Shown: positions 1 to 64,000 of the stretch, one piece after another | How positions within the stretch are numbered: position 1 is the stretch's first letter | Layout of the letters: the number at the start of each line of letters is the position of its first letter | DNA from: Nemertoderma westbladi | Taxonomy: Eukaryota; Animalia; Xenacoelomorpha | Assembly (NCBI GenBank): GCA_032718475.1 | Contig: JAUCBJ010008313.1 | Coordinates: forward strand, 193,771 to 257,770 | DNA length: 64,000 nt | Direction of reading: 5' to 3' | Notes under the pieces: generated by a model | Databases searched by the model: none | Seen by the model: only the letters and a program-made list of their open reading frames with translations | What the model was told of the DNA's origin: nothing | Made by a program: the position numbers and the translations under genes

Positions 1-760
1 CCAACTGAGTTAGGACACCTGGCTGCGTAAGGGACACCGACTGAGTAGGGGGATCCGTCTGAGTAGAGCAATCCAACTGAGTAAGGGTTTCCAACTGAGT
101 AGGGGGATCCAACTGCGTAGGGGGATCCAACTGCGTAGGGGGACCCAAGAACTGAGTAGGGGGATCCGTCTGAGTAGGGGGATCTGTCACCCCTGAGTAG
201 GGAGATCCAACTGAGTAGGGGGACCCAAGGACTGAGTAGGGGGATCCGTCTGGCTAGGGGGGCCCAACTGAGTTATAACACCCATCTGCGTAAGGGACAC
301 CAACTGAGTAGAGGGACCCAAGAACTGAGTAGGGGGATCCGTCTGAGTAGGGGGATCCGTCTGAGTAGTGGGATCCGTCTGTGTAGGGGGATCCATCTGA
401 GTAGTGGGATCCGTCTGAGGAGGGGGATCCAAATGAGTAGGGGAACCCAAGAGCTGAGTAGGGTGATCCGTCTGGCTAGGGAGACCCAACTGAGATACAA
501 CACCCGGCTGCGTAAGGAACACCAACTGAGTAGGGGGACCCAAGAACCGAGTAGGGGGATCCGTGTGAGTAGGGGGATCAAACTGAGTAGGGGGATCCAA
601 GAGCTGAGTAGGGGGATCCGTATGGCTAGGGGGACCAAACAGAATTCCAACACCTGGTTGCGTAAGGGACACCAACTGAGTAGGGGGACCCAAGAACCGA
701 GGAGAGGGTACTGTCTGACTAGGGGGATCCGGTTGAGTAGGGGGATCCGACTGAGTAGGG
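1..760 (-). repeat. 18-bp minisatellite (ctgagtagggggatccgt-like) with a higher-order unit, encoding TQxDPP repeats on the minus strand
   Basis: Dozens of CTGAGTAGGGGGATCC variants; a longer unit containing gcgtaagggacacc recurs at ~26, 288, 510 and 660; ORF 187..780(-) reads (TQTDPP)n. Confidence 0.9.
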
Positions 761-1036
761 GTTTCATCGAGGAGTTTCATCGAGGTCCTTCAATGTATCA
801 TCTAGTTCAGGTTCGGTCGTCATCTGATCCACTGGTTGAGACAGAAAGATTGGAGGAACAACATCCCGACTGGGTAGCGGCTGCAAATACGATCCTGTCA
901 GCACTGCCGACCACGCTCCGTTATCGCACTAGCAATTCTTCCCCGGAGCACAGCTGGTGCACGGTTCGCCGGCCTTTACGCAGCCACACTTCCTGGTCTT
1001 ACAGCGACCCGAAATGCAGCCGCAACAGGCCGACAT
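1..1036 (-). pseudogene. 5' end of a probable CRE-type non-LTR retrotransposon ORF: Cys-rich CXC-like N-terminus followed by a Pro/Thr/Gln-rich linker; continues off the left edge
   Basis: The minus strand from ATG 1036 reads MSACC/(1-bp shift)RCISGRCKTRKCGCVKAGEPCTSCAPGKNC* (to 929). This resembles the CCRC..C..C.CVK.G..C..C.P N-terminus I recall from marine-invertebrate CRE-like elements. No RT is present inside the window. Confidence 0.5.
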
Positions 1037-1149
1037 TCTCAAAAAACGCCACTCGAAATACGATGGAACCGCTTATTCACTCATGTATTACAGTCTTTAC
1101 AGCAATACTGATGTACTACAGTAACAGGTCCTCATTAGCCCTTCTGATA

Positions 1150-1557
1150 TTAAGAAGTTAGAAAGTTAGTTAGAAGTTAGTAAGAGTTAGTAAGAAGTAA
1201 GAAGTTAGAAAGTTAGTTAGAAGTTAGTAAGAGTAAGAGGAGAGTTAGAAGTTAGAGAATAGGGAGTGTGGTATATTGGCATACCACGAGAGTACTAGCA
1301 GGGTACATAGTACCGTAAGAGTTAGAAGTTAGAGAATAGGGAGTGTGGTATATTGACATACCACGAGAGTAGTAGTAGGGTACATAGTACCATGAGAGTC
1401 AGAAGTTGTGGGCACTGAGAGCGCCACGTAGTAAGAGAGTAGAGAGTATGGTATGTAGGTATACCATAGAAGTATTAGGGTACATTGTACCGTAGGAGTT
1501 AGAAGTTGTGGGCATCAAGAGCGCCACATAGTAAGAGAGTTGAGTATGGTATATATA
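1150..1557. repeat. AGTTAGAA/AGTAAG microsatellite-like tract followed by ~75-100 bp degenerate tandem units
   Basis: agttagaagttagtaag repeats at 1155-1255; units containing gagtrtggtat...ataccayrag...gggtacatagtacc at ~1260, 1335, 1445 and 1540; the series resumes at ~2030-2120. Confidence 0.8.
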
Positions 1558-2000
1558 TTTTTTTTTTTAAGTTACTAGTTTATTATATAATTTGCACAAT
1601 ATCAGCATAACTCTTTTACAGGCACTTTATTAATAGAACAAAATAAATAATTCCTACACTGATACCGATAATAAAAAAAAAAATAATAAATAAAGAAAGA
1701 AGGGCCTGTTTAGAGGCCTATGACTACCACTGACAGTCAGTCTAGCCGGTGTTGGTATCAGCGTTAGTCAGGCGAATCGAGTCTGCGGACACCTGATGAT
1801 AAACGGGGCGTTTGGTGGCGGATCTCGCTCCATGGAGACACATCAAACTGGAGCGGAGAAGTGCGAAGCTTATCTTCCTCCGCGTCCAGCAGATACACTC
1901 AGAGTAGCTGAGGTCGTGACGATCCGAAAGTTTAAGCGATAAACGCTTAACGAACTGTTGCATCGCTGGCGCGGTACCACCAAAGGCTGAAAGTATCAGA
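1558..2000 (-). mobile_element. 5'-truncated 3' end of a CRE-type (RLE) non-LTR retrotransposon with poly(A) tail
   Basis: PLILSAFGG..MQQFVKRLSLKLS..SYS..WTRRKISFALLRSSLMCLHGARS matches the CRE RLE C-terminal motif (PLV.S..GG...RL...ISFALLRS..C.RG.R). Stop at 1742, 3' UTR, poly-T 1558-1568 on +. Inserted in a ggtata(ta) site of the local tandem repeat. Confidence 0.8.
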
Positions 2001-2463
2001 GGTATATAGGTATATAGGTATATAGGATATATAGGTATACCATAGGAGTAGTAGTAGGATACGTAACGTAGTACCATAAGAGTTAGAAGTTATGGGCACT
2101 GAGGGCGCCATGTAAGTAAGTAGGAAAGTAGAAACGATAATAGCACAGACAGGGGGGGAACACAAAAAAAAATAAAATAAAGTTAGGGGACTAATTGACT
2201 ATGATGATGATGAGACACTAGACAGATCCCATTTCTCAAGTGCCTCATCAAACACTGACGAGAATGTGGGAGTCTGACAGGAGGGGACGGACAGCCAAAC
2301 AAACATCGGCTGAGTATAGGACAATGGAGGGAAGCATGGAGTGGAGGGGTTGACATGCGTAGGAGTGAGAGGAGTGCAATTCAAGTGTGGGGAGCGAGCA
2401 GTAAGAGAAAGAGTAAGGGACAACGAGGTCTGTTACGGTATATGGCGCTGTACCTACATTAGT

Positions 2464-2576
2464 CCGTTATACAGTATAATATATTAGCCGTTATACAGTA
2501 TAATATATTAGCCGTTATACAGTATAATATATTAGCCGTTATACAGTATAATATATTAGCTGTTGTACAGTATAAT
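2464..2576 (+). repeat. 24-bp tandem repeat (ccgttatacagtataatatattag, ~4.7 copies) in LTR U3
   Basis: Four exact units plus one variant; each holds the palindrome TTATAC-A-GTATAA; the same array is present in LTR2 and LTR3. Confidence 0.95.
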
Positions 2577-2931
2577 TATTTAGATAAGACATAATAACGC
2601 GCAATGACATTTAGATAAGGAAAATAAAACGCCCATATATTTGAATTCATCCATTTTGTATAGTATGTAGCCCTACCTACGTAATTTTGTAATAGGATAT
2701 AAGTAAATAGTTCCAGGGTAGCAAGTTTCCTGTTGGACGCTGGATATAAGCTTGCTGTTATTAGCCTCAATATCGCTAGCTATGTATTGGTCTTAATTTT
2801 CTTTATAATTGCGCTAAATTAATCTTTGTGCATCATATTATTAGTACCGCTAAATTAAGCATCGCCAAAATTACCATATATGGTAATAATTTGTGATTTC
2901 GGGAGCGAGAGGTTCACAATCCAGCTTCCTT

Positions 2932-3028
2932 ATTGGCCTAACTGCTTCCAGGTTGGACTAATGGTAGCGCGGATTGGGGAGCCAATGAGAGAGCGATTGC
3001 ATCATCCTCCATGAATCACCTATAAATA
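2932..3028 (+). promoter_or_regulatory. LTR promoter: CCAAT boxes and TATA box
   Basis: ATTGG at 2932-2936 and 2973-2977, CCAAT at 2982-2986, TATAAATA at 3021-3028; conserved in all three LTRs. AATAAA at 3786 and 3920 are candidate poly(A) signals. Confidence 0.6.
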
Positions 3029-5643
3029 GGTGGTATTTCCGGTATGTGCTTTGTAATTCTTTGTAATTTGTAACCCTAGTCGTAATTTAGACTAATTATT
3101 CTGTATTTTGCGTATTTCTGCCTTTTCCAATTATTTCTTGTAATAATTTTGCTAATTTGTAATCTCTGCTGATTTCTTGGTGTGTTTCTCAATCAATCCC
3201 AATGATTACTGTTAATTACAACTGGAACTATGATTTCTACCCTTTAGTTAATGGTTCTATGTGATTCCTTTCGATGCAATAATCCCACGGGATTTTCTTA
3301 GACTGTCAGACTTTGTGATTTGCATGCGCCGTTACGGTAGCTACCCATTAGATGGAGGGCTGAGGTACCGGTAGGCGCGGCGGGCGCATCGGGGGTTAGC
3401 GACGAAGGGAGTGCGGAGAATTCAAAGGCAAGCAACGCTGGCGGGGAGGTCACCGTTGCGGTCGGTCAGTTAGTATTGTAGAGTGAAGACCGCTCGCTGG
3501 TACAGTAATTAAGGGCTGATGATCCAGATTTTGTCTCTATTTTGTAGTATTAGGGGGGCAGGAATTGGGTTAGTTAGGAAGCCTAGATGTACCCGGGAGA
3601 GGCCTGCGTGCTTTATATTGCGAGCTAAACTGTAGACTACGTCACAAACTACGTGCGAACTGTAGATTGCGAGTTGTGAACTGTGAATTGCTGACTGCTG
3701 ATTGTGAATTGTGCATTAAGAACTATAATTGGTAAGTATAAACTATTGATTGTTACGCTGATTGGTGTGTTACTAAAGTGTGCCTAATAAATCACGAATG
3801 CTTAGATAGGTGCTCTTTTCCCTTTGATTGATTTCTATTTCTTAATTTACTATAAATAATTACTGATTAGGTCGAAAATAATACGGTATTGAGACTGTTA
3901 CTAGTGCAACCCGTTACGTAATAAATTAGAATTACGCATTCTGGAACACTTAGTAATTAGTACGCTGTTGCATATTTGTGACTGTAATTAATTAGTAAAA
4001 TTAAGAATTTGTACGCAGCATAGCGGAGAGTAGTTAAGGTAATAATTTGGAGTACCGTAAACTATTCACTCTGGGTGGTTATTTGAAATCAGCGGGCAAT
4101 AAGTTAGATCGCAGTATCCAGTACGCAGCACGCATTAGTAAATTGCTGGCCTAAAGCCAGCCGGAGGCAAGTTTAGTCCCATAGTAGGTATCATTCCCTG
4201 ATATAAAAACAGTACCAATTTTTTGATTATTTAAATATTCTCACATTCAATTCCATTAGGGAACCCCAGTATTTGCGATTAGAAAAGAAGTAATTATTAG
4301 CACGTTTTAACAGTAAAATTAGGCCATAAGAATACACTCTGAGTGTAAAGCCTCTCACACTCGTATTAAGTAAGCTTAGGGAGCCGATTCGGGTTTATTG
4401 TTTTGGTTATTCCCGCGTGGCTCATATCTTCGAACAGTTAGCTCTCTATCGAGCAATCGGTAGAGAAAGGAACAAGCGATTCGCAGGAGCCGTAGAAAAT
4501 TAGTAAAATATATTAGCGGACGGCAGGTTAGCGCCATCCAACGGTAAGTAGTGGTTTTGTATTTAGCAGCCCTACAGTTGTAATAGCACACTCCTGATTA
4601 CCCCTGTTTAACAGTAGAGCAGTCTTTATGTCTTTATTGGTTAGGCAGGGACCCGCTAGTTTAACAGTAAAGCACGTTATTTTGTTTTGCTGTACTGCGT
4701 ACAGTAAGACAAAGTGTATTTTTAGGCTGTTAGGTTAGATTACTGTATTCACTAGTCGCAATACAGTAGTACAGTAGTGCAATAGGCTGATTGCTGTTAC
4801 TGCATACGGTAGAAAAGACATTTGTTTTGCTGTACCACATACAGTATTCATTAGGCTGTTAGGTTGGTGTGCTATTTTACTCACTGTACTGCGTACAGTG
4901 GATGTACGGTAGTGCGTTTACTAACTTACGGTACTGCTTTTATTATTTTGTAATAAAATCTAGAGTTTTGTACCGGTATGTTAGATAACCGCTTAGTTGT
5001 TTTATACCATCTGGAGATACATGGCAAGACGGAGCTTCTGAGTTTGGGGTTTGTGTGGGTCTGCGGGTTCGGTTTGCAATCAGCGAAGAGCCTGAAACTT
5101 TGGACACGGACGTGGAATCTCACAGCAAACAAGGTTAGTTGTTCTGTTGGCACCATTGTGTTTGTGGAAGCAGTAAAAAATTACCGGTTGTTTAACTGCG
5201 AAGCTGAACTCAATTTATTAGTTAGGTTAGTTAGGTTTAGCTGACCATGGTTTTTTGAATCGCTCAAGTTAGAGAGAGAGAGAGAGAGTCGCAACCCGAA
5301 GGTGTAGCCACGCGCAAGTGGATACATATAATATTTGAAATTAAAATTGCGTTGATTAGAGCTATTATGTAAAATTAGAAATATTTGGGTGGCAAGTTCA
5401 TTTTTGAATATTTTGAATTAGATTCAGAAATTATTTTGTGTCATACCGGTATTTAAATGCTATATAATAGCTATGGAATAAGATTTTTTCATTATATTCA
5501 CAATGTTGTATTGCGAATTTATTTGACATTTTGTGACCAACTAATTATTTGACAAATAATTTAATCGTATTTTCGATTAAATTATATATATATCTCGAAT
5601 TTTTTGCGAGATTTTGGCCGGAAGGCAAAATATTATTTAGACT

Positions 5644-8600
5644 ATGAGTATCTCAGAGAAAGAGGCACTAGAGGACAGCTATGAGACGGCGGCTGGACCG
5701 CCGACTGACGATAGTGTTAATATTACTGTTGACGACAATGCTGACTATGACGACGCAGCGAGCGACGCTGACATAAGTGAACAGGAGGATGAGACAGTAA
5801 CCAGTGAGGAAGAGCAAGGTGAGCGAATAGTATTAGGATCCCCTACCACTACTGTAAGGAAGGATTGTACAACAGCCCGACCAGAGGTGAGTGATAGGGA
5901 GAGTAGTTTAGCAGAAGCGAGAGCCCAGAGCCCGGTTTCCAGACCTGTGGGTATGGTAAGTGCCGTGGTCCCAACGGCTATAAGGAGTACCCGTAGTTCC
6001 CGAAATAATCCTTCAAGTCCACCAAGTGTGAGTCAGGTAAGCGAGAGAGAACTAGACATCGCGATAAAGAAGAAACTTCGCGCGCATGCCGGACATATAA
6101 CCCGGACGACGGACAAGGTAAGGAAGATGCTAGCCGACTCAGCGAACATCGGAAGGGAAGGGTTAGTAGAGATTAGAAGGGGATACAACTCAGCATTATT
6201 CAAGAAGACGGAGGAGCTTGCAGTCCTAGCGAAGAGAGCAGTGGAGTCTCAGTCGAGCGACATGGCGACGAGGGTTTACGATAGGGTTTTAGCAGCCTTG
6301 TTGGAGCACCGCACGTTATCGGAGCGATTCCGACGAGTTAGGACGGAGAACTGGCTGCTATGGGAATCACAAGCGCAGGTGACTCAGGTGAGTGACGCAG
6401 AGTTGAGAAACTTAGTGGAGCGGGAAGAGACGCAGGATAAGGAAGAGCGCAGGTATCAGAGGGAAGTTACCAGCTGGCTGATGCAGAGTGGAGTGGTGGT
6501 ACCGGGTCAGGTGCTGCCGACGATGGACAATATCCAACAGAGGACATTAACTCCACCCGACAATGCATCTAGAGACAGTGGCGATTCCCAGGTTAGTCAC
6601 GCACGAGGGAAGGTTATGTGCTAGATCCCTTGTTTCTCACAACTCGGCGGAGGAGAGAAGACGCCGACTGGACGAACAACAGGCGGAAGTTTTGCGTGCA
6701 TCGGAAGCACGGAAGGAAGCCGAACGGGAACGAGAGCGCACACGGAAGTTAGATGCACAGTTGCGAGAGTTGGAAGACAAAGGTAAGTGTGAGCAAGCCG
6801 AACGCGAACAGGAAGAACGCGAACTCCAACTCGAACGCGAACGCGAAGAACGCGAACTCCAACTCGAACGTGAACGCGAAGAACGCGAACTCCAACTCGA
6901 ATGCGAACGCGAAGCCAAGGAACGCGAACAAAGAAGACGCGAACTCCAACTCAACGCGAGCGTAGGAGCGCAAACTAGAGCGCGAGAGGGAGCGACGCGC
7001 ATTGTATGAAGAGAAGGCGCGTGTGGAAGAGGAGAGCGCAGCGAGACGAGCGAGGGAAGAAGAAGAACATAAATTGGCGCAGTTGGAAAGTGCGAGATTA
7101 AATTTAGAGAGCGAAAAATGGACCAGGAAGGCGAATGAAATCGCCGAGAAGGGGATGCGAATGATCGAAGAATGTGGGGCGAGTGTAGGTACCGAGTTGC
7201 GAGAACTGTTCGCACTGCAGAAGGCTGAACAGGAAGCGAAAACTCCGACTATATGCGAGTCGATGACGACCAGAATTCCTATACCCAGTCCAGCTATTAC
7301 GAGTACTCGGATCACTAAACCGTTCTCTACATATCGCACGCCAATTGGTATTAGTGCTTCACCCATCGCGCAGGATCCACGTCATCAGGACACCGCACCA
7401 CTACACACCGAACGAGACAATGAAGTGTTTAGAGGAGAAACTCAGACGGGCCGAGTATTGGGCGAACCGAACCCGCGGGTTTGGAATACATGGACGGAGC
7501 GCTGACCAGTTCGACGGAGAACTTCCGGGTTAAACCGGAAGAGTGATCATATGAGAGACAGCGGATTACTCAGATAGAGCCGACTATACAACAGAACCCT
7601 AGCCAGGAATTTATTACGAGGGATGAGTTAAGTGCCAGTTTAGCGCAAGCTATATCGCCGCACATCCAACCTATAACGGACATGCTTAGTAACCTACAGT
7701 TAAAGGAAGCAGCCCAGGTAAGAAGTAATTCAAATCCTAGCAGGCCTGGGTTAGATAAAGTCCAACCTAGTCAACGAGTACGCATATCGGAGGCAACTAT
7801 ACCACATAGACCTCAGGTAAGAACACCTGTCCCTACAATTTATAATCCCAACTTCGAGAACTCGGCGGAAAAGTTTATACAAGAAGCCTGGGTCAGGGCT
7901 TCGGCGCGCAAACCAACGCGAGTGCTAAGGACTGACACAGACTCAAGCGATGAAGAGGAAGACATGAGACGTTAGAAGAAGACATGAGTACGACAGCACC
8001 TTTACTCCCAATGAGAAGTTCAACTATTTGCTTCAAATGAGCCATTGCTGACAACTTCGTCGACAATGAAAGAGCATTCGAGTTAGCAATGAAGACGCTT
8101 AGCGACATCTACGGGAATAAAACCAAGATGGCACAGTCGATAGTGGAAGACTTGGGTAAGGGCGGAAGGATTACAACTCCGCTAGAGCTGTTGAACTTAG
8201 CGAACGCTATTTCGAACGCATTAGACATCTTGAGGATGGTGAATCTACCTCATCATGGTGATCACGCCGAAGTTTTGAAGAGCATAATAAGACGTTTAAA
8301 CATGCGTTACCGACAGAAATGGTGCAAATTAGAGAATAAATTAGAGGGTCAAGGTAAAGTGTTGACACTTCAACATATCCATGACTTGATAGCCACAGAC
8401 GCAGTAGCAGAGATGAAATCAAACTTCTCAGAGGAGAATATGAGAGAGTCTAAACCTGTTACCGGTAAGACTATGGTAAGTTTTGACGATGACATGACCA
8501 CTGTGACATTTAACTCAGTAGACAGATATAATTCGAGTACCCCTGCCTTTAGATCAGACTCACGAGTATGGTCAGGTGAGCGGTTAGATAGACCTAAGTT

Positions 8601-9015
8601 AAAGCAACAGGAGTTGCCGGTTGGATTTGTAGGTTGCCAATTCTGCGTACTAAAGGAGGTAAGATCTGACGACCATAAGTTAGACAGTTGCAGACGGTTC
8701 AAAGAATTAACTTCGGAACAGAGAAGAGTTCAAGTGCGGACATTGGACACCTGTTGGGCATGTCTTGCGCCAGGTCATGTACGGCGGCAGTGCCCGAACA
8801 GTAAGGACGGATGCATGGAATGCGGCAGACTACTTCACAAGTTGCTACATGTGGATTTCCATACCCCAACGGAACGTTACTTACAGAGAAATCCTCAAAG
8901 GAATGGGAGCAGAGATCCCATATCGATAAGGAGAAATACGTACACTGGCATCCAGGACGATGGTTATCAACCAGGTTCGTCGGCGAGGATGGTGAGTCGA
9001 GCGCGAGAGAGGTGA
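5644..9015 (+). pseudogene. gag: Bel/Pao gag (copy 1), frameshifted: acidic N-terminus, coiled-coil E/R repeats, DUF1759-like capsid region, three Cys/His knuckles
   Basis: ORF pieces 5644-6624, 6563-7009, 7002-7505, 7682-7975 and 8089-9015; CQFC..H...C, CWAC...H...C and CMEC...HKLLH knuckles are typical of Bel/Pao. Confidence 0.9.
6814..6955 (+). repeat. 33-bp coding repeat (ERELQLERERE)n in the gag coiled coil
   Basis: gaacgcgaactccaactcgaacgcgaacgcgaa, about 4 copies. Confidence 0.85.
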
Positions 9016-9069
9016 CCTGCCAAGGTTTCACTGCGGATAGTTCATCGACCAGCGCGCGGACGTATTTAT

Positions 9070-9620
9070 CATCGGCCACGTCGGAGATATTTAACGTCAT
9101 TCCGGTGAAACTTACTGGCGATAAGGGATCGAAGAGAATATATGTGATGTTGGACACTGCGTCCACATTATCTTATATCGACGAGGAAGTGGCGAGAGCT
9201 GTTTCTAGTTTCCAGGACACAGAGGAGATCCAAATAGAGTTAAAGTCCATGCACGGGGTAGGGGACCTCAAGGGACACAGAATTTCGGTAGAACTAGACT
9301 CCCTACCTCCAAGAGACCAGCACATCGACAAGAACGGAGAGCGCTGCCATTGGACGGATTTAAGTGTCTAGCTATGAAGGGGTTCGGCAGGCAGTTAGGT
9401 AAGGTGCCACCGATGAGTCCCATAGCACAGGAGTAATTTGACAAGCTCAAAGTACCGAGACACCAGGTAGGTTATAGGAATGTTTCTATGTTGGTTGGTG
9501 CAGAACAGCTGATCGCACACCAAATATGGGAAATGAGACCAGCTGAGCCGCACGTAAATGGACCACATGCCCATAGGACTATATTAGGTTGGTATACACG
9601 AGTACCCATGTCTTATGAGT
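9070..9620 (+). pseudogene. Bel/Pao aspartic protease (copy 1), frameshifted
   Basis: IPVKL..IYVMLDTASTLSYI (catalytic D at 9153) ... MLVGAE ... GPHAHRTILGW. Confidence 0.85.
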
Positions 9621-10059
9621 TTACAGGTGGCGACAAGCCAAAGGATAGATACAACGGATTACAGCCTATAACTCAACCACCGTTAGTAGAACCACCAGAC
9701 ATAGACGAGTTTAGGAGAACCTGTATTGACCACTATAGTGACATTAGCGAGTCGGACTAGGAGTTGATTCCCGATAATGTTAGGTTGTCGGAAGCACTCT
9801 ACAATGACTGGACAGATAGTGAACCCGAGGACTACTGTTATCAGACCTGTGGGTCTGGTTCAGCGGCCCACGCTACCTACTTGAGTAACGTTTTGACTTA
9901 TACCAATATAGTGGAGGGTCAGGTGGCTAAATATCGAGACCTCGACATTTTCCAATACAGTGAGGAGGAGTTGCAGAAGGAATTGATACGCCAGGACCTC
10001 GAGACAGGAGCCAGAACCGTCGAATGGCTGGATAGGGACGCAATGGAACCCGGTGGGTA

Positions 10060-11240
10060 TGACCTAACCATGTCCACTGATGAGAAACGGTCGCTAGAGA
10101 TGATGGAAGACACCATACGTCTGCTACCGACAGGACATTTTGAAGTTGGAATGTTGTGGCGTCGACATCCACCTAAGTTGGAGTACAACTACAGCTTAGC
10201 CTTGAAAAGATTGAACGGAGTAAGGGCAGGGTTGTTAAAGAATCCAGATGTTAGGGAGAAGTATTGCGCCCAGATCAACAACTATTTCGCAAAGGGATTT
10301 GCTGGGAAGGTAGAGGACCCGGAATTAGTGATGGACCAGACTTATTACCTCCCACACCACTATGTGACTCCCACTATGTGACACCCTGACAAGCCAGACA
10401 AAGTCCGAGTAGTCAACGACTGCGCAGCAGTCTATAGAGGCATTACCCTGAATTCAGAGTTGATGGACGGTCCCAACCTGAATAATTATTTGATAGGAAT
10501 ACTGTTGCGTTTTAGACAGCGGCGATTCGCGTTTACTTGTGACATCGAGGCAATGTTCCACCAGGTAAGAGCCTGTAAGGCAGACCAGGATAGCCTCAGA
10601 TTTCTCTGGTACGAGAATGAAGACCTATCCGGCCCAGTGGTTACATACCAAATGTATGTTAGGATATTTGGTGCCAACGATAGTCCAAACGGCACGCTGT
10701 TTGTTCTAAAGAAAACGGCAACAGCCCAGATTGGTAAGTATCCAGTAGAAGTTATCGAGTCCATCTTGAGAAACTTCTATATGGACGACGGATTGGTGTC
10801 CAAGGACACAGCTGAACAAGCCATAGAAGTGGCTCACGGCCTACAGGAGTGCTTGGCTACAGGGGGATTTCCTCTGACCAAGTTCACTACTAACTCGGAG
10901 GCCCTATTAGAATCGTTCCCGGTGAAAGGTCGCGGGAGCGGAGACATAGAATTGGGGGTAGAACCCATCCCCATGGCGCGAGTACTGGGACTCGCTTGGA
11001 ACCCGAACATGGACAAGTTACAGGTAAGAGTTAGATTTGAGCCCAGTAGTCCAGACAAAATTTTGACTAAGAGAATCTGTTAGTCGACATTAAGTAGACT
11101 ATTTGACCCGATAAACTTTATCAGTCCGGTAATATTACAGGCACGAGCGTGCATGAGGAAAATTTGGTTGTCTGACTTAGAGTGGGACGAACCAATATCT
11201 TCTATACATGCAAAGCAGTGGAGAGAGTGGGAAGCCGAGT
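10060..11240 (+). pseudogene. pol: Bel/Pao reverse transcriptase (copy 1), with stops and frameshift
   Basis: GHFEVGMLW, YYLPHH, KVRVV.DCAA, GPNL, DIEAMFHQV, FGANDSP, FYMDD (10778-10789), VLGLAWN, FDPI. Confidence 0.92.
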
Positions 11241-11299
11241 TGCATCTATTGAAAAATATAGATGTACCCCGCTCCTACTTTCCGAATCAGCTGGTATTT

Positions 11300-11800
11300 C
11301 CAGCTGATCTAGAACTGCACCTGTTTAGTGACGCAAGTGACACCGGCTTTGGTATGGTAGCCTACCTTCGCCAAGAGGTAAGTCAGGACAAGTTTGAGAC
11401 GGCCTTTGTGACTTCTAGATCAAAGACAATGCCGGTCAAATACATGACTGTCCCTCGTGCAGAGTTACAGGAGGCAGTAGTTTCAGTCGAGGTAAGTAAG
11501 CAGATAATAGAGGAGTTAGACACGACATTGACCTTATTCTATTGGACGGACGCATCCTTAGTGTTAGTATACATTGCAGCCGACAATATTGCACTAAAGA
11601 CATTTGTGGCCAAAAGACGCGCTCAGATCGTCGACTTTTCGACGAAGGAACAATGGAGACATTGTCCGGGAGTGTTAAACCCGGACGACATAACTTCGAG
11701 AGGTGCTATGCCGGCGGAATTCTGTCAGGAAGAGTTTTGGTTGCATGGGCCTGATTTTCCAACGAGGACACAGGAACATTGGCCAGAGCGACTGAAGATA
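11300..11800 (+). pseudogene. pol: Bel/Pao RNase H (Peptidase_A17-type) domain
   Basis: ELHLFSDAS..GFG.VAYLR, TVPRAEL, YWTDAS.VL.YI, WRHCPG.LNP.D..SRG, WLHGP. Confidence 0.9.
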
Positions 11801-11875
11801 GTGACCAATCCGATGCCAGAGGATGCAGAAGTCAAAGTGGAGAAAGTCTCTAAGTCAAAGTCTAAAGCCAAACTC

Positions 11876-11960
11876 AAGTCATTGGAGCGGCCTGAAGAGT
11901 CATTGGAGCGGCCTGAAGAGTCATTGGAGCAGCCTGAAGAGTTATTAGAGCGGCCCGGAG
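11876..11960 (+). repeat. 21-bp in-frame repeat (SLERPEE x4) in the RNase H-integrase linker
   Basis: gtcattggagcggcctgaaga repeated about 4 times. Confidence 0.85.
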
Positions 11961-12539
11961 ACCTGTCAGACCTACAGACTTACGTGACGACTAGGTCTGG
12001 AAGGGTAAGTTGTGACATAAAACCACCATTACAGACTACACCAGGGTCACAATTGGTAAGTGACGGACAGAAAATGACCGACACAATGGAGCCTTTGGTT
12101 TCCAAACCTGCGGGTTTGGATTCGAAACTTCTATTAGTTAGCGGACAACCGTTGCTGGCATTAGAGCCATGTAGTATTTATGACAAATATCTAAATTTGT
12201 CCGCCTCTTGGCTGACAATTTGTAAAAGAACTGCGTGGTTAAGCCGATGCGTTTTGTACCTTTGTTTAAACCATTCGAAACAATTAGAAGAACAAATGAG
12301 CACTAATAGTGAGCAAATTCAGAAATTGAAACAACCTCTGACAGAGGATGAGATTGATCAAGCGGAATTAAAGCATTTGAAGCATTATCAAATGTGTGCC
12401 TTCCCAAAAGAATTCTATCTATTATCGGCTCAACAACCAGTTCTCTATAAACCCCTTAGAAAATGGAGTCCATTAATCCATAAGGCTTTAATTTGTCATA
12501 GATCGAGAATCCAGACTGTCGACATAAACTCACAGTTTA

Positions 12540-13750
12540 GGTTCCCAGTGATAATCCCTAGTCACCCAATAGAATTGCAAAGAGCGATTCTATGGGATAT
12601 ACACAAGAGGTTGCATCACGCGGGAAAGTTACACTGTTTGTCGGCAGCGAGACAGCGATTCATTCTATTGCAGCCAAGCAGAGCAGTAGGCACTATGTAC
12701 GACGCCTGTCTGGTTTGCAAGAGAGTGAACGCCAGAGTATTGGAACAGGAGATGGCTTAACTCCCGGAAGCGAGAGTGCAGGCATATGACCCACCCTTTA
12801 CAAATACAGGGGTGGACTGCTTTGGTCCGACTGAGGCAAAGAGTGGACGGCTGACCCACAAGCGATGGGGCCTGCTACTGATATGCATGGCTAGTAGAGC
12901 CATACATATCGAGCATGTGGCAGACATGTCGACCAAATCTCTGCTCCTGGCCTTAAAGAGATTTATGGCCAGGAGAGGACTAGTAAAGGCGTTTTACTCT
13001 GACAAGGGTACTAACTTTGTCGGAGGGAATAGCGAGTTAAACGCGGCTCACAGGGTGGCGCAGAATAGAGAAATTTCTGCAGCACTTTTGCCGCAAAGAG
13101 TAGAGTGGCGATTTAACACTCCAGAAAGTCCTTGGAGAGGAGGAAGTTGGGAGCGTTTGGTTCGTTCCATAAAGCAGGCTATTGCTAAGACGTTGCCTGT
13201 AAACAAACAACTTACCGACGACGAGCTGGTCACAGCTTTCATCGAAATCGAGCATACACTAAACTCGAGGCTGATAGCTATGTTACCAGACGGTGTTGCT
13301 TTAACGCCGAATCATTTGCTAATGCAGAGTCCAGCATTTCTTGTGCCGGCATCAGAACCCATTAGTGCCGACCTATACAGTCGTAAGAGCTGGAAAATAA
13401 CACAATTTGTCGCGTACACATTCTGGGAATACATATCCATATCCACCAGATCGAAATGGTACAAAAAGATTTGGAGCCTCCAAAGAGGAGACTATGTATT
13501 GATAACTGAACCCGTTGTCAAGAGAAAATATTGGGAAACAGGTGTCATCTTGCACATACACCCAGACGTGCAAAATATAGTGTGCACAGTCACTGTGAAA
13601 ATTAGGTACAAGTGTCCGCACCCAAAGAAGTGTAAAACTAATGGTTTACACACCTTGGACTGACCGTTCCAAGATATCGTGTTATTAGAAGAGACACGCA
13701 TCGAGACAGGAGATTATAATTTGTCTCCTGCCTCAAACCAAAATTAGTGT
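12540..13750 (+). pseudogene. pol: Bel/Pao integrase (HHCC, DDE core, DUF5641-like C-terminus), with in-frame stop at 12758
   Basis: IHKRLHHAG...CLVC; PFTNTGVDCFGP; C..SRAIHIE; SDKGTNFVG; PWRGGSWERLVRSIK; LTPNHLL; GDYVLI. Confidence 0.92.
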
Positions 13751-14479
13751 TGGACGCATCTCACTTCGTATGCATTCCTCGTATGCAAATACTAGGAAAT
13801 GCATAGGAGCGGGTTTGCGGTGATTTGCGTGAGAATTTGTCTGGTGGGTATCAAAATAAAATTTTATTTTCAAAATTTTTGGAAAATTAAAAAATTTAAA
13901 AAATTAGAAGTGAACCCAAGACAATTCCAAATGCTGTGTATAGACGCGTTTTAGAATTCGTCTATAGAGATACAGTAATTTGAAAAGTCGTGAAGCCTGG
14001 AAAATAGCATTTAGAAACCATGGTGAAGGCTATATTACATAGGAGTGTAAATTGAGTTTAGCAATTTCCACAGATTGGTGCCAACAGTACAACAACCAAG
14101 GTGCTAAAGGTTAGTAGCACCAGAGGCGTACACGGACCCCACTCAGTAGTTTGCAGTGAAGTGAGATGTTCGATTATCAAACCTGCGGGTTTGGTATAGT
14201 CGAGCACTGAGACTATTGTCCTTTCTAACTACTGTAGTTTAGTACAAGTAATGGGAGTAGTTTGGGCATCAAAAAGTGAGTTGGTCACGGCCAGTTTATC
14301 TCCAAAGTTTTGCGCTATGCATGGGAATTGGTTAGAGGATAGTTAGGAATGAGACGGGATCTAGAGAGTCGAATCTGAACTGCTGGAAGGCGGGGGGGTT
14401 CGGGAGGTCTGTCCTTCGGCGGCATCTAACTGATTTACCCACAGTGTAATTAGTTACGTAACGGACCCTATTGGGATAT

Positions 14480-17400
14480 ATGTATGTATATACGCGGCTT
14501 ATAATGGAGAAGGAAATTAGAGCTCAACTGCGGAGAGGATTTACTGCCAGAGAGGAGGCGGAACTACCATTTGCCCGACCCGGGTGCAAAGACTCGAACG
14601 TTTACTACCATGGGAGGTCGGTAATGGAATTGAATAGGAAGTATAAACCCGCGTATGATAAAGAATTGAGGAGGGAAAGAATGAGAGCGTTGGGAGACCG
14701 TATGGAAGTTTTGCGGAAGGAGTATCGCACTCGGTATCCCTACGATTTTGCGTTAGACGTATGCGACATTAGTGCAGACCCGGACGAGGAGATCGCGCGG
14801 CTGTACCATATGAACATGTTTTTACGACACGACGAACCTCTACCTGCAGTCCGAGATCAGTTCGACGGAATGCATCTGTACCGGAGGACTCGAGGCAAGG
14901 ATCAAGAGACGCCAAAGGTCTTCAGTGTATACAAGTAGTTCTACAAATGTGGTGAATGCATGAATAAACAAGACGTGGCGATTCCCGATCGACTGGACAA
15001 GCAACATCCTGAACCGATATTAACGCGATGTCAAGCTCACCAGTTCCTTAGATACAACGAGGGAGGTTACCCAATGAGCAACCCGATGATCAGTATCGAC
15101 TTCAGCGGAAAGCGACCTCCGAGACCCATTACGCCGACCATTACGACATTAGATCCATATACGGAGATTAAACCCTGTTCGACACCCAGTTTGATAGAGA
15201 CGTCAGCGGCCATTTCGCTATACCGAGCCTATAAGGACCTAGAGGCGCGGCGCGAAGCGGCACGGGACTCGGGAACCAAACCCGCGGGTTTGGAGCTCTC
15301 GAGTCCCTGGACTACGTTTACTTCGCCTCACCGAGCGAGAAATCTCACGCCTGAGCATCAGGACGACATAGACGCGTTGCGGCAGGAGGATCGAGCGGCG
15401 AAGGCGAAACAATTATTCGAAGAGCGGGTAGCGGAGTATAATAAGACCGCGGATGACATCAGGAGGAGACGAGGAGAGTGACCGGATTTGTTCCACAGGC
15501 CGTATCTCAACCCCGAACGGTGTATTATTCCGACGGCAACGAACCTGCAATATTGGTAGATCACCCAGAGTCGCGAGAAGCGATTAGATTCTTGCCGATG
15601 GTGAGGATGTCGGATCATTGGAACGTCGAATGTCTACGGGAAGTTTTATGCGCGAAGTTCTTGCGTGATGTCCCGATGCAGATCACAGACTACGACACGC
15701 TTGACAAGATTGGAGCTCCGGGAAAGGAGAGCAAGTTGTTTGGATGGTTGGATAAGTACATAAAGGTATGGGTCGCGGTGGCTACATTCCCAGACGATGA
15801 GGAGGTAGACCAGACGTGGCTGAGGAGAAAGGGTTCTTACACCCGATATGATGACCACAAGGCTATCGAGCGCATGTGGGTGGACCCCATCCCATCCGAC
15901 GAGATTCAGCGTCAGTGGAGGAAAACGGAGGAATCACTACAGGATTGGAGAGTGATGTTCTACGACAATGAAGGAGGTTCTCATCAAGAATGCTTAACTA
16001 GCAAGTGCATTCAAATTCGCACGGCAGATGGTGTGACTCATGTGTTTATGCGCGTAAGGGCGGACCGAGAGAGACTGGAGCCCATAATAACGACACAATA
16101 TCGTAAAGGGAAGGATCCCAGAGAACAGATTTTGGAGGTATGCAGGCGAGGAGGTATGCACGGAGCGGGGCGTATCGACGCCAGGATGCTACCCAAGAAG
16201 GTTAGAGAGGCGATTCTCAACCAAGATTACGTCAAGGTGGGATCGGGAGTCCAGAGCGATTTGGAGAGTGACTTCAACGCCATGACTGATTTGGAAGATA
16301 GATTGCCGAGACCGTTTGTCGACACCAAGCTATTGTTGCTATGGGCACAGGATATTGGAATTTATAGGGAGTATCCCAACTCTGCCAAGACTGGTTTGGG
16401 TTTCATAGCGCATTTGTTGTATAATTGGGACTTCAAGTTGAAGATGCAGAAGAGATACGAGGAGGCGTATGGTGAATATAACACGCCACCGGGAGCGGAG
16501 TTCAAATCCCACTTCAAGCGGCAAGCGTTAGTGTATTGGAGCATCTGCGCGCCACCCTGTGTGTCACTGCAATATTATTTGGTGCTTGAGTCGAACACGG
16601 TAACTTGTTTATTAGCGGATATAGTTGCGCGAGTTTTGAAGCATCATCCATTGGTATTCGGAGGAGATCAATATGTTCACTTGAAAGGGGGAATCCAATC
16701 TGATGTGATGAAGCGTTTCTTAACCCCGTTCTTCAACCAATCATTAGAGAATACGTCGATGGTTAGGAGAGGATTAGCGATATTTGAAGGAATATATCGA
16801 CAGAACATCGGAGATTTGGGAGACCGACCGTCGATGGAGTATCCGACGCCAGAGGCCTTGGAGAAGTGGTTCGGGAATCAAACCCGCGGGTTTGGTACTC
16901 CCTTCCACTCGGAGGCTGATAGACCTGTTAGAGAGGGTTGGCCGGAGATGTTAGTAGAGGTATTCGGAGTGGATCTTCCGGTGGAGAAGACATATGAACG
17001 CGGGAGGAAATATTGGAGATAGAGGACAAGGGCGAGGATGTTTACTTTGTTCCGGATCGACAACCTCTGACCGGAGAGGACGACAACATATTAGACATTG
17101 GGAAAGAAGGAACTGCGAAACCGATTGGAGACCTCATATATGAGGGGGCCTGGTTTCCACAAGCGCGTAGGTGCAAGTTGTGCGGCAGCACAAGGCACAA
17201 TCAAAAATCAAGTGACGCAGTAGTAGAGGCGGCGCATAAGGTCTGCCGTTGGTGTAATGAGACCGACCATTCGTTTCATACGTGCACCGTCTTCATTTCT
17301 CAATGTGGATATTGTGGGGTAAAGGGACATCGTAGCGCGAGATGCCAACTGCGAGACGATTCCTTCCAAAACCATAGCGCCAACCTACTTCGGGAGATGC

Positions 17401-18205
17401 TAGATAAGTGGGAGGGTGTGGCCGATTACCACATCCAAGCGCAGATGCGTTGGTTACCGTTTAAAGCAGGATACAGATTTTGGGCAGTAGACCCATCACA
17501 CGTTGCGTATGAGCCGTATCTACAGTCGTTACCACAATATCAGGAGCTAATATTGACCGCTCAAGATCTTCCGCAGAACACTGGAGTCATCGGGAATACT
17601 TCAGACAGTTAAACATGGATAACAAATATACTTGGAACTTTGTTGCTATTTGCGACCATATAACGAAAGGTCTATTTTTGGAAACTAGAAAGGTGGTGCG
17701 CGCGCGAGGAGATTGGAGGATGGCGGCTATACAATACCATAACGAGTTCCTATTGACTCACGTACCGGTGGGGTCATTGACCGTTGAGAGGATCAAGGAA
17801 CAGCGAACCGCAGCGCCCACAGCGACAACCGTTGGAGCTCAAGGCTTGCGGAGAGAACCAGGAGGAGAGGTCCAAGACAAGCATCAAGTCAAGGACGACC
17901 ACTATCATTCAATTATAGAGGCACAATGATTGCAGTGCATGGCTCAAGGCACGTCCGAGAAAGCGCGTGTGCAATTGCAGAAGGAAGAGTTGGCGGAAGC
18001 GACCACAGGAGCACGACAATTGGGACGAGGCCGAGGGAGAAGCACCAGCCGGGAATCAGTCGGGGCTCAGGGAACATCGTCGCCGGTTCCGGGGAGTGAC
18101 GCCTCACAGACGCCGTCAACAGAGTCTACAGGGGGTAGACTGGTGTATCTGGGAAGGGGGCGGAAGAGAGGAGCGAGCCCGAAGAACCCAGGAGCAGGTC
18201 GGTAA
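14480..18205 (+). pseudogene. Accessory ORF (copy 1) in the env position: unknown N-terminal region, DEDDy WRN/EXD/Mut-7-like 3'-5' exonuclease, three CCHC knuckles, basic RG-rich tail
   Basis: Pieces 14471-14938, 14960-15481, 15478-17022, 17013-17612, 17615-17929 and 17930-18205 join using copy 2. FYDNEG (ExoI), CIQI, ILNQDYVKVGSGVQSD (ExoII), FVDT, GLGFIAHLL, W...LQYYLVLES (ExoIII-like); CKLCGSTRHNQKS[S/C], CRWCNETDHSFHTC, CGYCGVKGHRSARC. Confidence 0.75.
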
Positions 18206-18730
18206 TGCAAGCGTATCATGGAGCGACAGACTCTAGATATATACATCATCGTCGCTCTGATGTATATTGTAGCATTTTTGTAAATATCCGACTGGACTCA
18301 TATATACTAGTTGTAATAATTTGAATTTATATTATGAGAGAGGCGAAGGAGGTGATTGGGGAGACAAACCTGCGGGTTTGGCTTACTCGTTTCACCTACC
18401 CTAGCAAGTTTTATAGAGAAAGCAGTATTTTTATAAATTTAATTTGTATGTAGTAAGTAGTAATCATTATGTAGAACGAACGAGAAAGCAATATTTTTGT
18501 AAATTTAATTTGTATGTAATAATCGTTGACATTGAAAGAGATAATATTTTGTAAATTTAATTTGTATGCAATCCATTATGCAATATCTATGGCAATATTT
18601 GTAAATAGTAGAATTATTATAGTATCAAGTTATTTAGATTATTTGAAAGCAAATTTATTTTGTTTTGTATACATCGCCCTATACTCTTCTACAATTGGAG
18701 GGAAACATTGCTTGATTTCACTTGGAGCGG

Positions 18731-20968
18731 TGTTACGGTATATGGCGCTGTACCTACATTAGTCCGTTATACAGTATAATATATTAGCCGTTATACAGTA
18801 TAATATATTAGCCGTTATACAGTATAATATATTAGCCGTTATACAGTATAATATATTAGCCGTTGTACAGTATAATTATTTAGATAAGACATAATAACGC
18901 GCAATGACATTTAGATAAGGAAAATAAAACGCCCATATATTTGAATTCATCCATTTTGTATAGTATGTAGCCCTACCTACGTAATTTTGTAATAGGATAT
19001 AAGTAAATAGTTCCAGGGTAGCAAGTTTCCTGTTGGACCCTTGATATAAGCTTGCTGTTATTAGCCTCAATAGGGCTAGCTATGTATTGGTCTTAATTTT
19101 CTTTATAATTGCGCTAAATTAATCTTTGTGCATCATATTATTACTACCGCTAAATTAAGCATCGCCAAAATTACCATATATGGTAATAATTTGTGATTTC
19201 GGGAGCGAGAGGTTCACAATCCGGCTTCCTTATTGGCCTAAATGCTTCCAGGTTGGTCTAATGGTAGCGCGGATTGGGGAGCCAATGAGAGAGCGATTGC
19301 ATCATCCTCCGTGAATCACCTATAAATAGGCGGTATTTCCGGTATGTGCTTTGTAATTCTTTGTAATTTGTAACCCTAGTCGTAATTTAGACTAATTATT
19401 CTGTATTTTGCGTATTTCTGCCTTTTCCAATTATTTCTTGTAATAATTTTGCTAATTTGTAATCTCTGCTGATTTCTTGGTGTGTTTCTCAATCAATCCC
19501 AATGATTACTGTTAATTACAACTGGAACTATGATTTCTACCCTTTAGTTGATGGTTCTATGTGATTCCTTTCGATGCAATAATCCCACGGGATTTTCTTA
19601 GACTGTCAGACTTTGTGATTTGCATGCGCCGTTACGGTAGCTACCCATTAGATGGAGGGCTGAGGTACCGGTAGGCGCGGCGGGCGCATCGGGGGGTTAG
19701 CGACGAAGGGAGTGCGGAGAATTCAAAGGCAGGCAACGCTGGCGGGGAGGTCACCGTTTCGGTCGGTCAGTTAGTATTGTAGAGTGAAGACCGCTCGCTG
19801 GTACAGTAATTAAGGGCTGATGATCCAGATTTTGTCTCTATTATGTAGTATTAGGGGGGCAGGAATTGGGTTAGTTAGGAAGCCTAGATGTACCCGGGAG
19901 AGGCCTGCGTGCTTTATATTGCGAGCTAAACTGTAGACTACGTCGCAAACTACTTGCGAAATGTAGATTGCGAGTTGTGAACTGTGAATTGCTGACTGCT
20001 GATTGTGAATTGTGCATTAAGAACTATAATTGGTAAGTATAAACTATTGATTGTTACGCTGATTGGTGTGTTACTAAAGTGTGCCTAATAAATCACGAAT
20101 GCTTAGATAGGTGCTCTTTTCCCTTTGATTGATTTCTATTTCTTAGTTTACTATAAATAATTACTGATTAGGTCGAAAATAATACGGTATTTGGACTGTT
20201 ACTAGTGCAACCTGTTACGTAATAAATTAGAATTACGCATTCTGGAACACTTAGTAATTAGTACGCTGTTGCATATTTGTGACTGTAATTAATTAGTAAA
20301 ATTAAGAATTTGTATGCAGCATAGTGGAGAGTAGTTAAGGTAATAATTTGGAGTACAGTAAACTATTCACTCTGGGCGGTTATTTGAAATCAGCGGGCAA
20401 TAAGTTAGATCGCAGTATCTAGTACGCAGCACGCATTAGTAAATTGCTGGCCTAAAGCCAGCCGGAGGCAAGTTTAGTCCCATAGTAGGTATCATTCCCT
20501 GATATAAAAACTGTACCAATTTTTTGATTATTTAAATATTCTCACATTCACATTCTGTTAGGGAACCCCAGTATTTGCGATTAGAAAAGACGTAATTATT
20601 AGCGCGTTTTAACAGTAAAATTAGGCCATAAGAATACACTCTGAGTGTAAAGCCTCTCACACTCGTCTTAAGTAAGCTTAGGGAGCCGATTCGGGTTTAT
20701 TGTTTTGGTTATTCCCGCGTGGCTCATATGTTCGAACAGTTAGCTCTCTATCGAGCAATCGGTAGAGAAAGGAACAAGCGATTAGCAGGAGCCGTAGAAA
20801 ATTAGTAAAATATATTAGCGGACGGCAGGTTAGCGCCATCCAACAGTAAGTAGCGGTTTTGTATTTAGCAGCCCTACAGTAGTAATAGCACGCTCCTGAT
20901 TACCCCTGTTTAACAGTAGAGCAGTCTTTGTGTCTTTATTGGTTAGGCAGGGACCCGCTAGTTTAACA
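18731..20968 (+). repeat. LTR 2 (shared middle LTR, 2238 bp)
   Basis: TGTTACGG...GTTTAACA, preceded by the element's 3' UTR (..cttggagcgg) and followed by the same 5' leader as LTR1; no TSD on either side. Confidence 0.95.
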
Positions 20969-22031
20969 GTAAAGCGCGTTATTTTGTTTTGCTGTACTGC
21001 GTACAGTAAGACAAAGTGTATTTTTAGGCTGTTAGGTTAGATTACTGTATTCACTAGTCGCAATACAGTAGTACAGTAGTGCATTAGGCTGATTGCTGTT
21101 ACTGCGTACGGTAGAAAAGACATTTGTTTTGCTGTACCACATACAGTATTCATTAGGCTGTTAGCTTGGTGTACTATTTTACTCACTGTACTGTGTACAG
21201 TGGATGTACGGTAGTGTGTTTACTAATCGCAAATACAGCAGTTCATTAGGCCGTTAAGGCAAGCTGTAATTAGTAAGTTTTTGAAAATTTTAGCTAGGTT
21301 TGTGAGAATTCAGTTTTGTTCAAAATTATTTTGTAATAAAATCTAGAGTTTTGTACCGGTATGTTAGATAACCGCTTAGTTGTTTTATACCATCTGGAGA
21401 TACATGGCAAGACAGAGCTTCTGAGTTTGGGGTTCGTGTGGGACTGCGGGTTCGGTTTGCAATCAGCGAAGAGCCTGAAACTTTGGACACTGCCGTGGAA
21501 TCTCACAGCAAACAAGGTTAGTTGTTCTGTTGGCACCATTGTGTTTGCGGAAGCAGTATAAAATTACCGGTTGTTTAACTGCGAAGCTGAACTCAATTTA
21601 TTAGTTAGGTTAGTTAGGTTTAGCCGACCATGGTTTTTTGAATCGTTCAAGTTAGAGAGAGAGAGAGAGAGAGAGTCGCAACCCGAAGGTGTAGCCACGC
21701 GCAAGTGGATACATATAATATTTGAAATTAAAATTGCGTTGATTAGAGCTATATATATAAAATTAGAAATATTTGGGTGGCAAGTTCATTTTTGAATATT
21801 TTGAATTAGATTCAGAAATTATTTTGTGTCATACCGGTATTTAAATGCTATATAATAGCTATGGAATAAGATTTTTTCATTATATTCACAATATTGTATT
21901 GCGAATTTATTTGACATTTTGTGACCAACTAATTATTTGACAAATAATTTAATCGTATTTTCGATTAAATTATATATATATCTCGAATTTTTTGCGAGAT
22001 TTTGGCCGGAAGGCAAAATATTATTTAGACT

Positions 22032-25000
22032 ATGAGTGTCTCAGAGAAAGAGGCACTAGAGGACAGCAATGAGACGGCGGCTGGACCGCCGACTGACGAT
22101 AGTGTTAATATTACTGTTGACGACAATGCCGACTATGACGACGCAGCGAGCGACGCTGACGTAAGTGAACAGGAGGACGAGACAGTAATCAGTGAGGAAG
22201 AGCAAGGTGAGCGAATAGTATTAGGATCCCCTACCACTACTGTAAGGAAGGATTGTACAACAGCCCGGCCAGAGGCGAGTGATAGGGAGAGTAGTGTAGC
22301 AAAAGCGAGAGCCCGGAGCCCGGTTTCCAGACCTGTGGGTATGGCAAGTGCCGTGGTCCCAGCGGCTATAAGGAGTACCCGTAGTTCCCGAAATAATCCT
22401 TCAAGTCCACCAAGTGTGAGTCAGGTAAGCGAGAGAGAACTAGACATCGCGATAAAGAAGAAACTTCGCGCGCATGCTGGACATATAACCCAGACGGCGG
22501 ATAAGGTAAGAAAGATGCTAGCCGACTCTGGTAACATCGGAAGGGAAGGGTTAGTAGAGATTAGAAAGGGATACTACTCAGCGTTATTCAAACAGACGGA
22601 GGAGCTTGCAGTCCTAGCAAAGAGCGCAGTGGAGTCTCAGTCGAGCGACGTGGCGACGAGGGTTTACGATAGGGTTTTAGCAGCCTTGTTGGAGCACCGC
22701 GCGTTATCGGAGCGATTCCGACGAGTTAGGATGGAGAAATGGCTGCTATGGGAATCACAAGCGCAGGCGACTCAGGTGAGTGATGCAGAGTTGAGAAACT
22801 TAGTGGAGCGGGGAGAGATGCAGGATAAGGATGAGCGCAGGTATCAGAGGGAAGTTACCAGCTGGCTGATGCAGAGTGGAGTGGTGGTACTGGGTCAGGT
22901 GCTGCCGACGACGGACAATATCCAACAGAGGACGTTAACTCCACCCGACAATGCATCTAGAGACAGTGGCGATTCCCAGGTTAGTCACGCGCGAGGAAAG
23001 GACGCGTAAGAACGCCTGTCCCTACAATTTATAATCCCAACTTCGAGAACTCGGCGGAAAAGTTTATACAAGAAGCCTGGGTCAGGGCTTTGGCGCGCAA
23101 ACCAACGTGAGTGCTAAGGACTGACACAGACTCAAGCGATGAAGAGGAAGGAACGTCAGAAGTCCCAAAACCATAAGGAAAGAAGGACCGACGCGGAGCA
23201 GGTAAGTTTGAACCACCGGGAAAGGACCAGACTTAATAACCCTGCAGAACTAAACCATTTGTTAACCCGGAACGACGCAACCCTTAGAGACATAGGTAAG
23301 TTTGCCGCTAGGCAAGGACTGCCAACGCAACAACCCCAGAAGTTTATGGGTAACCATAAACATTGGAGGACGTTCAAAACCTATGTCGACGAACAGCTGA
23401 CCAACAGCACCTTTACTCCCAACGAGAAGTTCAACTATTTCCTTCAAATGCTCCATCGAGAACCTAGAGCCATTGCTGACAACTTCGTGGGCAATGAAAG
23501 AGCATTCGAGTTAGCAATAAAGATGCTTAGCGACATCTACGGGAATAAAACCAAGATGGCACAGTCGATAGTGGAAGACTTGGGTAAGGGCGGAAGGATT
23601 ACAACTCCGTTAGAGCTGTTGAACTTAGCGAACGCTATTTCGAACGCATTAGACATCTTGAGGATGCTGAATCTACCTCATCATGGTGATCACGCCGAAG
23701 TTTTGAAGAGCATAATAAGACATTTAAACATGCGTTACCGACAGAAATGGCACAAATTAGAGAATAAATTAGAGGGTCAAGGTAAAGTGTTGACACTTCA
23801 ACATATCCATGACATGATAGCCACAGACGCAGTAGCAGAGATGAAATCAAACTTCTCAGAGGAGAATATGAGAGAGTCTAAACCTGTTACCGTTAAGTCT
23901 ATGGTAAGTTTTGATGATGACAGGACCACTGTGACATTTAACTCAGTAGACAGATATAATTCGAGTACCCCTGCCTTTAGATCAGACTCACGAGTATGGT
24001 CAGGTGAGCAGTTAGATAGACCTAAGTTAAAGCAACAGGAGTTACCGGTTGGATTTGTAGGTTGCCAATTCTGCTTACTAAAGGAGGTAAGATCTGACGA
24101 CCATAAGTTAGACAGTTGCAGACGGTTCAAAGAATTAACTTCGGAACAGAGAAGAGTTCAAGTGCGGACGTTGGACACCTGTTGGGCATGTCTTGCGCCA
24201 GGTCCTGTACGGCGACAGTGCCCGAACAGTAAGGACGGATGCATGGAATGCGGCAGACTACATCACAAGTTGCTACATGCGGATTTCCATACCCCAATGG
24301 AACGTTACTTACAGAGAAATCCTCAAAGGAAGGGGAGCAGAGATCCCGTATCGATAAGGAGAAATACGTACACTGGCATCAGGACGATGGTCATCAACCA
24401 GGTTCGTCGGACGAGGATGGCGAGTCGAGCGCGAGAGAGGTGACCTGCCAAGGTTTCACTGCGGATAGTTCATCGACCAGCGCGCGGACGTATTTATCAT
24501 CGGCCACGTCGGAGATATTTAGCGTGATTCCGGTGAAACTTACTGGCGAAAAAGGATCGAAGAGAATATATGTGATGTTGGACACTGCATCCACATTATC
24601 TTATATCGACGAGGAAGTGGCGAGAGCTGTTTCTAGTTTCCAGGACGCAGAGGAGATCCGAATAGAGTTAAAGTCCATGCACGGGGTAGGGGACCTCAAG
24701 GGACACAGAATTTCGGTAGAACTAGACTCCCTACTTCCAAGAGACCAGCACACTCGACAAGAACGGAGAGCGCTGCCATTGGACGGATTTAAGTGTCTAG
24801 CTATGAAGGGGTTCGGCAGGCAGTTAGGTAAGGTGCCGCCGATGAGTCCCATAGCATAGGAGTATTTTGACAAGCTCAAAGTACCGAGACACCAGGTAGG
24901 TTATAGGAATGTTTCTATGTTGATTGGTGCAGAACAGCTGATCGCACAGCAAATATGGGAAACGAGACCAGCTGAGCCACATGTAAATGGACCACATGCC

Positions 25001-25517
25001 CATAGGACTATATTAGGTTGGTATACACGAGTACCCATGGTATGGTAACGAGACCAGCTGAGCCGCATGTAAATGGACCACATGCCTATAGGACTATATT
25101 AGGTTGGAATACACGAGTACCCATGGTATACAGGTGGTGACAAGCCAAAGGATAGATACAACAGATTACAGCCTATAACTCAACCACCGTTAGTAGAACC
25201 ACCAGACATAGACGAGTTTAGGAGAACCTGTATTGACCACTATAGTGATGTTAGCGAGTCTGACGAGGAGTTGATTCCCGATAATGTTAGGTTGTCGGAA
25301 CCACTCTACAATGACCGGACAGATAGTGAACCCGAGGACTACTGTTATCAGACCCGTGGGTCTGGTTCAGCGGCCCATGCTACCTACTTGAGTAACGTTT
25401 TGACTTATACCGATATAGTGGATGGTCAGGTGGCTAAATATCGAGACCTCGACATTTTCCAAAACAGTGAGGAGGAGTTGCAGAAGGAATTGATACGCCA
25501 GGACCTCGAGACAGGAG
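22032..25517 (+). pseudogene. gag: Bel/Pao gag-protease (copy 2), internally deleted; RT, RNase H and IN absent
   Basis: ORFs 22032-23009, 23139-24443 (KFMGNHKHWRTF, EKFNYF, knuckles) and 24239-24859 (LDTAS). ~1.2-kb deletion at ~23002; ~4.35-kb deletion at 25517 joining copy-1 equivalents 10010 and 14365; ~87-bp tandem duplication at ~24961-25130. Confidence 0.9.
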
Positions 25518-25632
25518 AGAGTCGAATCTGAACTGCTGGAAGGCGGGGGGGTTCGGGAGGTCTGTCCTTCGGCGGCATCTAACTGATTTACCTGCAGTGT
25601 AATTAATTACGTAACGGACCCTATTGGGATAT

Positions 25633-28600
25633 ATGTATGTATATACGCGGCTTATAATGGAGAAGGAAATTAGAGCTCAACCGCGGAGAGGATTTACTGC
25701 CAGAGAGGAGGCGGAACTACCATTTGCCCGACCCGGGTGTAAAGACTCGAACGTTTACTACCATGGGAGGTCGGTAATGGAATTTAATGGGAAGTATAAA
25801 CCCGCGTATGATAAAGAATTGAGGAGGGAAAGAATGAGAGCGTTGGGAGACCGTATGGAAGTTTTGCAGAAGGAGTATCGCACTCGGTATCCCTACGATT
25901 TTGCGTTAGACATATGCGACATTAGTGCAGACCCGGACAAGGAGATCGCGCGGCTGTACCATAGGAACATGTATTTACGACACGACGAACCTCTACCTGC
26001 AGTCCGAGATCAGTTCGACGGAATGCATCTGTACCGGAGGACTCGAGGCGAGGATCAAGAGACGCGAAAGGTCTTCAGTGTATACAAGTTGTTCTACAAA
26101 TGTGGTGAATGCATGAATAAACAAGACGTGGCAATTCCCGATCGACTGGACGAGCAACATCCTGAACCGATATTAACGCGATGTCAAGCTTACAAGTTCC
26201 TTAGATACAACGAGGGAGGTTACCCAATGAGCAACCCGATGATCAGTATCGACTTCAGCGGAAAGTGACCTCCAAGACCCATTACGCCGACCGTTACGAC
26301 ATTAGATCCGTATACAGAGATTAAACCCTGTTCGACACCCAGTTTGATAGAGACGGCAGCGGCCATTTCGCTATACCGAGCCTATAAGGACCTAGAGGCG
26401 CGGCGCGAAGCGGCACGGGACTCGGGTACCAAACCCGCGGGTTTGGAGCTTTCGAGTCCCTGGACTACATTTACTTCGCCTTACCGAGCGAGAAATCTCA
26501 CGCCTGAGCATCAGGACGACATAGACGCGTTGCGGCAGGAGGAGCGAGTGGCGAAGGCGAAACAATTATTCGAAGAGCGGGTAGCGGAGTATAATAAGAC
26601 TGCTTTCTGGAGACTGGAGGAGACGAGGAGAGTGACCGGATTTGTTCCACAGGCCGTATCTCAACCCCGACCGGTGTATTATTCCGACGGCAACGAACCT
26701 GCGATATTGGTAGATCACCCGGAGTCGCGAGAAGCGATTAGATTCTTGCCGATGGTGAGGATGTCGGATCATTGGAACGTCGACTGTCTACGGGAAGTTT
26801 TATGCGCGAAGTTCTTGCGTGACGTCCCGATGCAGATCACAGACTACGACACGCTTGACAAGATTGGAGCTCCGGGAAAGGAGAGCAAGTTGTTTGGATG
26901 GTTGGATAAGTACATAAAGGTATGGGTAGCGGTGGCTACATTCCCAGACGATGAGGAGGTAGACCAGACGTGGCTGAGGAGAAAGGGTTCTTACACCCGA
27001 TATGATGACCACAAGGCTATCGAGCGCATGTGGGTGGACCCCATCCGACGAGATTCAGTGTCAGTGGAGGAAAACGGAGGAATCACTACAGGATTGGAGA
27101 GTGATGTTCTACGACAATGAAGGAGGTTCTCATCAAGAATGCTTAACTAGCAAGTGCATTCAAATTCGGACGGAGGATGGTGTGACTCATGTATTTATGC
27201 GCATAAGGGCGGACCGAGAGAGACCGGAGCCCATAATAACGACACAATATCGTAAAGGGAAGGATCCCAGAGAACAGATTTTGGAGGTATGCAGGCGAGG
27301 AGGTATGCATGGAGCGGGGCGTATCGACACCAGGATGCTACCCAAGAAGGTTAGAGAGGTGATTCTCAACCAAGATTACGTCAAGGTGGGATCGGGAGTC
27401 CAGAGCGATTTGGAGAGTGACTTCAACGCCATGACTGATTTGGAAGATAGATTGCCGAGACCGTTTGTCGACACCAAGCTATTGTTGCTATGGGCACAGG
27501 ATATTGGAATTTATAGGGAGTATCCCAACTCTGCCAAGACTGGTATGGGCTTCATAGCGCATTTGTTGTATAATTGGGACTTCAAGTTGAAGACGCAAAA
27601 GAAATACGAGGAGGCATATGGTGAATATAACACGCCACCGGGAGCAGAGTTCAAATCCCACTTCAAGCGGCAAGCGTTAGTGTATTGGAACATCTGTGCG
27701 CCACCCCGTGCGCCACTGCAATATTATTTGGTGCTTGAGTCGAACACGGTAACTTGTTTATTAGCGGATATCATTGCGCGAGTTTTGAAGCATCATCCAT
27801 TGGTATTCGGAGGAGATCAATACATTCGCTCGAAAGGGGGAATCCAATCTGATGTGATGAAGCGTTTCTTAACCCCGTTCTTCAACCAATCGTTAGAGAA
27901 TACGTCGATGGTTAGGAGAGGATTAGCGATATTTGAAGGAATATATCGACAGAACATCAGAGATTTGGGAGACCAACCGTCGATGGAGTATCCGACCCCA
28001 GAGGCCTTGGAGAAGTGGTTCGGGAATCAAACCCGCGGGTTTGGTACTCCCTTCCACTCGGAGGCTGATAGACCTGTTAGAGAGGGTTGGCCGGAGACGT
28101 TAGTAGAGGTATTCGGAGTGGATCTTCCGGTGGAGAAGACATATGACCGCGGGAGGAAATATTGGAGATAGAGGACAAGGGCGAGGATGTTTACTTTGTT
28201 CCGGATCGACAACCTCTGACCGGAGAGGACGACATCGTATTAGAAATTGGGAAAGAAGGAAGTGCGAAACCGATTGGAGACCTCATATATGAGAGGGCCT
28301 GGTTTCCACAAGCGCATAGGTGCAAGTTGTGCGGCAGCACAAGGCACAATCAAAAATCATGTGACGCAGTAGTAGAGGCGGCGCATAAGGTCTGCCGTTG
28401 GTGTAATGAGACCGACCATTTGTTTCATACGTGCACCATCTTCATTTCTCAATGCTGATATTGTGGGGTAAAGGGACATCGTAGCGCGAGATGCCAACTG
28501 CGAGACGATTCCTTCCAAAACCATAGTGCCAACCTACTTCGGGAGATGCTAGATAAGTGGGAGGGTGTGGCCGATTACCACATCCAAGCGCAGATGCGTT

Positions 28601-29353
28601 GGTTACCGTTTAAAGCAGGATACAGATTTTGGGCAGTAGACCCATCAAACGTTGCGTATGAGCCGTATCTACAGTCGTTACCACAATATCAGGAGCTAAT
28701 ATTGACCGCTCAAGATCTTCCGCAGAACACTGGAGTCATCGGGAATACTTCAGACAGTTAAACATGGATAACAAATATACTTGGAACTTTGTTGCTATTT
28801 GCGACCGTATAACGAAAGGTCTATTTTTGGAAACTAGAAAGGTGGTGCGCGCGCGAGGAGATTGGAGGATGGCGGCTATACAATACCGCAACGAGTTCCT
28901 ATTGACTCACGTACCGGTGGGGTCATTGACTGCTGAGAGGATCAAGGAACAGCGAACTGCAGCGCCCACAGCGACAACGTTGGAGCTCAAGGCTTGCGGA
29001 GAGAACCAGGAGGAGAAGTCCAAGACAAGCGTCAAGTCAAGGACGACCACTATCATTCAATTATAGAGGCACAATGATTACAGCGCAAGGCGCAAGGCGC
29101 GTCCGAGAAAGCGCGTGTGCAATTGCAGAAGGAAGAGTTGGCGGAAGCGACCACAGGAGCACGACAATTGGGACGAGGCCGAGGGAGAAGCACCAGCCGG
29201 GAATCAGTCGGGGCTCAGGGAACATCGTCGCCGGTTCCGGGGAGTGACGCCTCACGGACGCCGTCAACAGAGTCTACAGGGGGTAGACTGGTATATCTGG
29301 GAAGGGGGCGGAAGAGAGGAGCGAGCCCGAAGAACCCAGGAGCGGGTCGGTAA
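25633..29353 (+). pseudogene. Accessory exonuclease/CCHC ORF (copy 2)
   Basis: Near-identical to 14480-18205 with mostly different lesions (TGA 26266, 4-bp deletion ~27041, TGA 28456). Confidence 0.75.
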
Positions 29354-29871
29354 TGCAAGCGTATCATGGAGCGACAGACTCTAGATATATACATCATCGT
29401 CACTCTGATGTATATTGTAGCATTTTTGTAAATATCCGACTGGACTCATATATACTAGTCGTAATAATTTGAATTTATATTATGAGAGAGGCGAAGGAGG
29501 TGATTGGGGAGACAAACCTGCAGGTTTGGCTTACTCGTTTCACCTACCCTAGCAAGTTTTATAGAGAAAGCAGTATTTTTGTAAATTTAATTTGTATGTA
29601 GTAATCATTATGTTGAACGAACGAGAAAGCAATATTTTTGTAAATTTAATTTGTATGTAATAATCGTTAACATTGAAAGAGATAATATTTTGTAAATTTA
29701 ATTTGTATGCAATCCATTATGCAATATCTATGGCAATATTTGTAAATAGTAGAAATATTATAGTATCAAGTTATTTAGATTATTTGAAAGCGAATTTATT
29801 TTGTTTTGTATACATCGCCCTATACTCTTCTACAATTGGAGGGAAACATTGCTTGATTTCCCTTGGAGCGG

Positions 29872-32108
29872 TGTTACGGTATATGGCGCTGTACCTACAT
29901 TAGTCCGTTATACAGTATAATATATTAGCCGTTATACAGTATAATATATTAGCCGTTATACAGTATAATATATTAGCCGTTATACAGTATAATATATTAG
30001 CCGTTGTACAGTATAATTATTTAGATAAGACATAATAACGCGCAATGATATTTAGATAAGGAAAATAAAACGCCCATATATTTGAATTCATCCATTTTGT
30101 ATAGTATGTAGCCCGACCTACGTAATTTTGTAATAGGATATAAGTAAATAGTTCCAGTGTAGCAAGTTTCCTGTTGGACCCTGGATATAAGCTTGCTGTT
30201 ATTAGCCTCAATAGGCCTAGCTATGTATTGGTCTTAATTTTCTTTATAATTGCGCTAAATTAATCTTTGTGCATCATATTATTAGTACCGCTAAATTAAG
30301 CATCGCCAAAATTACCATATATGGTAATAATTTGTGATTTCGGGAGCGAGAGGTTCACAATCCGGCTTCCTTATTGGCCTAAATGCTTCCAGGTTGGTCT
30401 AATGGTAGCGCGGATTGGGGAGCCAATGAGAGAGCGATTGCATCATCCTCCATGAATCACCTATAAATAGGCGGTATTTCCGGTATGTGCTTTGTAATTC
30501 TTTGTAATTTGTAACCCTAGTCGTAATTTAGACTAATTATTCTGTATTTTGCGTATTTCTGCCTTTTCCAATTATTTCTTGTAATAATTCGCTAATTTGT
30601 AATCTCTGCTGATTTCTTGGTGTGTTTCTCAATCAATCCCAATGATTACTGTTAATAACAACTGGAACTATTATTTCTACCCTTTAGTTAACGGTTCTAT
30701 GTGATTCCTTTCGATGCAATAATCCCACAGAATTTTCTTAGACTGTCAGACTTTGTGATTTGCATGCGCTGTTACGGTAGCTACCCATTAGATGGAGGGC
30801 TGAGGTACTGGTATGCGCGGCAGGCGCATCGGGGGGTTAGCGACGAAGGGAGTGCGGAGGATTCAAAGGCAAGCAACGCTGGCGGGGAGGTCACCGTTGC
30901 AGTCGGTCAGTTAGCATTGTAGAGTGAAGACTGCTCGCTGGTACAGTAATTAAGGGCTGATGATCCAGATTTTGTCTCTATTTTGTAGTATTAGGGGGGC
31001 AGGAATTGGGTTAGTTAGGAAGCCTAGATGTACCCGGGAGAGGCCTGCGTTCCTTATATTGCGAGCTAAACTGTAGACTATGTCGCAAACTATGTGCGAA
31101 CTGTAGATTGCGAGTTGTGAACTGTGAATTGCTGACTGCTGATTGTGAATTGTGCATTAAGAACTATAATTGGTAAGTATAAACTATTGATTGTTACGCT
31201 GATTGGTGTGTTACTAAAGTGTGCCTAATAAATCACGAATGCTTGGATAGGTGCTCTTTTCCCTTTGATTGATTTCTATTTCTTAGTTTACTATAAATAA
31301 TTACTGATTAGGTCGAAAATAATACGGTATTTAGACTGTTACTAGTGCAACCCGTTACGTAATAAATTAGAATTACGCATTCTGGAACACTTAGTAATTA
31401 GTACGCTGTTGCATATTTGTGACTGTAATTAATTAATAAAATTAAGAATTTGTATGCAGCATAGCGGAGAGTAGTTAAGGTAATAATTTGGAGTACCGTA
31501 AACTATTCACGCTGGGCGGTTATTTGAAATCAGCGGGCAATAAGTTAGATCGCAGTATCCAGTACGCAGCACGCATTAGTAAATTGCTGGCCTAAAGCCA
31601 GCCGGAGGCAAGTTTAGTCCCATAGTAGGTATCATTCCCTGATATAAAAACTGTACCAATTTTTTGATTATTTAAATATTCTCACATTCACATTCCGTTA
31701 GGGAACCCCAGTATTTGCGATTAGAAAAGACGTAATTATTAGCGCATTTTAACAGTAAAATTAGGCCATAAGAATACACTCTGAGTGTAAAGCCTCTCAC
31801 ACTCGTCTTAAGTAAGCTTAGGGAGCCGATTCGGGTTTATTGTTTTGGTTATTCCCGCATGGCTCATATGTTCGAACAGTTAGCTCTCTATCGAGCGATC
31901 GGTAGAGAAAGGAACAAGCGATTAGTAGGAGCCGTAGAAAATTAGTAAAATATATTAGCGGACGGCAGGTTAGCGCCATCCAACGGTAAGTAGCAGTTTT
32001 GTATTTAGCAGCCCTACAGTAGTAATAGCACGCTCCTGATTACCCCTGTTTAACAGTAGAGCAGTCTTTGTGTCTTTATTGGTTAGGCAGGGACCCGCTA
32101 GTTTAACA
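29872..32108 (+). repeat. LTR 3 (3' LTR, 2237 bp)
   Basis: TGTTACGG...GTTTAACA followed directly by the TSD AGGTC and non-element sequence. Confidence 0.95.
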
Positions 32109-34698
32109 AGGTCCGTGAGAGAGAGAGAGTAAGGGACAATGAGGTCCGCGAGAGAGAGAGTAAGGGACAGAGGGGTCCGAGAGTGAGATTAGAGTGAAGA
32201 CGTAGAAAATTGTGTGAAGAGAGAGCACAATTGTCTCGAACAGAGGTACAAGGTGCAACAAGGTACAGAGGTGCAACATAGCTCGCGATTGCACCAAGGA
32301 GGGTTAGCAATAACATACCCAGGGGGCCGGCCTAGAAAGCCGACCCCAAGAAAAGAACTCCACCCCACACCATATATTAGATTGGGTTCCAGCGGAATTG
32401 AAGCGCACTTAAGGTTGATGCTATCTTCTCACCTGGAAGATAGCATGGGGGGGTGTAAGTGGATTCAATTCCGCTTCATTACCCACCAGAAAATGGGACC
32501 AGTGGGATTTTAGCAATATGTTGGGAATACGAGATTACGAATATTAATCTCGTCTCATAACCAACATTGGGGGGGGGGGGGGGGGGGCACAAGCACTAAA
32601 GCTACAGATAGAGACGAGAGGTCAAACCACCTCAGAGGGAACATAGCTAGTAGAAGCTAGCAGCGGGGGGAAACACTCACAGGGAGTGCCAAAGTGACAA
32701 TTAGTATATTAGCCAATAGTGGGGAGGGAAGCACGTGATTAGACATAGGAAAGCATCCATTGGGTACAGAGGGCCAAAGTACAGTAAGAGGTGAAATCAA
32801 TATTCGTGTGTGTTAATCATATATTATCCTACATTACTGATTTACCGGTCAGTTGATTCAGTTACTCAGTTGCAGACCGGTCATAGTTAATGACCGTCAC
32901 CGCCATTAACATCAGCAATTAATCTGTATTTTCTGCTATCATATTTTCTGTATCGTTACTGATTTATTGTGCTATTATCGTTCGAACCACCAATATTCAG
33001 AAACAACAGAAACTCTTATTGTTTTCCCCAACGGCCTTCGGCCAAAGCAACTAGCACGACTGCCCAGCAGAATGGTGACGCGTACATATCTACCCCGGTC
33101 GGGATCTCCGATCCTGTCACATTAACTGGTTGGATATGCAGTGCTTTTGTAAACCTAAAAACAACACAACGTGGGAGGATCTTTCGTGAGGATTCTCCCA
33201 CACCAGGCATAAGTGTTGCAACATTAGTATATAGAAAGTGGAGCTTACTCGGGGCGTTTTACAATTTCCTAGGAATTATATGTTCTGAAATTTGCCACGC
33301 TTGTAGTTTTCGTTAGTCTAAGAATTTTCCACGTTTTTTTTTTTTTAATTTAGATGTTCAACATTTCCAAATTGGCAACCAAATGTGGATTTTTGTCCCA
33401 ATTTGGAAACTACTAGCACTAAATGGTTAAATTCGGAGTGAAGGCGACTGAAATCCTCAATGTGCGGATAAATTTGAAAGTTTGATTAAAAAATTTCGTT
33501 TAGCCAAATTTGGCCATTTTGGCCAGATATTAATTTTACCCAAAAAATAACCCAATGGTATATTTTTACGTTGTTTTGTCGCTATCACCAAAGCAGTTTG
33601 GCCATTTCGATTTAAACTCATACCGAATACATATCCAATACAGTTGCTCATCGGGTCGAAAAATATTGGCCAAAAATATTGAACAGTATGCCAATAATTA
33701 AACTTTTAGCCAATTTTTGGCCAAATTGATTTTTTTTGGATTTTAAATCATTATAACTCTGTTTCTTTTAATTAAAACGAAACCGTTCCACTTGGGTAAT
33801 ATATAGGGAATGTAGTAGTTCCATACTGTTATTGATATTGTGCGTTGCCTGAATATTAATGGCTGCAAATTGGAGCCGAAAAATGGTAATTTTGGAAGTT
33901 GACAAAATAGGTTTTGGTAGAAAGTGGTTTTCTCCGAATTATGTCATTATATTTTTCTGAAACTTTAACACCTCTACATGATCTTAACAGCTCTACATTT
34001 TATCAATTTAATGTTAATGCAAAAAGTCTTTGCTTCTTGTAGAAAATAAGGGCCAAACTTAAGAAATCTGTATTTTCTGGAAATTTAGCCCAAAATTAGG
34101 CACTCAAAATGCCATATATTGTATCGGCTTAAATTGCATTTTTCCGTAAATCCTTCAAATTAGTTTCTTAGAATGCCAGTTTCTTAGATTGGCCAAAAAA
34201 ATTTTAACTTTGAATTTTTTTTAATTTTAGCCTCAGATTACTTCAAAATTGTTGCTGCAGGTATAAAACCTGCCTTCAAAATTACTTATTTTACCAATTT
34301 ACCCAAAATACTGTATATTTATTGATAAAGGACCAGTTATGGTATCATATTGATTTGTTTCTTACAAATTAATATTTAGTAAAGGTTCTTACGCTATCTA
34401 GTGCTATTACACCTATATTCGATCTAATTTCTACTGTAAAGGCCTAATAAACCTCAAATTGAATACGTGATGCTTATTGGCTAAGCTCCTTGCCGATAAA
34501 GCTACTGTAGTATATACTTGTGGTTGTGCTATGATTGATTTTACTCTCTTTTTGTTATTGTTTAACAGAAGAAGTCGCACTGCCCATGCAGAGGCTTTGA
34601 TCCCCGGTCAAGTTTAATTGACTGGTGGTTATTACAGGCCTAAGGTCTAAACTTAAAGAGTTAATAATTGAAATATAATTATTCATCGCTACATTGTA

Positions 34699-34767
34699 TA
34701 TTCTACTGGTTTATTCAATTTATTCTACTGGTTTATTCAATTTATTCTACTGGTTTATTCAATTTAT
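34699..34767. repeat. 22-bp tandem repeat x3
   Basis: tattctactggtttattcaatt, three exact copies. Confidence 0.9.
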
Positions 34768-36061
34768 CTTTATTATTTGCTTAATATATCGCCGATATTA
34801 CGTAATCATGGAGGTTTTACACGCGCCACAACAGGTGGGTTGCTGTAACTAAGTATCAGTGATAATCTGGACAATTGTATCAGATTTGTGTATTTCATAC
34901 CTCTGAATTACTAAATAATTAATATATGGCGATATTTCAGACCATTTATGTAAGCAAAGCTCTCATTATTAATTACACCACGATTGAGAGTTGTCACAAA
35001 TTGAATACTGTAACGATATAGATATAATTAGACCCAAAGACTTGTCACTATACGTTTCCCCTAAAGGGAAACACAATCACCAGACTTGAGTTCTTACAGA
35101 ATTAAATAGTCAGTCATTTGCTTGTTATACTGTGTTGTCACACCCTCCCGGTATAGTATCTCAGTCAAATACAATAGATAATCAAATAACGTATTGAACT
35201 AAGTGAAATATAGAGCAAATCAATGCATCGAAGGGAAAAAGGGTAAATAAACAGATACAGTGAGCGGCCCTTGTTGACAGGTACACTAGCGCAATCCCGT
35301 TTATTGTATCAGACCGGACATCTTGCCTTCATTTTTGCATGGTTTATTAAGTAACAGAAAAGAGTCAAAATATATTAAAATTGAGAGTGAAAGAACATAA
35401 TTTACTAAAAGCGCTAACACAAATCCTCCTATTATCGTATTATCCTCGCAATTACCTCGTAATTTAAATTTAAATCAAACCTGTCTGTTCAATCACTATC
35501 TGTCATTGCAACTTAATTTGGTTGATTCTTTCTTTCTTTGTTTATTTATATATTTATTTTTATATTGTATTTCTGTCTACTACCTGTAAAATAAATTCAA
35601 GCTACATCGACATTACCGAATCGCTACTCATGATTGACATCCCCCCCCCCCCCCCCATTTATGTAAACACATACAATTATGAAGGTTTTACACTCTCAGA
35701 AAGGGATATTGGAAGCTTGGACGGCCAAAATTGGGTAACAGATAACATTATAGAAAGTGTCATTGGTGTAATGTGCATTGAGAATGCACAGAAAGTACGA
35801 GATTTCAGCACTCGCTTTTTTTATATACTATGAAGCAAAGGAGGTTATGAATCATTAAAAATATGGAGCAGATTAAGTGACTTTTCATCAGATTACTTAT
35901 TCTTCCCCATCCATTGTAACAACCATTGGACACTGCTTACCTTTTCACCCGCCACATGGGAGATTTGCTATTTCAACTCACTTGGTGGATTGGAATTAGA
36001 ACTCATAGATGACTTCAAATTATGGGTATCTAATGAGGCTAATCGTTTCAGTATCCCTCTA

Positions 36062-37645
36062 TGTTCGCGGTATTTCAACTTTCCATAACGCGAGTTGAAT
36101 ATTTTTGTATTTTATTAAAATTGATTATTCCGATATTACTACTGGGTGCGGGACCATGGGTTTTGGGCACATTCAATAAACTGGGGGCGATTTATGGGCG
36201 AACTTTGGGGCAACTTACAGGGTACGGGAATAATTTCATAGTTATAAGGGCCAGGGGGGATGGAAAATGCAAGCAGTATTCAGGTTAGCCTGAGTACTAT
36301 TAGGCCCTGGCCAACTTCCTGCTGCCTGTAGGGGTGGATTTGGTAATGCGCCAGGCCTAAAGGACAAGGACTGCCCTTAGCGGTCCCTGGCCAACGGCAG
36401 CTACTACGAGCCTGAAAAGGACTCGGAACGCTGACTGCTTGTGTCAGGGATTTGCGACGGGCACCGACGGCCCCTTAGTAGCCAAGCCGTTCTGGGTCTC
36501 GATGATCGAACCCCGGGGTTCGTGAGGGGTGGAGCGGACACGCGAACAGGTGGCCAACTTAAGACTGCCCCCTGACCTAAGCCGTACTGGTTCTCGATGA
36601 CCGATCCCTTCGGGGTTCGTGAGGGGTGGGACGGACATGCGAAAGGGCTGGCCACAGGACTGGTTTGACAGGACTGCCCTTAGCGGTCTCGGGTCAACTG
36701 CGGCTACTACGAGCCTGAAAAGGACTCGGAACGCTGACTGCTTGACTGTGATTTGCGACGGGAACCGACGACAGACCCCTTAGCCAAGCCGTTCTGGTTC
36801 TCGATGATCGTTCCCTTCGGGGTTCGTGAGGGGTGGAACGGACACGCGATGGGGTCGAAAGACAAAGGACTAGACTCGACTAGACTCTACTGGCCTACCG
36901 ACTGTTCGGAGCAGTTTCTCGGCTGCTGAAGCAACTACGAGCCTGAAAAGGACTCGGAAAGCCTAGGTGGTTGGGTTTCTGTGATGAACTGACGGACCCC
37001 TAGCCAAGCCGTTCTGGTTCTCGATGATCGAACCCTTCCGGGTTCGTGAGGGGTGGAACGGACACGCGAACGGGTCCACCGACACGACAGACTCTTAGCC
37101 AAGCCGTACTGGTTCTCGATGACCGAACCCTTCGGGGTTCGAGAGGGGTGGTACGGATACGCGACAGAGTCTACCGACTGGACCGACCCTTAGCCAAGCC
37201 GTGCTGGTTCTCGATGATCGTTCCCTTCGGGGTTCGTGAGGGGTGGAACGGACACGCGACAGGGTCGACCGACACCGACACTACGGCACTAAGACTGGGA
37301 CTGAGGGAAAATCTGGGGAACATTAGGTAGGCTAAAATTCTGAGCGAACAGTGGGTTATTAAATAATATACCGTAGGGATTTATATTATCGTGTATAATT
37401 ATTGTGAATATTTGGTGTATATTGATTTGGGGAAGCCCAAAATTATTCTTAATCAAGGTTCAACAGAGTTCAGTTACATTAAAGAGTATATCCAACTAAT
37501 GCAGCTTTTCTCAACCGCAAACTTGCATCTTAGAAATATTCCCTCCCCACAATCAATATCCGGTGACTGGCCGGGGCTCGGTGGTCTGTTAAGTCACGTC
37601 TCCAGCATCGGCGTTTTTCCCCCTGGTGTAGGAATAACGGCAACA
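36062..37645 (+). mobile_element. Solo LTR (1584 bp) of an unidentified LTR retrotransposon
   Basis: TGTT...AACA termini; 5-bp TSD CTCTA at 36057-36061 and 37646-37650; removing it restores the interrupted reading frame; TATAAG at 36243. Confidence 0.8.
36365..37270 (+). repeat. GC-rich array of two interleaved hairpin modules (6x ~70-bp UUCG-capped module; 3x GAAA-capped module)
   Basis: tagccaagccgtwctggttctcgatgaycgwwcccttcggggttcgtgaggggtggaacggacacgcga at ~36480, 36580, 36781, 37001, 37096 and 37191; ctacgagcctgaaaaggactcggaa at ~36404, 36706 and 36934. Confidence 0.85.
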
Positions 37646-39884
37646 CTCTATGTGATTTTCATATTTCTCCTCCACTCCCTAAGAAGTTTGCAAAACTTAT
37701 CCTAAATAAGGAGCTGATTGAAGCAGTTATCGATACCTCTATTCAGTCCTTTCGTGTATATCTTCATTTATTTGTGTCATCAAAATCAGTTCTAGTGAAA
37801 GCTACAGACTCAGTGCCCTCACAACCCACTAACACCCAGGTATCTTCCACCCAACCAGTTTCTCCTCAAACCCCTCAATCCTCACCAACTCAGCTAGGGT
37901 CTTTTAACCAGCCTCCTGTTGCACAAACTGGCAAAAATCTATGCCCTTCTTGCCAAAAAATGATTGCAGCCAATCAAAGTGGTAAGTTGCAGAAGCATAA
38001 GAATGTGAAGAGTGCATGATCCTTTATAGAATCTGGTTTTATAATTTCCCACTTAACTAGCCTTACATATCTAAACCTCAAAATCCAGCAATTACATCTA
38101 GAGTGGGGGATACTATATCAATAGCAGAAGATCCAAGCACCACCAAGGTATGTGTGAAATCACCCTCGGCAGACTCAAACGTATATGGTGTTGAACCTGA
38201 TCTTCCTGATTATAATCCATCACATGCCCCTAATTTCTTTTGGGGACCCATTTGTGGCAAAGATCTTGTTATTTCAGTTGATGAACTATACTCTACTGAT
38301 GTACATTGGTGTAAGAACTGCTTCAAGTTGCCTTCAGGTAAAGCAGGGAAAGATTACATTGAGGAAACTAACAGTCTTTTGTCTGGCTGGGAGTCAGGCT
38401 CTCCTTTAGAGGGTGTAGCATTCAAACTTGTTAGGTTAAAGATGTGGGAATGTGGTAAATTCGAGGATTTACTTCGTGACTCTCTAGCAATTCAAAAAAA
38501 GCTTCAACAATCTTATCCTGCTAACAAACCTATGGATACTGCCAGGATTTTGAGTAAACTTGTTTTTGAAGAAGGTAAGATAAGTGCAGCGATTAGATTA
38601 CTTGAGAATTCGGATGGGAGGTTCCTAGATCTCAGTAGCAGCGTTGTTGAAGAACTATATTCGAAACATCCACCAGCTGCCAGATTCTCACTTGATTATA
38701 CACTAAGTTAATTCCTCCCAGCACCTTCTCATCTATTACAGGTGAAATGGATTTCAAAGCTGCTTAGGGATAAGATGTATTTCGGGTCCTTCTGGCCTTG
38801 ATGCAGAATCTTTAAAGAGGATTCTATGCTCAAAAGAGTTTCGCTCAAAGTCCACTGAACTCTGCCAAACTATCGCTAAAGTAGCCCAGCGCCTTGCTAC
38901 AGAGCCCGTTGACCCTAATAGCATTGAAGCCCTTGTAGCCTCTCATCTTATACCTTTAAATAAAAATCCTGGAGTTCGTCCGATAAGTGTTGGGGAAGTC
39001 CTTAAGTGGCTAATAGGTAGAATTATAGTAAGTGTTGTGAAAGGGGATGTAAAACACACTGCTGGGCCTCTACAGACGGCGGGAGGGCATTCAGCTGGAG
39101 TAGAAGCAGCAATACATTCTTTTGTGGAAGAGTTTAGAGAATGAGGGTATTTTAATGATTGATGCATCGAATGCCTTTAACATGTTGAACAGATCAGTAG
39201 CCCTCCTCCATATCATCAGAATTCTTTGCCCTGCTATATCCCTATATGTCATTAACACTTATCGTAGGAAAATACTGTGTTGTTATTGAGCTTGGGTCCA
39301 ACGAAGGAAATACCCAAGGTGACCCTTTAGCATTCCCCTGGTATAGCATATCCATTAATCCACTTCTCTACCACTATCACACTTGAATAAAGTCCATCTG
39401 GTTTGCTGATGACTCCAATGGCATAGGTATTAGGTAATATTCTAGATATCAAGAAATACTTTCCTGGTTGGTGACATCTATACTGTTGTTAGTTTTAACG
39501 TTTGAAGAATTCCAGACTGTCTAACTGTCAGTCTAGTCTGTCTGTTTATCAGACAATCTGTCCATCGGTCAGTCGAAATTTAGGAAAGGACACTACCCCA
39601 CTAACACATTAGTTAAAGAGGTTTTCCATTTCCGTTTCCAATGTGTATTTCATTCATTACTTTTCGACTGACAGACAGGCCAACAGACACAAAGACAGAC
39701 AGGCAGACAGATATGCATGCAGGCAGGCATGTAGAATGACAGGCAATCTAGAATACATGAAACATTAAAACTGACATTATAAATATGATCACTAAACAGG
39801 AAAAGTCCTATAGCGAAATTTGTACATTGCATGTGTATCTTAAATTTTGTCAGACTGACCAACTGACAGACAAGCAGACAGCTA

Positions 39885-41500
39885 TACTACTACTAGTATC
39901 GGCATGCTGCATTGCAGCTGCATTTTTAAGAATGCTGTTCCGGCTTGTCGACAAAATTGCGCCGCCACAACTCCCTATCACCCATGACATTTGCTAGATC
40001 ATCCGCATCTTCAGGGCCAGTGTCCTTTAAGATGCGTCTCAAGAAAGTCATGGGCTGTCCACCATGCTTATTCACTCCATGAGGCTGCCAAAGTACAAGA
40101 TTATGCACTGGCTGGTCCTCATGGTGAAAGCAATGTCCTGCAAAGCGGAGGCGATTTTGTTCTAGTGTCAAGCTTGGGGGAACCAATGAGACACCTCCAA
40201 TGTTATATAGTGTCTGGTTGGAGATGTGTGCATTGTACTTGACACAATGAACCCGGCGTAGCATTCTTGTGAATGTGCCATCCAGAGATTTGGTGTCCTC
40301 AGCAGTTAGAGCCCAGCATGGACTCCCTTAGAGGAGTACTGGTACTACTGCTGCTCTAAATAATCAGACATTAAGTTTCCGATTAATTATCGGTGACTTC
40401 CAAATCCTGGAAAGCCTATTCAAGGCTGCCCATGCCTTTCCCTTACGTATTCGAAGGTCCTCACCTGACTTCCGGATCCATGATCCCAGGTAACAGAAGT
40501 CGTCCACATGCTCAAGCATACCATCCTTTGAGCTTATGCTCATCCGATCAGAGGCTTGCTGAGAACTTTCAAAGTTAACTGTCAAAATTTTGGTCTTTCT
40601 GGAGTTAATAACACTAGACCAACACTAGAAGCAGCATGTTCTATTGAGCTGAGGAGCCGTTGGGCTCCCTCTAGTGATTCTGAGAGTAGTCCTAAGTCAT
40701 CAGCAAAGTCTAGATCAGTTAGGTACTTGGCAGGATTTCCTCGACTTCTGGAGCCAGTAGGTGGAGTTATCATCACCCCATCATCATTATGATGATCTAA
40801 CGACATGCATAGAACATAGTCAACCACAATTATGAACAAGAATGGTGCAAATGTGTCTCCCTGGAGGACGCCCCATAACACTTCAAATGGTTCTGTGTCA
40901 CCATCAACAGTAGACACAAATGTTGTCGAACCATCGTATACTGATCTGATTGCTGCAATAATTTCATCAGGAATCCCATATAATGAAAGTATGCTGAACA
41001 TACGTGAGCGGGAGACTGAATCAAGGGCCTTGAAGAAGTCAACAAAGATAACAGCCAGATGCCTGTCTTTCTTTTTTGATAACTCTTCAATTATCCTTCT
41101 AAGTGCCAAAATGGGCTCCATGGTCCCACGACCTTTACGGAACCCATTCTGATTTCCACGGAGCAATCTCTCAATGGGATCCCCGATGCGATTTAATAGA
41201 ATTCTATTGTATAGCTTTGCAGCAATCGAGATCAATGAGATTCCCCGAAAAGAACCATAGAGTGTTAAGTTGCCCTTCTTGGGAACTGGCACCATCTTGT
41301 TGTACGGTACATGTCTACTATGATGGGATAGATGAGCTTTAAACACTCAGGTATTTTAAAGACCTCAGGGGGAACACCATCTACTCCACTGGCACGATTG
41401 GTCTTAATGCTCTTTGCAGCAGCCTTCACTTCTGTAAAGGAGATATCGCCAATGGAAATATATGGGAGTACAGACTCAGACACTTTTACTTCTATAAAGT
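39885..41500 (-). mobile_element. 5'-truncated RTE-clade LINE (RT fragments, decayed)
   Basis: ASGVDGVPPEV, PVPKKGNL..RGISL, QNGFRKGRGT, GVLQGDT.APFLFIIVVDYVL, LDFADD, FCYLGS, RLRFAGHC..LVLWQP; (AGT)n-like tail at ~39885-39896. Confidence 0.88.
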
Positions 41501-42214
41501 AAAACAACAGCTATAACTCGAGAACTAAAAGAGATTTTCGCTGTCATTTTCAGTTTTGAAATTGCCATTAAATTAAGATCCAAAATCCGCAAAAAAATTT
41601 TGATTTTTTTTAATTTTGACCACAAACACGTGCCCTTAAAAAATAATACAAACTAACTAACATTCTCAGTATGGGGGTTTTTAGGTCATATAATATTCAA
41701 GGATTTAAGGATAGATCGATTATTATGGTCCTCCTAACAAGGTGACTCGGTCTGGAGAGAAAGAAACTGTAAAGAAGTTAAAAAAGTTACGTTAGAGTAG
41801 ACCCAAATAAAATTACATGTTCGGTCTGTTTAGAGTAGTAGACTCGAAGTAGAAAGGAGAAAGGAGTAGAAAGTTTAACTCTAGCATAAATATTAAATGA
41901 TATGGTTTAAAAAATATGGTGTTATAGCTTTTGCAACTAAAACTCTTTTTGGTATTCACTTTCGGCATTCCCTTGCCTCATTCTTAGTGGATGGAATGCG
42001 TCCAATAAGAGTCTTTTATTTTCTGCATACTATTGAACTCTAGTAAATAAATATGTGAAATACGCTTCTTATTGGAAGTTGCTATATAGACTGCTATTTT
42101 TCAGGGCTCTAAGAATTCTTTGCATTCGATTGCTGGGCAGGTTTTATGCTGCATTGTGACATCTCTTTGTTCAGTATTCTGCTTTGCTAATAGCAGAAGG
42201 ATGTTTGCCAATAA

Positions 42215-42805
42215 CATCATAGATTTATTTATACATTATGTAAAAACAATAACAAATACACCAAACAATGTACCGGTATAAAGGTATTGTCCAACATAAC
42301 ATATAGGATTACCCCTAAAGCTTTGCAGCTTATTTCCAAGGGGGTCCTTTATGTTACTTGGTTACAAATACAATATTACACTACGCTAACCTAAAACCAA
42401 TATAAAACGTAATTACACTATGTACGTGTACAACTTTACCGAGAGCGTGACAATGTCCGACTCAACGATAAAGATGTAATGTACAGAACAATTTATTATA
42501 AAACGTAATTACAGTATAAATTGTAAATAATTAATAAACTAATAACTTACTGTAGGACAATTGTGCCTATTTTTACATTGCACATGGAGGTGAGATTTAA
42601 CTGCAGATTTAAAAGAATGTTGATTATTTAGGTTTTTAATTTCATTAGGCAGAGCGTTCCAATTTTTAATACCGTTAAAAAAGAAAGTATCAGATTCGAA
42701 GGATTTACAATTCGGGAGGTAGAAGTTTGAAGCACTAGCTCTGGTACTGTAAGAGTGTGTATCGCGTACTCTGTTGAATTTTTGTTTTAGGTAATTGGGA
42801 CATTT
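42215..42805 (-). mobile_element. 3' end of a CR1/L2-group (Crack/Daphne-like) LINE
   Basis: Minus strand CPNYLKQKF..HSYSTRAS..FYLP..TFFFNGIKNWNALPNEIK..FKSAVK; 3' UTR with GGACCCC..TGGAAATAAG and AATAAA near 42225. Confidence 0.75.
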
Positions 42806-44018
42806 AGCTTAAAGTTTATGAAATATAGTTAATTACCGCAACATTGTGTCAGTAGCACGCAAGAATGATTTATACCCTAAACAGAGAATTGATTGTACTG
42901 ACTTACTGTTGTACATGTTGATTTATTATATATTTGATGGTCAATTTATATATTTGTTAATGATTTGGAGATTCTGCTACCTCAACACTGCATAACTTCT
43001 AACTTGTTTATATTTATATTTAACGAGGTAAGCTTTTGGGTGGTAAATTAGCAGTCTCGGTTCACCATTCATTGATGTGCATGAGAATACATGTTATCAG
43101 TTAGCCCAAACATGTGTGAGCCTGTCTACTCCTTATTAATGATGAAATTGTCCCAAGTCAGTAAATCAGGTCCCAGGGTGTATTTCAGTTGGGTCCATAA
43201 TACCATATCCCTAAAGGATGTGACAAGCTATAATTATCATTAATAATCTGTTGTAACTTACCTTAGGTCATAGACCAGTCTGTTATCTAGAACACAACAC
43301 CTAAAACGGAACTTTTAATACTATCCCTTAAGTGAACATAATTCTTAGGAATTATACAGCGAGAATCAATCGAATGATACATAACCAGCACAATTCAAGT
43401 AAGCCAATATATTTCAGGATCCCATTTAAAGGTGGGTCATTCGCCGCGTTAGCTGATTTATATCTGATTGTATCTCGTTTGGCAAACTTAAGCAAGATTT
43501 CTGTGATAATAAAATTGTATGGTGAAAATTATCAAAGTCTTCTAAAAGCACCATTGGACGAGGGACTCTGCCAGGTGGGTGATGAAGCCCTAGGTTTCTT
43601 TACACCAGACACCACCCGTTGTTCCTACTAAGGATGATAAATTTATTCTCCATTCTTCATACACTACCTGGTAGTGAAGTTTATTTTCTCAGACCTTTTG
43701 TTGGAGTAGTGACTCGATGGAATGGTTAGCTTGGACGTAGGAGGAGGCATCAGCGTTTTTTAACAAGATATCAAAGATGCCACCCTCTGATTGTTCCAAA
43801 TTCCCTGAGCATTGAGATCGGCCTGGACTCCTTCCGGCTGGCCCTCTCTCTCGAGTTTCTCTCTCGAGTTACTGAAATTACTTAATTAATAATTACTTAA
43901 AATCTGACTTAATTACTACTGCTGTACTGTTTAAACTCTGAAATATTGCTGTATTGTCGGAATTTTGAATTTTGTTATTTTATTACATTGGTATATTGTC
44001 GGTTCCCAGTTTATTGGG

Positions 44019-45026
44019 ATGTCGACCCCGCTCCTTGTAGAAAATGGAGTGTTGTGTTTCTCCTTCCTACGTCTTCAATGAGGGACTCCGTACAATGAAC
44101 TTCTAGAAACCATGCTGTGCTGGACTGGGTTCTCAACGGCTCACTTCGAGGAGGGTCGAGGTCAGCTCCTGGAGCTCATTCCTGACTGTCGAGACATTAG
44201 AAAGAAATTTGGACAGAAACATACTGGAGATGGAAAGCGCCGCCGGTTTATTGGCGACATATTGGATTTTTTTGAATCCGCTGAATTCCATGCCCTGGAT
44301 CCAAAACCTCGTTTCGTTGTGGAAGATTTCTCAGTCCTCCCTCCGGTATCGACTTCGGGTTCAATTATTTCAATGCTAATGAAGCATATGGATACATTGA
44401 AGGCGAAAGTAGCAGTACTCGATTCTGCAACACCTACGCCCCAAGGTCTACTGAATACGTCGGAAATAGGCGATCGCGTTCAGGTTAACGTTCAACAACC
44501 TCCCAGACCCAAACTGGGGGTGAGCTGGGCGTCGGTAGCACACTCCAATGCCCCCGTTGATGAAGATGGGATGACTCTAGTAGGACCTCGTGGTAGGCCT
44601 GCGCGAATAACTCGCTCCAGCAATGACCGGGGCCGGGGCCCGGTCGTCGGGACTGTTAATCGAGCAATGCGGCGTCCTCAGGTTCGTGGTACTGGTAATG
44701 GACTCTCCCTTCGAGGTGTGGCTCCAAAGGCAAAGGTGTTCATATCTCGACTCGAGGTCGATGTGACTGCATTGGTGTTGCTGGATTATATTAAGGAAAC
44801 ATTCAAATTCGACGTTGAGTGCAAAGAGTTCAAGTTCAAATATGAGACAAATTACAAATCTTTTGTGGTTTCCGGAACACGTGATCAAATGGATACCCTG
44901 AAATCGGAATCCTCCACTGATCTGTGGCCAAGCGACTCCGTCGTCCGTGAATGGTTCGACCGATCGCATCAGCAAAGCGACCAGTCTCCCTCCACGCATC
45001 CAGTCGATAATAATAGTCTACAATAA
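44019..45026 (+). pseudogene. LINE ORF1 (RTE-X/CR1-type), frameshift near the start
   Basis: MSTPLLVENGVLCF start; C-terminal VFISRL..V.C..KY..Y.SF.V..WP..VREW RRM-like motif. Confidence 0.75.
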
Positions 45027-45032
45027 CTGATA

Positions 45033-47686
45033 ATGAAAATAGGATCATACAATGCAAACTCTGTACGAACCGGTAGCAGTCGTCTAGTTTTAGATAAACT
45101 CTGTGAATCATGTGACATTGTTTTTATCCAGGAACATTTACTTCCTAAACAGGACATTCCTTACCTGGGAAAGATAAATAATGAATTTGAACATTATGGA
45201 ACATCGCCTGTAGATCTCGCTAATGTTGTCGCTAATGTAAACCCTTGTTGGTCGTCCATACGGCGGATTAGGAGTGATTTGGAAACGTACTTTTACGAGT
45301 GCAATTGAAGTCATAGATTCCTCGGATCCACGATTTCTGGCAATAAAAGTTTCGCAGAAGGGCGGTAATGACATTGTCTTAGTTAATGTATACCTGCCTT
45401 ATGAGTGCAGGGACAACCACGATGAATATTTGGACTGTCTCGGAAAGATTCAGGCCCTTATCGAATCTATCCCTGTAAACCATGTAGGGTTTATTGGCGA
45501 CTTTAATGCTGATCCTCGACGACAATTTTATGTCGACTTACTGGCAACTTGCACGGAAACTGGGTTGAGAATCATCGACGTGGAACGGCTGCCGCCGTCA
45601 ATGTTCACATACGTCAGTGCATCCTACAACACGACATCCTGGCTAGACCACCTCATATGTAGTGGTACAATGGAATCAATTGTTATGAATATCAGCGTAG
45701 ATTATGACGTATCAACGCTTGATCACATGCCGCTAATAATCGATCTCGAAACGGAAGTTGTTTTACCCAATGAGGAGTCCTCTCCGCATGGCCAACAGGC
45801 TCCCGCGTTCAGTAAACCGGCCTGGGATCGGGCTTCAGACCAGGACAAAGTCAATTACCGACAGGCAATGGCATGTCATCTTAAATCGATAAATGTACCT
45901 TGGGAGGCGCTACAGTGCCGTAACCCGCAGTGTTCGGGTCATCGATCAGACCTTGAACAGTTATACGACAATATTACATCGGCACTACATTTGGCCGCCG
46001 ATGAAACGATTCCCCGTTCTGGAGCTCCGGCCATTTCGAAACATGGAATTCCGGGTTGGAATGACGAGGTCAGTGAACTCCACAGGGAGGCTCGCGAACA
46101 ATTTCTTCTATGGCGGGAGGCCAATAGTCCGCGGTCTGGTCAGGTGCATCGATTAATGGTACTCTCTAGATCGCGGTTTAAACTGGCCTTGCGGCGCTGT
46201 AAGAAGCAACAGGATACAATTCGCAATGATAAACTAGCGTCCTCTTTGATGACCGATTCTAGTTACACGTTCTGGAAAAATATAAAACGCGATGTACAGT
46301 ATAAAACCCCATGTGCTGCTAAAGTAGGGGGTGCTTGTGGAGATTATAATATTGCCAACATGTGGAAGGATCATTTTTCTGATATTTTTAACTCAAACCA
46401 CTCCGGTGCTGATATTTCTCATATTTTTAACTTCTTTACGGATCTTGAATTTAATAATGAAATGATTTTTAATGTAAGTGAATTACTCAGTGCAATGACT
46501 AATCTAAAGGAACATAAAGCATGCGGCAAAGATGGTATCTTTGCAGAACACATAATTTTATCGAACCAATATTTACACGGCCTACTATCGCTGCTATTTA
46601 CTGCTTTTAACTTTCATGGTTTTTTACAGTCGTCAATGATAACTACTGTACTTAATCCTATAGTTAAGGACAAGTCAGGCGATGTATCCGATAAAGGAAA
46701 TTATCGTCCCATTTCGCTTTCGTCTATTATTAGCAAATTATATGAGCTAATTATTTTAAGTCGTATTGATCATTATTTATATACAACCGATGCGCAGTTT
46801 GGGTTTAAGAAGAAATTAGGTACAGAGTTATGTAGTTATACTCTAAAAGAAATCATCGATTATTATTTGCTCAACGGTTCTAATGTTTATATAACATTCC
46901 TCGATGCGTCAAAAGCCTTTGATTCGGTAGACCATAATATTCTATTCTTGCGATTATTTGAACGTGGTATACCCATATTTTTATTGCGTGTTCTCGTGTT
47001 TTGGTACACAAACCAATCAATGCACGTTAGATGGTCTGGTACATTGTCTCAAAAATTTATGTGCAGTAACGGGGTGCGGCAAGGTAGCATATTAAGCCCG
47101 AAATTATTTAACATTTTCATCGACCGGTTGAGTATTGACCTCACCAATACTGAGGTAGGATGTTCCTTTGACGGTACTTGTGTCAATCACCTTTACTATG
47201 CTGACGATCTGGTTTTAATTACAACGACTCCTACTTCTTTACAGCTTCTGTTAGACATCTGTATGAAATTTGCTGAAATTTGGGTATGTAATTATGAAAT
47301 TTGAAAATAGTATGAAATTTGGGTGCTCCGATAATGTAAAAATACAACTCTTTTCTAGTTATTGTTCATCTGTTTATTGTAATGCCCTTTGGGCTGACGG
47401 TTACTACACACGTAACGTGTTTAATAAACTTTGTTTAGCACTAAATAAATCGGTTAGGAAGTTATTTGGTTTTAAATTGTATGAGAGTATTACGGACACT
47501 CATCTCAGTGCCAGTTATATGTTAATGTCACTTAGGATTAATTCAATTAATCATAATCATCGCTTTGCCTTACATAGTCTGTTTTCTAGAGTCAGGAATT
47601 CTAATAACTCAATTCTGTCACTTGTACATTCTGTTTGCGTGCCTCAATCAATGCTTTTTAAAACGTATAACCGCCTCCGTCTGTAA
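45033..47686 (+). pseudogene. LINE ORF2: apurinic endonuclease + reverse transcriptase, with frameshift at ~45230 and internal deletion at ~47300
   Basis: SYN..S, IQEH, GRPYGG, NVYLP, GDFNA, WLDH, DH.PL; PGWN, NYRPISL, QFGFK, LDASKAFD, GVRQGSILSP, YADD; LF.SYC...Y..LW C-terminus typical of RTE-X. Confidence 0.9.
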
Positions 47687-49055
47687 TTAGTTATTTATTT
47701 ATTTTTAAACAAATTGACGTATTTTGTTGGATAATATATTTCACGTTTTTATTAACAAGTCTATATGAATTGATGATGATAATATTGTGATTTTATTGAC
47801 TCTATATATTTTTAAGTAAGCAGTATCAGGTACAACAATATCAATTTTTTACTAATGTGCTATAATTATGTAGGCTATGTCATTTATGATGAATATAAAA
47901 CGATTATTATTATTATTATTAAAGCTGAGGTAAAGTTAAAACTGAGGTAAACTGAATGTAAAGGTATATTAAATCGATTGATGCATCTATGAACGAACAA
48001 CATACAGTACATGAATGCATGACTAATAGTTTCACAGCGCCCCCTGAGTAATTAAATATCTTACAGCTGATGAATATTTTATTCCAAATTTATTCAGAAA
48101 TCCTATTGATACAGTGCAATATGTATCAATTCCCGCTCTTATGCAAACAGAACTTTACATGTCAATATCGGCAATCCAGCACAAACCATATCCGGAGGGC
48201 ACCAGTCTATATATGACCCCTCGTTCACCAATTTCTCTGTTTGGTTATTCCCGACTTGTGACTTCTTTAAAAATGTAGGACTTTGATTTTCTAACCTGCC
48301 CCTAACCATAGCAACGACGGTCCGCGCTACCCCATAGCAACAGCAGATGGACAGTTGTTGCGCAGATGACCGATAGTTTTTGTGCAGATGACCAATAGTT
48401 TTTGTGCAGATTACCTAACACCTAACATTGCCAACAATCTGCTCACCAATGACGAGTATCTATGGAATGCACATATTAGGAGTAAAAACTGAAATACACT
48501 GGTGAACTTTAGTTTGTCTATTTGGTGTATCCGCATTGGTGGATCCGCAAAATAATGTTAACCTGTTGCCTTGTTCAAAATAGGGCGAGAGCTGGAGAGT
48601 ATTATTCCATATCATATATTACCATAAATAAACTTATTAATATTTTTAACTACATACTCCTCTATGCTTCCTAAGAATTTCCAAAAATACAAGATTCCTG
48701 CTGCGCACATTGAGATCTCTCTATGGCTTAATTAAAGCTTACAATAAACCGTCTTGTGACCATATATATATATATATAATATATATGAATCAAAGGAGGT
48801 TAACAAAATATTGATTTTAAACCTTAGTATACGGTTTTCATATGTTACGAGTAGAATAATAAACTGTGGCTGTACATGTAAGTACAATGTATTTACCACT
48901 GATGATGTACATAACAGGCGATGTTCTCACATTCATTCATTTATTCAATTCAATTTAATTGAAAATATTCCGTTAATTTAATTATCCTGTACTCTGTACT
49001 CTGTCGCACTCCCTGTACTCGAAATATAGTACTAGGCTGGCAGTTTGAATAAAAC

Positions 49056-49164
49056 ATGGCCGATAAAATCACCCAAGCAGTAGCTTGTCTGCTAGTTGCA
49101 ACTGCCCTATTCCTCGGAGGCGCGAATTCAAAGGATATCACATTTGATACACTGGAGAAAAGAG
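49056..49164 (+). CDS. Probable first coding exon of a host gene encoding a secreted or membrane protein (signal peptide)
   Basis: AAAACATGG start context; MADKITQAVACLLVATALFLGGANS-KDITFDTLEKR; consensus donor AG|GTGAGT at 49165 (phase 1). Confidence 0.55.
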
Positions 49165-49742
49165 GTGAGTATCTCTAATAGCGCAAAAGTACGACTACTC
49201 CTCCGGGGGGAGTCCTCCCATGCAAGTTGCTAAAATTGTATTATTTATCTCGATATGCTACACTGATATTTGAGCCTCTATTATTAGTTAAAACTTCAAT
49301 GAATTGAGGTCAACCAACAATATTACTTGAAACTGCCTCTATTGAATTAGCTTACCTTTAGTCAACCCAGCTAATACTGTTAGACTACTGTATATTGGAA
49401 CATCGCCAAGAGAGTACAATAGGTTGTAACAGAAAGTCTCAATATCAACAGCACTGATCTATTTGAGTCTCTATTATTAATTCAAATCAATGAATGGGGT
49501 ACGTCTATAATATATTGTATAATATAGTTTATTATTGTATAGTATAGTTTGTTTAAGCTAAGAGGCCAATGCCGCATAATTAAAATTAAATACACCGACA
49601 CCGCCAAATTTATTATTGTTTGGATATTCCCATAGGATTCACTGGTGAGAGCTATCAGCTGACGGGGGAATACATTACAAACTACAGTTATTGTTTCTGT
49701 TTTATTACTGTAATACGTGGCAGGTAATAGACTTCTCTGCAG

Positions 49743-49957
49743 TTTGGGCCAATCCATTGATTAGTAGTACTAGGCCCTCTACTAAATTTCCTTCCATATA
49801 TACACGAGATGGTGTTTTTATCAATGCGCCTATGGCGTTTTTCGGTTTATATCTATTTTTCGAGCGCAGAGGGAAGGGAGTAGCCGACATGCCAGGGACC
49901 TTACAATCGGGAATGTTTAAAACCCGGACCGATTCCGGTTTCTACCAAACTATGTAA
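49743..49957 (+). CDS. Possible second exon, phase-compatible with 49056-49164
   Basis: Acceptor ttctctgcag ends at 49742; G+TT gives Val and the frame stays open (VWANPLISSTRPSTKF...FYQTM). No recognisable domain. Confidence 0.3.
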
Positions 49958-50029
49958 ACTGGTAGGAAACTGTAAAACAGCTGTTAACTGACATGGTGCA
50001 GATATGACCTGACCATAGGCTGCTTGTTT

Positions 50030-50630
50030 GGGGGGGGGGGGGGACGCTAACCGGTATGCAGTTATCCAGTCTGCCACTAGGGGGCGAAATGTCTGAAAGT
50101 GAAAACCTTCTCCCATTTCTTTGTTTATAATGTTTTTTTTGCTGGTACTTGGCAGAGTTCTACCACAGCATAATGCCGTGTTTGTTTGGTGAGGGATGAT
50201 GCTCACCAGTCTGCAGTTCCACAGTCTGCGGTTAGGGGGGGGGGGGGGGGGGGGGGATGTTTGAAAGTGAAAATCCTTCTCTTATCTCGTTATTTATAAT
50301 GACTTTTAGCTGATATTATATGAAATATTTATTGTATAGGATACTTGGCAGCTGTTTACTACACTACACCATTAGGCAGCAAATATGGGGTGGACGCTGA
50401 CCAGTCTGCAGTTCTCCAGTCTATAGTTAGGGGGCGAACTCTTAGCCAGTGAAATCCTTCCCCCATTTCGTTGTTTATAATGCTTTTTTGCAAATTTTAG
50501 CTCATTTTAATTCTTTAGAGTTGATTCTTTGCAGCGATCTAAAAGTACCTACTAAACTATAGGTTGTCAAAGTCCTTGGAGGATGTCGGACTGTTTTAAC
50601 CTTCTCCCACATTTTATTGTTTGTAATGCT
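50030..50630. repeat. Degenerate ~150-190 bp tandem repeat with G-runs
   Basis: gtgaaawccttctcccattt..ttgtttataatg variants at ~50099, 50266, 50449 and 50596; ccagtctgcagtt..agggg motifs. Confidence 0.6.
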
Positions 50631-50916
50631 TTGGAAGTGATATTTTGACAGGTAACTACTACAACATAATCTTATACCTTTATGTTATACCTGCCAAGTT
50701 TACCAGCGTTATACTGTTTGTTTGCTCATTCATGTGACATTTTAATTTGAAATGGTGAAGAAGTTGGTCTTTCTAGGTTGAATAATGTTAGAAAGCCAAT
50801 GTTGTGACAGTGATTTAATTCCTGCAGCTGTCACAATTTGCTGTGAATGCAAATAACTGAAAGAAATCTTCTAACTCCAAACTATATTTATTAGATATTC
50901 TCTAATAATATTATTA

Positions 50917-52500
50917 TTGAGTGGGCCAGACAACATCTCGTACGAGACCTTGAAAGCTGCACTCCCTCAGACGATTCTCTTGTGGACCACTCTACTAAAT
51001 GCCTGTTTCAAGGCCAGCAGGGGAGTAAAGTCCTGGAAAGAGAGTATTATGAAGGTCCTTTACAAGGGCAAGTGCCCTCGAGACTTAGTTGACAACTACA
51101 GAGGTATTGCACTCCTTCAAAACCCGTATACAATTTTCTCTGGTTTAATAGAAAAGCACATACGTAAATGGCTCAATGAACACATCCCATCAGATCAATA
51201 TGGCTTTATGCGAGGAAAGTCAACAATAGGACCACTAACCAATTTAATAAATAGAGTTTTGGAGAACCTATCAATCCCACGGCGACCACTCTATGTAGCA
51301 TTTGTTGACTTTAGAAAAGCCTTCAATAGCGTCCTGTGCCAAAGGTTCCTTTACAAACTTAGTTATGTTTTCAATACGAGGCTGAATCCTCAAAATCCTT
51401 TAATGGATCCTAGAGTCTAATTTCATCAAGATATCCAATGGTCTTCGCACAACAAACCCAATATCACAGTCAGTGGTTTTCAACAGGGCGACGGCTTTAG
51501 TTCATACTTATTCATCCTCTACATACTTGGTGTGGGGTCATCATGACCCCATGACCATCATTAAAGAAGCTGCACTCAGCATCATAATCCATTTCTTTGC
51601 TGATGATGTCGTGTTATACATTGATTCCCGCGAAACACTCCAGAGGGGACTTGATGCTCTTTCTAAGTGGTCCACTCAAAGTTAACCTCACAAAAACAGA
51701 GGTGATTAAATTGCGATGAGGTGGTCGCCTTGTTCGTCCTGATTCCTTCAATTATCGCGGCAATCGAATCAATATCACTAATATGTCTAATATCACTAAT
51801 ATATACATATCTCGGAGTGACATTAACACCAACTCTATCATTCTCAATCAAAACCTGCAAAGTGTTAAAGGGAATCCATTCAATTAAAAATCCGCACTGC
51901 CTCTCACTAAAAACAGCAACCAAACTGTTCGATACCAAAATAAGACCAATAATCAGTTACGCCATTCAAACATACTGGACACACCTCACGCCAACAAACT
52001 TTGAAAAATTAGACAAAATTAAAGCGGTTTACCGTAAACGCTGCATGGGTATCCATAAATCGACACAAAACCGACTTGCTCTCAACTTTCATCTACAGGA
52101 ACCCTTATGTGTCGAATCTTAGGTTACATTAAATCTGCCCAGAACATTGGCCTATGAACAATACGTCGAACTCCAAGCGATTAAAACGGCAAAATTCCTC
52201 CTGAATTCTGGCAATCACTGGGTTTTACAAACAGAAGCTGGTCAGAGTCCAACCAATCCCTACACCACGTGACAACCCGCTTTAGTTGCCATGGGTTCCA
52301 CCACTCAATCTGTTGTAGAACGGGATATCACACCCCATACATTGACTGTAGGTGCAGTCTGTGTGGGGACACCACCACAATTTATCATCTCACTGATTGC
52401 ACCACAAACCACGAGCCACTTCGACACTGGGCAACATTGTCTTGCCCCATCCCCTAGTTTACCTATTTTAAACTCTGACCTTTATTTATTTTTTTAAATT
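50917..52500 (+). mobile_element. 5'-truncated non-LTR retrotransposon (RT with C-terminal Cys/His motif), decayed; clade uncertain
   Basis: GPDNISYE, LYKGK..NYRGIAL, QYGF, VAFVDFRKAF, QGD, FADD, YTYLGV, TRF.CHGFHH.IC..H..C.C.LC..YHL..C. Confidence 0.85.
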
Positions 52501-52599
52501 AAATATAATCTGTTTTAAATTACAAGCATTGATTAATTAATCACATAATTTTTACTCCCTGCTTTTAATCCTCTTTATCAGAAGTAAAATATACCTCAT

Positions 52600-53254
52600 C
52601 TTCACCTATTTCATCCGAACACACTAAAGCTTCCTGCTTTATATCCAATTCACCTAATCGTGATGTAACCTCACTTCTCTTCCCTGAAATTTTCTTTAAT
52701 ACCTATGAAACTTAAAACAGGGACAGTTGTCCTTGCAAGTTGTTCTTCTGTGTGTGACAGTCCAGCGTTCTTTAAAAGTCTGAATGCAATCACCCCATCA
52801 TCGGGCAGCTCCATACCATGTTTCCTTACCTTTGAATATAAATTATCAAATTCCACCAGATATTCCTCCATGGTTATCACAATTGGGCGTATATATATAT
52901 CTCAAAATTCTCACAAGCACAAAATCACAGCTCACAACTCCTTGTCCTTTAAATATAAATCGTCCAGCTTAGTTATTAATTTCTCCAGTCCATCTTCACT
53001 GCTTAATTCAGCAATTGGTATATCCACTGTAACTTCCCTCGCTTTTCTGCTCATTGATAACACCAACACCAGACCTTGGTTCTTTTTATTTAAATCAGTT
53101 ACTATTCACCATATTTCTATTTCCTTTTTCCAGTTGTCAAAGGAATGATCTGCACGCATTTAGGGGGGTATTTTATAACTTGCTACACCTGCCGATTCTG
53201 CCCTTTTGTTGAGGAACAACCACGCTCTGCTACCATGAAATACTGACTATAAAG
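52600..53254 (-). mobile_element. Copia LTR retrotransposon remnant: PBS and decayed gag
   Basis: TGGTAGCAGAGC PBS (53235-53224) after ...TTTCA; gag motifs WKKEIEIW, GLEKLITKLD.LY.KD, MEEYLVEFDNLYSKV..MELPD.VIAFRLLKNAGL. Confidence 0.8.
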
Positions 53255-53258
53255 TTAA

Positions 53259-54268
53259 CCCTATTACCACTGGGGTGTTTTGACCATTAGCACCACTACT
53301 GGGGGGGGGGGGGGGGGGGGGGGGATTCGGCCCACGCACTATATTTTTGTAATCGTCCAATGAAATCCTACAAAATTTGGGCTGTTGGTGAAACAACTAT
53401 AGATGAACACTACCAAACCTTAAAAAGTTAAAATTTCATAAGCAGGGAATCGTAATTTTGATGATAAATAAAAGTAGTCCCAGGACAAAATTACAAAATT
53501 TTTCCTTTTTCTAAAAACTAATAGTGTGGCAGTGTTGGCTAGATTTAGTAGGTTTTTCAAGACGCTGAATCGAATGTGATTATATTCCATTTCCAAAAAT
53601 TGAAGTGGATGCTATTTTTCGTGCACCTAATAAGTGGGCGTGGCACTTCAAATTTTGAAAAATTAGATATTCAGAAAATGCCCCTAATTTTTTATTTCAA
53701 CGCATCTTTATAGGTTTTCTGGGCCGCTGAATCGATTGAAAGTAATATAGAAGCCTGAAGACTTAGTGGTTCGCCATTTTTGGTGCACCAAAATTAGGGC
53801 GTGGCACTTCAAATTTTGAAAAATGAAATGAAACATTTTGGTGCAACAAAAATGGCGAACCACTAAGTCTTCAAGCTTCTATATTACTTTCAATCGATTC
53901 AGCGCTCCAGAAAACCAATAAAAACGCTTCGAAATCAAAACTTTAGTAAATTTTTCGAATAAAGTAATTTTGAAATTTTAAAGTGCCACGCCCTAATTTT
54001 GGTGCTCCAAAAATGACGTACCACTACACTTACATACTTGTATAGAGCATTAGAGTAATCCAAACCAATAAAAATAAATAAAAATAGCCCAAACATAAAT
54101 AATTACTAAATCACGAATGACTTTGTATAATTCGAAAATTTCAAAAAATTTGGTGCTGGAGACCAAATTTTAAGGTGGCACCCACATCTAAAATTGCAAC
54201 GTCGTTTTTTTGCAAAAGATGCCCACACCCCACCTCCCCCCCCCCCCCCCCCCCCAGTGGTAATAGGG
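53259..54268. mobile_element. piggyBac-type non-autonomous element (MITE), 1010 bp
   Basis: TTAA at 53255-53258 and 54269-54272; 17-bp TIR CCCTATTACCACTGGGG; internal direct and inverted repeats (gggcgtggcacttcaaattttgaa). Confidence 0.9.
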
Positions 54269-54899
54269 TTAATATCACTCCTGATTGTCCGACATATATT
54301 TGAGATAATATTTTAGATAACACAATTACACTGGTAGGCATGATATACCATTTTAGTTTTTTTAATTTCCCACTGTTTTAAGTTTTCAGATATACACTCT
54401 GTTGCTAAGTAACATAATAAATAGTCTTCTGGTGATGGTAGAGTTCTGGTGGTGGTAAAATGTTTGGTGCAGACTAAAATGTTGTTCCTTTAATTTATTT
54501 CAGTAATTAAATAAATATAATAATCAAAAAATGATATACCGGTTACTATTGTACCAGTAGACTTTACTGCAGTACCGGTCCAGTACAGATAACCCTATTT
54601 CTACAATCAGCTACGGTACTGGTATATCACTTACTTAAAGGCCTTCATAACTCTTATGTCCAGGGGTGATCCTAACAGAAAGGAGCAAAACTGGAAATAA
54701 CAAATATAGTTACCGTAGAAACATCACCTAAATGTTATAATCGCTGAAATTTGTAATCTTTAATAATTATGTTAATACTCAAACAATGTCAGATTAAGAA
54801 ATAAATATCAGCTCGATTTATATTCTTAACCTTATCTAAAGTTACAGAAAGGCCACACTAATAAAATAAACATAATTTAACAAACTTTGGTGCATATTT

Positions 54900-55310
54900 T
54901 GTAACTAATTGTGAAATCGCTACACTAAACTTGAATGCAGTCTCTATAGCAACAGGATTTAAAAATCAGACAAAAAAGATTGTCTTTATTTCGTGTACTG
55001 TAATTGCGACAACAAGAAGTTGAGTCAATGTTGATATACTGGATTTTGCTAAATCTACAGCTTGCAAATTTATATATACAGGTTTAGTCTTGAATTCTTT
55101 ACCTTGACTTTTATGAACTGTTATAGCATGCATCGTGACAAATGGAAATTGAGTTCGGGTACCCTTTTCAGCATATCTTTTACCCTTAAGTCTTGCTGTT
55201 ATTGGAAATATTTGAACCCATGCAGGATTTACCAACGATTTTGATTCCTCATCAATTTTCAAATCTGGTATATCTACGACAACATGGTTAATTGGAGGAT
55301 TGTCACCCAT
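54900..55310 (-). pseudogene. PIF1-family helicase C-terminal fragment (Helitron RepHel-like)
   Basis: RTQFPF..HAITVHKSQG..F..VYINL..LVVAIT corresponds to the PIF1 QFPL.LA.A.TIHKSQG...YVA.SR motifs. Confidence 0.7.
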
Positions 55311-55375
55311 TTGCAGAGCGTGAGCTGAGCATGTTCAATAGTTTCTTAATATATCCAATTCCACTATTAATTATT

Positions 55376-58300
55376 ACTAGAAAGGCATTTCCTGAAGGAA
55401 ATGCAACCACGAAGCTAAGGAAAATTAAACAAAGGGCCACAATTATGGTTTGTTGCTTAGCCTAGTTTAGTAGCATTTGCCAATAAATAACTTATATTCC
55501 TATGGAAACTAGAAATTCTCTGGAACTGTTGGTTTTACCTTTGAAAAAAGATTCAGTCCAGATTGTGGTTCAGATAACACATACCAAGTTTCAGAAAATA
55601 TTGTAGTTTATGTCCAAATTACCGATTTTCTATCAAAATGCATCTGTTTGCAGTGGTTGTCATGGAAACTGAAAAATAGAACAATGTAATTCGGATGCAG
55701 AATAAGTCATATAATGGGGGTAGGTCTTGGTCCCAAGTCATAATACTATTAACTTGTGCTTCAAATAATCATTTTATAAATTTTAACATTTGTTTAGTCT
55801 TGTTGCTATGGTAACTGGATTTTCTAATTAACCTCGAACGGCTTGGATATGGACCTTATATATTAGTTGCAAAACCCCAAGTTTATATATATTACAGTTT
55901 TGCTACAAATAGTGTATTGAATTTAGACTTGAATGATATAGACTTTAATAAACTCCAGTTACCATGGTAACAAGATATTTCTGGAATGATTTGAGTTTCA
56001 CTAAAAGTTCCAACTAGTGGTCCAGATAACACATACCCAGTTTTGTAAAATTTTATCGCGAATTCTATGTCCAAATGAATAATTTTTGTATAATAACATC
56101 TGTTTTCTGCGGTTGTCATGGTAACTGAAAAATATAACAATGTAATTCGGATGCAGAATAAGTTATATAGTGGGGGTAGGGGTTGGTCCCAAGTCATAAC
56201 AACTTGCCCTTAGGCTTCAAATTATCATTTTGTAAATTTTAACATCTGTTTAGCCCGGTTGCCAAGGTAACTGGATTTTCTATTTAGCCTCAATCGGATC
56301 TGCTATTGACCTTATAGTTGTGTTGCGAAACCCCAAGTTTATATCTATTATAGTTTTCCTACAAATAGAGTTATAAATATTGACTTGAAATACATAGACT
56401 TTTTTTGAAGTCCGTTGCCATGGAAACCAGATTTTTCCTGGATATGAGACCCGGCCCAAAAGATGCGCCTCGACGAGTAGTATATACATGGAAAATTTCA
56501 GGGTACTTTTAAAGGCTAGTTTTTTCCCCGGTCAAAAAAAACCAAATCTGCTCCATACAAGTAAAATAGCCCACTATGAATAGACCATCTCAGCTAAGGA
56601 AAATCTTTCTTAGCGAAAGTAGTTGATTTTCCTTAGCTTCGTGGATCTTCGCAACACTAAGATTACGAGAAAGGCATTTCCTAAAGGAAATGCAACCACG
56701 AAGCTAAGGAAAATTAAACAACCGGCCACACTTTGGTTCGTTGCTTAGCCTCTGTAAAAGCCTTTGCTGAATTGCCCCGTTATTTTTACGAGAAAGGCAT
56801 TTCCTAAAGGAAATGCAACCACGAAGCTAAGGAAAATTAAACAAACGGCCACACTTTGGTTCGTTGCTTCTAGCCTAGTTTAGTAGCAATTGTCAATAAT
56901 TAACTTCTATTCCCATGGAAACTAGAGTTCTCTGGAACTGTTGCTTTAACCTTTGAAAAAAAATTCAGTACAGATTGTGGTTCAGATAACACATATACTG
57001 AGTTTCAGAAAATATTGTAGTTTATGTCCAAATTACCGATTTTCTATCAAAATGCATCTGTTTGCAGTGGTTGTCATGGAAACTGAAAAATAGAACAATG
57101 TAATTCGGATGCAGAATAAGTCATATAGTGGGGGTAGGGGTTAGTCCCAAGTCATAATACTATTAACTTGTGCTTCAAATTATCATTTTATAAATTTTAA
57201 CATCTGTTTAGACTTGTTGCTATGGTAACTGTATTTTCTAATTAACCTCAAACGGCTTGTGATATGGATCTTATAGATGAGTTGCAAAACCCCAAGTTTA
57301 TATATATTACAGTTTTGCTACAAATAGAGTTATCAATATAGATTTGAATGATATAGAGTTTAATAAACTACAGTTACCATGGTAACTAAATTTCTGGAAT
57401 AATTTAAGTTTCACTAAAAGTTCCAACTAGTGGTCCAGATAACACATACCCAGTTTTGTAAAATTTTATCGTGAAGTCTATGTCCAAATGAATAAGTTTT
57501 GAATAAAAACATCTGTTTTCAGCGGTTGTCATGGTAACTGAAAAATAGAACAATGTAATTCGGATGCAGAATAAGTTATATAGTGGGGGTAGGGGTTGGT
57601 CCCAAGTCATAACACCTTAACCTTAGGCTTCAAATTAACATTTTATAAATTTTAACATCTGTTTAGCCCGGTTGCCAAGGTAACTGGATTTTCTATTTAA
57701 CCTCAATCGGCTCTGCTATGGACCTTATAGTTGTGTTGAGAAACCCCAAGTTTATATCTATTATAGTTTTCCTACAAATAGAGTTATAGATATTGACTTG
57801 AAATACATAGACTTTTTTCTAAGTCCGTTGCCATGGAAACCAGATTTTTCCTGGATATGAGACCCAGCCCAAAAGATGCGCCTCGACGAGTAGTATATAC
57901 ATGCAAAATTTCAGGGTACTTTTAAAGGCTAGTTTTTTCACCGATCAAAAAAAACCAAATCTGCCTCACACAAGTAAAATAGCCCACTATGAATAGACCA
58001 TCTCAGCTAAGGAAAATCTTTCTTAGCGAAAGTAGTTGATTTTCCTTAGCTTCGTGGATATTCATAACTCTACGAGAAAGGCATTTCCTAAAGGAAATGC
58101 AACCACGAAGCTAAGGAAAATTAAACATGACGGCCACACTTTGGTTCGTTGCTTAGCCTCATTAAGTAGCAATTGTCAATAATTAACTTCTATTCTCATG
58201 GAAACTAGAGTTCTCTGGAACTGTTGCTTTAACCTTTGAAAAAAGTTCAGTAGAGATTGTGGTTCAGATAACACATATACTGAGTTTCAGAAAATATTGT

Positions 58301-61300
58301 AGTTTATGTCCCAATTACCAATTTTCTATCAAAATGCATCTGTTTGCAGTGGTTGTCATGGAAACTGGAAAATAGAACAATGTAATTCGGATGCAGAATA
58401 AGTCATATAGTGGGGGTAGGTGTTGGTCCCAAGTCATAATACTATTAAATTGTGCTTCAAATTATCATTTTATTAATTTTAACATCTGTTTACTCTTGTT
58501 GCTATGGTAAATGGATTTTCTAATTAACTTCGAACGGCTTGTATATGGACCTTATAGATGAGTTACAAAACCCCAAGTTTATATATATTACAGTTTTGCT
58601 AGAAATAGAGTTATCAATATAGACTTGAATGATATAGAGTTTAATAAACTACAGTTACCATGGTAACTAAATTTCTGGAATGATTTAAGTTTCACTAAAA
58701 GTTCCAACTAGTGGTGCAGATAACACATACCCAGTTTTGTAAAATTTTATCGCGAAGTCTATGTCCAAATGAATAATTTTTGTATAAAAACATCTGTTTT
58801 CGGCTGTTGTCATGGTAACTGAAAAATAGAACAATGTAATTCGGATGCAGAATAAGTTATATAGTGGGGGTAGGGGTTGGTCTCAAGTCATAACACCTTG
58901 CCCTTAGGCCTCAAATTATCATTTTATAAATTTTAACATCTGTTTATCCCGGTTGCCAACGTAACTGGATTTTCTATTTAGCCTCAATCGGATCTGCTAT
59001 GGACCTTATAGTTGTGTTGCAAAACCCCAAGTTTAAATCTATTATAGTTTTCCTACAAATAGAGTTATAAATATTGACTTGAAATACATAGACTTTTTTT
59101 GAAGTCCGTTGCCATGGAAACCAGATTTTTCCTGGATATGAGACCCGGCCCAAAAGATGCGCCTCGCCGAGTAGTATATACATGCAAAATTTCAGGGTAC
59201 TTTTAAAGGCTAGTTTTTTCGCCTATCAAAAAACCCCAAATCTGCCTCACACAAGTAAAATAGCCCACTATGAATAGACCATCTCAGCTAAGGAAAATCT
59301 TTCTTAGCGAAAGTAGTTGATTTTCCTTAGCTTCGTGGACCTCGAACGGTTTGTATATGGACCTTATAGATGAGTTGCAAAACCCCAAGTTTATATATAT
59401 TACAGTTTTGCTACAAATAGAGTTATCAATATAGATTTGAATGATATAGAGTTTAATAAACTACAGTTACCATGGTAACTAAATTTCTGGAATAATTTAA
59501 GTTTCACTAAAAGTTCCAACTAGTGGTCCAGATAACACATTCCCAGTTTTGTAAAATTTTATCGTGAAGTCTATGTCCAAATGAATAAGTTTTGAATAAA
59601 AACATATGTTTTCAGCGGTTGTCATGGTAACTGAAAAATAGAACAATGTAATTCGGATGCAGAATAAGTTATATAGTGGGGGTAGGGGTTGGTCCCAAGT
59701 CATAACACCTTGCCCTTAGGCTTCAAATTAACATTTTATAAATTTTAACATCTGTTTATCCCGGTTGCCAAGGTAACTGGATTTTCTATTTAGCCTCAAT
59801 CGGATCTGCTATGGACCTTATAGTTGTGTTGCGAAACCCCAAGTTTATATCTATTATAGTTTTCCTACAAATAGAGTTATAAATATTGACTTGAAATACA
59901 TAGACTTTTTTTGAAGTCCGTTGCCATGGAAACCAGATTTTTCCTGGATATGAGACCCGGCCCAAAAGATGCGCCTCGTCGAGTAGTATATACATGCAAA
60001 ATTTCAGGGTACTTTTAAAGGCTAGTTTTTTCGCCTATCAAAAAACCCCAAATCTGCCTCACACAAGTAAAATAGCCCACTATGAATAGACCATCTCAGC
60101 TAAGGAAAATCTTTCTTAGCGAAAGTAGTTGATTTTCCTTAGCTTCGTGGATTATCTTTTACGAGAAAGGCATTTCCTAAAGGAAATGCAACCACGAAGC
60201 TAAGGAAAATTAAACAAACGGCCACACTTTGGTTCGTTGCTTATAGCCTAGTTTAGTAGCAATTGCCAATAATTTACTTCTATTCCCATGGAAACTAGAG
60301 TTCTCTTGAACTGTGGGTTTTACCTTTGAAAAAAGATTCAGTCCAGATTGTGGTTCAGATTATAACACATATACCGAGTTTCAGAAAATATTGTAGTTTA
60401 TGTCCAAATTACCGATTTTCTATCAAAATGCATCTGTTTGCAGTGGTTGTCATGGAAACTGAAAAATATAATAATGTAATTCGGATGCAGAATAAGTCAT
60501 ATAGTGGGGGTAGGTCTTGGTCCCAAGTCATAATACTATTAACTTGTGCTTCAAATTATCATTTTATAAATAGTAACATCTGTTTAGTCTTGTTGCTATG
60601 GTAACTGTACTTTCTAATTAACCTCAAACGGCTTGGATGGATATGGAAATTATAGATGAGTTACAAAACCCCAAGTTTATATATATTACAGTTTTGCTAG
60701 AAATAGAGTTATCAATATAGACTTGAATGATATAGAGTTTAATAAACTACAGTTACCATGGTAACTAAATTTCTGGAATGATTTAAGTTTCACTAAAAGT
60801 TCCAACTAGTGGTGCAGATAACACATACCCAGTTTTGTAAAATTTTATCGCGAAGTCTATGTCCAAATGAATAATTTTTGTATAAAAACATCTGTTTTCG
60901 GCTGTTGTCATGGTAACTGAAAAATAGAACAATGTAATTCGGATGCAGAATAAGTTATATAGTGGGGGTAGGGGTTGGTCTCAAGTCATAACACCTTGCC
61001 CTTAGGCCTCAAATTATCATTTTATAAATTTTAACATCTGTTTATCCCGGTTGCCAAGGTAACTGGATTTTCTATTTAGTTATCTTTTACCTTAAAATAC
61101 TCTGTAGTTGATTTAATAAGTGTAAGAGACCGTATTATTGCTGTATCGGTGTTTTTAGAGGATCTAAGACCTACGAGAAAGGCATTTCCTAAAGGAAATG
61201 CAACCACGAAGCTAAGGAAAATTAAACAAACTGCCACACTTTGGTTCGTTGCTTAGCCTCGTTTAGTAGCAATTGTCAATAATTAACTTCTATTCCCATG

Positions 61301-63791
61301 GAAACTAGAGTTCTCTGGAACTGTTGCTTTAACCTTTGAAAAAAATTTCAGTACAGATTGTGGTTCAGATAACACGTCATATACTGAGTTTCAGAAAATA
61401 TTGTAGTTTATGTCCAAATTACCGATTTTCTATCAAAATGCATCTGTTTGCAGTGGTTGTCATAGAAACTGAAAAATAGAACAATCTAATTCGGATGCAG
61501 AATAAGTCATATAGTGGGGGTAGGGGTTGGTCCCAAGTCATAATACTATTAACTTGTGCTTCAAATTATCATTTTATAAATTTTAACATCTGTTTAGACT
61601 TGTTGCTATGGTAACTGTATTTTCTAATTAACCTCAAACGGCTTGGATATGGATCTTATAGATGAGTTGCAAAACCCCAAGTTTATATATATTACAGTTT
61701 TGCTACAAATAGAGTTATCAATATAGATTTGAATGATATAGAGTTTAATAAACTACAGTTACCATGGTAACTAAATTTCTGGAATAATTTAAGTTTCACT
61801 AAAAGTTCCAACTAATGGTCCAGATAACACATACCCAGTTTTGTAAAATTTTATCGTGAAGTCTATGTCCAAATGAATAAGTTTTGAATAAAAACATCTG
61901 TTTTCAGCGGTTGTCATGGTAACTGAAAAATAGAACAATGTAATTCGGATGCAGAATAAGTTATATAGTGGGGGTAGGGGTTGGTCCCAAGTCATAACAC
62001 CTTAACCTTAGGCTTCAAATTAACATTTTATAAATATTTAACATCTGTCTAGCCCGGTTGCCAAGGCAACTGGATTTTCTATTGAACCTCAATCAGCTCT
62101 GCTGCGGACCTTACAGTTGAGTTGAGAAACCCCAAGTTTATATCTATTATAGTTTTCCTACAAATAGAGTTATAAATATTGACTTGAAATACATAGACTT
62201 TTTTCTAAGTCCGTTGCCATGGAAACCAGATTTTTCCTGAATATGAGACCCATCCCACACGACGCGCCTCGATGAGTAGTACATACATGCAAAATTTCAG
62301 GGTACTTTTAAAGGCTAGTTTTTTCCCCGACCAAAAAACCCCAAATCTGCTCCATACAAGTAAAATAGCCCACTATGAATAGACCATCTCAGCTAAGGAA
62401 AATCTTTCTTAGCGAAAGTAGTTGATTTTCCTTAGCTTCGTGGATTTCCTCCGTATGTGTACTGTGAAAGGCATATTTTTATGATTCTATGGCAATTCGT
62501 GACGCAAAAGGGTGATAGCTACTCTTGAACAGTAGTTACTAGAAAGGCATTTCCTAAAGGAAATGCAACCACGAAGCTAAGGAAAATTAGACACTCTTTG
62601 ACTCATCAGTTCATTGATTTACCGAGTTAAAAGAACTCCCGGTATTGCCAAGGTAACTGGACTTTTCTAGAAATGCTGAGTTTTACATTAAGATCTAGTT
62701 TGTGGTTCCAGGTGACACATCGACTTCAAGGAAGCTTCATTGAGTAGTTTATGTGCAAAATTAATTATTAATTTGTTAAAAAGTCTGTTTGCAGTGGTTG
62801 TCAAGGTAACTGGCAAATAGAACAACGTAGATTGGATGCAGAATAAGTGATATTATGGTGGTAGGGGTTGGTCCCAAGTCATAATGCCTTTAACTTGTGT
62901 TTCTAATTATAATTTTTTAAATTATAACATCTGTTTAGCCTGGTTACCAAGGTAACTGGATTTTCTAATTAACCACAATTGGCTCCTCTAAGGACCTTCC
63001 TTATAGTTGAGTTGGGAAACCCAATATTTATATCTAATACAGTTTTCCTACAAACAAGAGTTAAAAATATAGACTTGAATGATATTGACTTTAATAAGCT
63101 CCAGTTACCATGGTAACTAGATATTTCTGGAATGTTTTGAGTTTTACTAAAAGTTCCAACTAGTGGTCCAGATAACACATAACCAGTTTCGTAAAATTTT
63201 ATCGCGAAGTCTATGTCCAAATGAGTAATTTTTGTATTAAAACATCTGTTTTCAGCGGTTGTCATGGAAACTACAAAATAGAACAATGAAATTTGGACGC
63301 AGAATAAGTTATATAGTGGGAGTAGGGGTTGGTCCCAAGTCATTATACCTTAACCTTAGGCTTCAAATTAACATTTTATAAATTTTAACATCTGTTTAGC
63401 CCGGTTGCCAAGGTAACTGGATTTTCTATTTAACGTCAATCGGCTCTGCTATGGACCTTATAGTTGAGTTGAGAAACCCCAAGTTTATATCTATTATAGT
63501 TTTCCTACAAATAGAGTTATAAATATTGACTTGAAATACATAGACTTTTTTCTAAGTCCGTTGCCATGGAAACCAGATTTTTCCTGGATATGAGACCCGG
63601 CCCAAAAGATGCGCCTCGCCGAGTAGTATATACATGCAAAATTTCAGGGTACTTTTAAAGGCTAGTTTTTTCCGGAATCAAAAAAAACCAAATCTGCCTC
63701 ACACAAGTAAAATAGCCCACTATGAATAGACCATCTCAGCTAAGGAAAATCTTTCTTAGCGAAAGTAGTTGATTTTCCTTAGCTTCGTGGA
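55376..63791 (-). mobile_element. Cluster of 8 same-orientation non-autonomous Helentron/HINE-like elements (~1.27 kb; 5 full, 3 partial)
   Basis: Copies 55376-56645, 56665-~56750 (partial), 56788-58058, 58072-59339, 59340-60151 (partial), 60161-~61079 (partial), 61173-62444 and 62538-63791. On the minus strand each full copy starts TCCACGAAGCTAAGGAAAAT, has its inverted copy subterminally, then the hairpin GCATTTCC-N4-GGAAATGC, and ends CTTTCTAGT/CTCGT. Internal ~456-bp (3 x ~150 bp) repeats. Confidence 0.8.
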
Positions 63792-64000
63792 CTATGACTA
63801 CGGTTAACAGCTGACATTCATACGTGTTGATTTCCTTTGTTCTACGGCGTCTCTCAGTTCAGTCAGCCAATGAGAGCGTTTTTGTGGCTCCTTGTACAGA
63901 AAATTTCCGAGAAATGACGCAATGCCTATGTGCAGTGTTTACATTCAGTCTTGAGCCAAAGAAAGAACGGCTTGGAAGTATTTTGTGCTGTACTGCTTTT

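Follow-up and report, generated by a model that had tools for sequence, protein, structure and literature searches.

To our knowledge, the way in which LTR retrotransposons beyond Ty1 and Ty3 select their own RNA is largely unknown. The window (the whole 64-kb stretch of DNA that was analyzed) contains such an element, in which a near-palindromic 16-mer recurs from gag to the 3' UTR. Does this motif act as DNA or as RNA, and what would read it? A near-invariant, evenly spaced predicted hairpin with only two candidate readers in the element, Gag and an accessory protein, makes the question readily testable.

The host element and the distribution of the motif

The host of the motif is a tandem BEL/Pao LTR retrotransposon, whose two copies share the middle LTR. 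Its three TG...CA LTRs differ by 1.8-2.4%, and a 5-bp duplication surrounds the tandem. The internal region has the order PR-RT-RH-IN and encodes a DUF1759 Gag (E 7e-10 in copy 2; zf-CCHC, E 0.019), a Pao peptidase/RNase H region (Peptidase_A17, E 4e-36) and an integrase (Integrase_H2C2) with DUF5641. The RT stands at 43-47% to its best relatives. The parts are as follows.

2426..2430, +: left 5-bp target-site duplication; the identical five bases at 32109-32113 flank the whole tandem
2431..4666, +: LTR 1, TG...CA, 2.24 kb, motif-free
5641..9015, +: gag region, split among several frames; encodes DUF1759 and Cys/His knuckles
8805..13663, +: pol (PR-RT-RH-IN) of BEL/Pao type, interrupted by stops and frameshifts
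14462..17612, +: accessory ORF, broken in copy 1 near 14936, 15460-15480 and 17000-17020
18731..20968, +: shared middle LTR, motif-free
29872..32108, +: LTR 3, motif-free
32109..32113, +: right 5-bp target-site duplication

At up to three mismatches the 16-mer matches ten times in the 64 kb. Shuffled sequences gave a mean of 0.25 and at most one match, and none of 100 shuffles of the window reached ten. In total we recognize 13 sites, eight in copy 1 and five in copy 2. A covariance model scores all 13 at 26-36 bits on the + strand, with 12 bits as the best score elsewhere in the window; it was trained on ten of the sites, whose scores are high by construction.

5940..5955, +: site 1, loop TGTG, degenerate and with one mismatch in the stem; gag N-terminus; same in copy 2
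7468..7483, +: site 2, loop CGCG, one G.U stem pair, no flank extension; gag
9842..9857, +: site 3, loop TGTG, A-U replaced by G-C in the stem (both sides changed); poorly conserved PR-RT linker
12103..12118, +: site 4, loop TGCG; Pol, between RNase H and integrase
14167..14206, +: site 5 (14178-14193), loop TGCG in copy 1, predicted extended hairpin; intergenic
15261..15309, +: site 6 (15277-15292), loop CGCG, predicted extended hairpin; accessory ORF
16854..16917, +: site 7 (16879-16894), loop CGCG, predicted extended hairpin; accessory ORF
18348..18400, +: site 8 (18365-18380), loop TGCG, predicted extended hairpin; 3' UTR
22328..22343, +: counterpart of site 1 in copy 2
25349..25364, +: counterpart of site 3 in copy 2, loop CGTG
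26430..26445, +: counterpart of site 6 in copy 2
28028..28043, +: counterpart of site 7 in copy 2
29513..29528, +: counterpart of site 8 in copy 2, loop TGCA (the sole G>A seen)

All nine positions listed in a first-pass annotation, including 26430, 28028 and 29513 in copy 2, carry the motif; its count of six for copy 1 rises to eight with the addition of 5940 (ortholog 22328) and 9842 (ortholog 25349). At 29513 the motif had been correctly recognized and the G>A at its centre overlooked. Two deletions account for the absence from copy 2 of counterparts to 7468, 12103 and 14178, and one contig lacks the 16879 site. An assembly or adaptor artefact was rejected, since four public runs, each from a different study, have contigs with the 14178 site.

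The sites are single dispersed copies rather than tandem arrays in non-coding DNA, and 5-6 of the eight in copy 1 lie within coding sequence. They are evenly spaced, about one every 1-2 kb (smallest gap 1099, p 0.0017; CV 0.26, p 0.0009). The 5' leader holds only a half-site, at 5054, and the first full site is in gag at 5940; the motif is thus not in the leader next to the PBS. As the annotation had stated, neither the three LTRs nor the parts of the window beyond the element gave a match, and the motif is read in three frames (PNPRVW at 7468, KPAGL at 12103 and 15277, QTRGF at 16879). Both pol sites (9842 and 12103) fall in protein regions without conservation; in the Pol stretch holding site 4, none of 31 long relatives aligns.

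No comparable motif array was present in 80 distant BEL/Pao loci (576,521 bases, mostly from other hosts), and Rfam searches of 2400-21000 (E<=1) and 32100-64000 (E<=0.1) returned no family. Viral contigs contained 14 single exact matches, none element-like, which were taken as chance. Family-specific constraint at the nucleic-acid level, as first proposed, is supported.

Predicted hairpin tips in the sense RNA

The centre of the motif varies as YGYG on the sense strand. Over the eight sites, C>T changes outnumber G>A by 8 to 1 (p 0.02, one-sided), counts that are not fully independent because sites may derive from one another; of ten bases upstream of the sites at 15277 and 16879, seven are shared. 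In contrast, background decay is strand-symmetric: C<->T and G<->A differences number 21 and 33 in the accessory region between the copies and 7/6, 11/11 and 9/9 in the LTR pairs, and run X1 has 88 C>T and 88 G>A places. About 99% of the family depth at 14178 carries T at loop position 3, so that this site usually has no CpG. The proposal that the variants reflect CpG decay of a perfect palindrome does not agree with these data. Both loop guanines (positions 2 and 4) are kept at 12 of the 13 window sites, G4 being lost at 29513; the predicted stem ends in NGNG, with G2 and G4, like the retroviral Psi tetraloop.

Across sites, 94% of the cells pair. The stem departures comprise four independent G.U pairs, one two-sided change from A-U to G-C and a few A.A, G.A or U.U; A.C does not occur. 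When each site was compared with 300 random places, the flanks lengthened the stem beyond random placement at four of seven sites tested (p 0.033, 0/300, 0/300 and 0.017); extension was absent at 7468 and individually non-significant at 5940, 9842 and 12103. Pairing of native 5' and 3' flanks ranked 5 among 5040 permutations, and 89-1747 of 40320 for all eight sites at four flank lengths. The permutation result is also significant on the - strand (19/5040; 132-5686 of 40320), a result that inverted repeats would be expected to give. Overall the + strand folds better (p 0.042), yet three of the eight sites fold better on the - strand. The 14178 hairpin reaches -23.1 on the + strand vs -11.8 on the - strand, and sites 6 and 7 are the most and second most stable 66-nt windows of the internal region. 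These hairpins and their flank extensions are predicted by folding.

Family variation was read at a single site, 14178. Variants at >=2% spared its 12 stem positions, and the inner helix of 34 nt held one. A diverged contig differs at 1 of 34 positions in the inner helix vs 16 of 81 outside (p 0.015). C>T at 14205 and 14207 and A>G at 14206 retain pairs as G.U, the common A>T at 14164 disrupts an outer pair of the prediction, and T>A at 14175 disrupts one inner pair unless the bulge shifts. Around site 8, the matching of diverged contigs ends at 18335 and 18407. Between the two copies, stem differences are 0 of 60 against a 2.8% background, which is weak taken alone. Unrelated flanks that still pair, together with the spared inner helix, suggest a motif unlike a decaying DNA palindrome. 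The predicted folds and the variation include several stem-loops, a common apical motif and placement on the packaged strand, as in dispersed packaging signals.

Three other readings of the motif were dropped. A single-stranded half-site reader was discarded for lack of half-site enrichment (the right half occurs 3 times, with 1.8 expected). The UNCG/YNMG class of thermostable tetraloops does not accommodate the UGUG and CGUG states present here, and microRNA hairpins were rejected on conservation at the tip, not the arms.

Candidate readers and rival explanations

We favor, at a probability of roughly 55%, the view that the 16-mer is the tip of a hairpin in the sense RNA of the element, with a 6-bp stem and a YGYG tetraloop, and that a zinc-knuckle protein of the element binds it. 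Such binding would tag the long unspliced RNA throughout, for assembly into particles or for transport. This is close to the packaging signals that the first-pass annotation had suggested alongside RNA dimerization, which we keep as a rival. The reader could be the Gag NC or the accessory protein, as Cys/His knuckles are encoded in Gag and at the C-terminus of the accessory ORF. By analogy with HIV NC and RSV NC, loop guanines 2 and 4 may be accommodated in the guanine pockets of a knuckle pair. HIV NC binds the GGAG/GGUG loops of HIV-1 Psi/SL3 and SL2 (PMC7599994), and RSV NC binds the UGCG loop of uPsi SL-C (PMC5035970). The same papers report that packaging was unaffected by swaps of the HIV GGAG loop (PMC7599994) and that a UGCG>GAGA change did not reduce RSV Gag specificity in vitro (PMC5035970). 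By the same analogy, these results weigh against our reading. The near-invariant stem sequence also counts against it, as it exceeds what NC-type loop reading requires.

More tentatively, the accessory protein, combining an exonuclease-like domain with NC-like knuckles, might dock on the eight hairpins and coat the 16-kb RNA for export, transport or as a shield from the host's RNA silencing; we regard this version as possible but doubtful. One homolog of the protein was found (P0121, E 1.7e-7). The knuckle pair of P0121 has HIV-1 NC as its best PDB match (E 1e-4) and aligns to the C-terminal piece of the window protein (pairwise E 2e-6). By eye, the central domain of the accessory ORF seems to resemble a DEDDy exonuclease; P0121 gave a sub-threshold match to PF01612 (E 0.2), and structure predictions for this comparison were of low confidence (pLDDT 32 and 31). 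The window protein itself matched nothing in Pfam or the PDB. No relatives were found in metagenome contigs, word-index protein searches or phages, and viral contigs contained no relative of the RT or of P0121. Relatives were likewise absent from the 80 BEL/Pao loci, a weak result because only 7 of 64 integrase-matching loci extend >2.2 kb downstream.

It is also conceivable, if rather unlikely, that the cores, being near-palindromes, join two genomic RNAs, or different sites of one RNA, by base pairing. This would link dimers at multiple points or compact the RNA, and no specific protein would need to read the motif. The loops CGCG, UGCG, CGUG, UGUG and UGCA are all self-complementary when G.U is counted, any site is predicted to be able to pair with any other, and the 16-mer duplex is predicted at -22 to -29 kcal/mol vs -10 to -15 for two hairpins. 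Such contacts would account for a stem sequence common to the sites beyond pairing itself, and Ty1 PAL1/PAL2, HIV DIS and MoMuLV SL-C/D are precedents. However, previously described dimer sites number one to three and lie close to the 5' end. A loop of 4 nt on a long stem is ill suited to kissing contacts, UGUG, which prevails at 14178, allows wobble pairs only, and the weakest sites (5940 and 9842) persist. The same structural evidence would suit a host RNA-binding protein, recruited for export, localization or protection from decay; it could be Egalitarian-like or of RNase III type, the latter proteins being readers of NGNN tetraloops. A study of I-factor RNA offers a precedent in an Egalitarian-bound stem-loop of 40-65 nt, with cooperative recognition of several elements proposed (bioRxiv 10.1101/2025.08.03.668247). 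We consider a host reader unlikely: the motif is missing from the 80 other BEL/Pao loci, mostly in other hosts, and matches no Rfam family, and eight cuts in the genome RNA would be self-destructive.

The first-pass annotation had also suggested that the motif acts as duplex DNA, bound by a dimeric protein, perhaps one of the element's own, with VANC-like anti-silencing activity. Near-perfect dyad symmetry and family specificity, the latter shared with VANC motifs, agree with this, and the even spacing would suit chromatin-wide action. Moreover, 13-22 of ~95 LTR CpG sites differ, so the host likely methylates the element. The idea is nevertheless weakened, and in our judgment unlikely, because the site-specific flanks are self-complementary with sense-strand G.U and 5-6 of eight sites are coding; the one-strand loop bias and the G.U-type departures would, like such flanks, be meaningless in duplex DNA. 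None of the sites is in the LTR promoter, and domain searches found no DNA-binding domain in the accessory ORF. Finally, hairpin-prone sequence might have been spread by template switching of the reverse transcriptase or by gene conversion without any function. Some flank sharing between sites and their location in tolerant protein regions are in line with such a by-product. We consider it very improbable given the even spacing, the inner helix conserved in a diverged subfamily, flanks that differ yet pair and, weakly, the unchanged stems between the copies.

Comparison with known systems

Like VANDAL/VANC of Arabidopsis, this element encodes an extra protein and repeats a family-specific motif. 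VANC motifs, however, are 8-9 bp, non-palindromic and arranged in tandem arrays in the non-coding DNA of a DNA transposon (PMC5735166), whereas the evidence here points to single-stranded RNA. If the accessory protein is the reader, an RNA barcode with its own reader would be an RNA-level counterpart of VANC anti-silencing, co-evolving with the motif. The bdelloid LTR retrotransposons Juno and Vesta carry an additional ORF at their 3' side, ORF3, with a DEDDy-type 3'-5' exonuclease domain (PMC5408684), to which the accessory ORF here may be comparable, given the likeness seen by eye and the sub-threshold Pfam hit in P0121. The present element differs from these in being BEL/Pao and in its ORF of ~1000 aa with a knuckle array; the text of that paper does not contain the words hairpin or stem-loop. 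A function might thereby be suggested for the exonuclease/zinc-knuckle accessory genes found in several retrotransposon groups.

Self-complementary RNA capable of a hairpin-to-duplex switch is known from Ty1 PAL1/PAL2, HIV DIS and MoMuLV DIS/SL-C/SL-D (PMC6844567, PMC7599994). An extended duplex is also predicted here. Unlike those palindromes, which are confined to the 5' end, expose a loop of ~6 nt and are not reiterated with one sequence, the present sites are dispersed and have 4-nt loops. HIV-1 Psi/SL3 and SL2 and RSV uPsi SL-C have an NGNG tetraloop on a stem, with G2 and G4, as is predicted here; this element likewise encodes CCHC-type knuckles, and one of its loop states, UGCG, equals the RSV loop. 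Retroviral NC tetraloops are single and in the 5' leader, whereas here eight near-identical tips run from gag to the 3' UTR, with none in the leader, and have stem sequence in common as well.

In the literature searched we found nothing on cis-acting RNA signals of BEL/Pao elements. The recurrence of hairpin tips provides a simple search recipe for other long elements. In MS2, picornaviruses and HBV, many stem-loops with a common apical motif act as packaging signals genome-wide (PMC6281560), and the predicted array described here resembles them. Their motifs are short and degenerate, in contrast to the near-invariant 16-mer at the predicted hairpin tips of this LTR retrotransposon. If our reading is true, the dispersed packaging-signal model of RNA viruses would extend to retroelements.

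The host retrotransposon

The motif, a near-palindromic 16-mer with 6-base arms (the stem) and four central bases (the loop), lies in an element with the following parts.

2431-4666, LTR 1, about 2.24 kb
18731-20968, middle LTR, about 2.24 kb
29872-32108, LTR 3, about 2.24 kb
14462-17612, accessory ORF, broken, about 1000 aa, with three Cys/His knuckles

The three LTRs differ from one another by 1.8-2.4%, and a single 5-bp target duplication encloses the entire element (2431-32108), which is therefore a tandem of two copies with a common middle LTR. Pfam matches to Peptidase_A17, DUF1759, Integrase_H2C2 and DUF5641 place it in BEL/Pao. The best relatives of its RT are 43-47% identical, the named ones being from echinoderms, cnidarians, crustaceans, a mollusc and fish. 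Both copies are broken; in copy 2, gag is partly and pol mostly lost, and three motif sites are gone with them. The family was found on contigs of five public sequencing runs (X1 to X5) from four studies. In three runs, thousands of short contigs are 80-100% alike to the element (their depth does not equal copy number); we take them to represent a family of many copies that includes diverged subfamilies.

The LTRs are long (2.24 kb) and the leader between LTR and gag is about 1 kb. Between LTRs, 13-22 of about 95 CpG sites differ, which suggests host methylation. Neither a TGG-type primer-binding site directly 3' of the LTR (4667-4700) nor a clear purine tract ahead of the following LTR (18700-18730) was seen; priming of the element may be unusual. 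The window also holds these features.

1-790, G-rich minisatellite, 18-base unit with higher-order periods
36480-37280, six related units (each about 95 bases), several of them predicted to form a UUCG-capped hairpin, no Rfam match; upstream of non-LTR-element-like ORF pieces at 37567-38711
40582-41346, 45241-47304 and 50875-51420, non-LTR reverse transcriptase and endonuclease gene fragments, by eye
53272-54281, palindromic stretch between inverted repeats that contain long G/C runs, possibly a MITE
55370-63700, units of about 455 bases in a satellite-like array, five or six of them carrying a perfect 16-bp palindrome

Distribution of the motif

The 16-mer observation is real. Allowing up to 3 mismatches, the 64-kb window holds 10 matches against 0.25 expected (0 of 100 shuffles gave more than one), comprising all nine positions reported in the first-pass annotation and a further one at 25349. 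That annotation had counted six repeats through the element; a relaxed scan added 9842 (ortholog 25349) and 5940 (ortholog 22328), so that copy 1 has eight (5940, 7468, 9842, 12103, 14178, 15277, 16879 and 18365, each named by its first base). A covariance model of the hairpin, trained on ten of the sites, scored the 13 window sites at 26-36 bits on the + strand (high by construction for those used in training), and the next-best place at 12 bits. As had been claimed, the window scan found no motif in the LTRs or outside the element, and the coding-region sites use all three reading frames. The 12103 site falls in a stretch of Pol that is aligned by none of 31 long relatives, and 9842 within an unaligned Pol linker.

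The 16-mer is family-specific. The motif model found nothing below E 0.7 in 80 BEL/Pao metagenome loci (576,521 bases; RT 39-46% identical; the top 80 among 495 confirmed; 1-12 kb long, many of them incomplete), where a recurrent hairpin tip occurred at most twice per locus, against six in the window element. Gaps between the eight sites are 1099-2374 bases; compared with random placement, the smallest gap gave p 0.0017 and evenness p 0.0009, with no significance when only the six sites first reported were used. The sites may be non-independent: 15277 and 16879 have 7 of 10 upstream bases in common, most site pairs 2-5. Half-sites are not enriched overall; one lies at 13808, and right half-sites occur at 5054 (exact) and 5062 (one mismatch) in a G/U-rich leader stretch (5040-5076) with folding values of -20.3 on the + and -5.7 on the - strand.

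Predicted hairpins and their loop

In the alignment of ten sites, pairing holds in 94% of cells, a share reached by 11 of 500 shuffles (the structure was derived from these same sequences). Stem departures are U.G or G.U in four independent cases, with one two-sided A-U to G-C change, a few A.A, U.U and G.A, and no A.C among the ten. The flanks differ in sequence, yet are predicted to lengthen the stem. When the same core was set in 300 random placements (seven sites, 5940 outside the set), extension gave p 0.033 at 14178, 0/300 at both 15277 and 16879, and 0.017 at 18365, and was not significant at 7468, 9842 and 12103. Native pairing of 5' and 3' flanks ranked 5 of 5040 permutations on the + strand and 19 on the - strand; for eight sites with flanks of 10, 15, 20 and 30 nt, the ranks were 1747, 94, 316 and 89 of 40320 on + and 5686, 250, 651 and 132 on -. 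Folding is on average better for the sense strand (p 0.042; 5 of 8 sites). When 66-nt windows of the internal region are ranked by stability, the hairpins at 15277 and 16879 take the first two places, and four motif sites are outside the top 20.

One contig over 14178 has 19 differences in 119 bases, of which a single one falls in the 34-nt inner helix, 2 change the loop pyrimidines and 16 lie among the remaining 81 bases (helix sparing p 0.015, unlisted differences being assigned to the ends). Changes 14205 C>T and 14207 C>T (common) and 14206 A>G (rarer) retain pairs as G.U; in the register of the window copy, 14164 A>T removes an outer pair, and 14175 T>A removes one from the inner helix unless the bulge shifts. 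Among the best-supported matches listed, those of diverged contigs end at 18335 and 18407, either side of the 18365 hairpin; one contig, in three runs, has 15231-15310, the 15277 hairpin, between two joints; and, as a counter-case, one X2 contig lacks the 16879 site.

The first-pass annotation had explained the C-to-T variants as CpG decay of a perfect palindrome, which does not fit the counts. When both copies and the family data at 14178 are pooled, with each site and position scored a single time, the centre departs from CGCG by C>T in 8 cases and by G>A in 1, at 29513 (p 0.02 one-sided and 0.04 two-sided). Elsewhere, CpG decay is strand-symmetric, at 21 versus 33 between the accessory regions of the two copies and 7/6, 11/11 and 9/9 between LTR pairs; background changes in X1 are C>T at 88 places and G>A at 88. 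At 14178, T occupies loop position 3 throughout X4 and X5 and in about 99% of the depth of X1 and X3, and position 1 is C in a diverged subfamily. No variant at 2% or more was found there at either loop G or any of the 12 stem positions in the family data. Taken together, these data make the centre YGYG on the sense strand.

Candidate readers of the hairpin

The element encodes two knuckle proteins. Gag has Cys/His knuckles. The central part of the accessory ORF matched nothing in Pfam or PDB; by eye, its motifs resemble those of a DEDDy exonuclease. Among 1.84 billion proteins searched, the accessory protein has one relative, P0121, with a below-threshold 3'-5' exonuclease match (E 0.2). The knuckles of P0121 have HIV-1 nucleocapsid (NC) as best PDB match and align with the C-terminal piece of the window ORF, a piece that itself matched no NC in PDB. 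Accessory ORFs of the DEDDy type are already known in rotifer elements (PMC5408684, in excerpt). A second broken frame follows (about 17615-18205) and ends in RG-rich basic sequence.

The first-pass annotation had offered sites for a dimeric DNA-binding protein or RNA dimerisation and packaging signals. The constraint on the 16-mer is probably at the RNA level, and a DNA site like that of VANC, the Arabidopsis VANDAL anti-silencing protein (PMC5735166, in excerpt), is less likely, as is a host protein as reader of the hairpins (bioRxiv 10.1101/2025.08.03.668247, in excerpt). RNA dimer contacts between sites (of the kind excerpted from PMC6844567) stay alive, since every loop state is self-complementary when G.U is admitted and the sites are predicted to cross-pair. 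Because G2 and G4 are fixed on a sense-strand tetraloop and the element encodes two knuckle proteins, we consider an NC-type ligand the most likely reading, at slightly better than even odds (about 0.55): the hairpins would be bound by the element's own knuckle protein and reiterated along its RNA.

In the full-text literature searched, which holds few subscription papers, we found no LTR retrotransposon, BEL/Pao or other, described as carrying a reiterated array of hairpins, and the top matches listed for BEL/Pao packaging were only retroviral and Ty1 work. In the excerpted sources, HIV NC binds G2 and G4 of GGAG and GGUG tetraloops (PMC7599994) and RSV NC a UGCG loop (PMC5035970); the same sources report that altering these loops need not impair packaging or the specificity of Gag, so the NC analogy leaves function unfixed. 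Like those ligands, the motif loop presents G2 and G4 on a tetraloop, here fixed on the sense strand of a predicted fold, and its hairpins are reiterated in the manner of packaging signals dispersed through RNA virus genomes (PMC6281560, in excerpt).

Follow-up and report, generated by a model that had tools for sequence, protein, structure and literature searches.

We describe a Bel/Pao retrotransposon family from Nemertoderma westbladi whose units carry, downstream of the integrase, a third gene that very probably encodes a divergent DEDDy-type 3′–5′ exonuclease with CCHC knuckles. This is almost certainly a real accessory gene kept by selection. Its exonuclease domain was under purifying selection while the family moved, a signal read from the exonuclease core. 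All coordinates refer to the window, that is, the whole stretch of 64,000 nucleotides that was analysed.

Self-comparison of the window resolved a tandem of LTR–internal–LTR–internal–LTR, with three LTRs and two internal regions, a unit length of 18.5 kb and an LTR length of 2.24 kb:

2426–2430, no strand assigned: target-site duplication of 5 bp, left copy (right copy at 32109–32113), flanking the whole array
2431–4666, + strand: LTR 1, 2,236 bp, with TG...CA ends and a 5-bp terminal inverted repeat
5644–8850, + strand: gag, broken, with three Cys/His knuckles (8635–8850) and a DUF1759 match in the unit-2 copy
8805–13745, + strand: pol, broken, with protease, RT, RNase H and integrase (H2C2, DUF5641)
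18731–20968, + strand: LTR 2, common to both units
29872–32108, + strand: LTR 3

Judged by its sequence, the element is an oversized Bel/Pao. The initial annotation had named it a Bel/Pao retrotransposon, an assignment borne out by Pfam profiles, domain order, LTRs and the target-site duplication. A Pfam search of the internal genes returned Peptidase_A17 (E = 3.7e-36), DUF1759 (7e-10) and DUF5641 (1e-8), the RT motif YMDD stands at 10778, and TG...CA ends are present on all three LTRs. The order protease, RT, RNase H, integrase after gag matches the expectation for Bel/Pao (Belpaoviridae), and a gag with three knuckles (at 8635, 8752 and 8812), the last of His type, fits the Bel/Pao pattern. 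Both units have decayed, and most of pol is gone from unit 2. With Belpaoviridae (Semotivirus) the element shares the gag-PR-RT-RH-IN layout, a Pao RNase H, DUF1759, DUF5641, the LTRs and overlapping gag and pol frames (PMC8742986; PMC3118150, in part). It differs from them in its size, in a third gene that is not env, and in that no canonical primer site was seen after the LTR, where a search of the 30 nt directly following found no TGG-type primer-binding site, the primers expected in this family being tRNA-Arg or tRNA-Gly. Bel/Pao elements typically measure 4.2–10 kb with LTRs of 0.2–1.2 kb (PMC8742986; PMC3118150, in part), a range and not a membership criterion, and the present unit, at 18.5 kb and 2.24 kb, lies outside it.

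The sense-strand extra gene noted earlier between the integrase and the 3′ LTR of both units was recovered by the self-comparison, with the following parts:

14480–15951, + strand: N-terminal part, about 490 codons, no family assigned, with two breaks private to copy 1
15952–16620, + strand: predicted DEDDy-type 3′–5′ exonuclease domain (D15964, E15970, D16258, Y16576, E16588), under purifying selection
17172–17345, + strand: three CCHC knuckles, in the frame after a break common to both copies, the first lacking its last Cys in copy 1
17346–17612, + strand: Trp-rich stretch, its start alignable with the homologue P0001 (below), with a stop in both copies
17606–18205, + strand: frame of an RG-repeat tail, with one stop common to both copies
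25633–29353, + strand: second copy of the gene, 2.6% diverged, in the unit without most of pol

The first ATG of the gene is at 14480. An unbroken stretch of 521 codons (15457–17022) holds the exonuclease, compared with a maximum of 292 codons in 300 shuffles of the region. It had been proposed that the two copies reconstruct as one frame from 14480 to about 18205. We compared them with each other and did not merge them into a consensus. Through the first two-thirds the breaks are indeed copy-specific (~14937 and ~15455 in copy 1; ~26266 and ~27040 in copy 2), but those of the last third, at ~17000–17020, 17610 and 17927, are common to both, so that a single frame to 18205 is not obtainable from two copies alone. 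The break at ~17000–17020 is not family-wide, since contigs from all four sequencing runs have a length other than the window's there. Because the knuckle frame stops at 17610–17612 in both copies and P0001 likewise ends soon after its knuckles, the accessory protein may have about 1,040 aa rather than about 1,200 aa. The RG-rich tail described earlier does exist as a frame with RG repeats, but given the stop at 17610–17612 it may be separate from the accessory protein. An additional zinc site (CxxC-x23-CxxH) suggested upstream was rejected, its His being Tyr in copy 2. An env identity was likewise rejected for want of a membrane anchor, in agreement with the first reading of no transmembrane segment: the highest 19-residue hydropathy over six open stretches was 1.34.

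The catalytic positions first proposed (D15964/E15970, D16258 and E16588) stood, with the Tyr at 16576, and all five putative catalytic residues are identical in copy 2. ExoIII reads Y-x3-E, not Y-x3-D, in both the window protein and P0001; because P0001 also has it, the Glu at this predicted site is to be read as a family trait and not as decay. The window domain had no sequence match in Pfam, NCBIfam, PHROG or PDB, and against the Pfam cut-off of 23.6 bits for PF01612 it gave no match and P0001 scored 11.9 bits. In the ESM Atlas, 25 of 30 matches were PF01612 (score 0.91), with 155 shared features, fewer than the 170 typical for same-family matches. With hhalign, a profile built from 28 RNase D domains matched at a probability of 68%, over ExoII. 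The score was 37.4, and none of 40 column shuffles exceeded 20.4; the other profiles gave 4.6% (WRN-like, bacterial), 0.9% (PolA) and 0.3% (short RNase D). An ordered motif chain drawn from 66 bacterial PF01612 domains picked the ExoI, strand 2, ExoII and DT noted earlier, and placed ExoIII one residue off. No shuffle in 100 matched its score with any of three profiles, and ExoI D-x-E and ExoII D ranked top in the chains of all three. The window's ExoIII is weak alone (near register with one profile, shifted in another, missed by the third), while that of P0001 ranked top for two of the three. AlphaFold2 models were of low confidence, with a pLDDT of 35 from the single sequence and 31 from a 3-row alignment.

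A DEDDy fold is, on these comparisons, highly likely, and the predicted exonuclease is probably catalytically active, though we hold this with less assurance. The initial reading of a DEDDy-type exonuclease joined to CCHC knuckles thus gained support from the Atlas, the motif chain, the RNase D profile and P0001. The particular kinship with WRN, EXD1 and Mut-7 did not, the best match being RNase D among the profiles built for comparison. Like RNase D, Rrp6, WRN-exo, EXD1 and Egalitarian (PF01612), the window protein has ExoI D-x-E, ExoII D and ExoIII Y-x3-acid in order; it differs from them in the Glu of ExoIII, in extra sequence inserted between ExoI and ExoII, and in having a CCHC triple and no HRDC. 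For the latter, a profile of 18 RNase D C-terminal parts scored no higher than 1 bit on six segments, and an Rrp6-type cargo was rejected for lack of HRDC.

P0001, a protein of 648 aa (E = 1.7e-7), was the single match among 1.84 billion protein representatives. It is intact, a single frame spanning the exonuclease and all three CCHC knuckles, and its gene is located on one 9,449-bp contig. It shares 27% identity with the window over 192 columns from ExoII to ExoIII and keeps the four acids and the Tyr of the active site. Its three knuckles, which match HIV-1 nucleocapsid (E = 1e-4), and its Trp-rich stretch align with the window's knuckle frame. Three CX2CX4HX4C knuckles had been claimed for the window; copy 1 has two complete ones and one without its last Cys, and copy 2 has that missing Cys but a stop within knuckle 3. 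The nearest Atlas cluster to P0001 combines PF01612 and CCHC (0.86) and the second is EXD1-like (0.77), both as leads only. A word-index search retrieved neither near nor longer homologues of the window stretch, and with the exonuclease part of P0001 it recovered P0001 alone. In viral, metagenome and prokaryote contigs, locus scans detected no relative, and one plasmid tblastn match was judged to be chance.

Selection was assessed on variation within the family, which has many copies: contigs falling on 5.2 kb numbered 5,583, 2,793 and 4,052 in three DNA runs, a depth that does not equal copy number. Run X4, whose RNA origin is only a guess, covers 17 of 30 bins. In the exonuclease core (15940–16620), which has 47 variant sites, 31 of the 40 listed were synonymous and 29 of the 40 lay in third positions; read in the two alternative frames, only 8 of the 40 were synonymous. 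Counting all 7 unlisted sites as replacements still left p ≤ 3e-6. Of the 29 sites at which the two window copies jointly depart from the other copies, 27 were synonymous, as opposed to 4 of 11 among sites private to copy 1, from which it follows that purifying selection acted during the family's mobility. Direct comparison of copy 1 with copy 2 gave a ratio of 0.54 for the exonuclease stretch (p = 0.04), 0.75 for the whole accessory gene (p = 0.11, not clearly selected) and 2.0 on 12 changes for the knuckle stretch, a weak signal that is expected if both copies decayed after insertion. In the wider gene, 19 of 40 listed rows could be classed, the others being outside the gene (9), counted before (6), a stop codon (1), within one knuckle codon (2) or in the poorly covered tail (3). 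As 15 of these 19 occur in copy 1 only, most of them being replacements, they are uninformative on selection outside the core. Neutral evolution had been named at the outset as a finding that would speak against a functional cargo; the dN/dS-type check instead found the exonuclease core to be under purifying selection.

Two kinds of candidate cis feature accompany the gene:

14426–14444, + strand: candidate splice acceptor with a branch point, a pyrimidine-rich tract and YAG, located 35 nt upstream of the first ATG
5941–18381, + strand: predicted RNA hairpin in eight dispersed copies, with a YGYG loop closed by two C-G pairs; starts in unit 1 at 5941, 7469, 9843, 12104, 14179, 15278, 16880 and 18366

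The first is kept in copy 2 (25579–25597), but as the 14-kb internal region holds four branch-point/acceptor patterns, a splice-acceptor role is no more than suggestive. The hairpin motif occurs at 9 sites where 0.29 were expected, and a looser pattern is confined to the two units, with 8 in unit 1 and 5 in unit 2. Five of the eight hairpins folded with z ≤ −3.1, the rest with −0.4, −1.1 and −1.6. Their pairs include four G·U and no A·C, which favours a hairpin formed as + strand RNA, and the sites are spread over all reading frames. A search of Rfam over 2400–21300 gave no match.

Our working model is that the predicted exonuclease-knuckle protein associates with the RNA of the element itself and trims free 3′ ends there, and we put the whole of this mechanism forward tentatively, as somewhat short of an even chance. 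The accessory gene would be read from a spliced subgenomic RNA, its nucleocapsid-type knuckles would bind genomic RNA, for which the eight hairpins are candidate sites, and the nuclease would trim an RNA end or primer inside a particle precursor. The lack of a TGG-type primer site immediately behind the LTR counts in favour of this model. The hairpins could equally be packaging signals for Gag, which is as good a candidate binder as the accessory protein. That the fold serves only as an adaptor, similar to Egalitarian or EXD1, binding RNA stem-loops and routing the genomic RNA (export, transport, packaging) with catalysis dispensable, we regard as unlikely. It would suit the eight hairpins and the fact that both known members have Glu in ExoIII, and precedents exist: the DEDDy domain of Egalitarian binds stem-loops without need for catalysis, and all five of its catalytic residues are kept, yet not needed (10.1101/2025.08.03.668247, in part), while Cer1 CERV is reported to export unspliced RNA (PMC10309623). 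Against it stand the four acids and the Tyr kept between proteins just 27% identical, and the absence of any of the 40 listed variant sites from the five catalytic codons. As general background, which we do not count as evidence, an Asp-to-Glu change in ExoIII of Klenow fragment may leave much activity intact.

A nuclease directed against silencing, which would protect the family by over-trimming or destroying host piRNA, siRNA or the precursors of either, is the main rival, though still rather doubtful. Many such trimmers are blocked by 2′-O-methyl ends, which counts against it. The abundance of the family in three DNA runs and the EXD1-like second Atlas match of P0001 (again a lead only) speak for it, as do the arenavirus DEDD nucleases that suppress host defence (PMC7968707, in part) and known transposon-encoded anti-silencing proteins such as VANC (PMC5735166 and PMC10398659); the rotifer study, on the other hand, saw no clear link of ORF3 with copy number (PMC5408684). 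A role in proofreading or in trimming cDNA ends, in the service of an oversized genome and similar to that of nidovirus ExoN, seems improbable. The unit is 18.5 kb where Bel/Pao elements have 4.2–10 kb (PMC8742986), ExoN accompanies large RNA genomes, and the DEDDy domain of Dada has been proposed to trim DNA ends (PMC3706591, in part), but the accessory gene is separate from pol, and the PolA proofreading profile reached 0.9% as against 68% for RNase D. About as improbable is a reading in which the motifs match by chance or the gene is a passenger. The lack of a curated profile match and the low confidence of both structure predictions would agree with this, but frame-specific purifying selection, three concordant homology tests and the intact homologue P0001 all argue otherwise.

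As a kind, an exonuclease cargo is known from rotifers. As far as our searches reach, what is new here is its occurrence in this superfamily, together with its architecture, its signal of selection and the hairpins dispersed along the element. The bdelloid rotifer LTR retrotransposons Juno and Vesta, and Athena/Terminon, carry a DEDDy ORF3 (Rodriguez et al. 2017, PMC5408684, in part), which reviews repeat (PMC6431247, PMC6338049, both in part), and this precedent lowers the novelty. ORF3 is likewise a DEDDy exonuclease as third gene of an LTR element, without a transmembrane segment and with one acid changed to Glu. These rotifer elements have a GPY/F motif in their integrase and are, by our own reading, of Ty3/gypsy type, whereas the window element is Bel/Pao; in the partial text of PMC5408684, "Pao" occurs solely within an author's name. 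That text further gives a DEED active site, compared with D-E-D-E here, and near-neutral variation, in contrast to the strong selection on the window's exonuclease core. The window gene adds three knuckles, CCHC being unmentioned in the same text, and an N-terminal part of about 490 residues. Transposon-borne DEDD nucleases are also found in Dada (DEDDy) and KolobokD (DEDDh), which however are DNA transposons, the Dada domain lying within the transposase (PMC3706591, PMC9587614, both in part). The initial annotation knew of no such cargo in Bel/Pao elements; we too found none in the open full-text literature (Repbase, Dfam, GyDB, subscription journals and the supplements of PMC3118150 being outside its scope), but the rotifer precedent had been missed.

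Exonuclease cargo described in gypsy-type elements of rotifers is here extended to another LTR superfamily, where it has a different architecture and, unlike in the rotifer study, shows evidence of selection. With an intact P0001 and an unbroken domain in the window, the role of retrotransposon DEDDy proteins becomes testable. The dispersed hairpins are a candidate target of interest in their own right, given how poorly Bel/Pao replication is said to be understood (PMC8742986). We also entertain, as a long shot, a two-part RNA system of a giant Bel/Pao lineage, consisting of a hairpin every 1–2.4 kb along the genomic RNA and an element-encoded knuckle-exonuclease that would bind these hairpins and destroy silencing RNAs arriving there. 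If true, this system would be an RNA-level counterpart of plant VANC anti-silencing, not described before, and the same exonuclease-plus-knuckle cargo would have been acquired by more than one superfamily of LTR retrotransposons.

The three LTRs of the tandem Bel/Pao insertion (2431-32108) diverge from one another by 1.9-2.4%, and its two internal copies by 2.6%; these distances indicate that the tandem formed around the time of insertion. Although the target duplication defines where the LTR ends, no TGG-type primer-binding site was found immediately downstream of the first LTR (4667-4696). Close to the start of every LTR lie five copies of a 24-bp unit.

24-bp repeats in the LTRs:
2458-2580
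18758-18880
29899-30021

The frames of gag and protease overlap in both copies (8805-9015 and 24233-24443). Because the ICTV description permits overlapping gag and pol, the overlap may reflect programmed frameshifting and not be a lesion.

We also observed a dispersed, near-palindromic hairpin with a YGYG loop and a conserved upper stem, its lower stems being unrelated between copies. Spaced 1.1-2.4 kb apart inside the element, its sites occupy each of the three reading frames as well as non-coding sequence. A scan of the window with a pattern picked by eye found it neither in the LTRs nor outside the element, and an Rfam search gave no match.

Hairpin starts:
Unit 1 (first internal region): 5941, 7469, 9843, 12104, 14179, 15278, 16880, 18366
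Unit 2 (second internal region): 22329, 25350, 26431, 28029, 29514

Elsewhere in the window are other repeats, including reverse-transcriptase fragments of other elements, one of which has a weak endonuclease match and is LINE-like.

Other repeats:
40582-41346, reverse-transcriptase fragment
45241-47304, reverse-transcriptase fragment
50875-51420, reverse-transcriptase fragment
55400-64000, long repeat array, spacing ~455 bp

Unit 2 has retained the accessory gene for the predicted exonuclease, with most of pol gone. Pieces approximately 90-95% alike to window positions 15018-17222, within the unit 1 copy of this gene, occur in a second organism (B; public sequencing run X4), and would reflect either a close relative or transfer.

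What the first reader, a model, noticed from the sequence alone, without database searches (positions are those of the whole stretch)
36470..37270. Tandem array of a structured RNA module with compensatory base changes inside a solo LTR
Seen: six ~70-bp modules folding as nested stems: CGAACCC-UUCG-GGGUUCG cap, UUCUC/GAGGG, and CCGUUC/GAACGG (CCGUAC/GUACGG in copy 5, a double compensatory change), with near-invariant internal loops (GAUGA; UAGCCAAG/ACACGCGA). Modules 3-6 each have a different but complementary closing stem: GACCCC/GGGGTC (36774/36851), GGACCC/GGGTCC (36994/37072), AGACTCT/AGAGTCT (37089/37166), CGACCCT/AGGGTCG (37184/37261). Covariation argues for selection on RNA structure rather than neutral satellite expansion. 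The array lies downstream of a TATAAG, so it is probably transcribed. It does not match hammerhead or twister cores. Inference: an unknown multimeric RNA element (protein-binding, export/packaging, IRES-like or a new ribozyme).
Basis: partly seen in the sequence, partly recalled or inferred. Interest (0 to 1): 0.75.

Follow-up and report, generated by a model that had tools for sequence, protein, structure and literature searches.

The report
Kinked RNA hairpin array in LTR
A high-copy jumping-gene end repeat carries nine hairpin-forming units of two kinds, six of them with a kink-turn sequence, which likely serve as repeated docking sites for a host protein on the element's RNA.

Summary
The array is real and larger than reported. 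It lies in a 1,584-bp solo LTR (36062-37645; TG..CA, 5-bp target duplication, empty-site contigs in two studies) that interrupts the Ulp1-protease frame of a non-LTR retroelement; contig depth over it is hundreds-fold above the flanks. Six A modules alternate with three unreported B modules (order B A A B A B A A A). Covariation is confined to the closing stems (own-partner pairing best of 720 permutations); the cores show none beyond shuffles, and the perfect cap described occurs in 1 of 6 copies. All modules fold better on the + strand. Module A holds a standard box C/D-like k-turn sequence under a cUUCGg loop (6 of 6; no other match in the window); module B has an invariant GAAA loop and a loop-E-like motif. 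No Rfam family, ribozyme core or outside relative was found. Best reading: a multivalent protein-binding platform in a long R region, likely for Snu13/15.5K, aiding export or stability. Against: a competing Watson-Crick register is 4-5 kcal/mol more stable; transcription and binding are untested. Bolder reading: B loops dock in receptor-like loops of A.

The parts
36062..37645 (+). Solo LTR, 1,584 bp, TGTT...AACA ends
   Evidence: Depth step and empty-site joint 36056->37646 in X1 and X3; ends printed
36057..36061 (.). 5-bp target-site duplication, left copy
   Evidence: joint with 8 letters fitting both sides
37646..37650 (.). 5-bp target-site duplication, right copy
36243..36248 (+). TATAAG, with GC-box-like words at 36144-36196 upstream (inferred promoter)
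   Evidence: function inferred
36275..36298 (+). 10-pair hairpin opening at the inferred +1 A, 32 nt after the TATA
   Evidence: -12.5 kcal/mol on +; start site inferred, not mapped
36372..36463 (+). Module B1: long irregular stem, ACUA/GAA loop-E-like motif, GAAA loop
36469..36556 (+). Module A1 (cap loop shortened by 2 nt)
36566..36653 (+). Module A2 (most diverged)
36675..36763 (+). Module B2
36774..36856 (+). Module A3
36903..36990 (+). Module B3 (same cap, different lower stem)
36994..37077 (+). Module A4 (loop UUCC)
37089..37172 (+). Module A5 (two-sided change in the middle helix)
37184..37267 (+). Module A6
37358..37425 (+). ATTAAA followed by a GT-rich tract (inferred poly(A) site); second ATTAAA at 37478; the only AATAAA is at 36175, upstream of the TATA
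   Evidence: function inferred
35834..36061 (+). Host element: Ulp1-like protease frame, interrupted by the LTR
   Evidence: Pfam Peptidase_C48 E 3.9e-6; frame open across the empty site
37651..39440 (+). Host element continued: decayed ORF with reverse-transcriptase region (non-LTR, CRE-like by recalled motif)
   Evidence: 455 relatives at E<=1e-10, many with PF00078; frames

Best explanation
The stretch is an array of nine hairpin modules of two kinds inside a high-copy solo LTR, and it likely works in the element's RNA as a multivalent protein-binding platform whose A modules would fold into k-turns and bind a host L7Ae-family protein, most likely Snu13/15.5K. Shown: LTR context, high copy, + strand folding, covarying closing stems, k-turn sequence in 6 of 6 A modules, variable module number among copies. 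Inferred: a promoter at 36243-36275 and poly(A) site near 37358 put the array in a ~1.1-kb R region, so it would sit at both ends of the genomic RNA and in solo-LTR transcripts; if the promoter lies downstream instead, it would still be in the 3' end of the genomic RNA. Inferred: the naked module would rest in an extended Watson-Crick register and switch to the kinked form on protein binding; repeats would raise occupancy; the bound RNP would promote export and/or stability of the unspliced RNA, as multimerised CTEs do.
For: Closers pair best with their own partners (1 of 720 for A1-A6; 4 of 362,880 for nine) with two-sided changes at 3 positions in A3-A6. 10 of 10 segments fold better on + than on - as RNA, with 4-8 G-U pairs per module. 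A k-turn-hairpin scan (C-G closing pair, 3-nt bulge ending in U, G.A/A.G, capped stem) hits the six A modules and nothing else on either strand of 64 kb, and 1 of 2000 shuffled modules. The pair after the tandem is U.U in 4 of 6; Snu13/15.5K asks only for the G.A/A.G pairs, the adjacent U.U and a pair closing the bulge (PMC1874613 discussion). Box C/D and U4 k-turns fold only on protein binding (PMC4382518 passages). RNA-type loops: cUUCGg in 4 of 6 A, GAAA in 3 of 3 B. Module number varies: 14 listed internal joints and an 886-nt X6 contig with one B and one A. Four CTE copies outperform one (PMC4829213 passages); long multi-stem export elements are known in retroelements (PMC11379458 passages).
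Against: In the nearest-neighbour model the competing register (UUCUCG/UGAGGG with a 5-nt bulge) is 4.0-5.4 kcal/mol more stable in A3-A6 (the model gives tandem G.A pairs little credit), and the six copies cannot tell the registers apart (92.7% vs 93.5% of cells paired). The k-turn scan was written after seeing the module. Core covariation is not above shuffles. The cap helix carries one or two U.U mismatches in most family members. The k-turn does not explain module B or the shared basal UAGC/GCGA (7 of 9 modules). All evidence comes from one LTR family; the parent element and any protein it encodes were not found, so an element-encoded partner is not excluded. The downstream function is by analogy only.
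Confidence: 0.42

Rival explanations
1. RNA-RNA self-assembly: the GAAA loops of B modules dock into the 4x4 internal loop of A modules, compacting or dimerising the genomic RNA for packaging, with the k-turn as an architectural hinge.
For: B has an invariant GAAA loop (3 of 3). The A loop keeps 6 of the 11 receptor positions (C2, A4, A5, G6, A8, G10; numbering of PMC10243134), and A2 and A5 move towards the canonical form (2 and 4 differences). The shortest variant seen keeps one B and one A. K-turns often position a hairpin for a tertiary contact (PMC5061560 passages).
Against: 4 of 6 copies differ from the canonical receptor at 5 of 11 positions, including core U3 (C in 5 of 6); all substitutions of the A8-U3 step greatly weaken binding (PMC10243134) and G6:C7 costs +4.3 kcal/mol (PMC2275092 section 15). 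A2 has a C.C mismatch at the 1-11 pair. By pair count the B loop is roughly 35-40 bp from its base and the A loop about 10, so neighbours could not dock without a bend. Keeping one B and one A is also what recombination between repeats leaves by itself.
Confidence: 0.16
2. Translation control in a long 5' leader: the array blocks scanning and forces shunting or internal entry to gag, or is itself IRES-like.
For: If +1 is 36275, nine hairpins of -30 to -48 kcal/mol and 9 ATGs up to 37214 precede any coding sequence. Loop-E and GNRA motifs occur in viral IRESs (recalled).
Against: Known IRESs are single ordered folds, not arrays with variable unit number (recalled); no Rfam IRES match; start site unmapped.
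Confidence: 0.12
3. 3'-end control: the folded array governs which LTR's poly(A) site is used, or bridges the upstream AATAAA to a distant cleavage site as in HTLV-1.
For: The only AATAAA (36175) lies upstream of the TATA; HTLV-1 has its signal in U3 (PMC1802088 passage); a U3-R hairpin 36214-36333 (-48.5 kcal/mol) could form only in the 3' copy.
Against: ATTAAA plus a GT-rich tract follows the array directly, so no bridge is needed; the modules are closed locally rather than forming one long stem.
Confidence: 0.1
4. DNA-level enhancer repeats or neutral satellite expansion; the folding is incidental.
For: Tandem repeats are common in U3 (PMC3601003 passage); unit number varies; 120-nt windows over the array have modest z-scores (-3.3 to +1.4); cores show no covariation.
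Against: Closer covariation, strand asymmetry with G-U pairs (as DNA the strands differ little), RNA-type tetraloops and a complete k-turn sequence are not expected from DNA-level selection.
Confidence: 0.12
5. A new self-cleaving ribozyme (A alone or an A-B pair), retrozyme-like.
For: Ribozymes occur in LTRs of retrozymes (PMC4918200, search listing); two docked hairpins with a loop-E motif recall the hairpin ribozyme (recalled).
Against: No Rfam ribozyme at E<=10; no CUGANGA core on either strand; several cuts inside R would fragment the repeat needed for strand transfer (inference).
Confidence: 0.07

Closest known systems
Standard k-turns of box C/D snoRNA and U4 snRNA (15.5K/Snu13 sites)
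   Same: 3-nt bulge ending in U, tandem G.A/A.G, C-G closing pair, U.U next to the tandem in 4 of 6 copies.
   Different: Next pair is C-G, so boxes C and D are incomplete; a strong competing register exists; repeated six times in a mobile element.
Retroviral/retrotransposon RNA export elements (MPMV CTE, MusD MTE, SERV-K/MER11 element, HERV-K RcRE in U3/R)
   Same: Structured cis element in or near the LTR; long multi-stem examples exist; copies add up in effect.
   Different: No sequence match known; built of two repeated module types with k-turn, UUCG and GAAA motifs; export not tested.
GAAA tetraloop / 11-nt receptor pair
   Same: GAAA loop on one module, a loop with AA step, C2-G10 and A8 on the other.
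   Different: Core U3 is C in 5 of 6 copies; 5 of 11 positions differ in 4 of 6.
ENE of the Evade (Copia93) retrotransposon
   Same: RNA motif in an LTR retrotransposon transcript that aids mobility (PMC12501189 abstract).
   Different: No U-rich internal loop in either module.
Retrozymes
   Same: Structured RNA inside an LTR.
   Different: No hammerhead core; LTR of 1.6 kb; nine modules.

Membership tests
Solo LTR of an LTR retrotransposon | TG...CA ends with short inverted repeats | tested here: met
   TGTT...AACA; pattern described in PMC3601003
Solo LTR of an LTR retrotransposon | 4-6 bp target duplication and an empty allele | tested here: met
   5-bp duplication; empty-site contigs in X1 and X3
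Solo LTR of an LTR retrotransposon | Parent with PBS, PPT, gag-pol; superfamily | tested here: inconclusive
   One X6 contig has a G-rich run before 36062; no genome held; not similar to the window's BEL LTRs
Standard k-turn | 3-nt bulge followed by G.A and A.G, flanked by C and NC helices | tested here: met
   6 of 6; C-stem 24 of 24 cells paired; definition PMC5061560
Standard k-turn | Kinked register is the one adopted | tested here: inconclusive
   Competing register 4.0-5.4 kcal/mol lower; copies do not discriminate
Standard k-turn | Binds an L7Ae-family protein | not testable with these tools
   needs a binding assay
Box C/D snoRNA | Box C RUGAUGA and box D CUGA (recalled consensus) | tested here: not met
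   AUGAUCG and GUGA in the copies; only chance C/D hits, E 2.6-8.6
SECIS | Long helix II, large internal loop, purine-pyrimidine pair at position 4 | tested here: not met
   7-bp cap, closed bulge, C-G at position 4; criteria from PMC1874613
11-nt GAAA receptor | Core U3.A8 and C2-G10, AA platform, G6.U7 | tested here: not met
   U3 in 1 of 6, U7 in 1 of 6; C2-G10, A4A5, A8 in 6 of 6
Known self-cleaving ribozymes | Match to the class's covariance model or core | tested here: not met
Known self-cleaving ribozymes | Self-cleavage | not testable with these tools
   bench assay
ENE | U-rich internal loop | tested here: not met
   no run of five T inside the array; loops
CTE-like export element | Promotes export of intron-containing RNA | not testable with these tools
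   reporter assay needed

The most novel reading that the evidence does not exclude
A retrotransposon has evolved a natural, expandable RNA nanostructure in its LTR: alternating k-turn/receptor and loop-E/GAAA modules with individually coded closing stems that self-assemble through a non-canonical tetraloop receptor and capture host Snu13, forming a snoRNP-like scaffold at both ends of the genomic RNA and in hundreds of solo-LTR transcripts.
Probability: 0.14. Interest if true: 0.86.

Novelty: new variant of a known kind. Interest (0 to 1): 0.58.

Why it matters
Little is known of the RNA signals that invertebrate LTR retrotransposons use to export, protect and package their genomes. Two new small motifs with textbook structural features, present in thousands of natural variants in one genome, are directly testable. 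A k-turn array in an LTR was not found in the literature searched. If it binds Snu13 it would be a new route by which a mobile element recruits a host RNP protein; if the modules dock, it would give a new GAAA receptor.

Tried and rejected
Rfam: 0 matches at gathering score in 64 kb; 4 chance matches at E 2.6-8.6 in 35500-38000. Relatives outside: exact and gapped module patterns gave 0 in viral contigs and 0 in metagenomes for A; the looser B pattern gave 9 metagenome and 12 prokaryote loci, all 21 read and judged chance: none has the hairpin, best BLAST E 0.05. A covariance model of A finds no seventh copy in the window (next hit E 0.22). No whole genome held. Expression: no RNA holder listed; X6 is only guessed to be RNA and is contigs. 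Family-wide variant table on A3 listed only 2 places because contigs are short, so it could not test covariation. m6A idea: DRACH not enriched (166 of 1000 shuffles reach 37). U6, SRP, CTE and hairpin-ribozyme resemblances were recalled leads and fail on inspection. One search used a mis-registered structure string; only one search is used for that register. Earlier scan notes: none. Host taxon not determined: BEL integrase relatives are 30-50% identical and spread over many animals.

Full report
Context. The finding lies in a GC-rich island (53-63% GC in 120-nt windows) with no similar sequence elsewhere in the window. No genome is held. Public runs hold it: 6 rows from 4 studies, five labelled organism A and one organism B; the best holder may be the source sample. 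Laying four runs on 35500-38200 shows summed contig depth of 107-305 in the flank bins and 31,621-138,607 between 36046 and 37683 in X1 and X3. The tool warns that this is no copy number; a contig identical to this flank has depth 50 in X3, so hundreds of copies or more is a fair inference. One contig in each of X1 and X3 joins 36056 to 37646. The sequence explains this as an element 36062-37645 with TGTT...AACA ends and a 5-bp duplication, the LTR end pattern of PMC3601003 (passages). It interrupts a Ulp1-like protease frame (Pfam C48, E 3.9e-6) that is open across the empty site and belongs to a decayed reverse-transcriptase element. The solo-LTR claim is confirmed; the parent is unknown.

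Anatomy. A: closing stem, UAGC/GCGA, a 4x4 loop, a helix with tandem U.G, the GAUGAY/NGA element, a 7-pair cap and a UUCG loop (4 of 6). B: closing stem, the same UAGC/GCGA in B1 and B2, a long irregular stem, ACUA/GAA, and a GAAA loop in an identical 25-nt core. Unit number varies: one search lists 14 internal joints (5 more joints not shown; some may be mapping between paralogous units), and one X6 contig holds a near-identical LTR with one B and one A.

Is structure selected? In the closers, yes: own-partner pairing is the best of 720 permutations for A1-A6 and within the best 4 of 362,880 for all nine; 5 of 9 arms rank their own partner first. In register, A3-A6 show two-sided changes at 3 positions and 2 mismatched cells in the 6 stem columns. 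In the cores, no: one two-sided change, reached by about half of shuffles, at a pair mismatched in two other copies. Family-wide, the cap helix mostly carries U.U mismatches. All 10 segments fold better on + than on - as RNA, with many G-U pairs; as DNA the strands differ little and A6 favours -. This points to RNA of the + strand.

Where in the transcript? GC-box-like words, TATAAG at 36243, an initiator-like A 32 nt later that opens a 10-pair hairpin, and ATTAAA with a GT-rich tract at 37358 suggest an R region of about 1.1 kb holding the array. Other TATA-like words lie at 37382-37418, which would put the array in U3. Either way it would be in the genomic RNA. None of this is mapped.

The k-turn lead. 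Read in a second register, A matches a standard k-turn (PMC5061560 passages): C-G closing pair, bulge GAU, G.A and A.G, then U.U (4 of 6; C.U and C.A in A2 and A5). My scan, written after seeing the motif, hits only these six places on both strands and 1 of 2000 shuffles. The profile fits Snu13/15.5K and not SBP2 (PMC1874613 abstract and discussion); such k-turns fold on protein binding (PMC4382518 passages). Against it, the Watson-Crick register is 4.0-5.4 kcal/mol lower in the model and the copies fit both equally. One low-depth X6 contig has upstream letters that pair fully only in the k-turn register (loose end before 36803); a single diverged copy is weak evidence.

The receptor lead. The 4x4 loop keeps 6 of 11 positions of the GAAA receptor and B supplies GAAA loops, but the core U3 is C in 5 of 6 copies, and measured substitutions at that step are strongly destabilising (PMC10243134 parts 2-4 of 7; PMC2275092 passages and section 15). 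It fails membership and stays a lead for a non-canonical contact.

Known families. Rfam gives nothing; no hammerhead core; no ENE-type loop (PMC12501189 abstract). Collections of viral, metagenome and prokaryote contigs hold no relative. The nearest functional kind is the structured export or stability element of retroelements (PMC4829213 and PMC11379458 passages; PMC1802088 passages for HTLV-1). Searches pairing k-turn terms with LTR or retrotransposon terms listed no paper whose title or abstract start describes such an array (also 51, 59, 60; listings only, and the library lacks most subscription papers).

Verdict. A real, previously undescribed two-module RNA array in a young, high-copy LTR, with structural selection shown for the closing stems and strand, a specific but unproven k-turn/Snu13 mechanism (0.42), and a bolder self-assembly reading (0.14-0.16). 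Evidence is from one family, and nothing functional is shown. Interest 0.58.

Noticed in passing
window 14462-17612 and 25615-28171: Tandem BEL/Pao elements (Peptidase_A17, DUF5641) carry an extra ORF region between integrase and the 3' LTR. The 521-aa frame has no Pfam, PDB or near homologue and one relative among 1.84 billion representatives (P0241, E 1.7e-7) with sub-threshold 3'-5' exonuclease and zinc-knuckle hints. Possibly a new accessory gene.
   Followed up: partly
window 2431-~5020, 18731-, 29872-32108: BEL LTRs of about 2.6 kb with TATAAA at 3021 and AATAAA at 4952, suggesting a very long R region here too; no A modules in them.
   Followed up: partly
window 2396-2430 and 32109-33223: The BEL array seems to split another LTR-like element (ends GCAACA at 33223) that holds a strong hairpin at 32385-32495 (z -6.0 on +, -8.9 on -).
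   Followed up: partly
window 35642-39440: Host non-LTR element has a Ulp1-like protease upstream of its reverse transcriptase; a related uninterrupted copy is present in X1 and X3 at depth about 120-150.
   Followed up: partly
window 36214-36333: Branched hairpin (-48.5 kcal/mol) spanning the TATA and inferred +1; could form only where U3 is transcribed.
   Followed up: no
window 36355-37330: GAC occurs 48 times on + and 9 on -; GACT 19 vs 1 (11 of 1000 shuffles); DRACH not enriched.
   Followed up: partly
run X6 records 26 and 27: Low-depth contigs with B and A cores in otherwise unlike sequence: diverged relatives of the modules exist.
   Followed up: no
window 55374-63683; 37-761; 53614-54014: Complex satellite of about 455-bp units, an 18-bp minisatellite and a 400-bp imperfect palindrome.
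   Followed up: no
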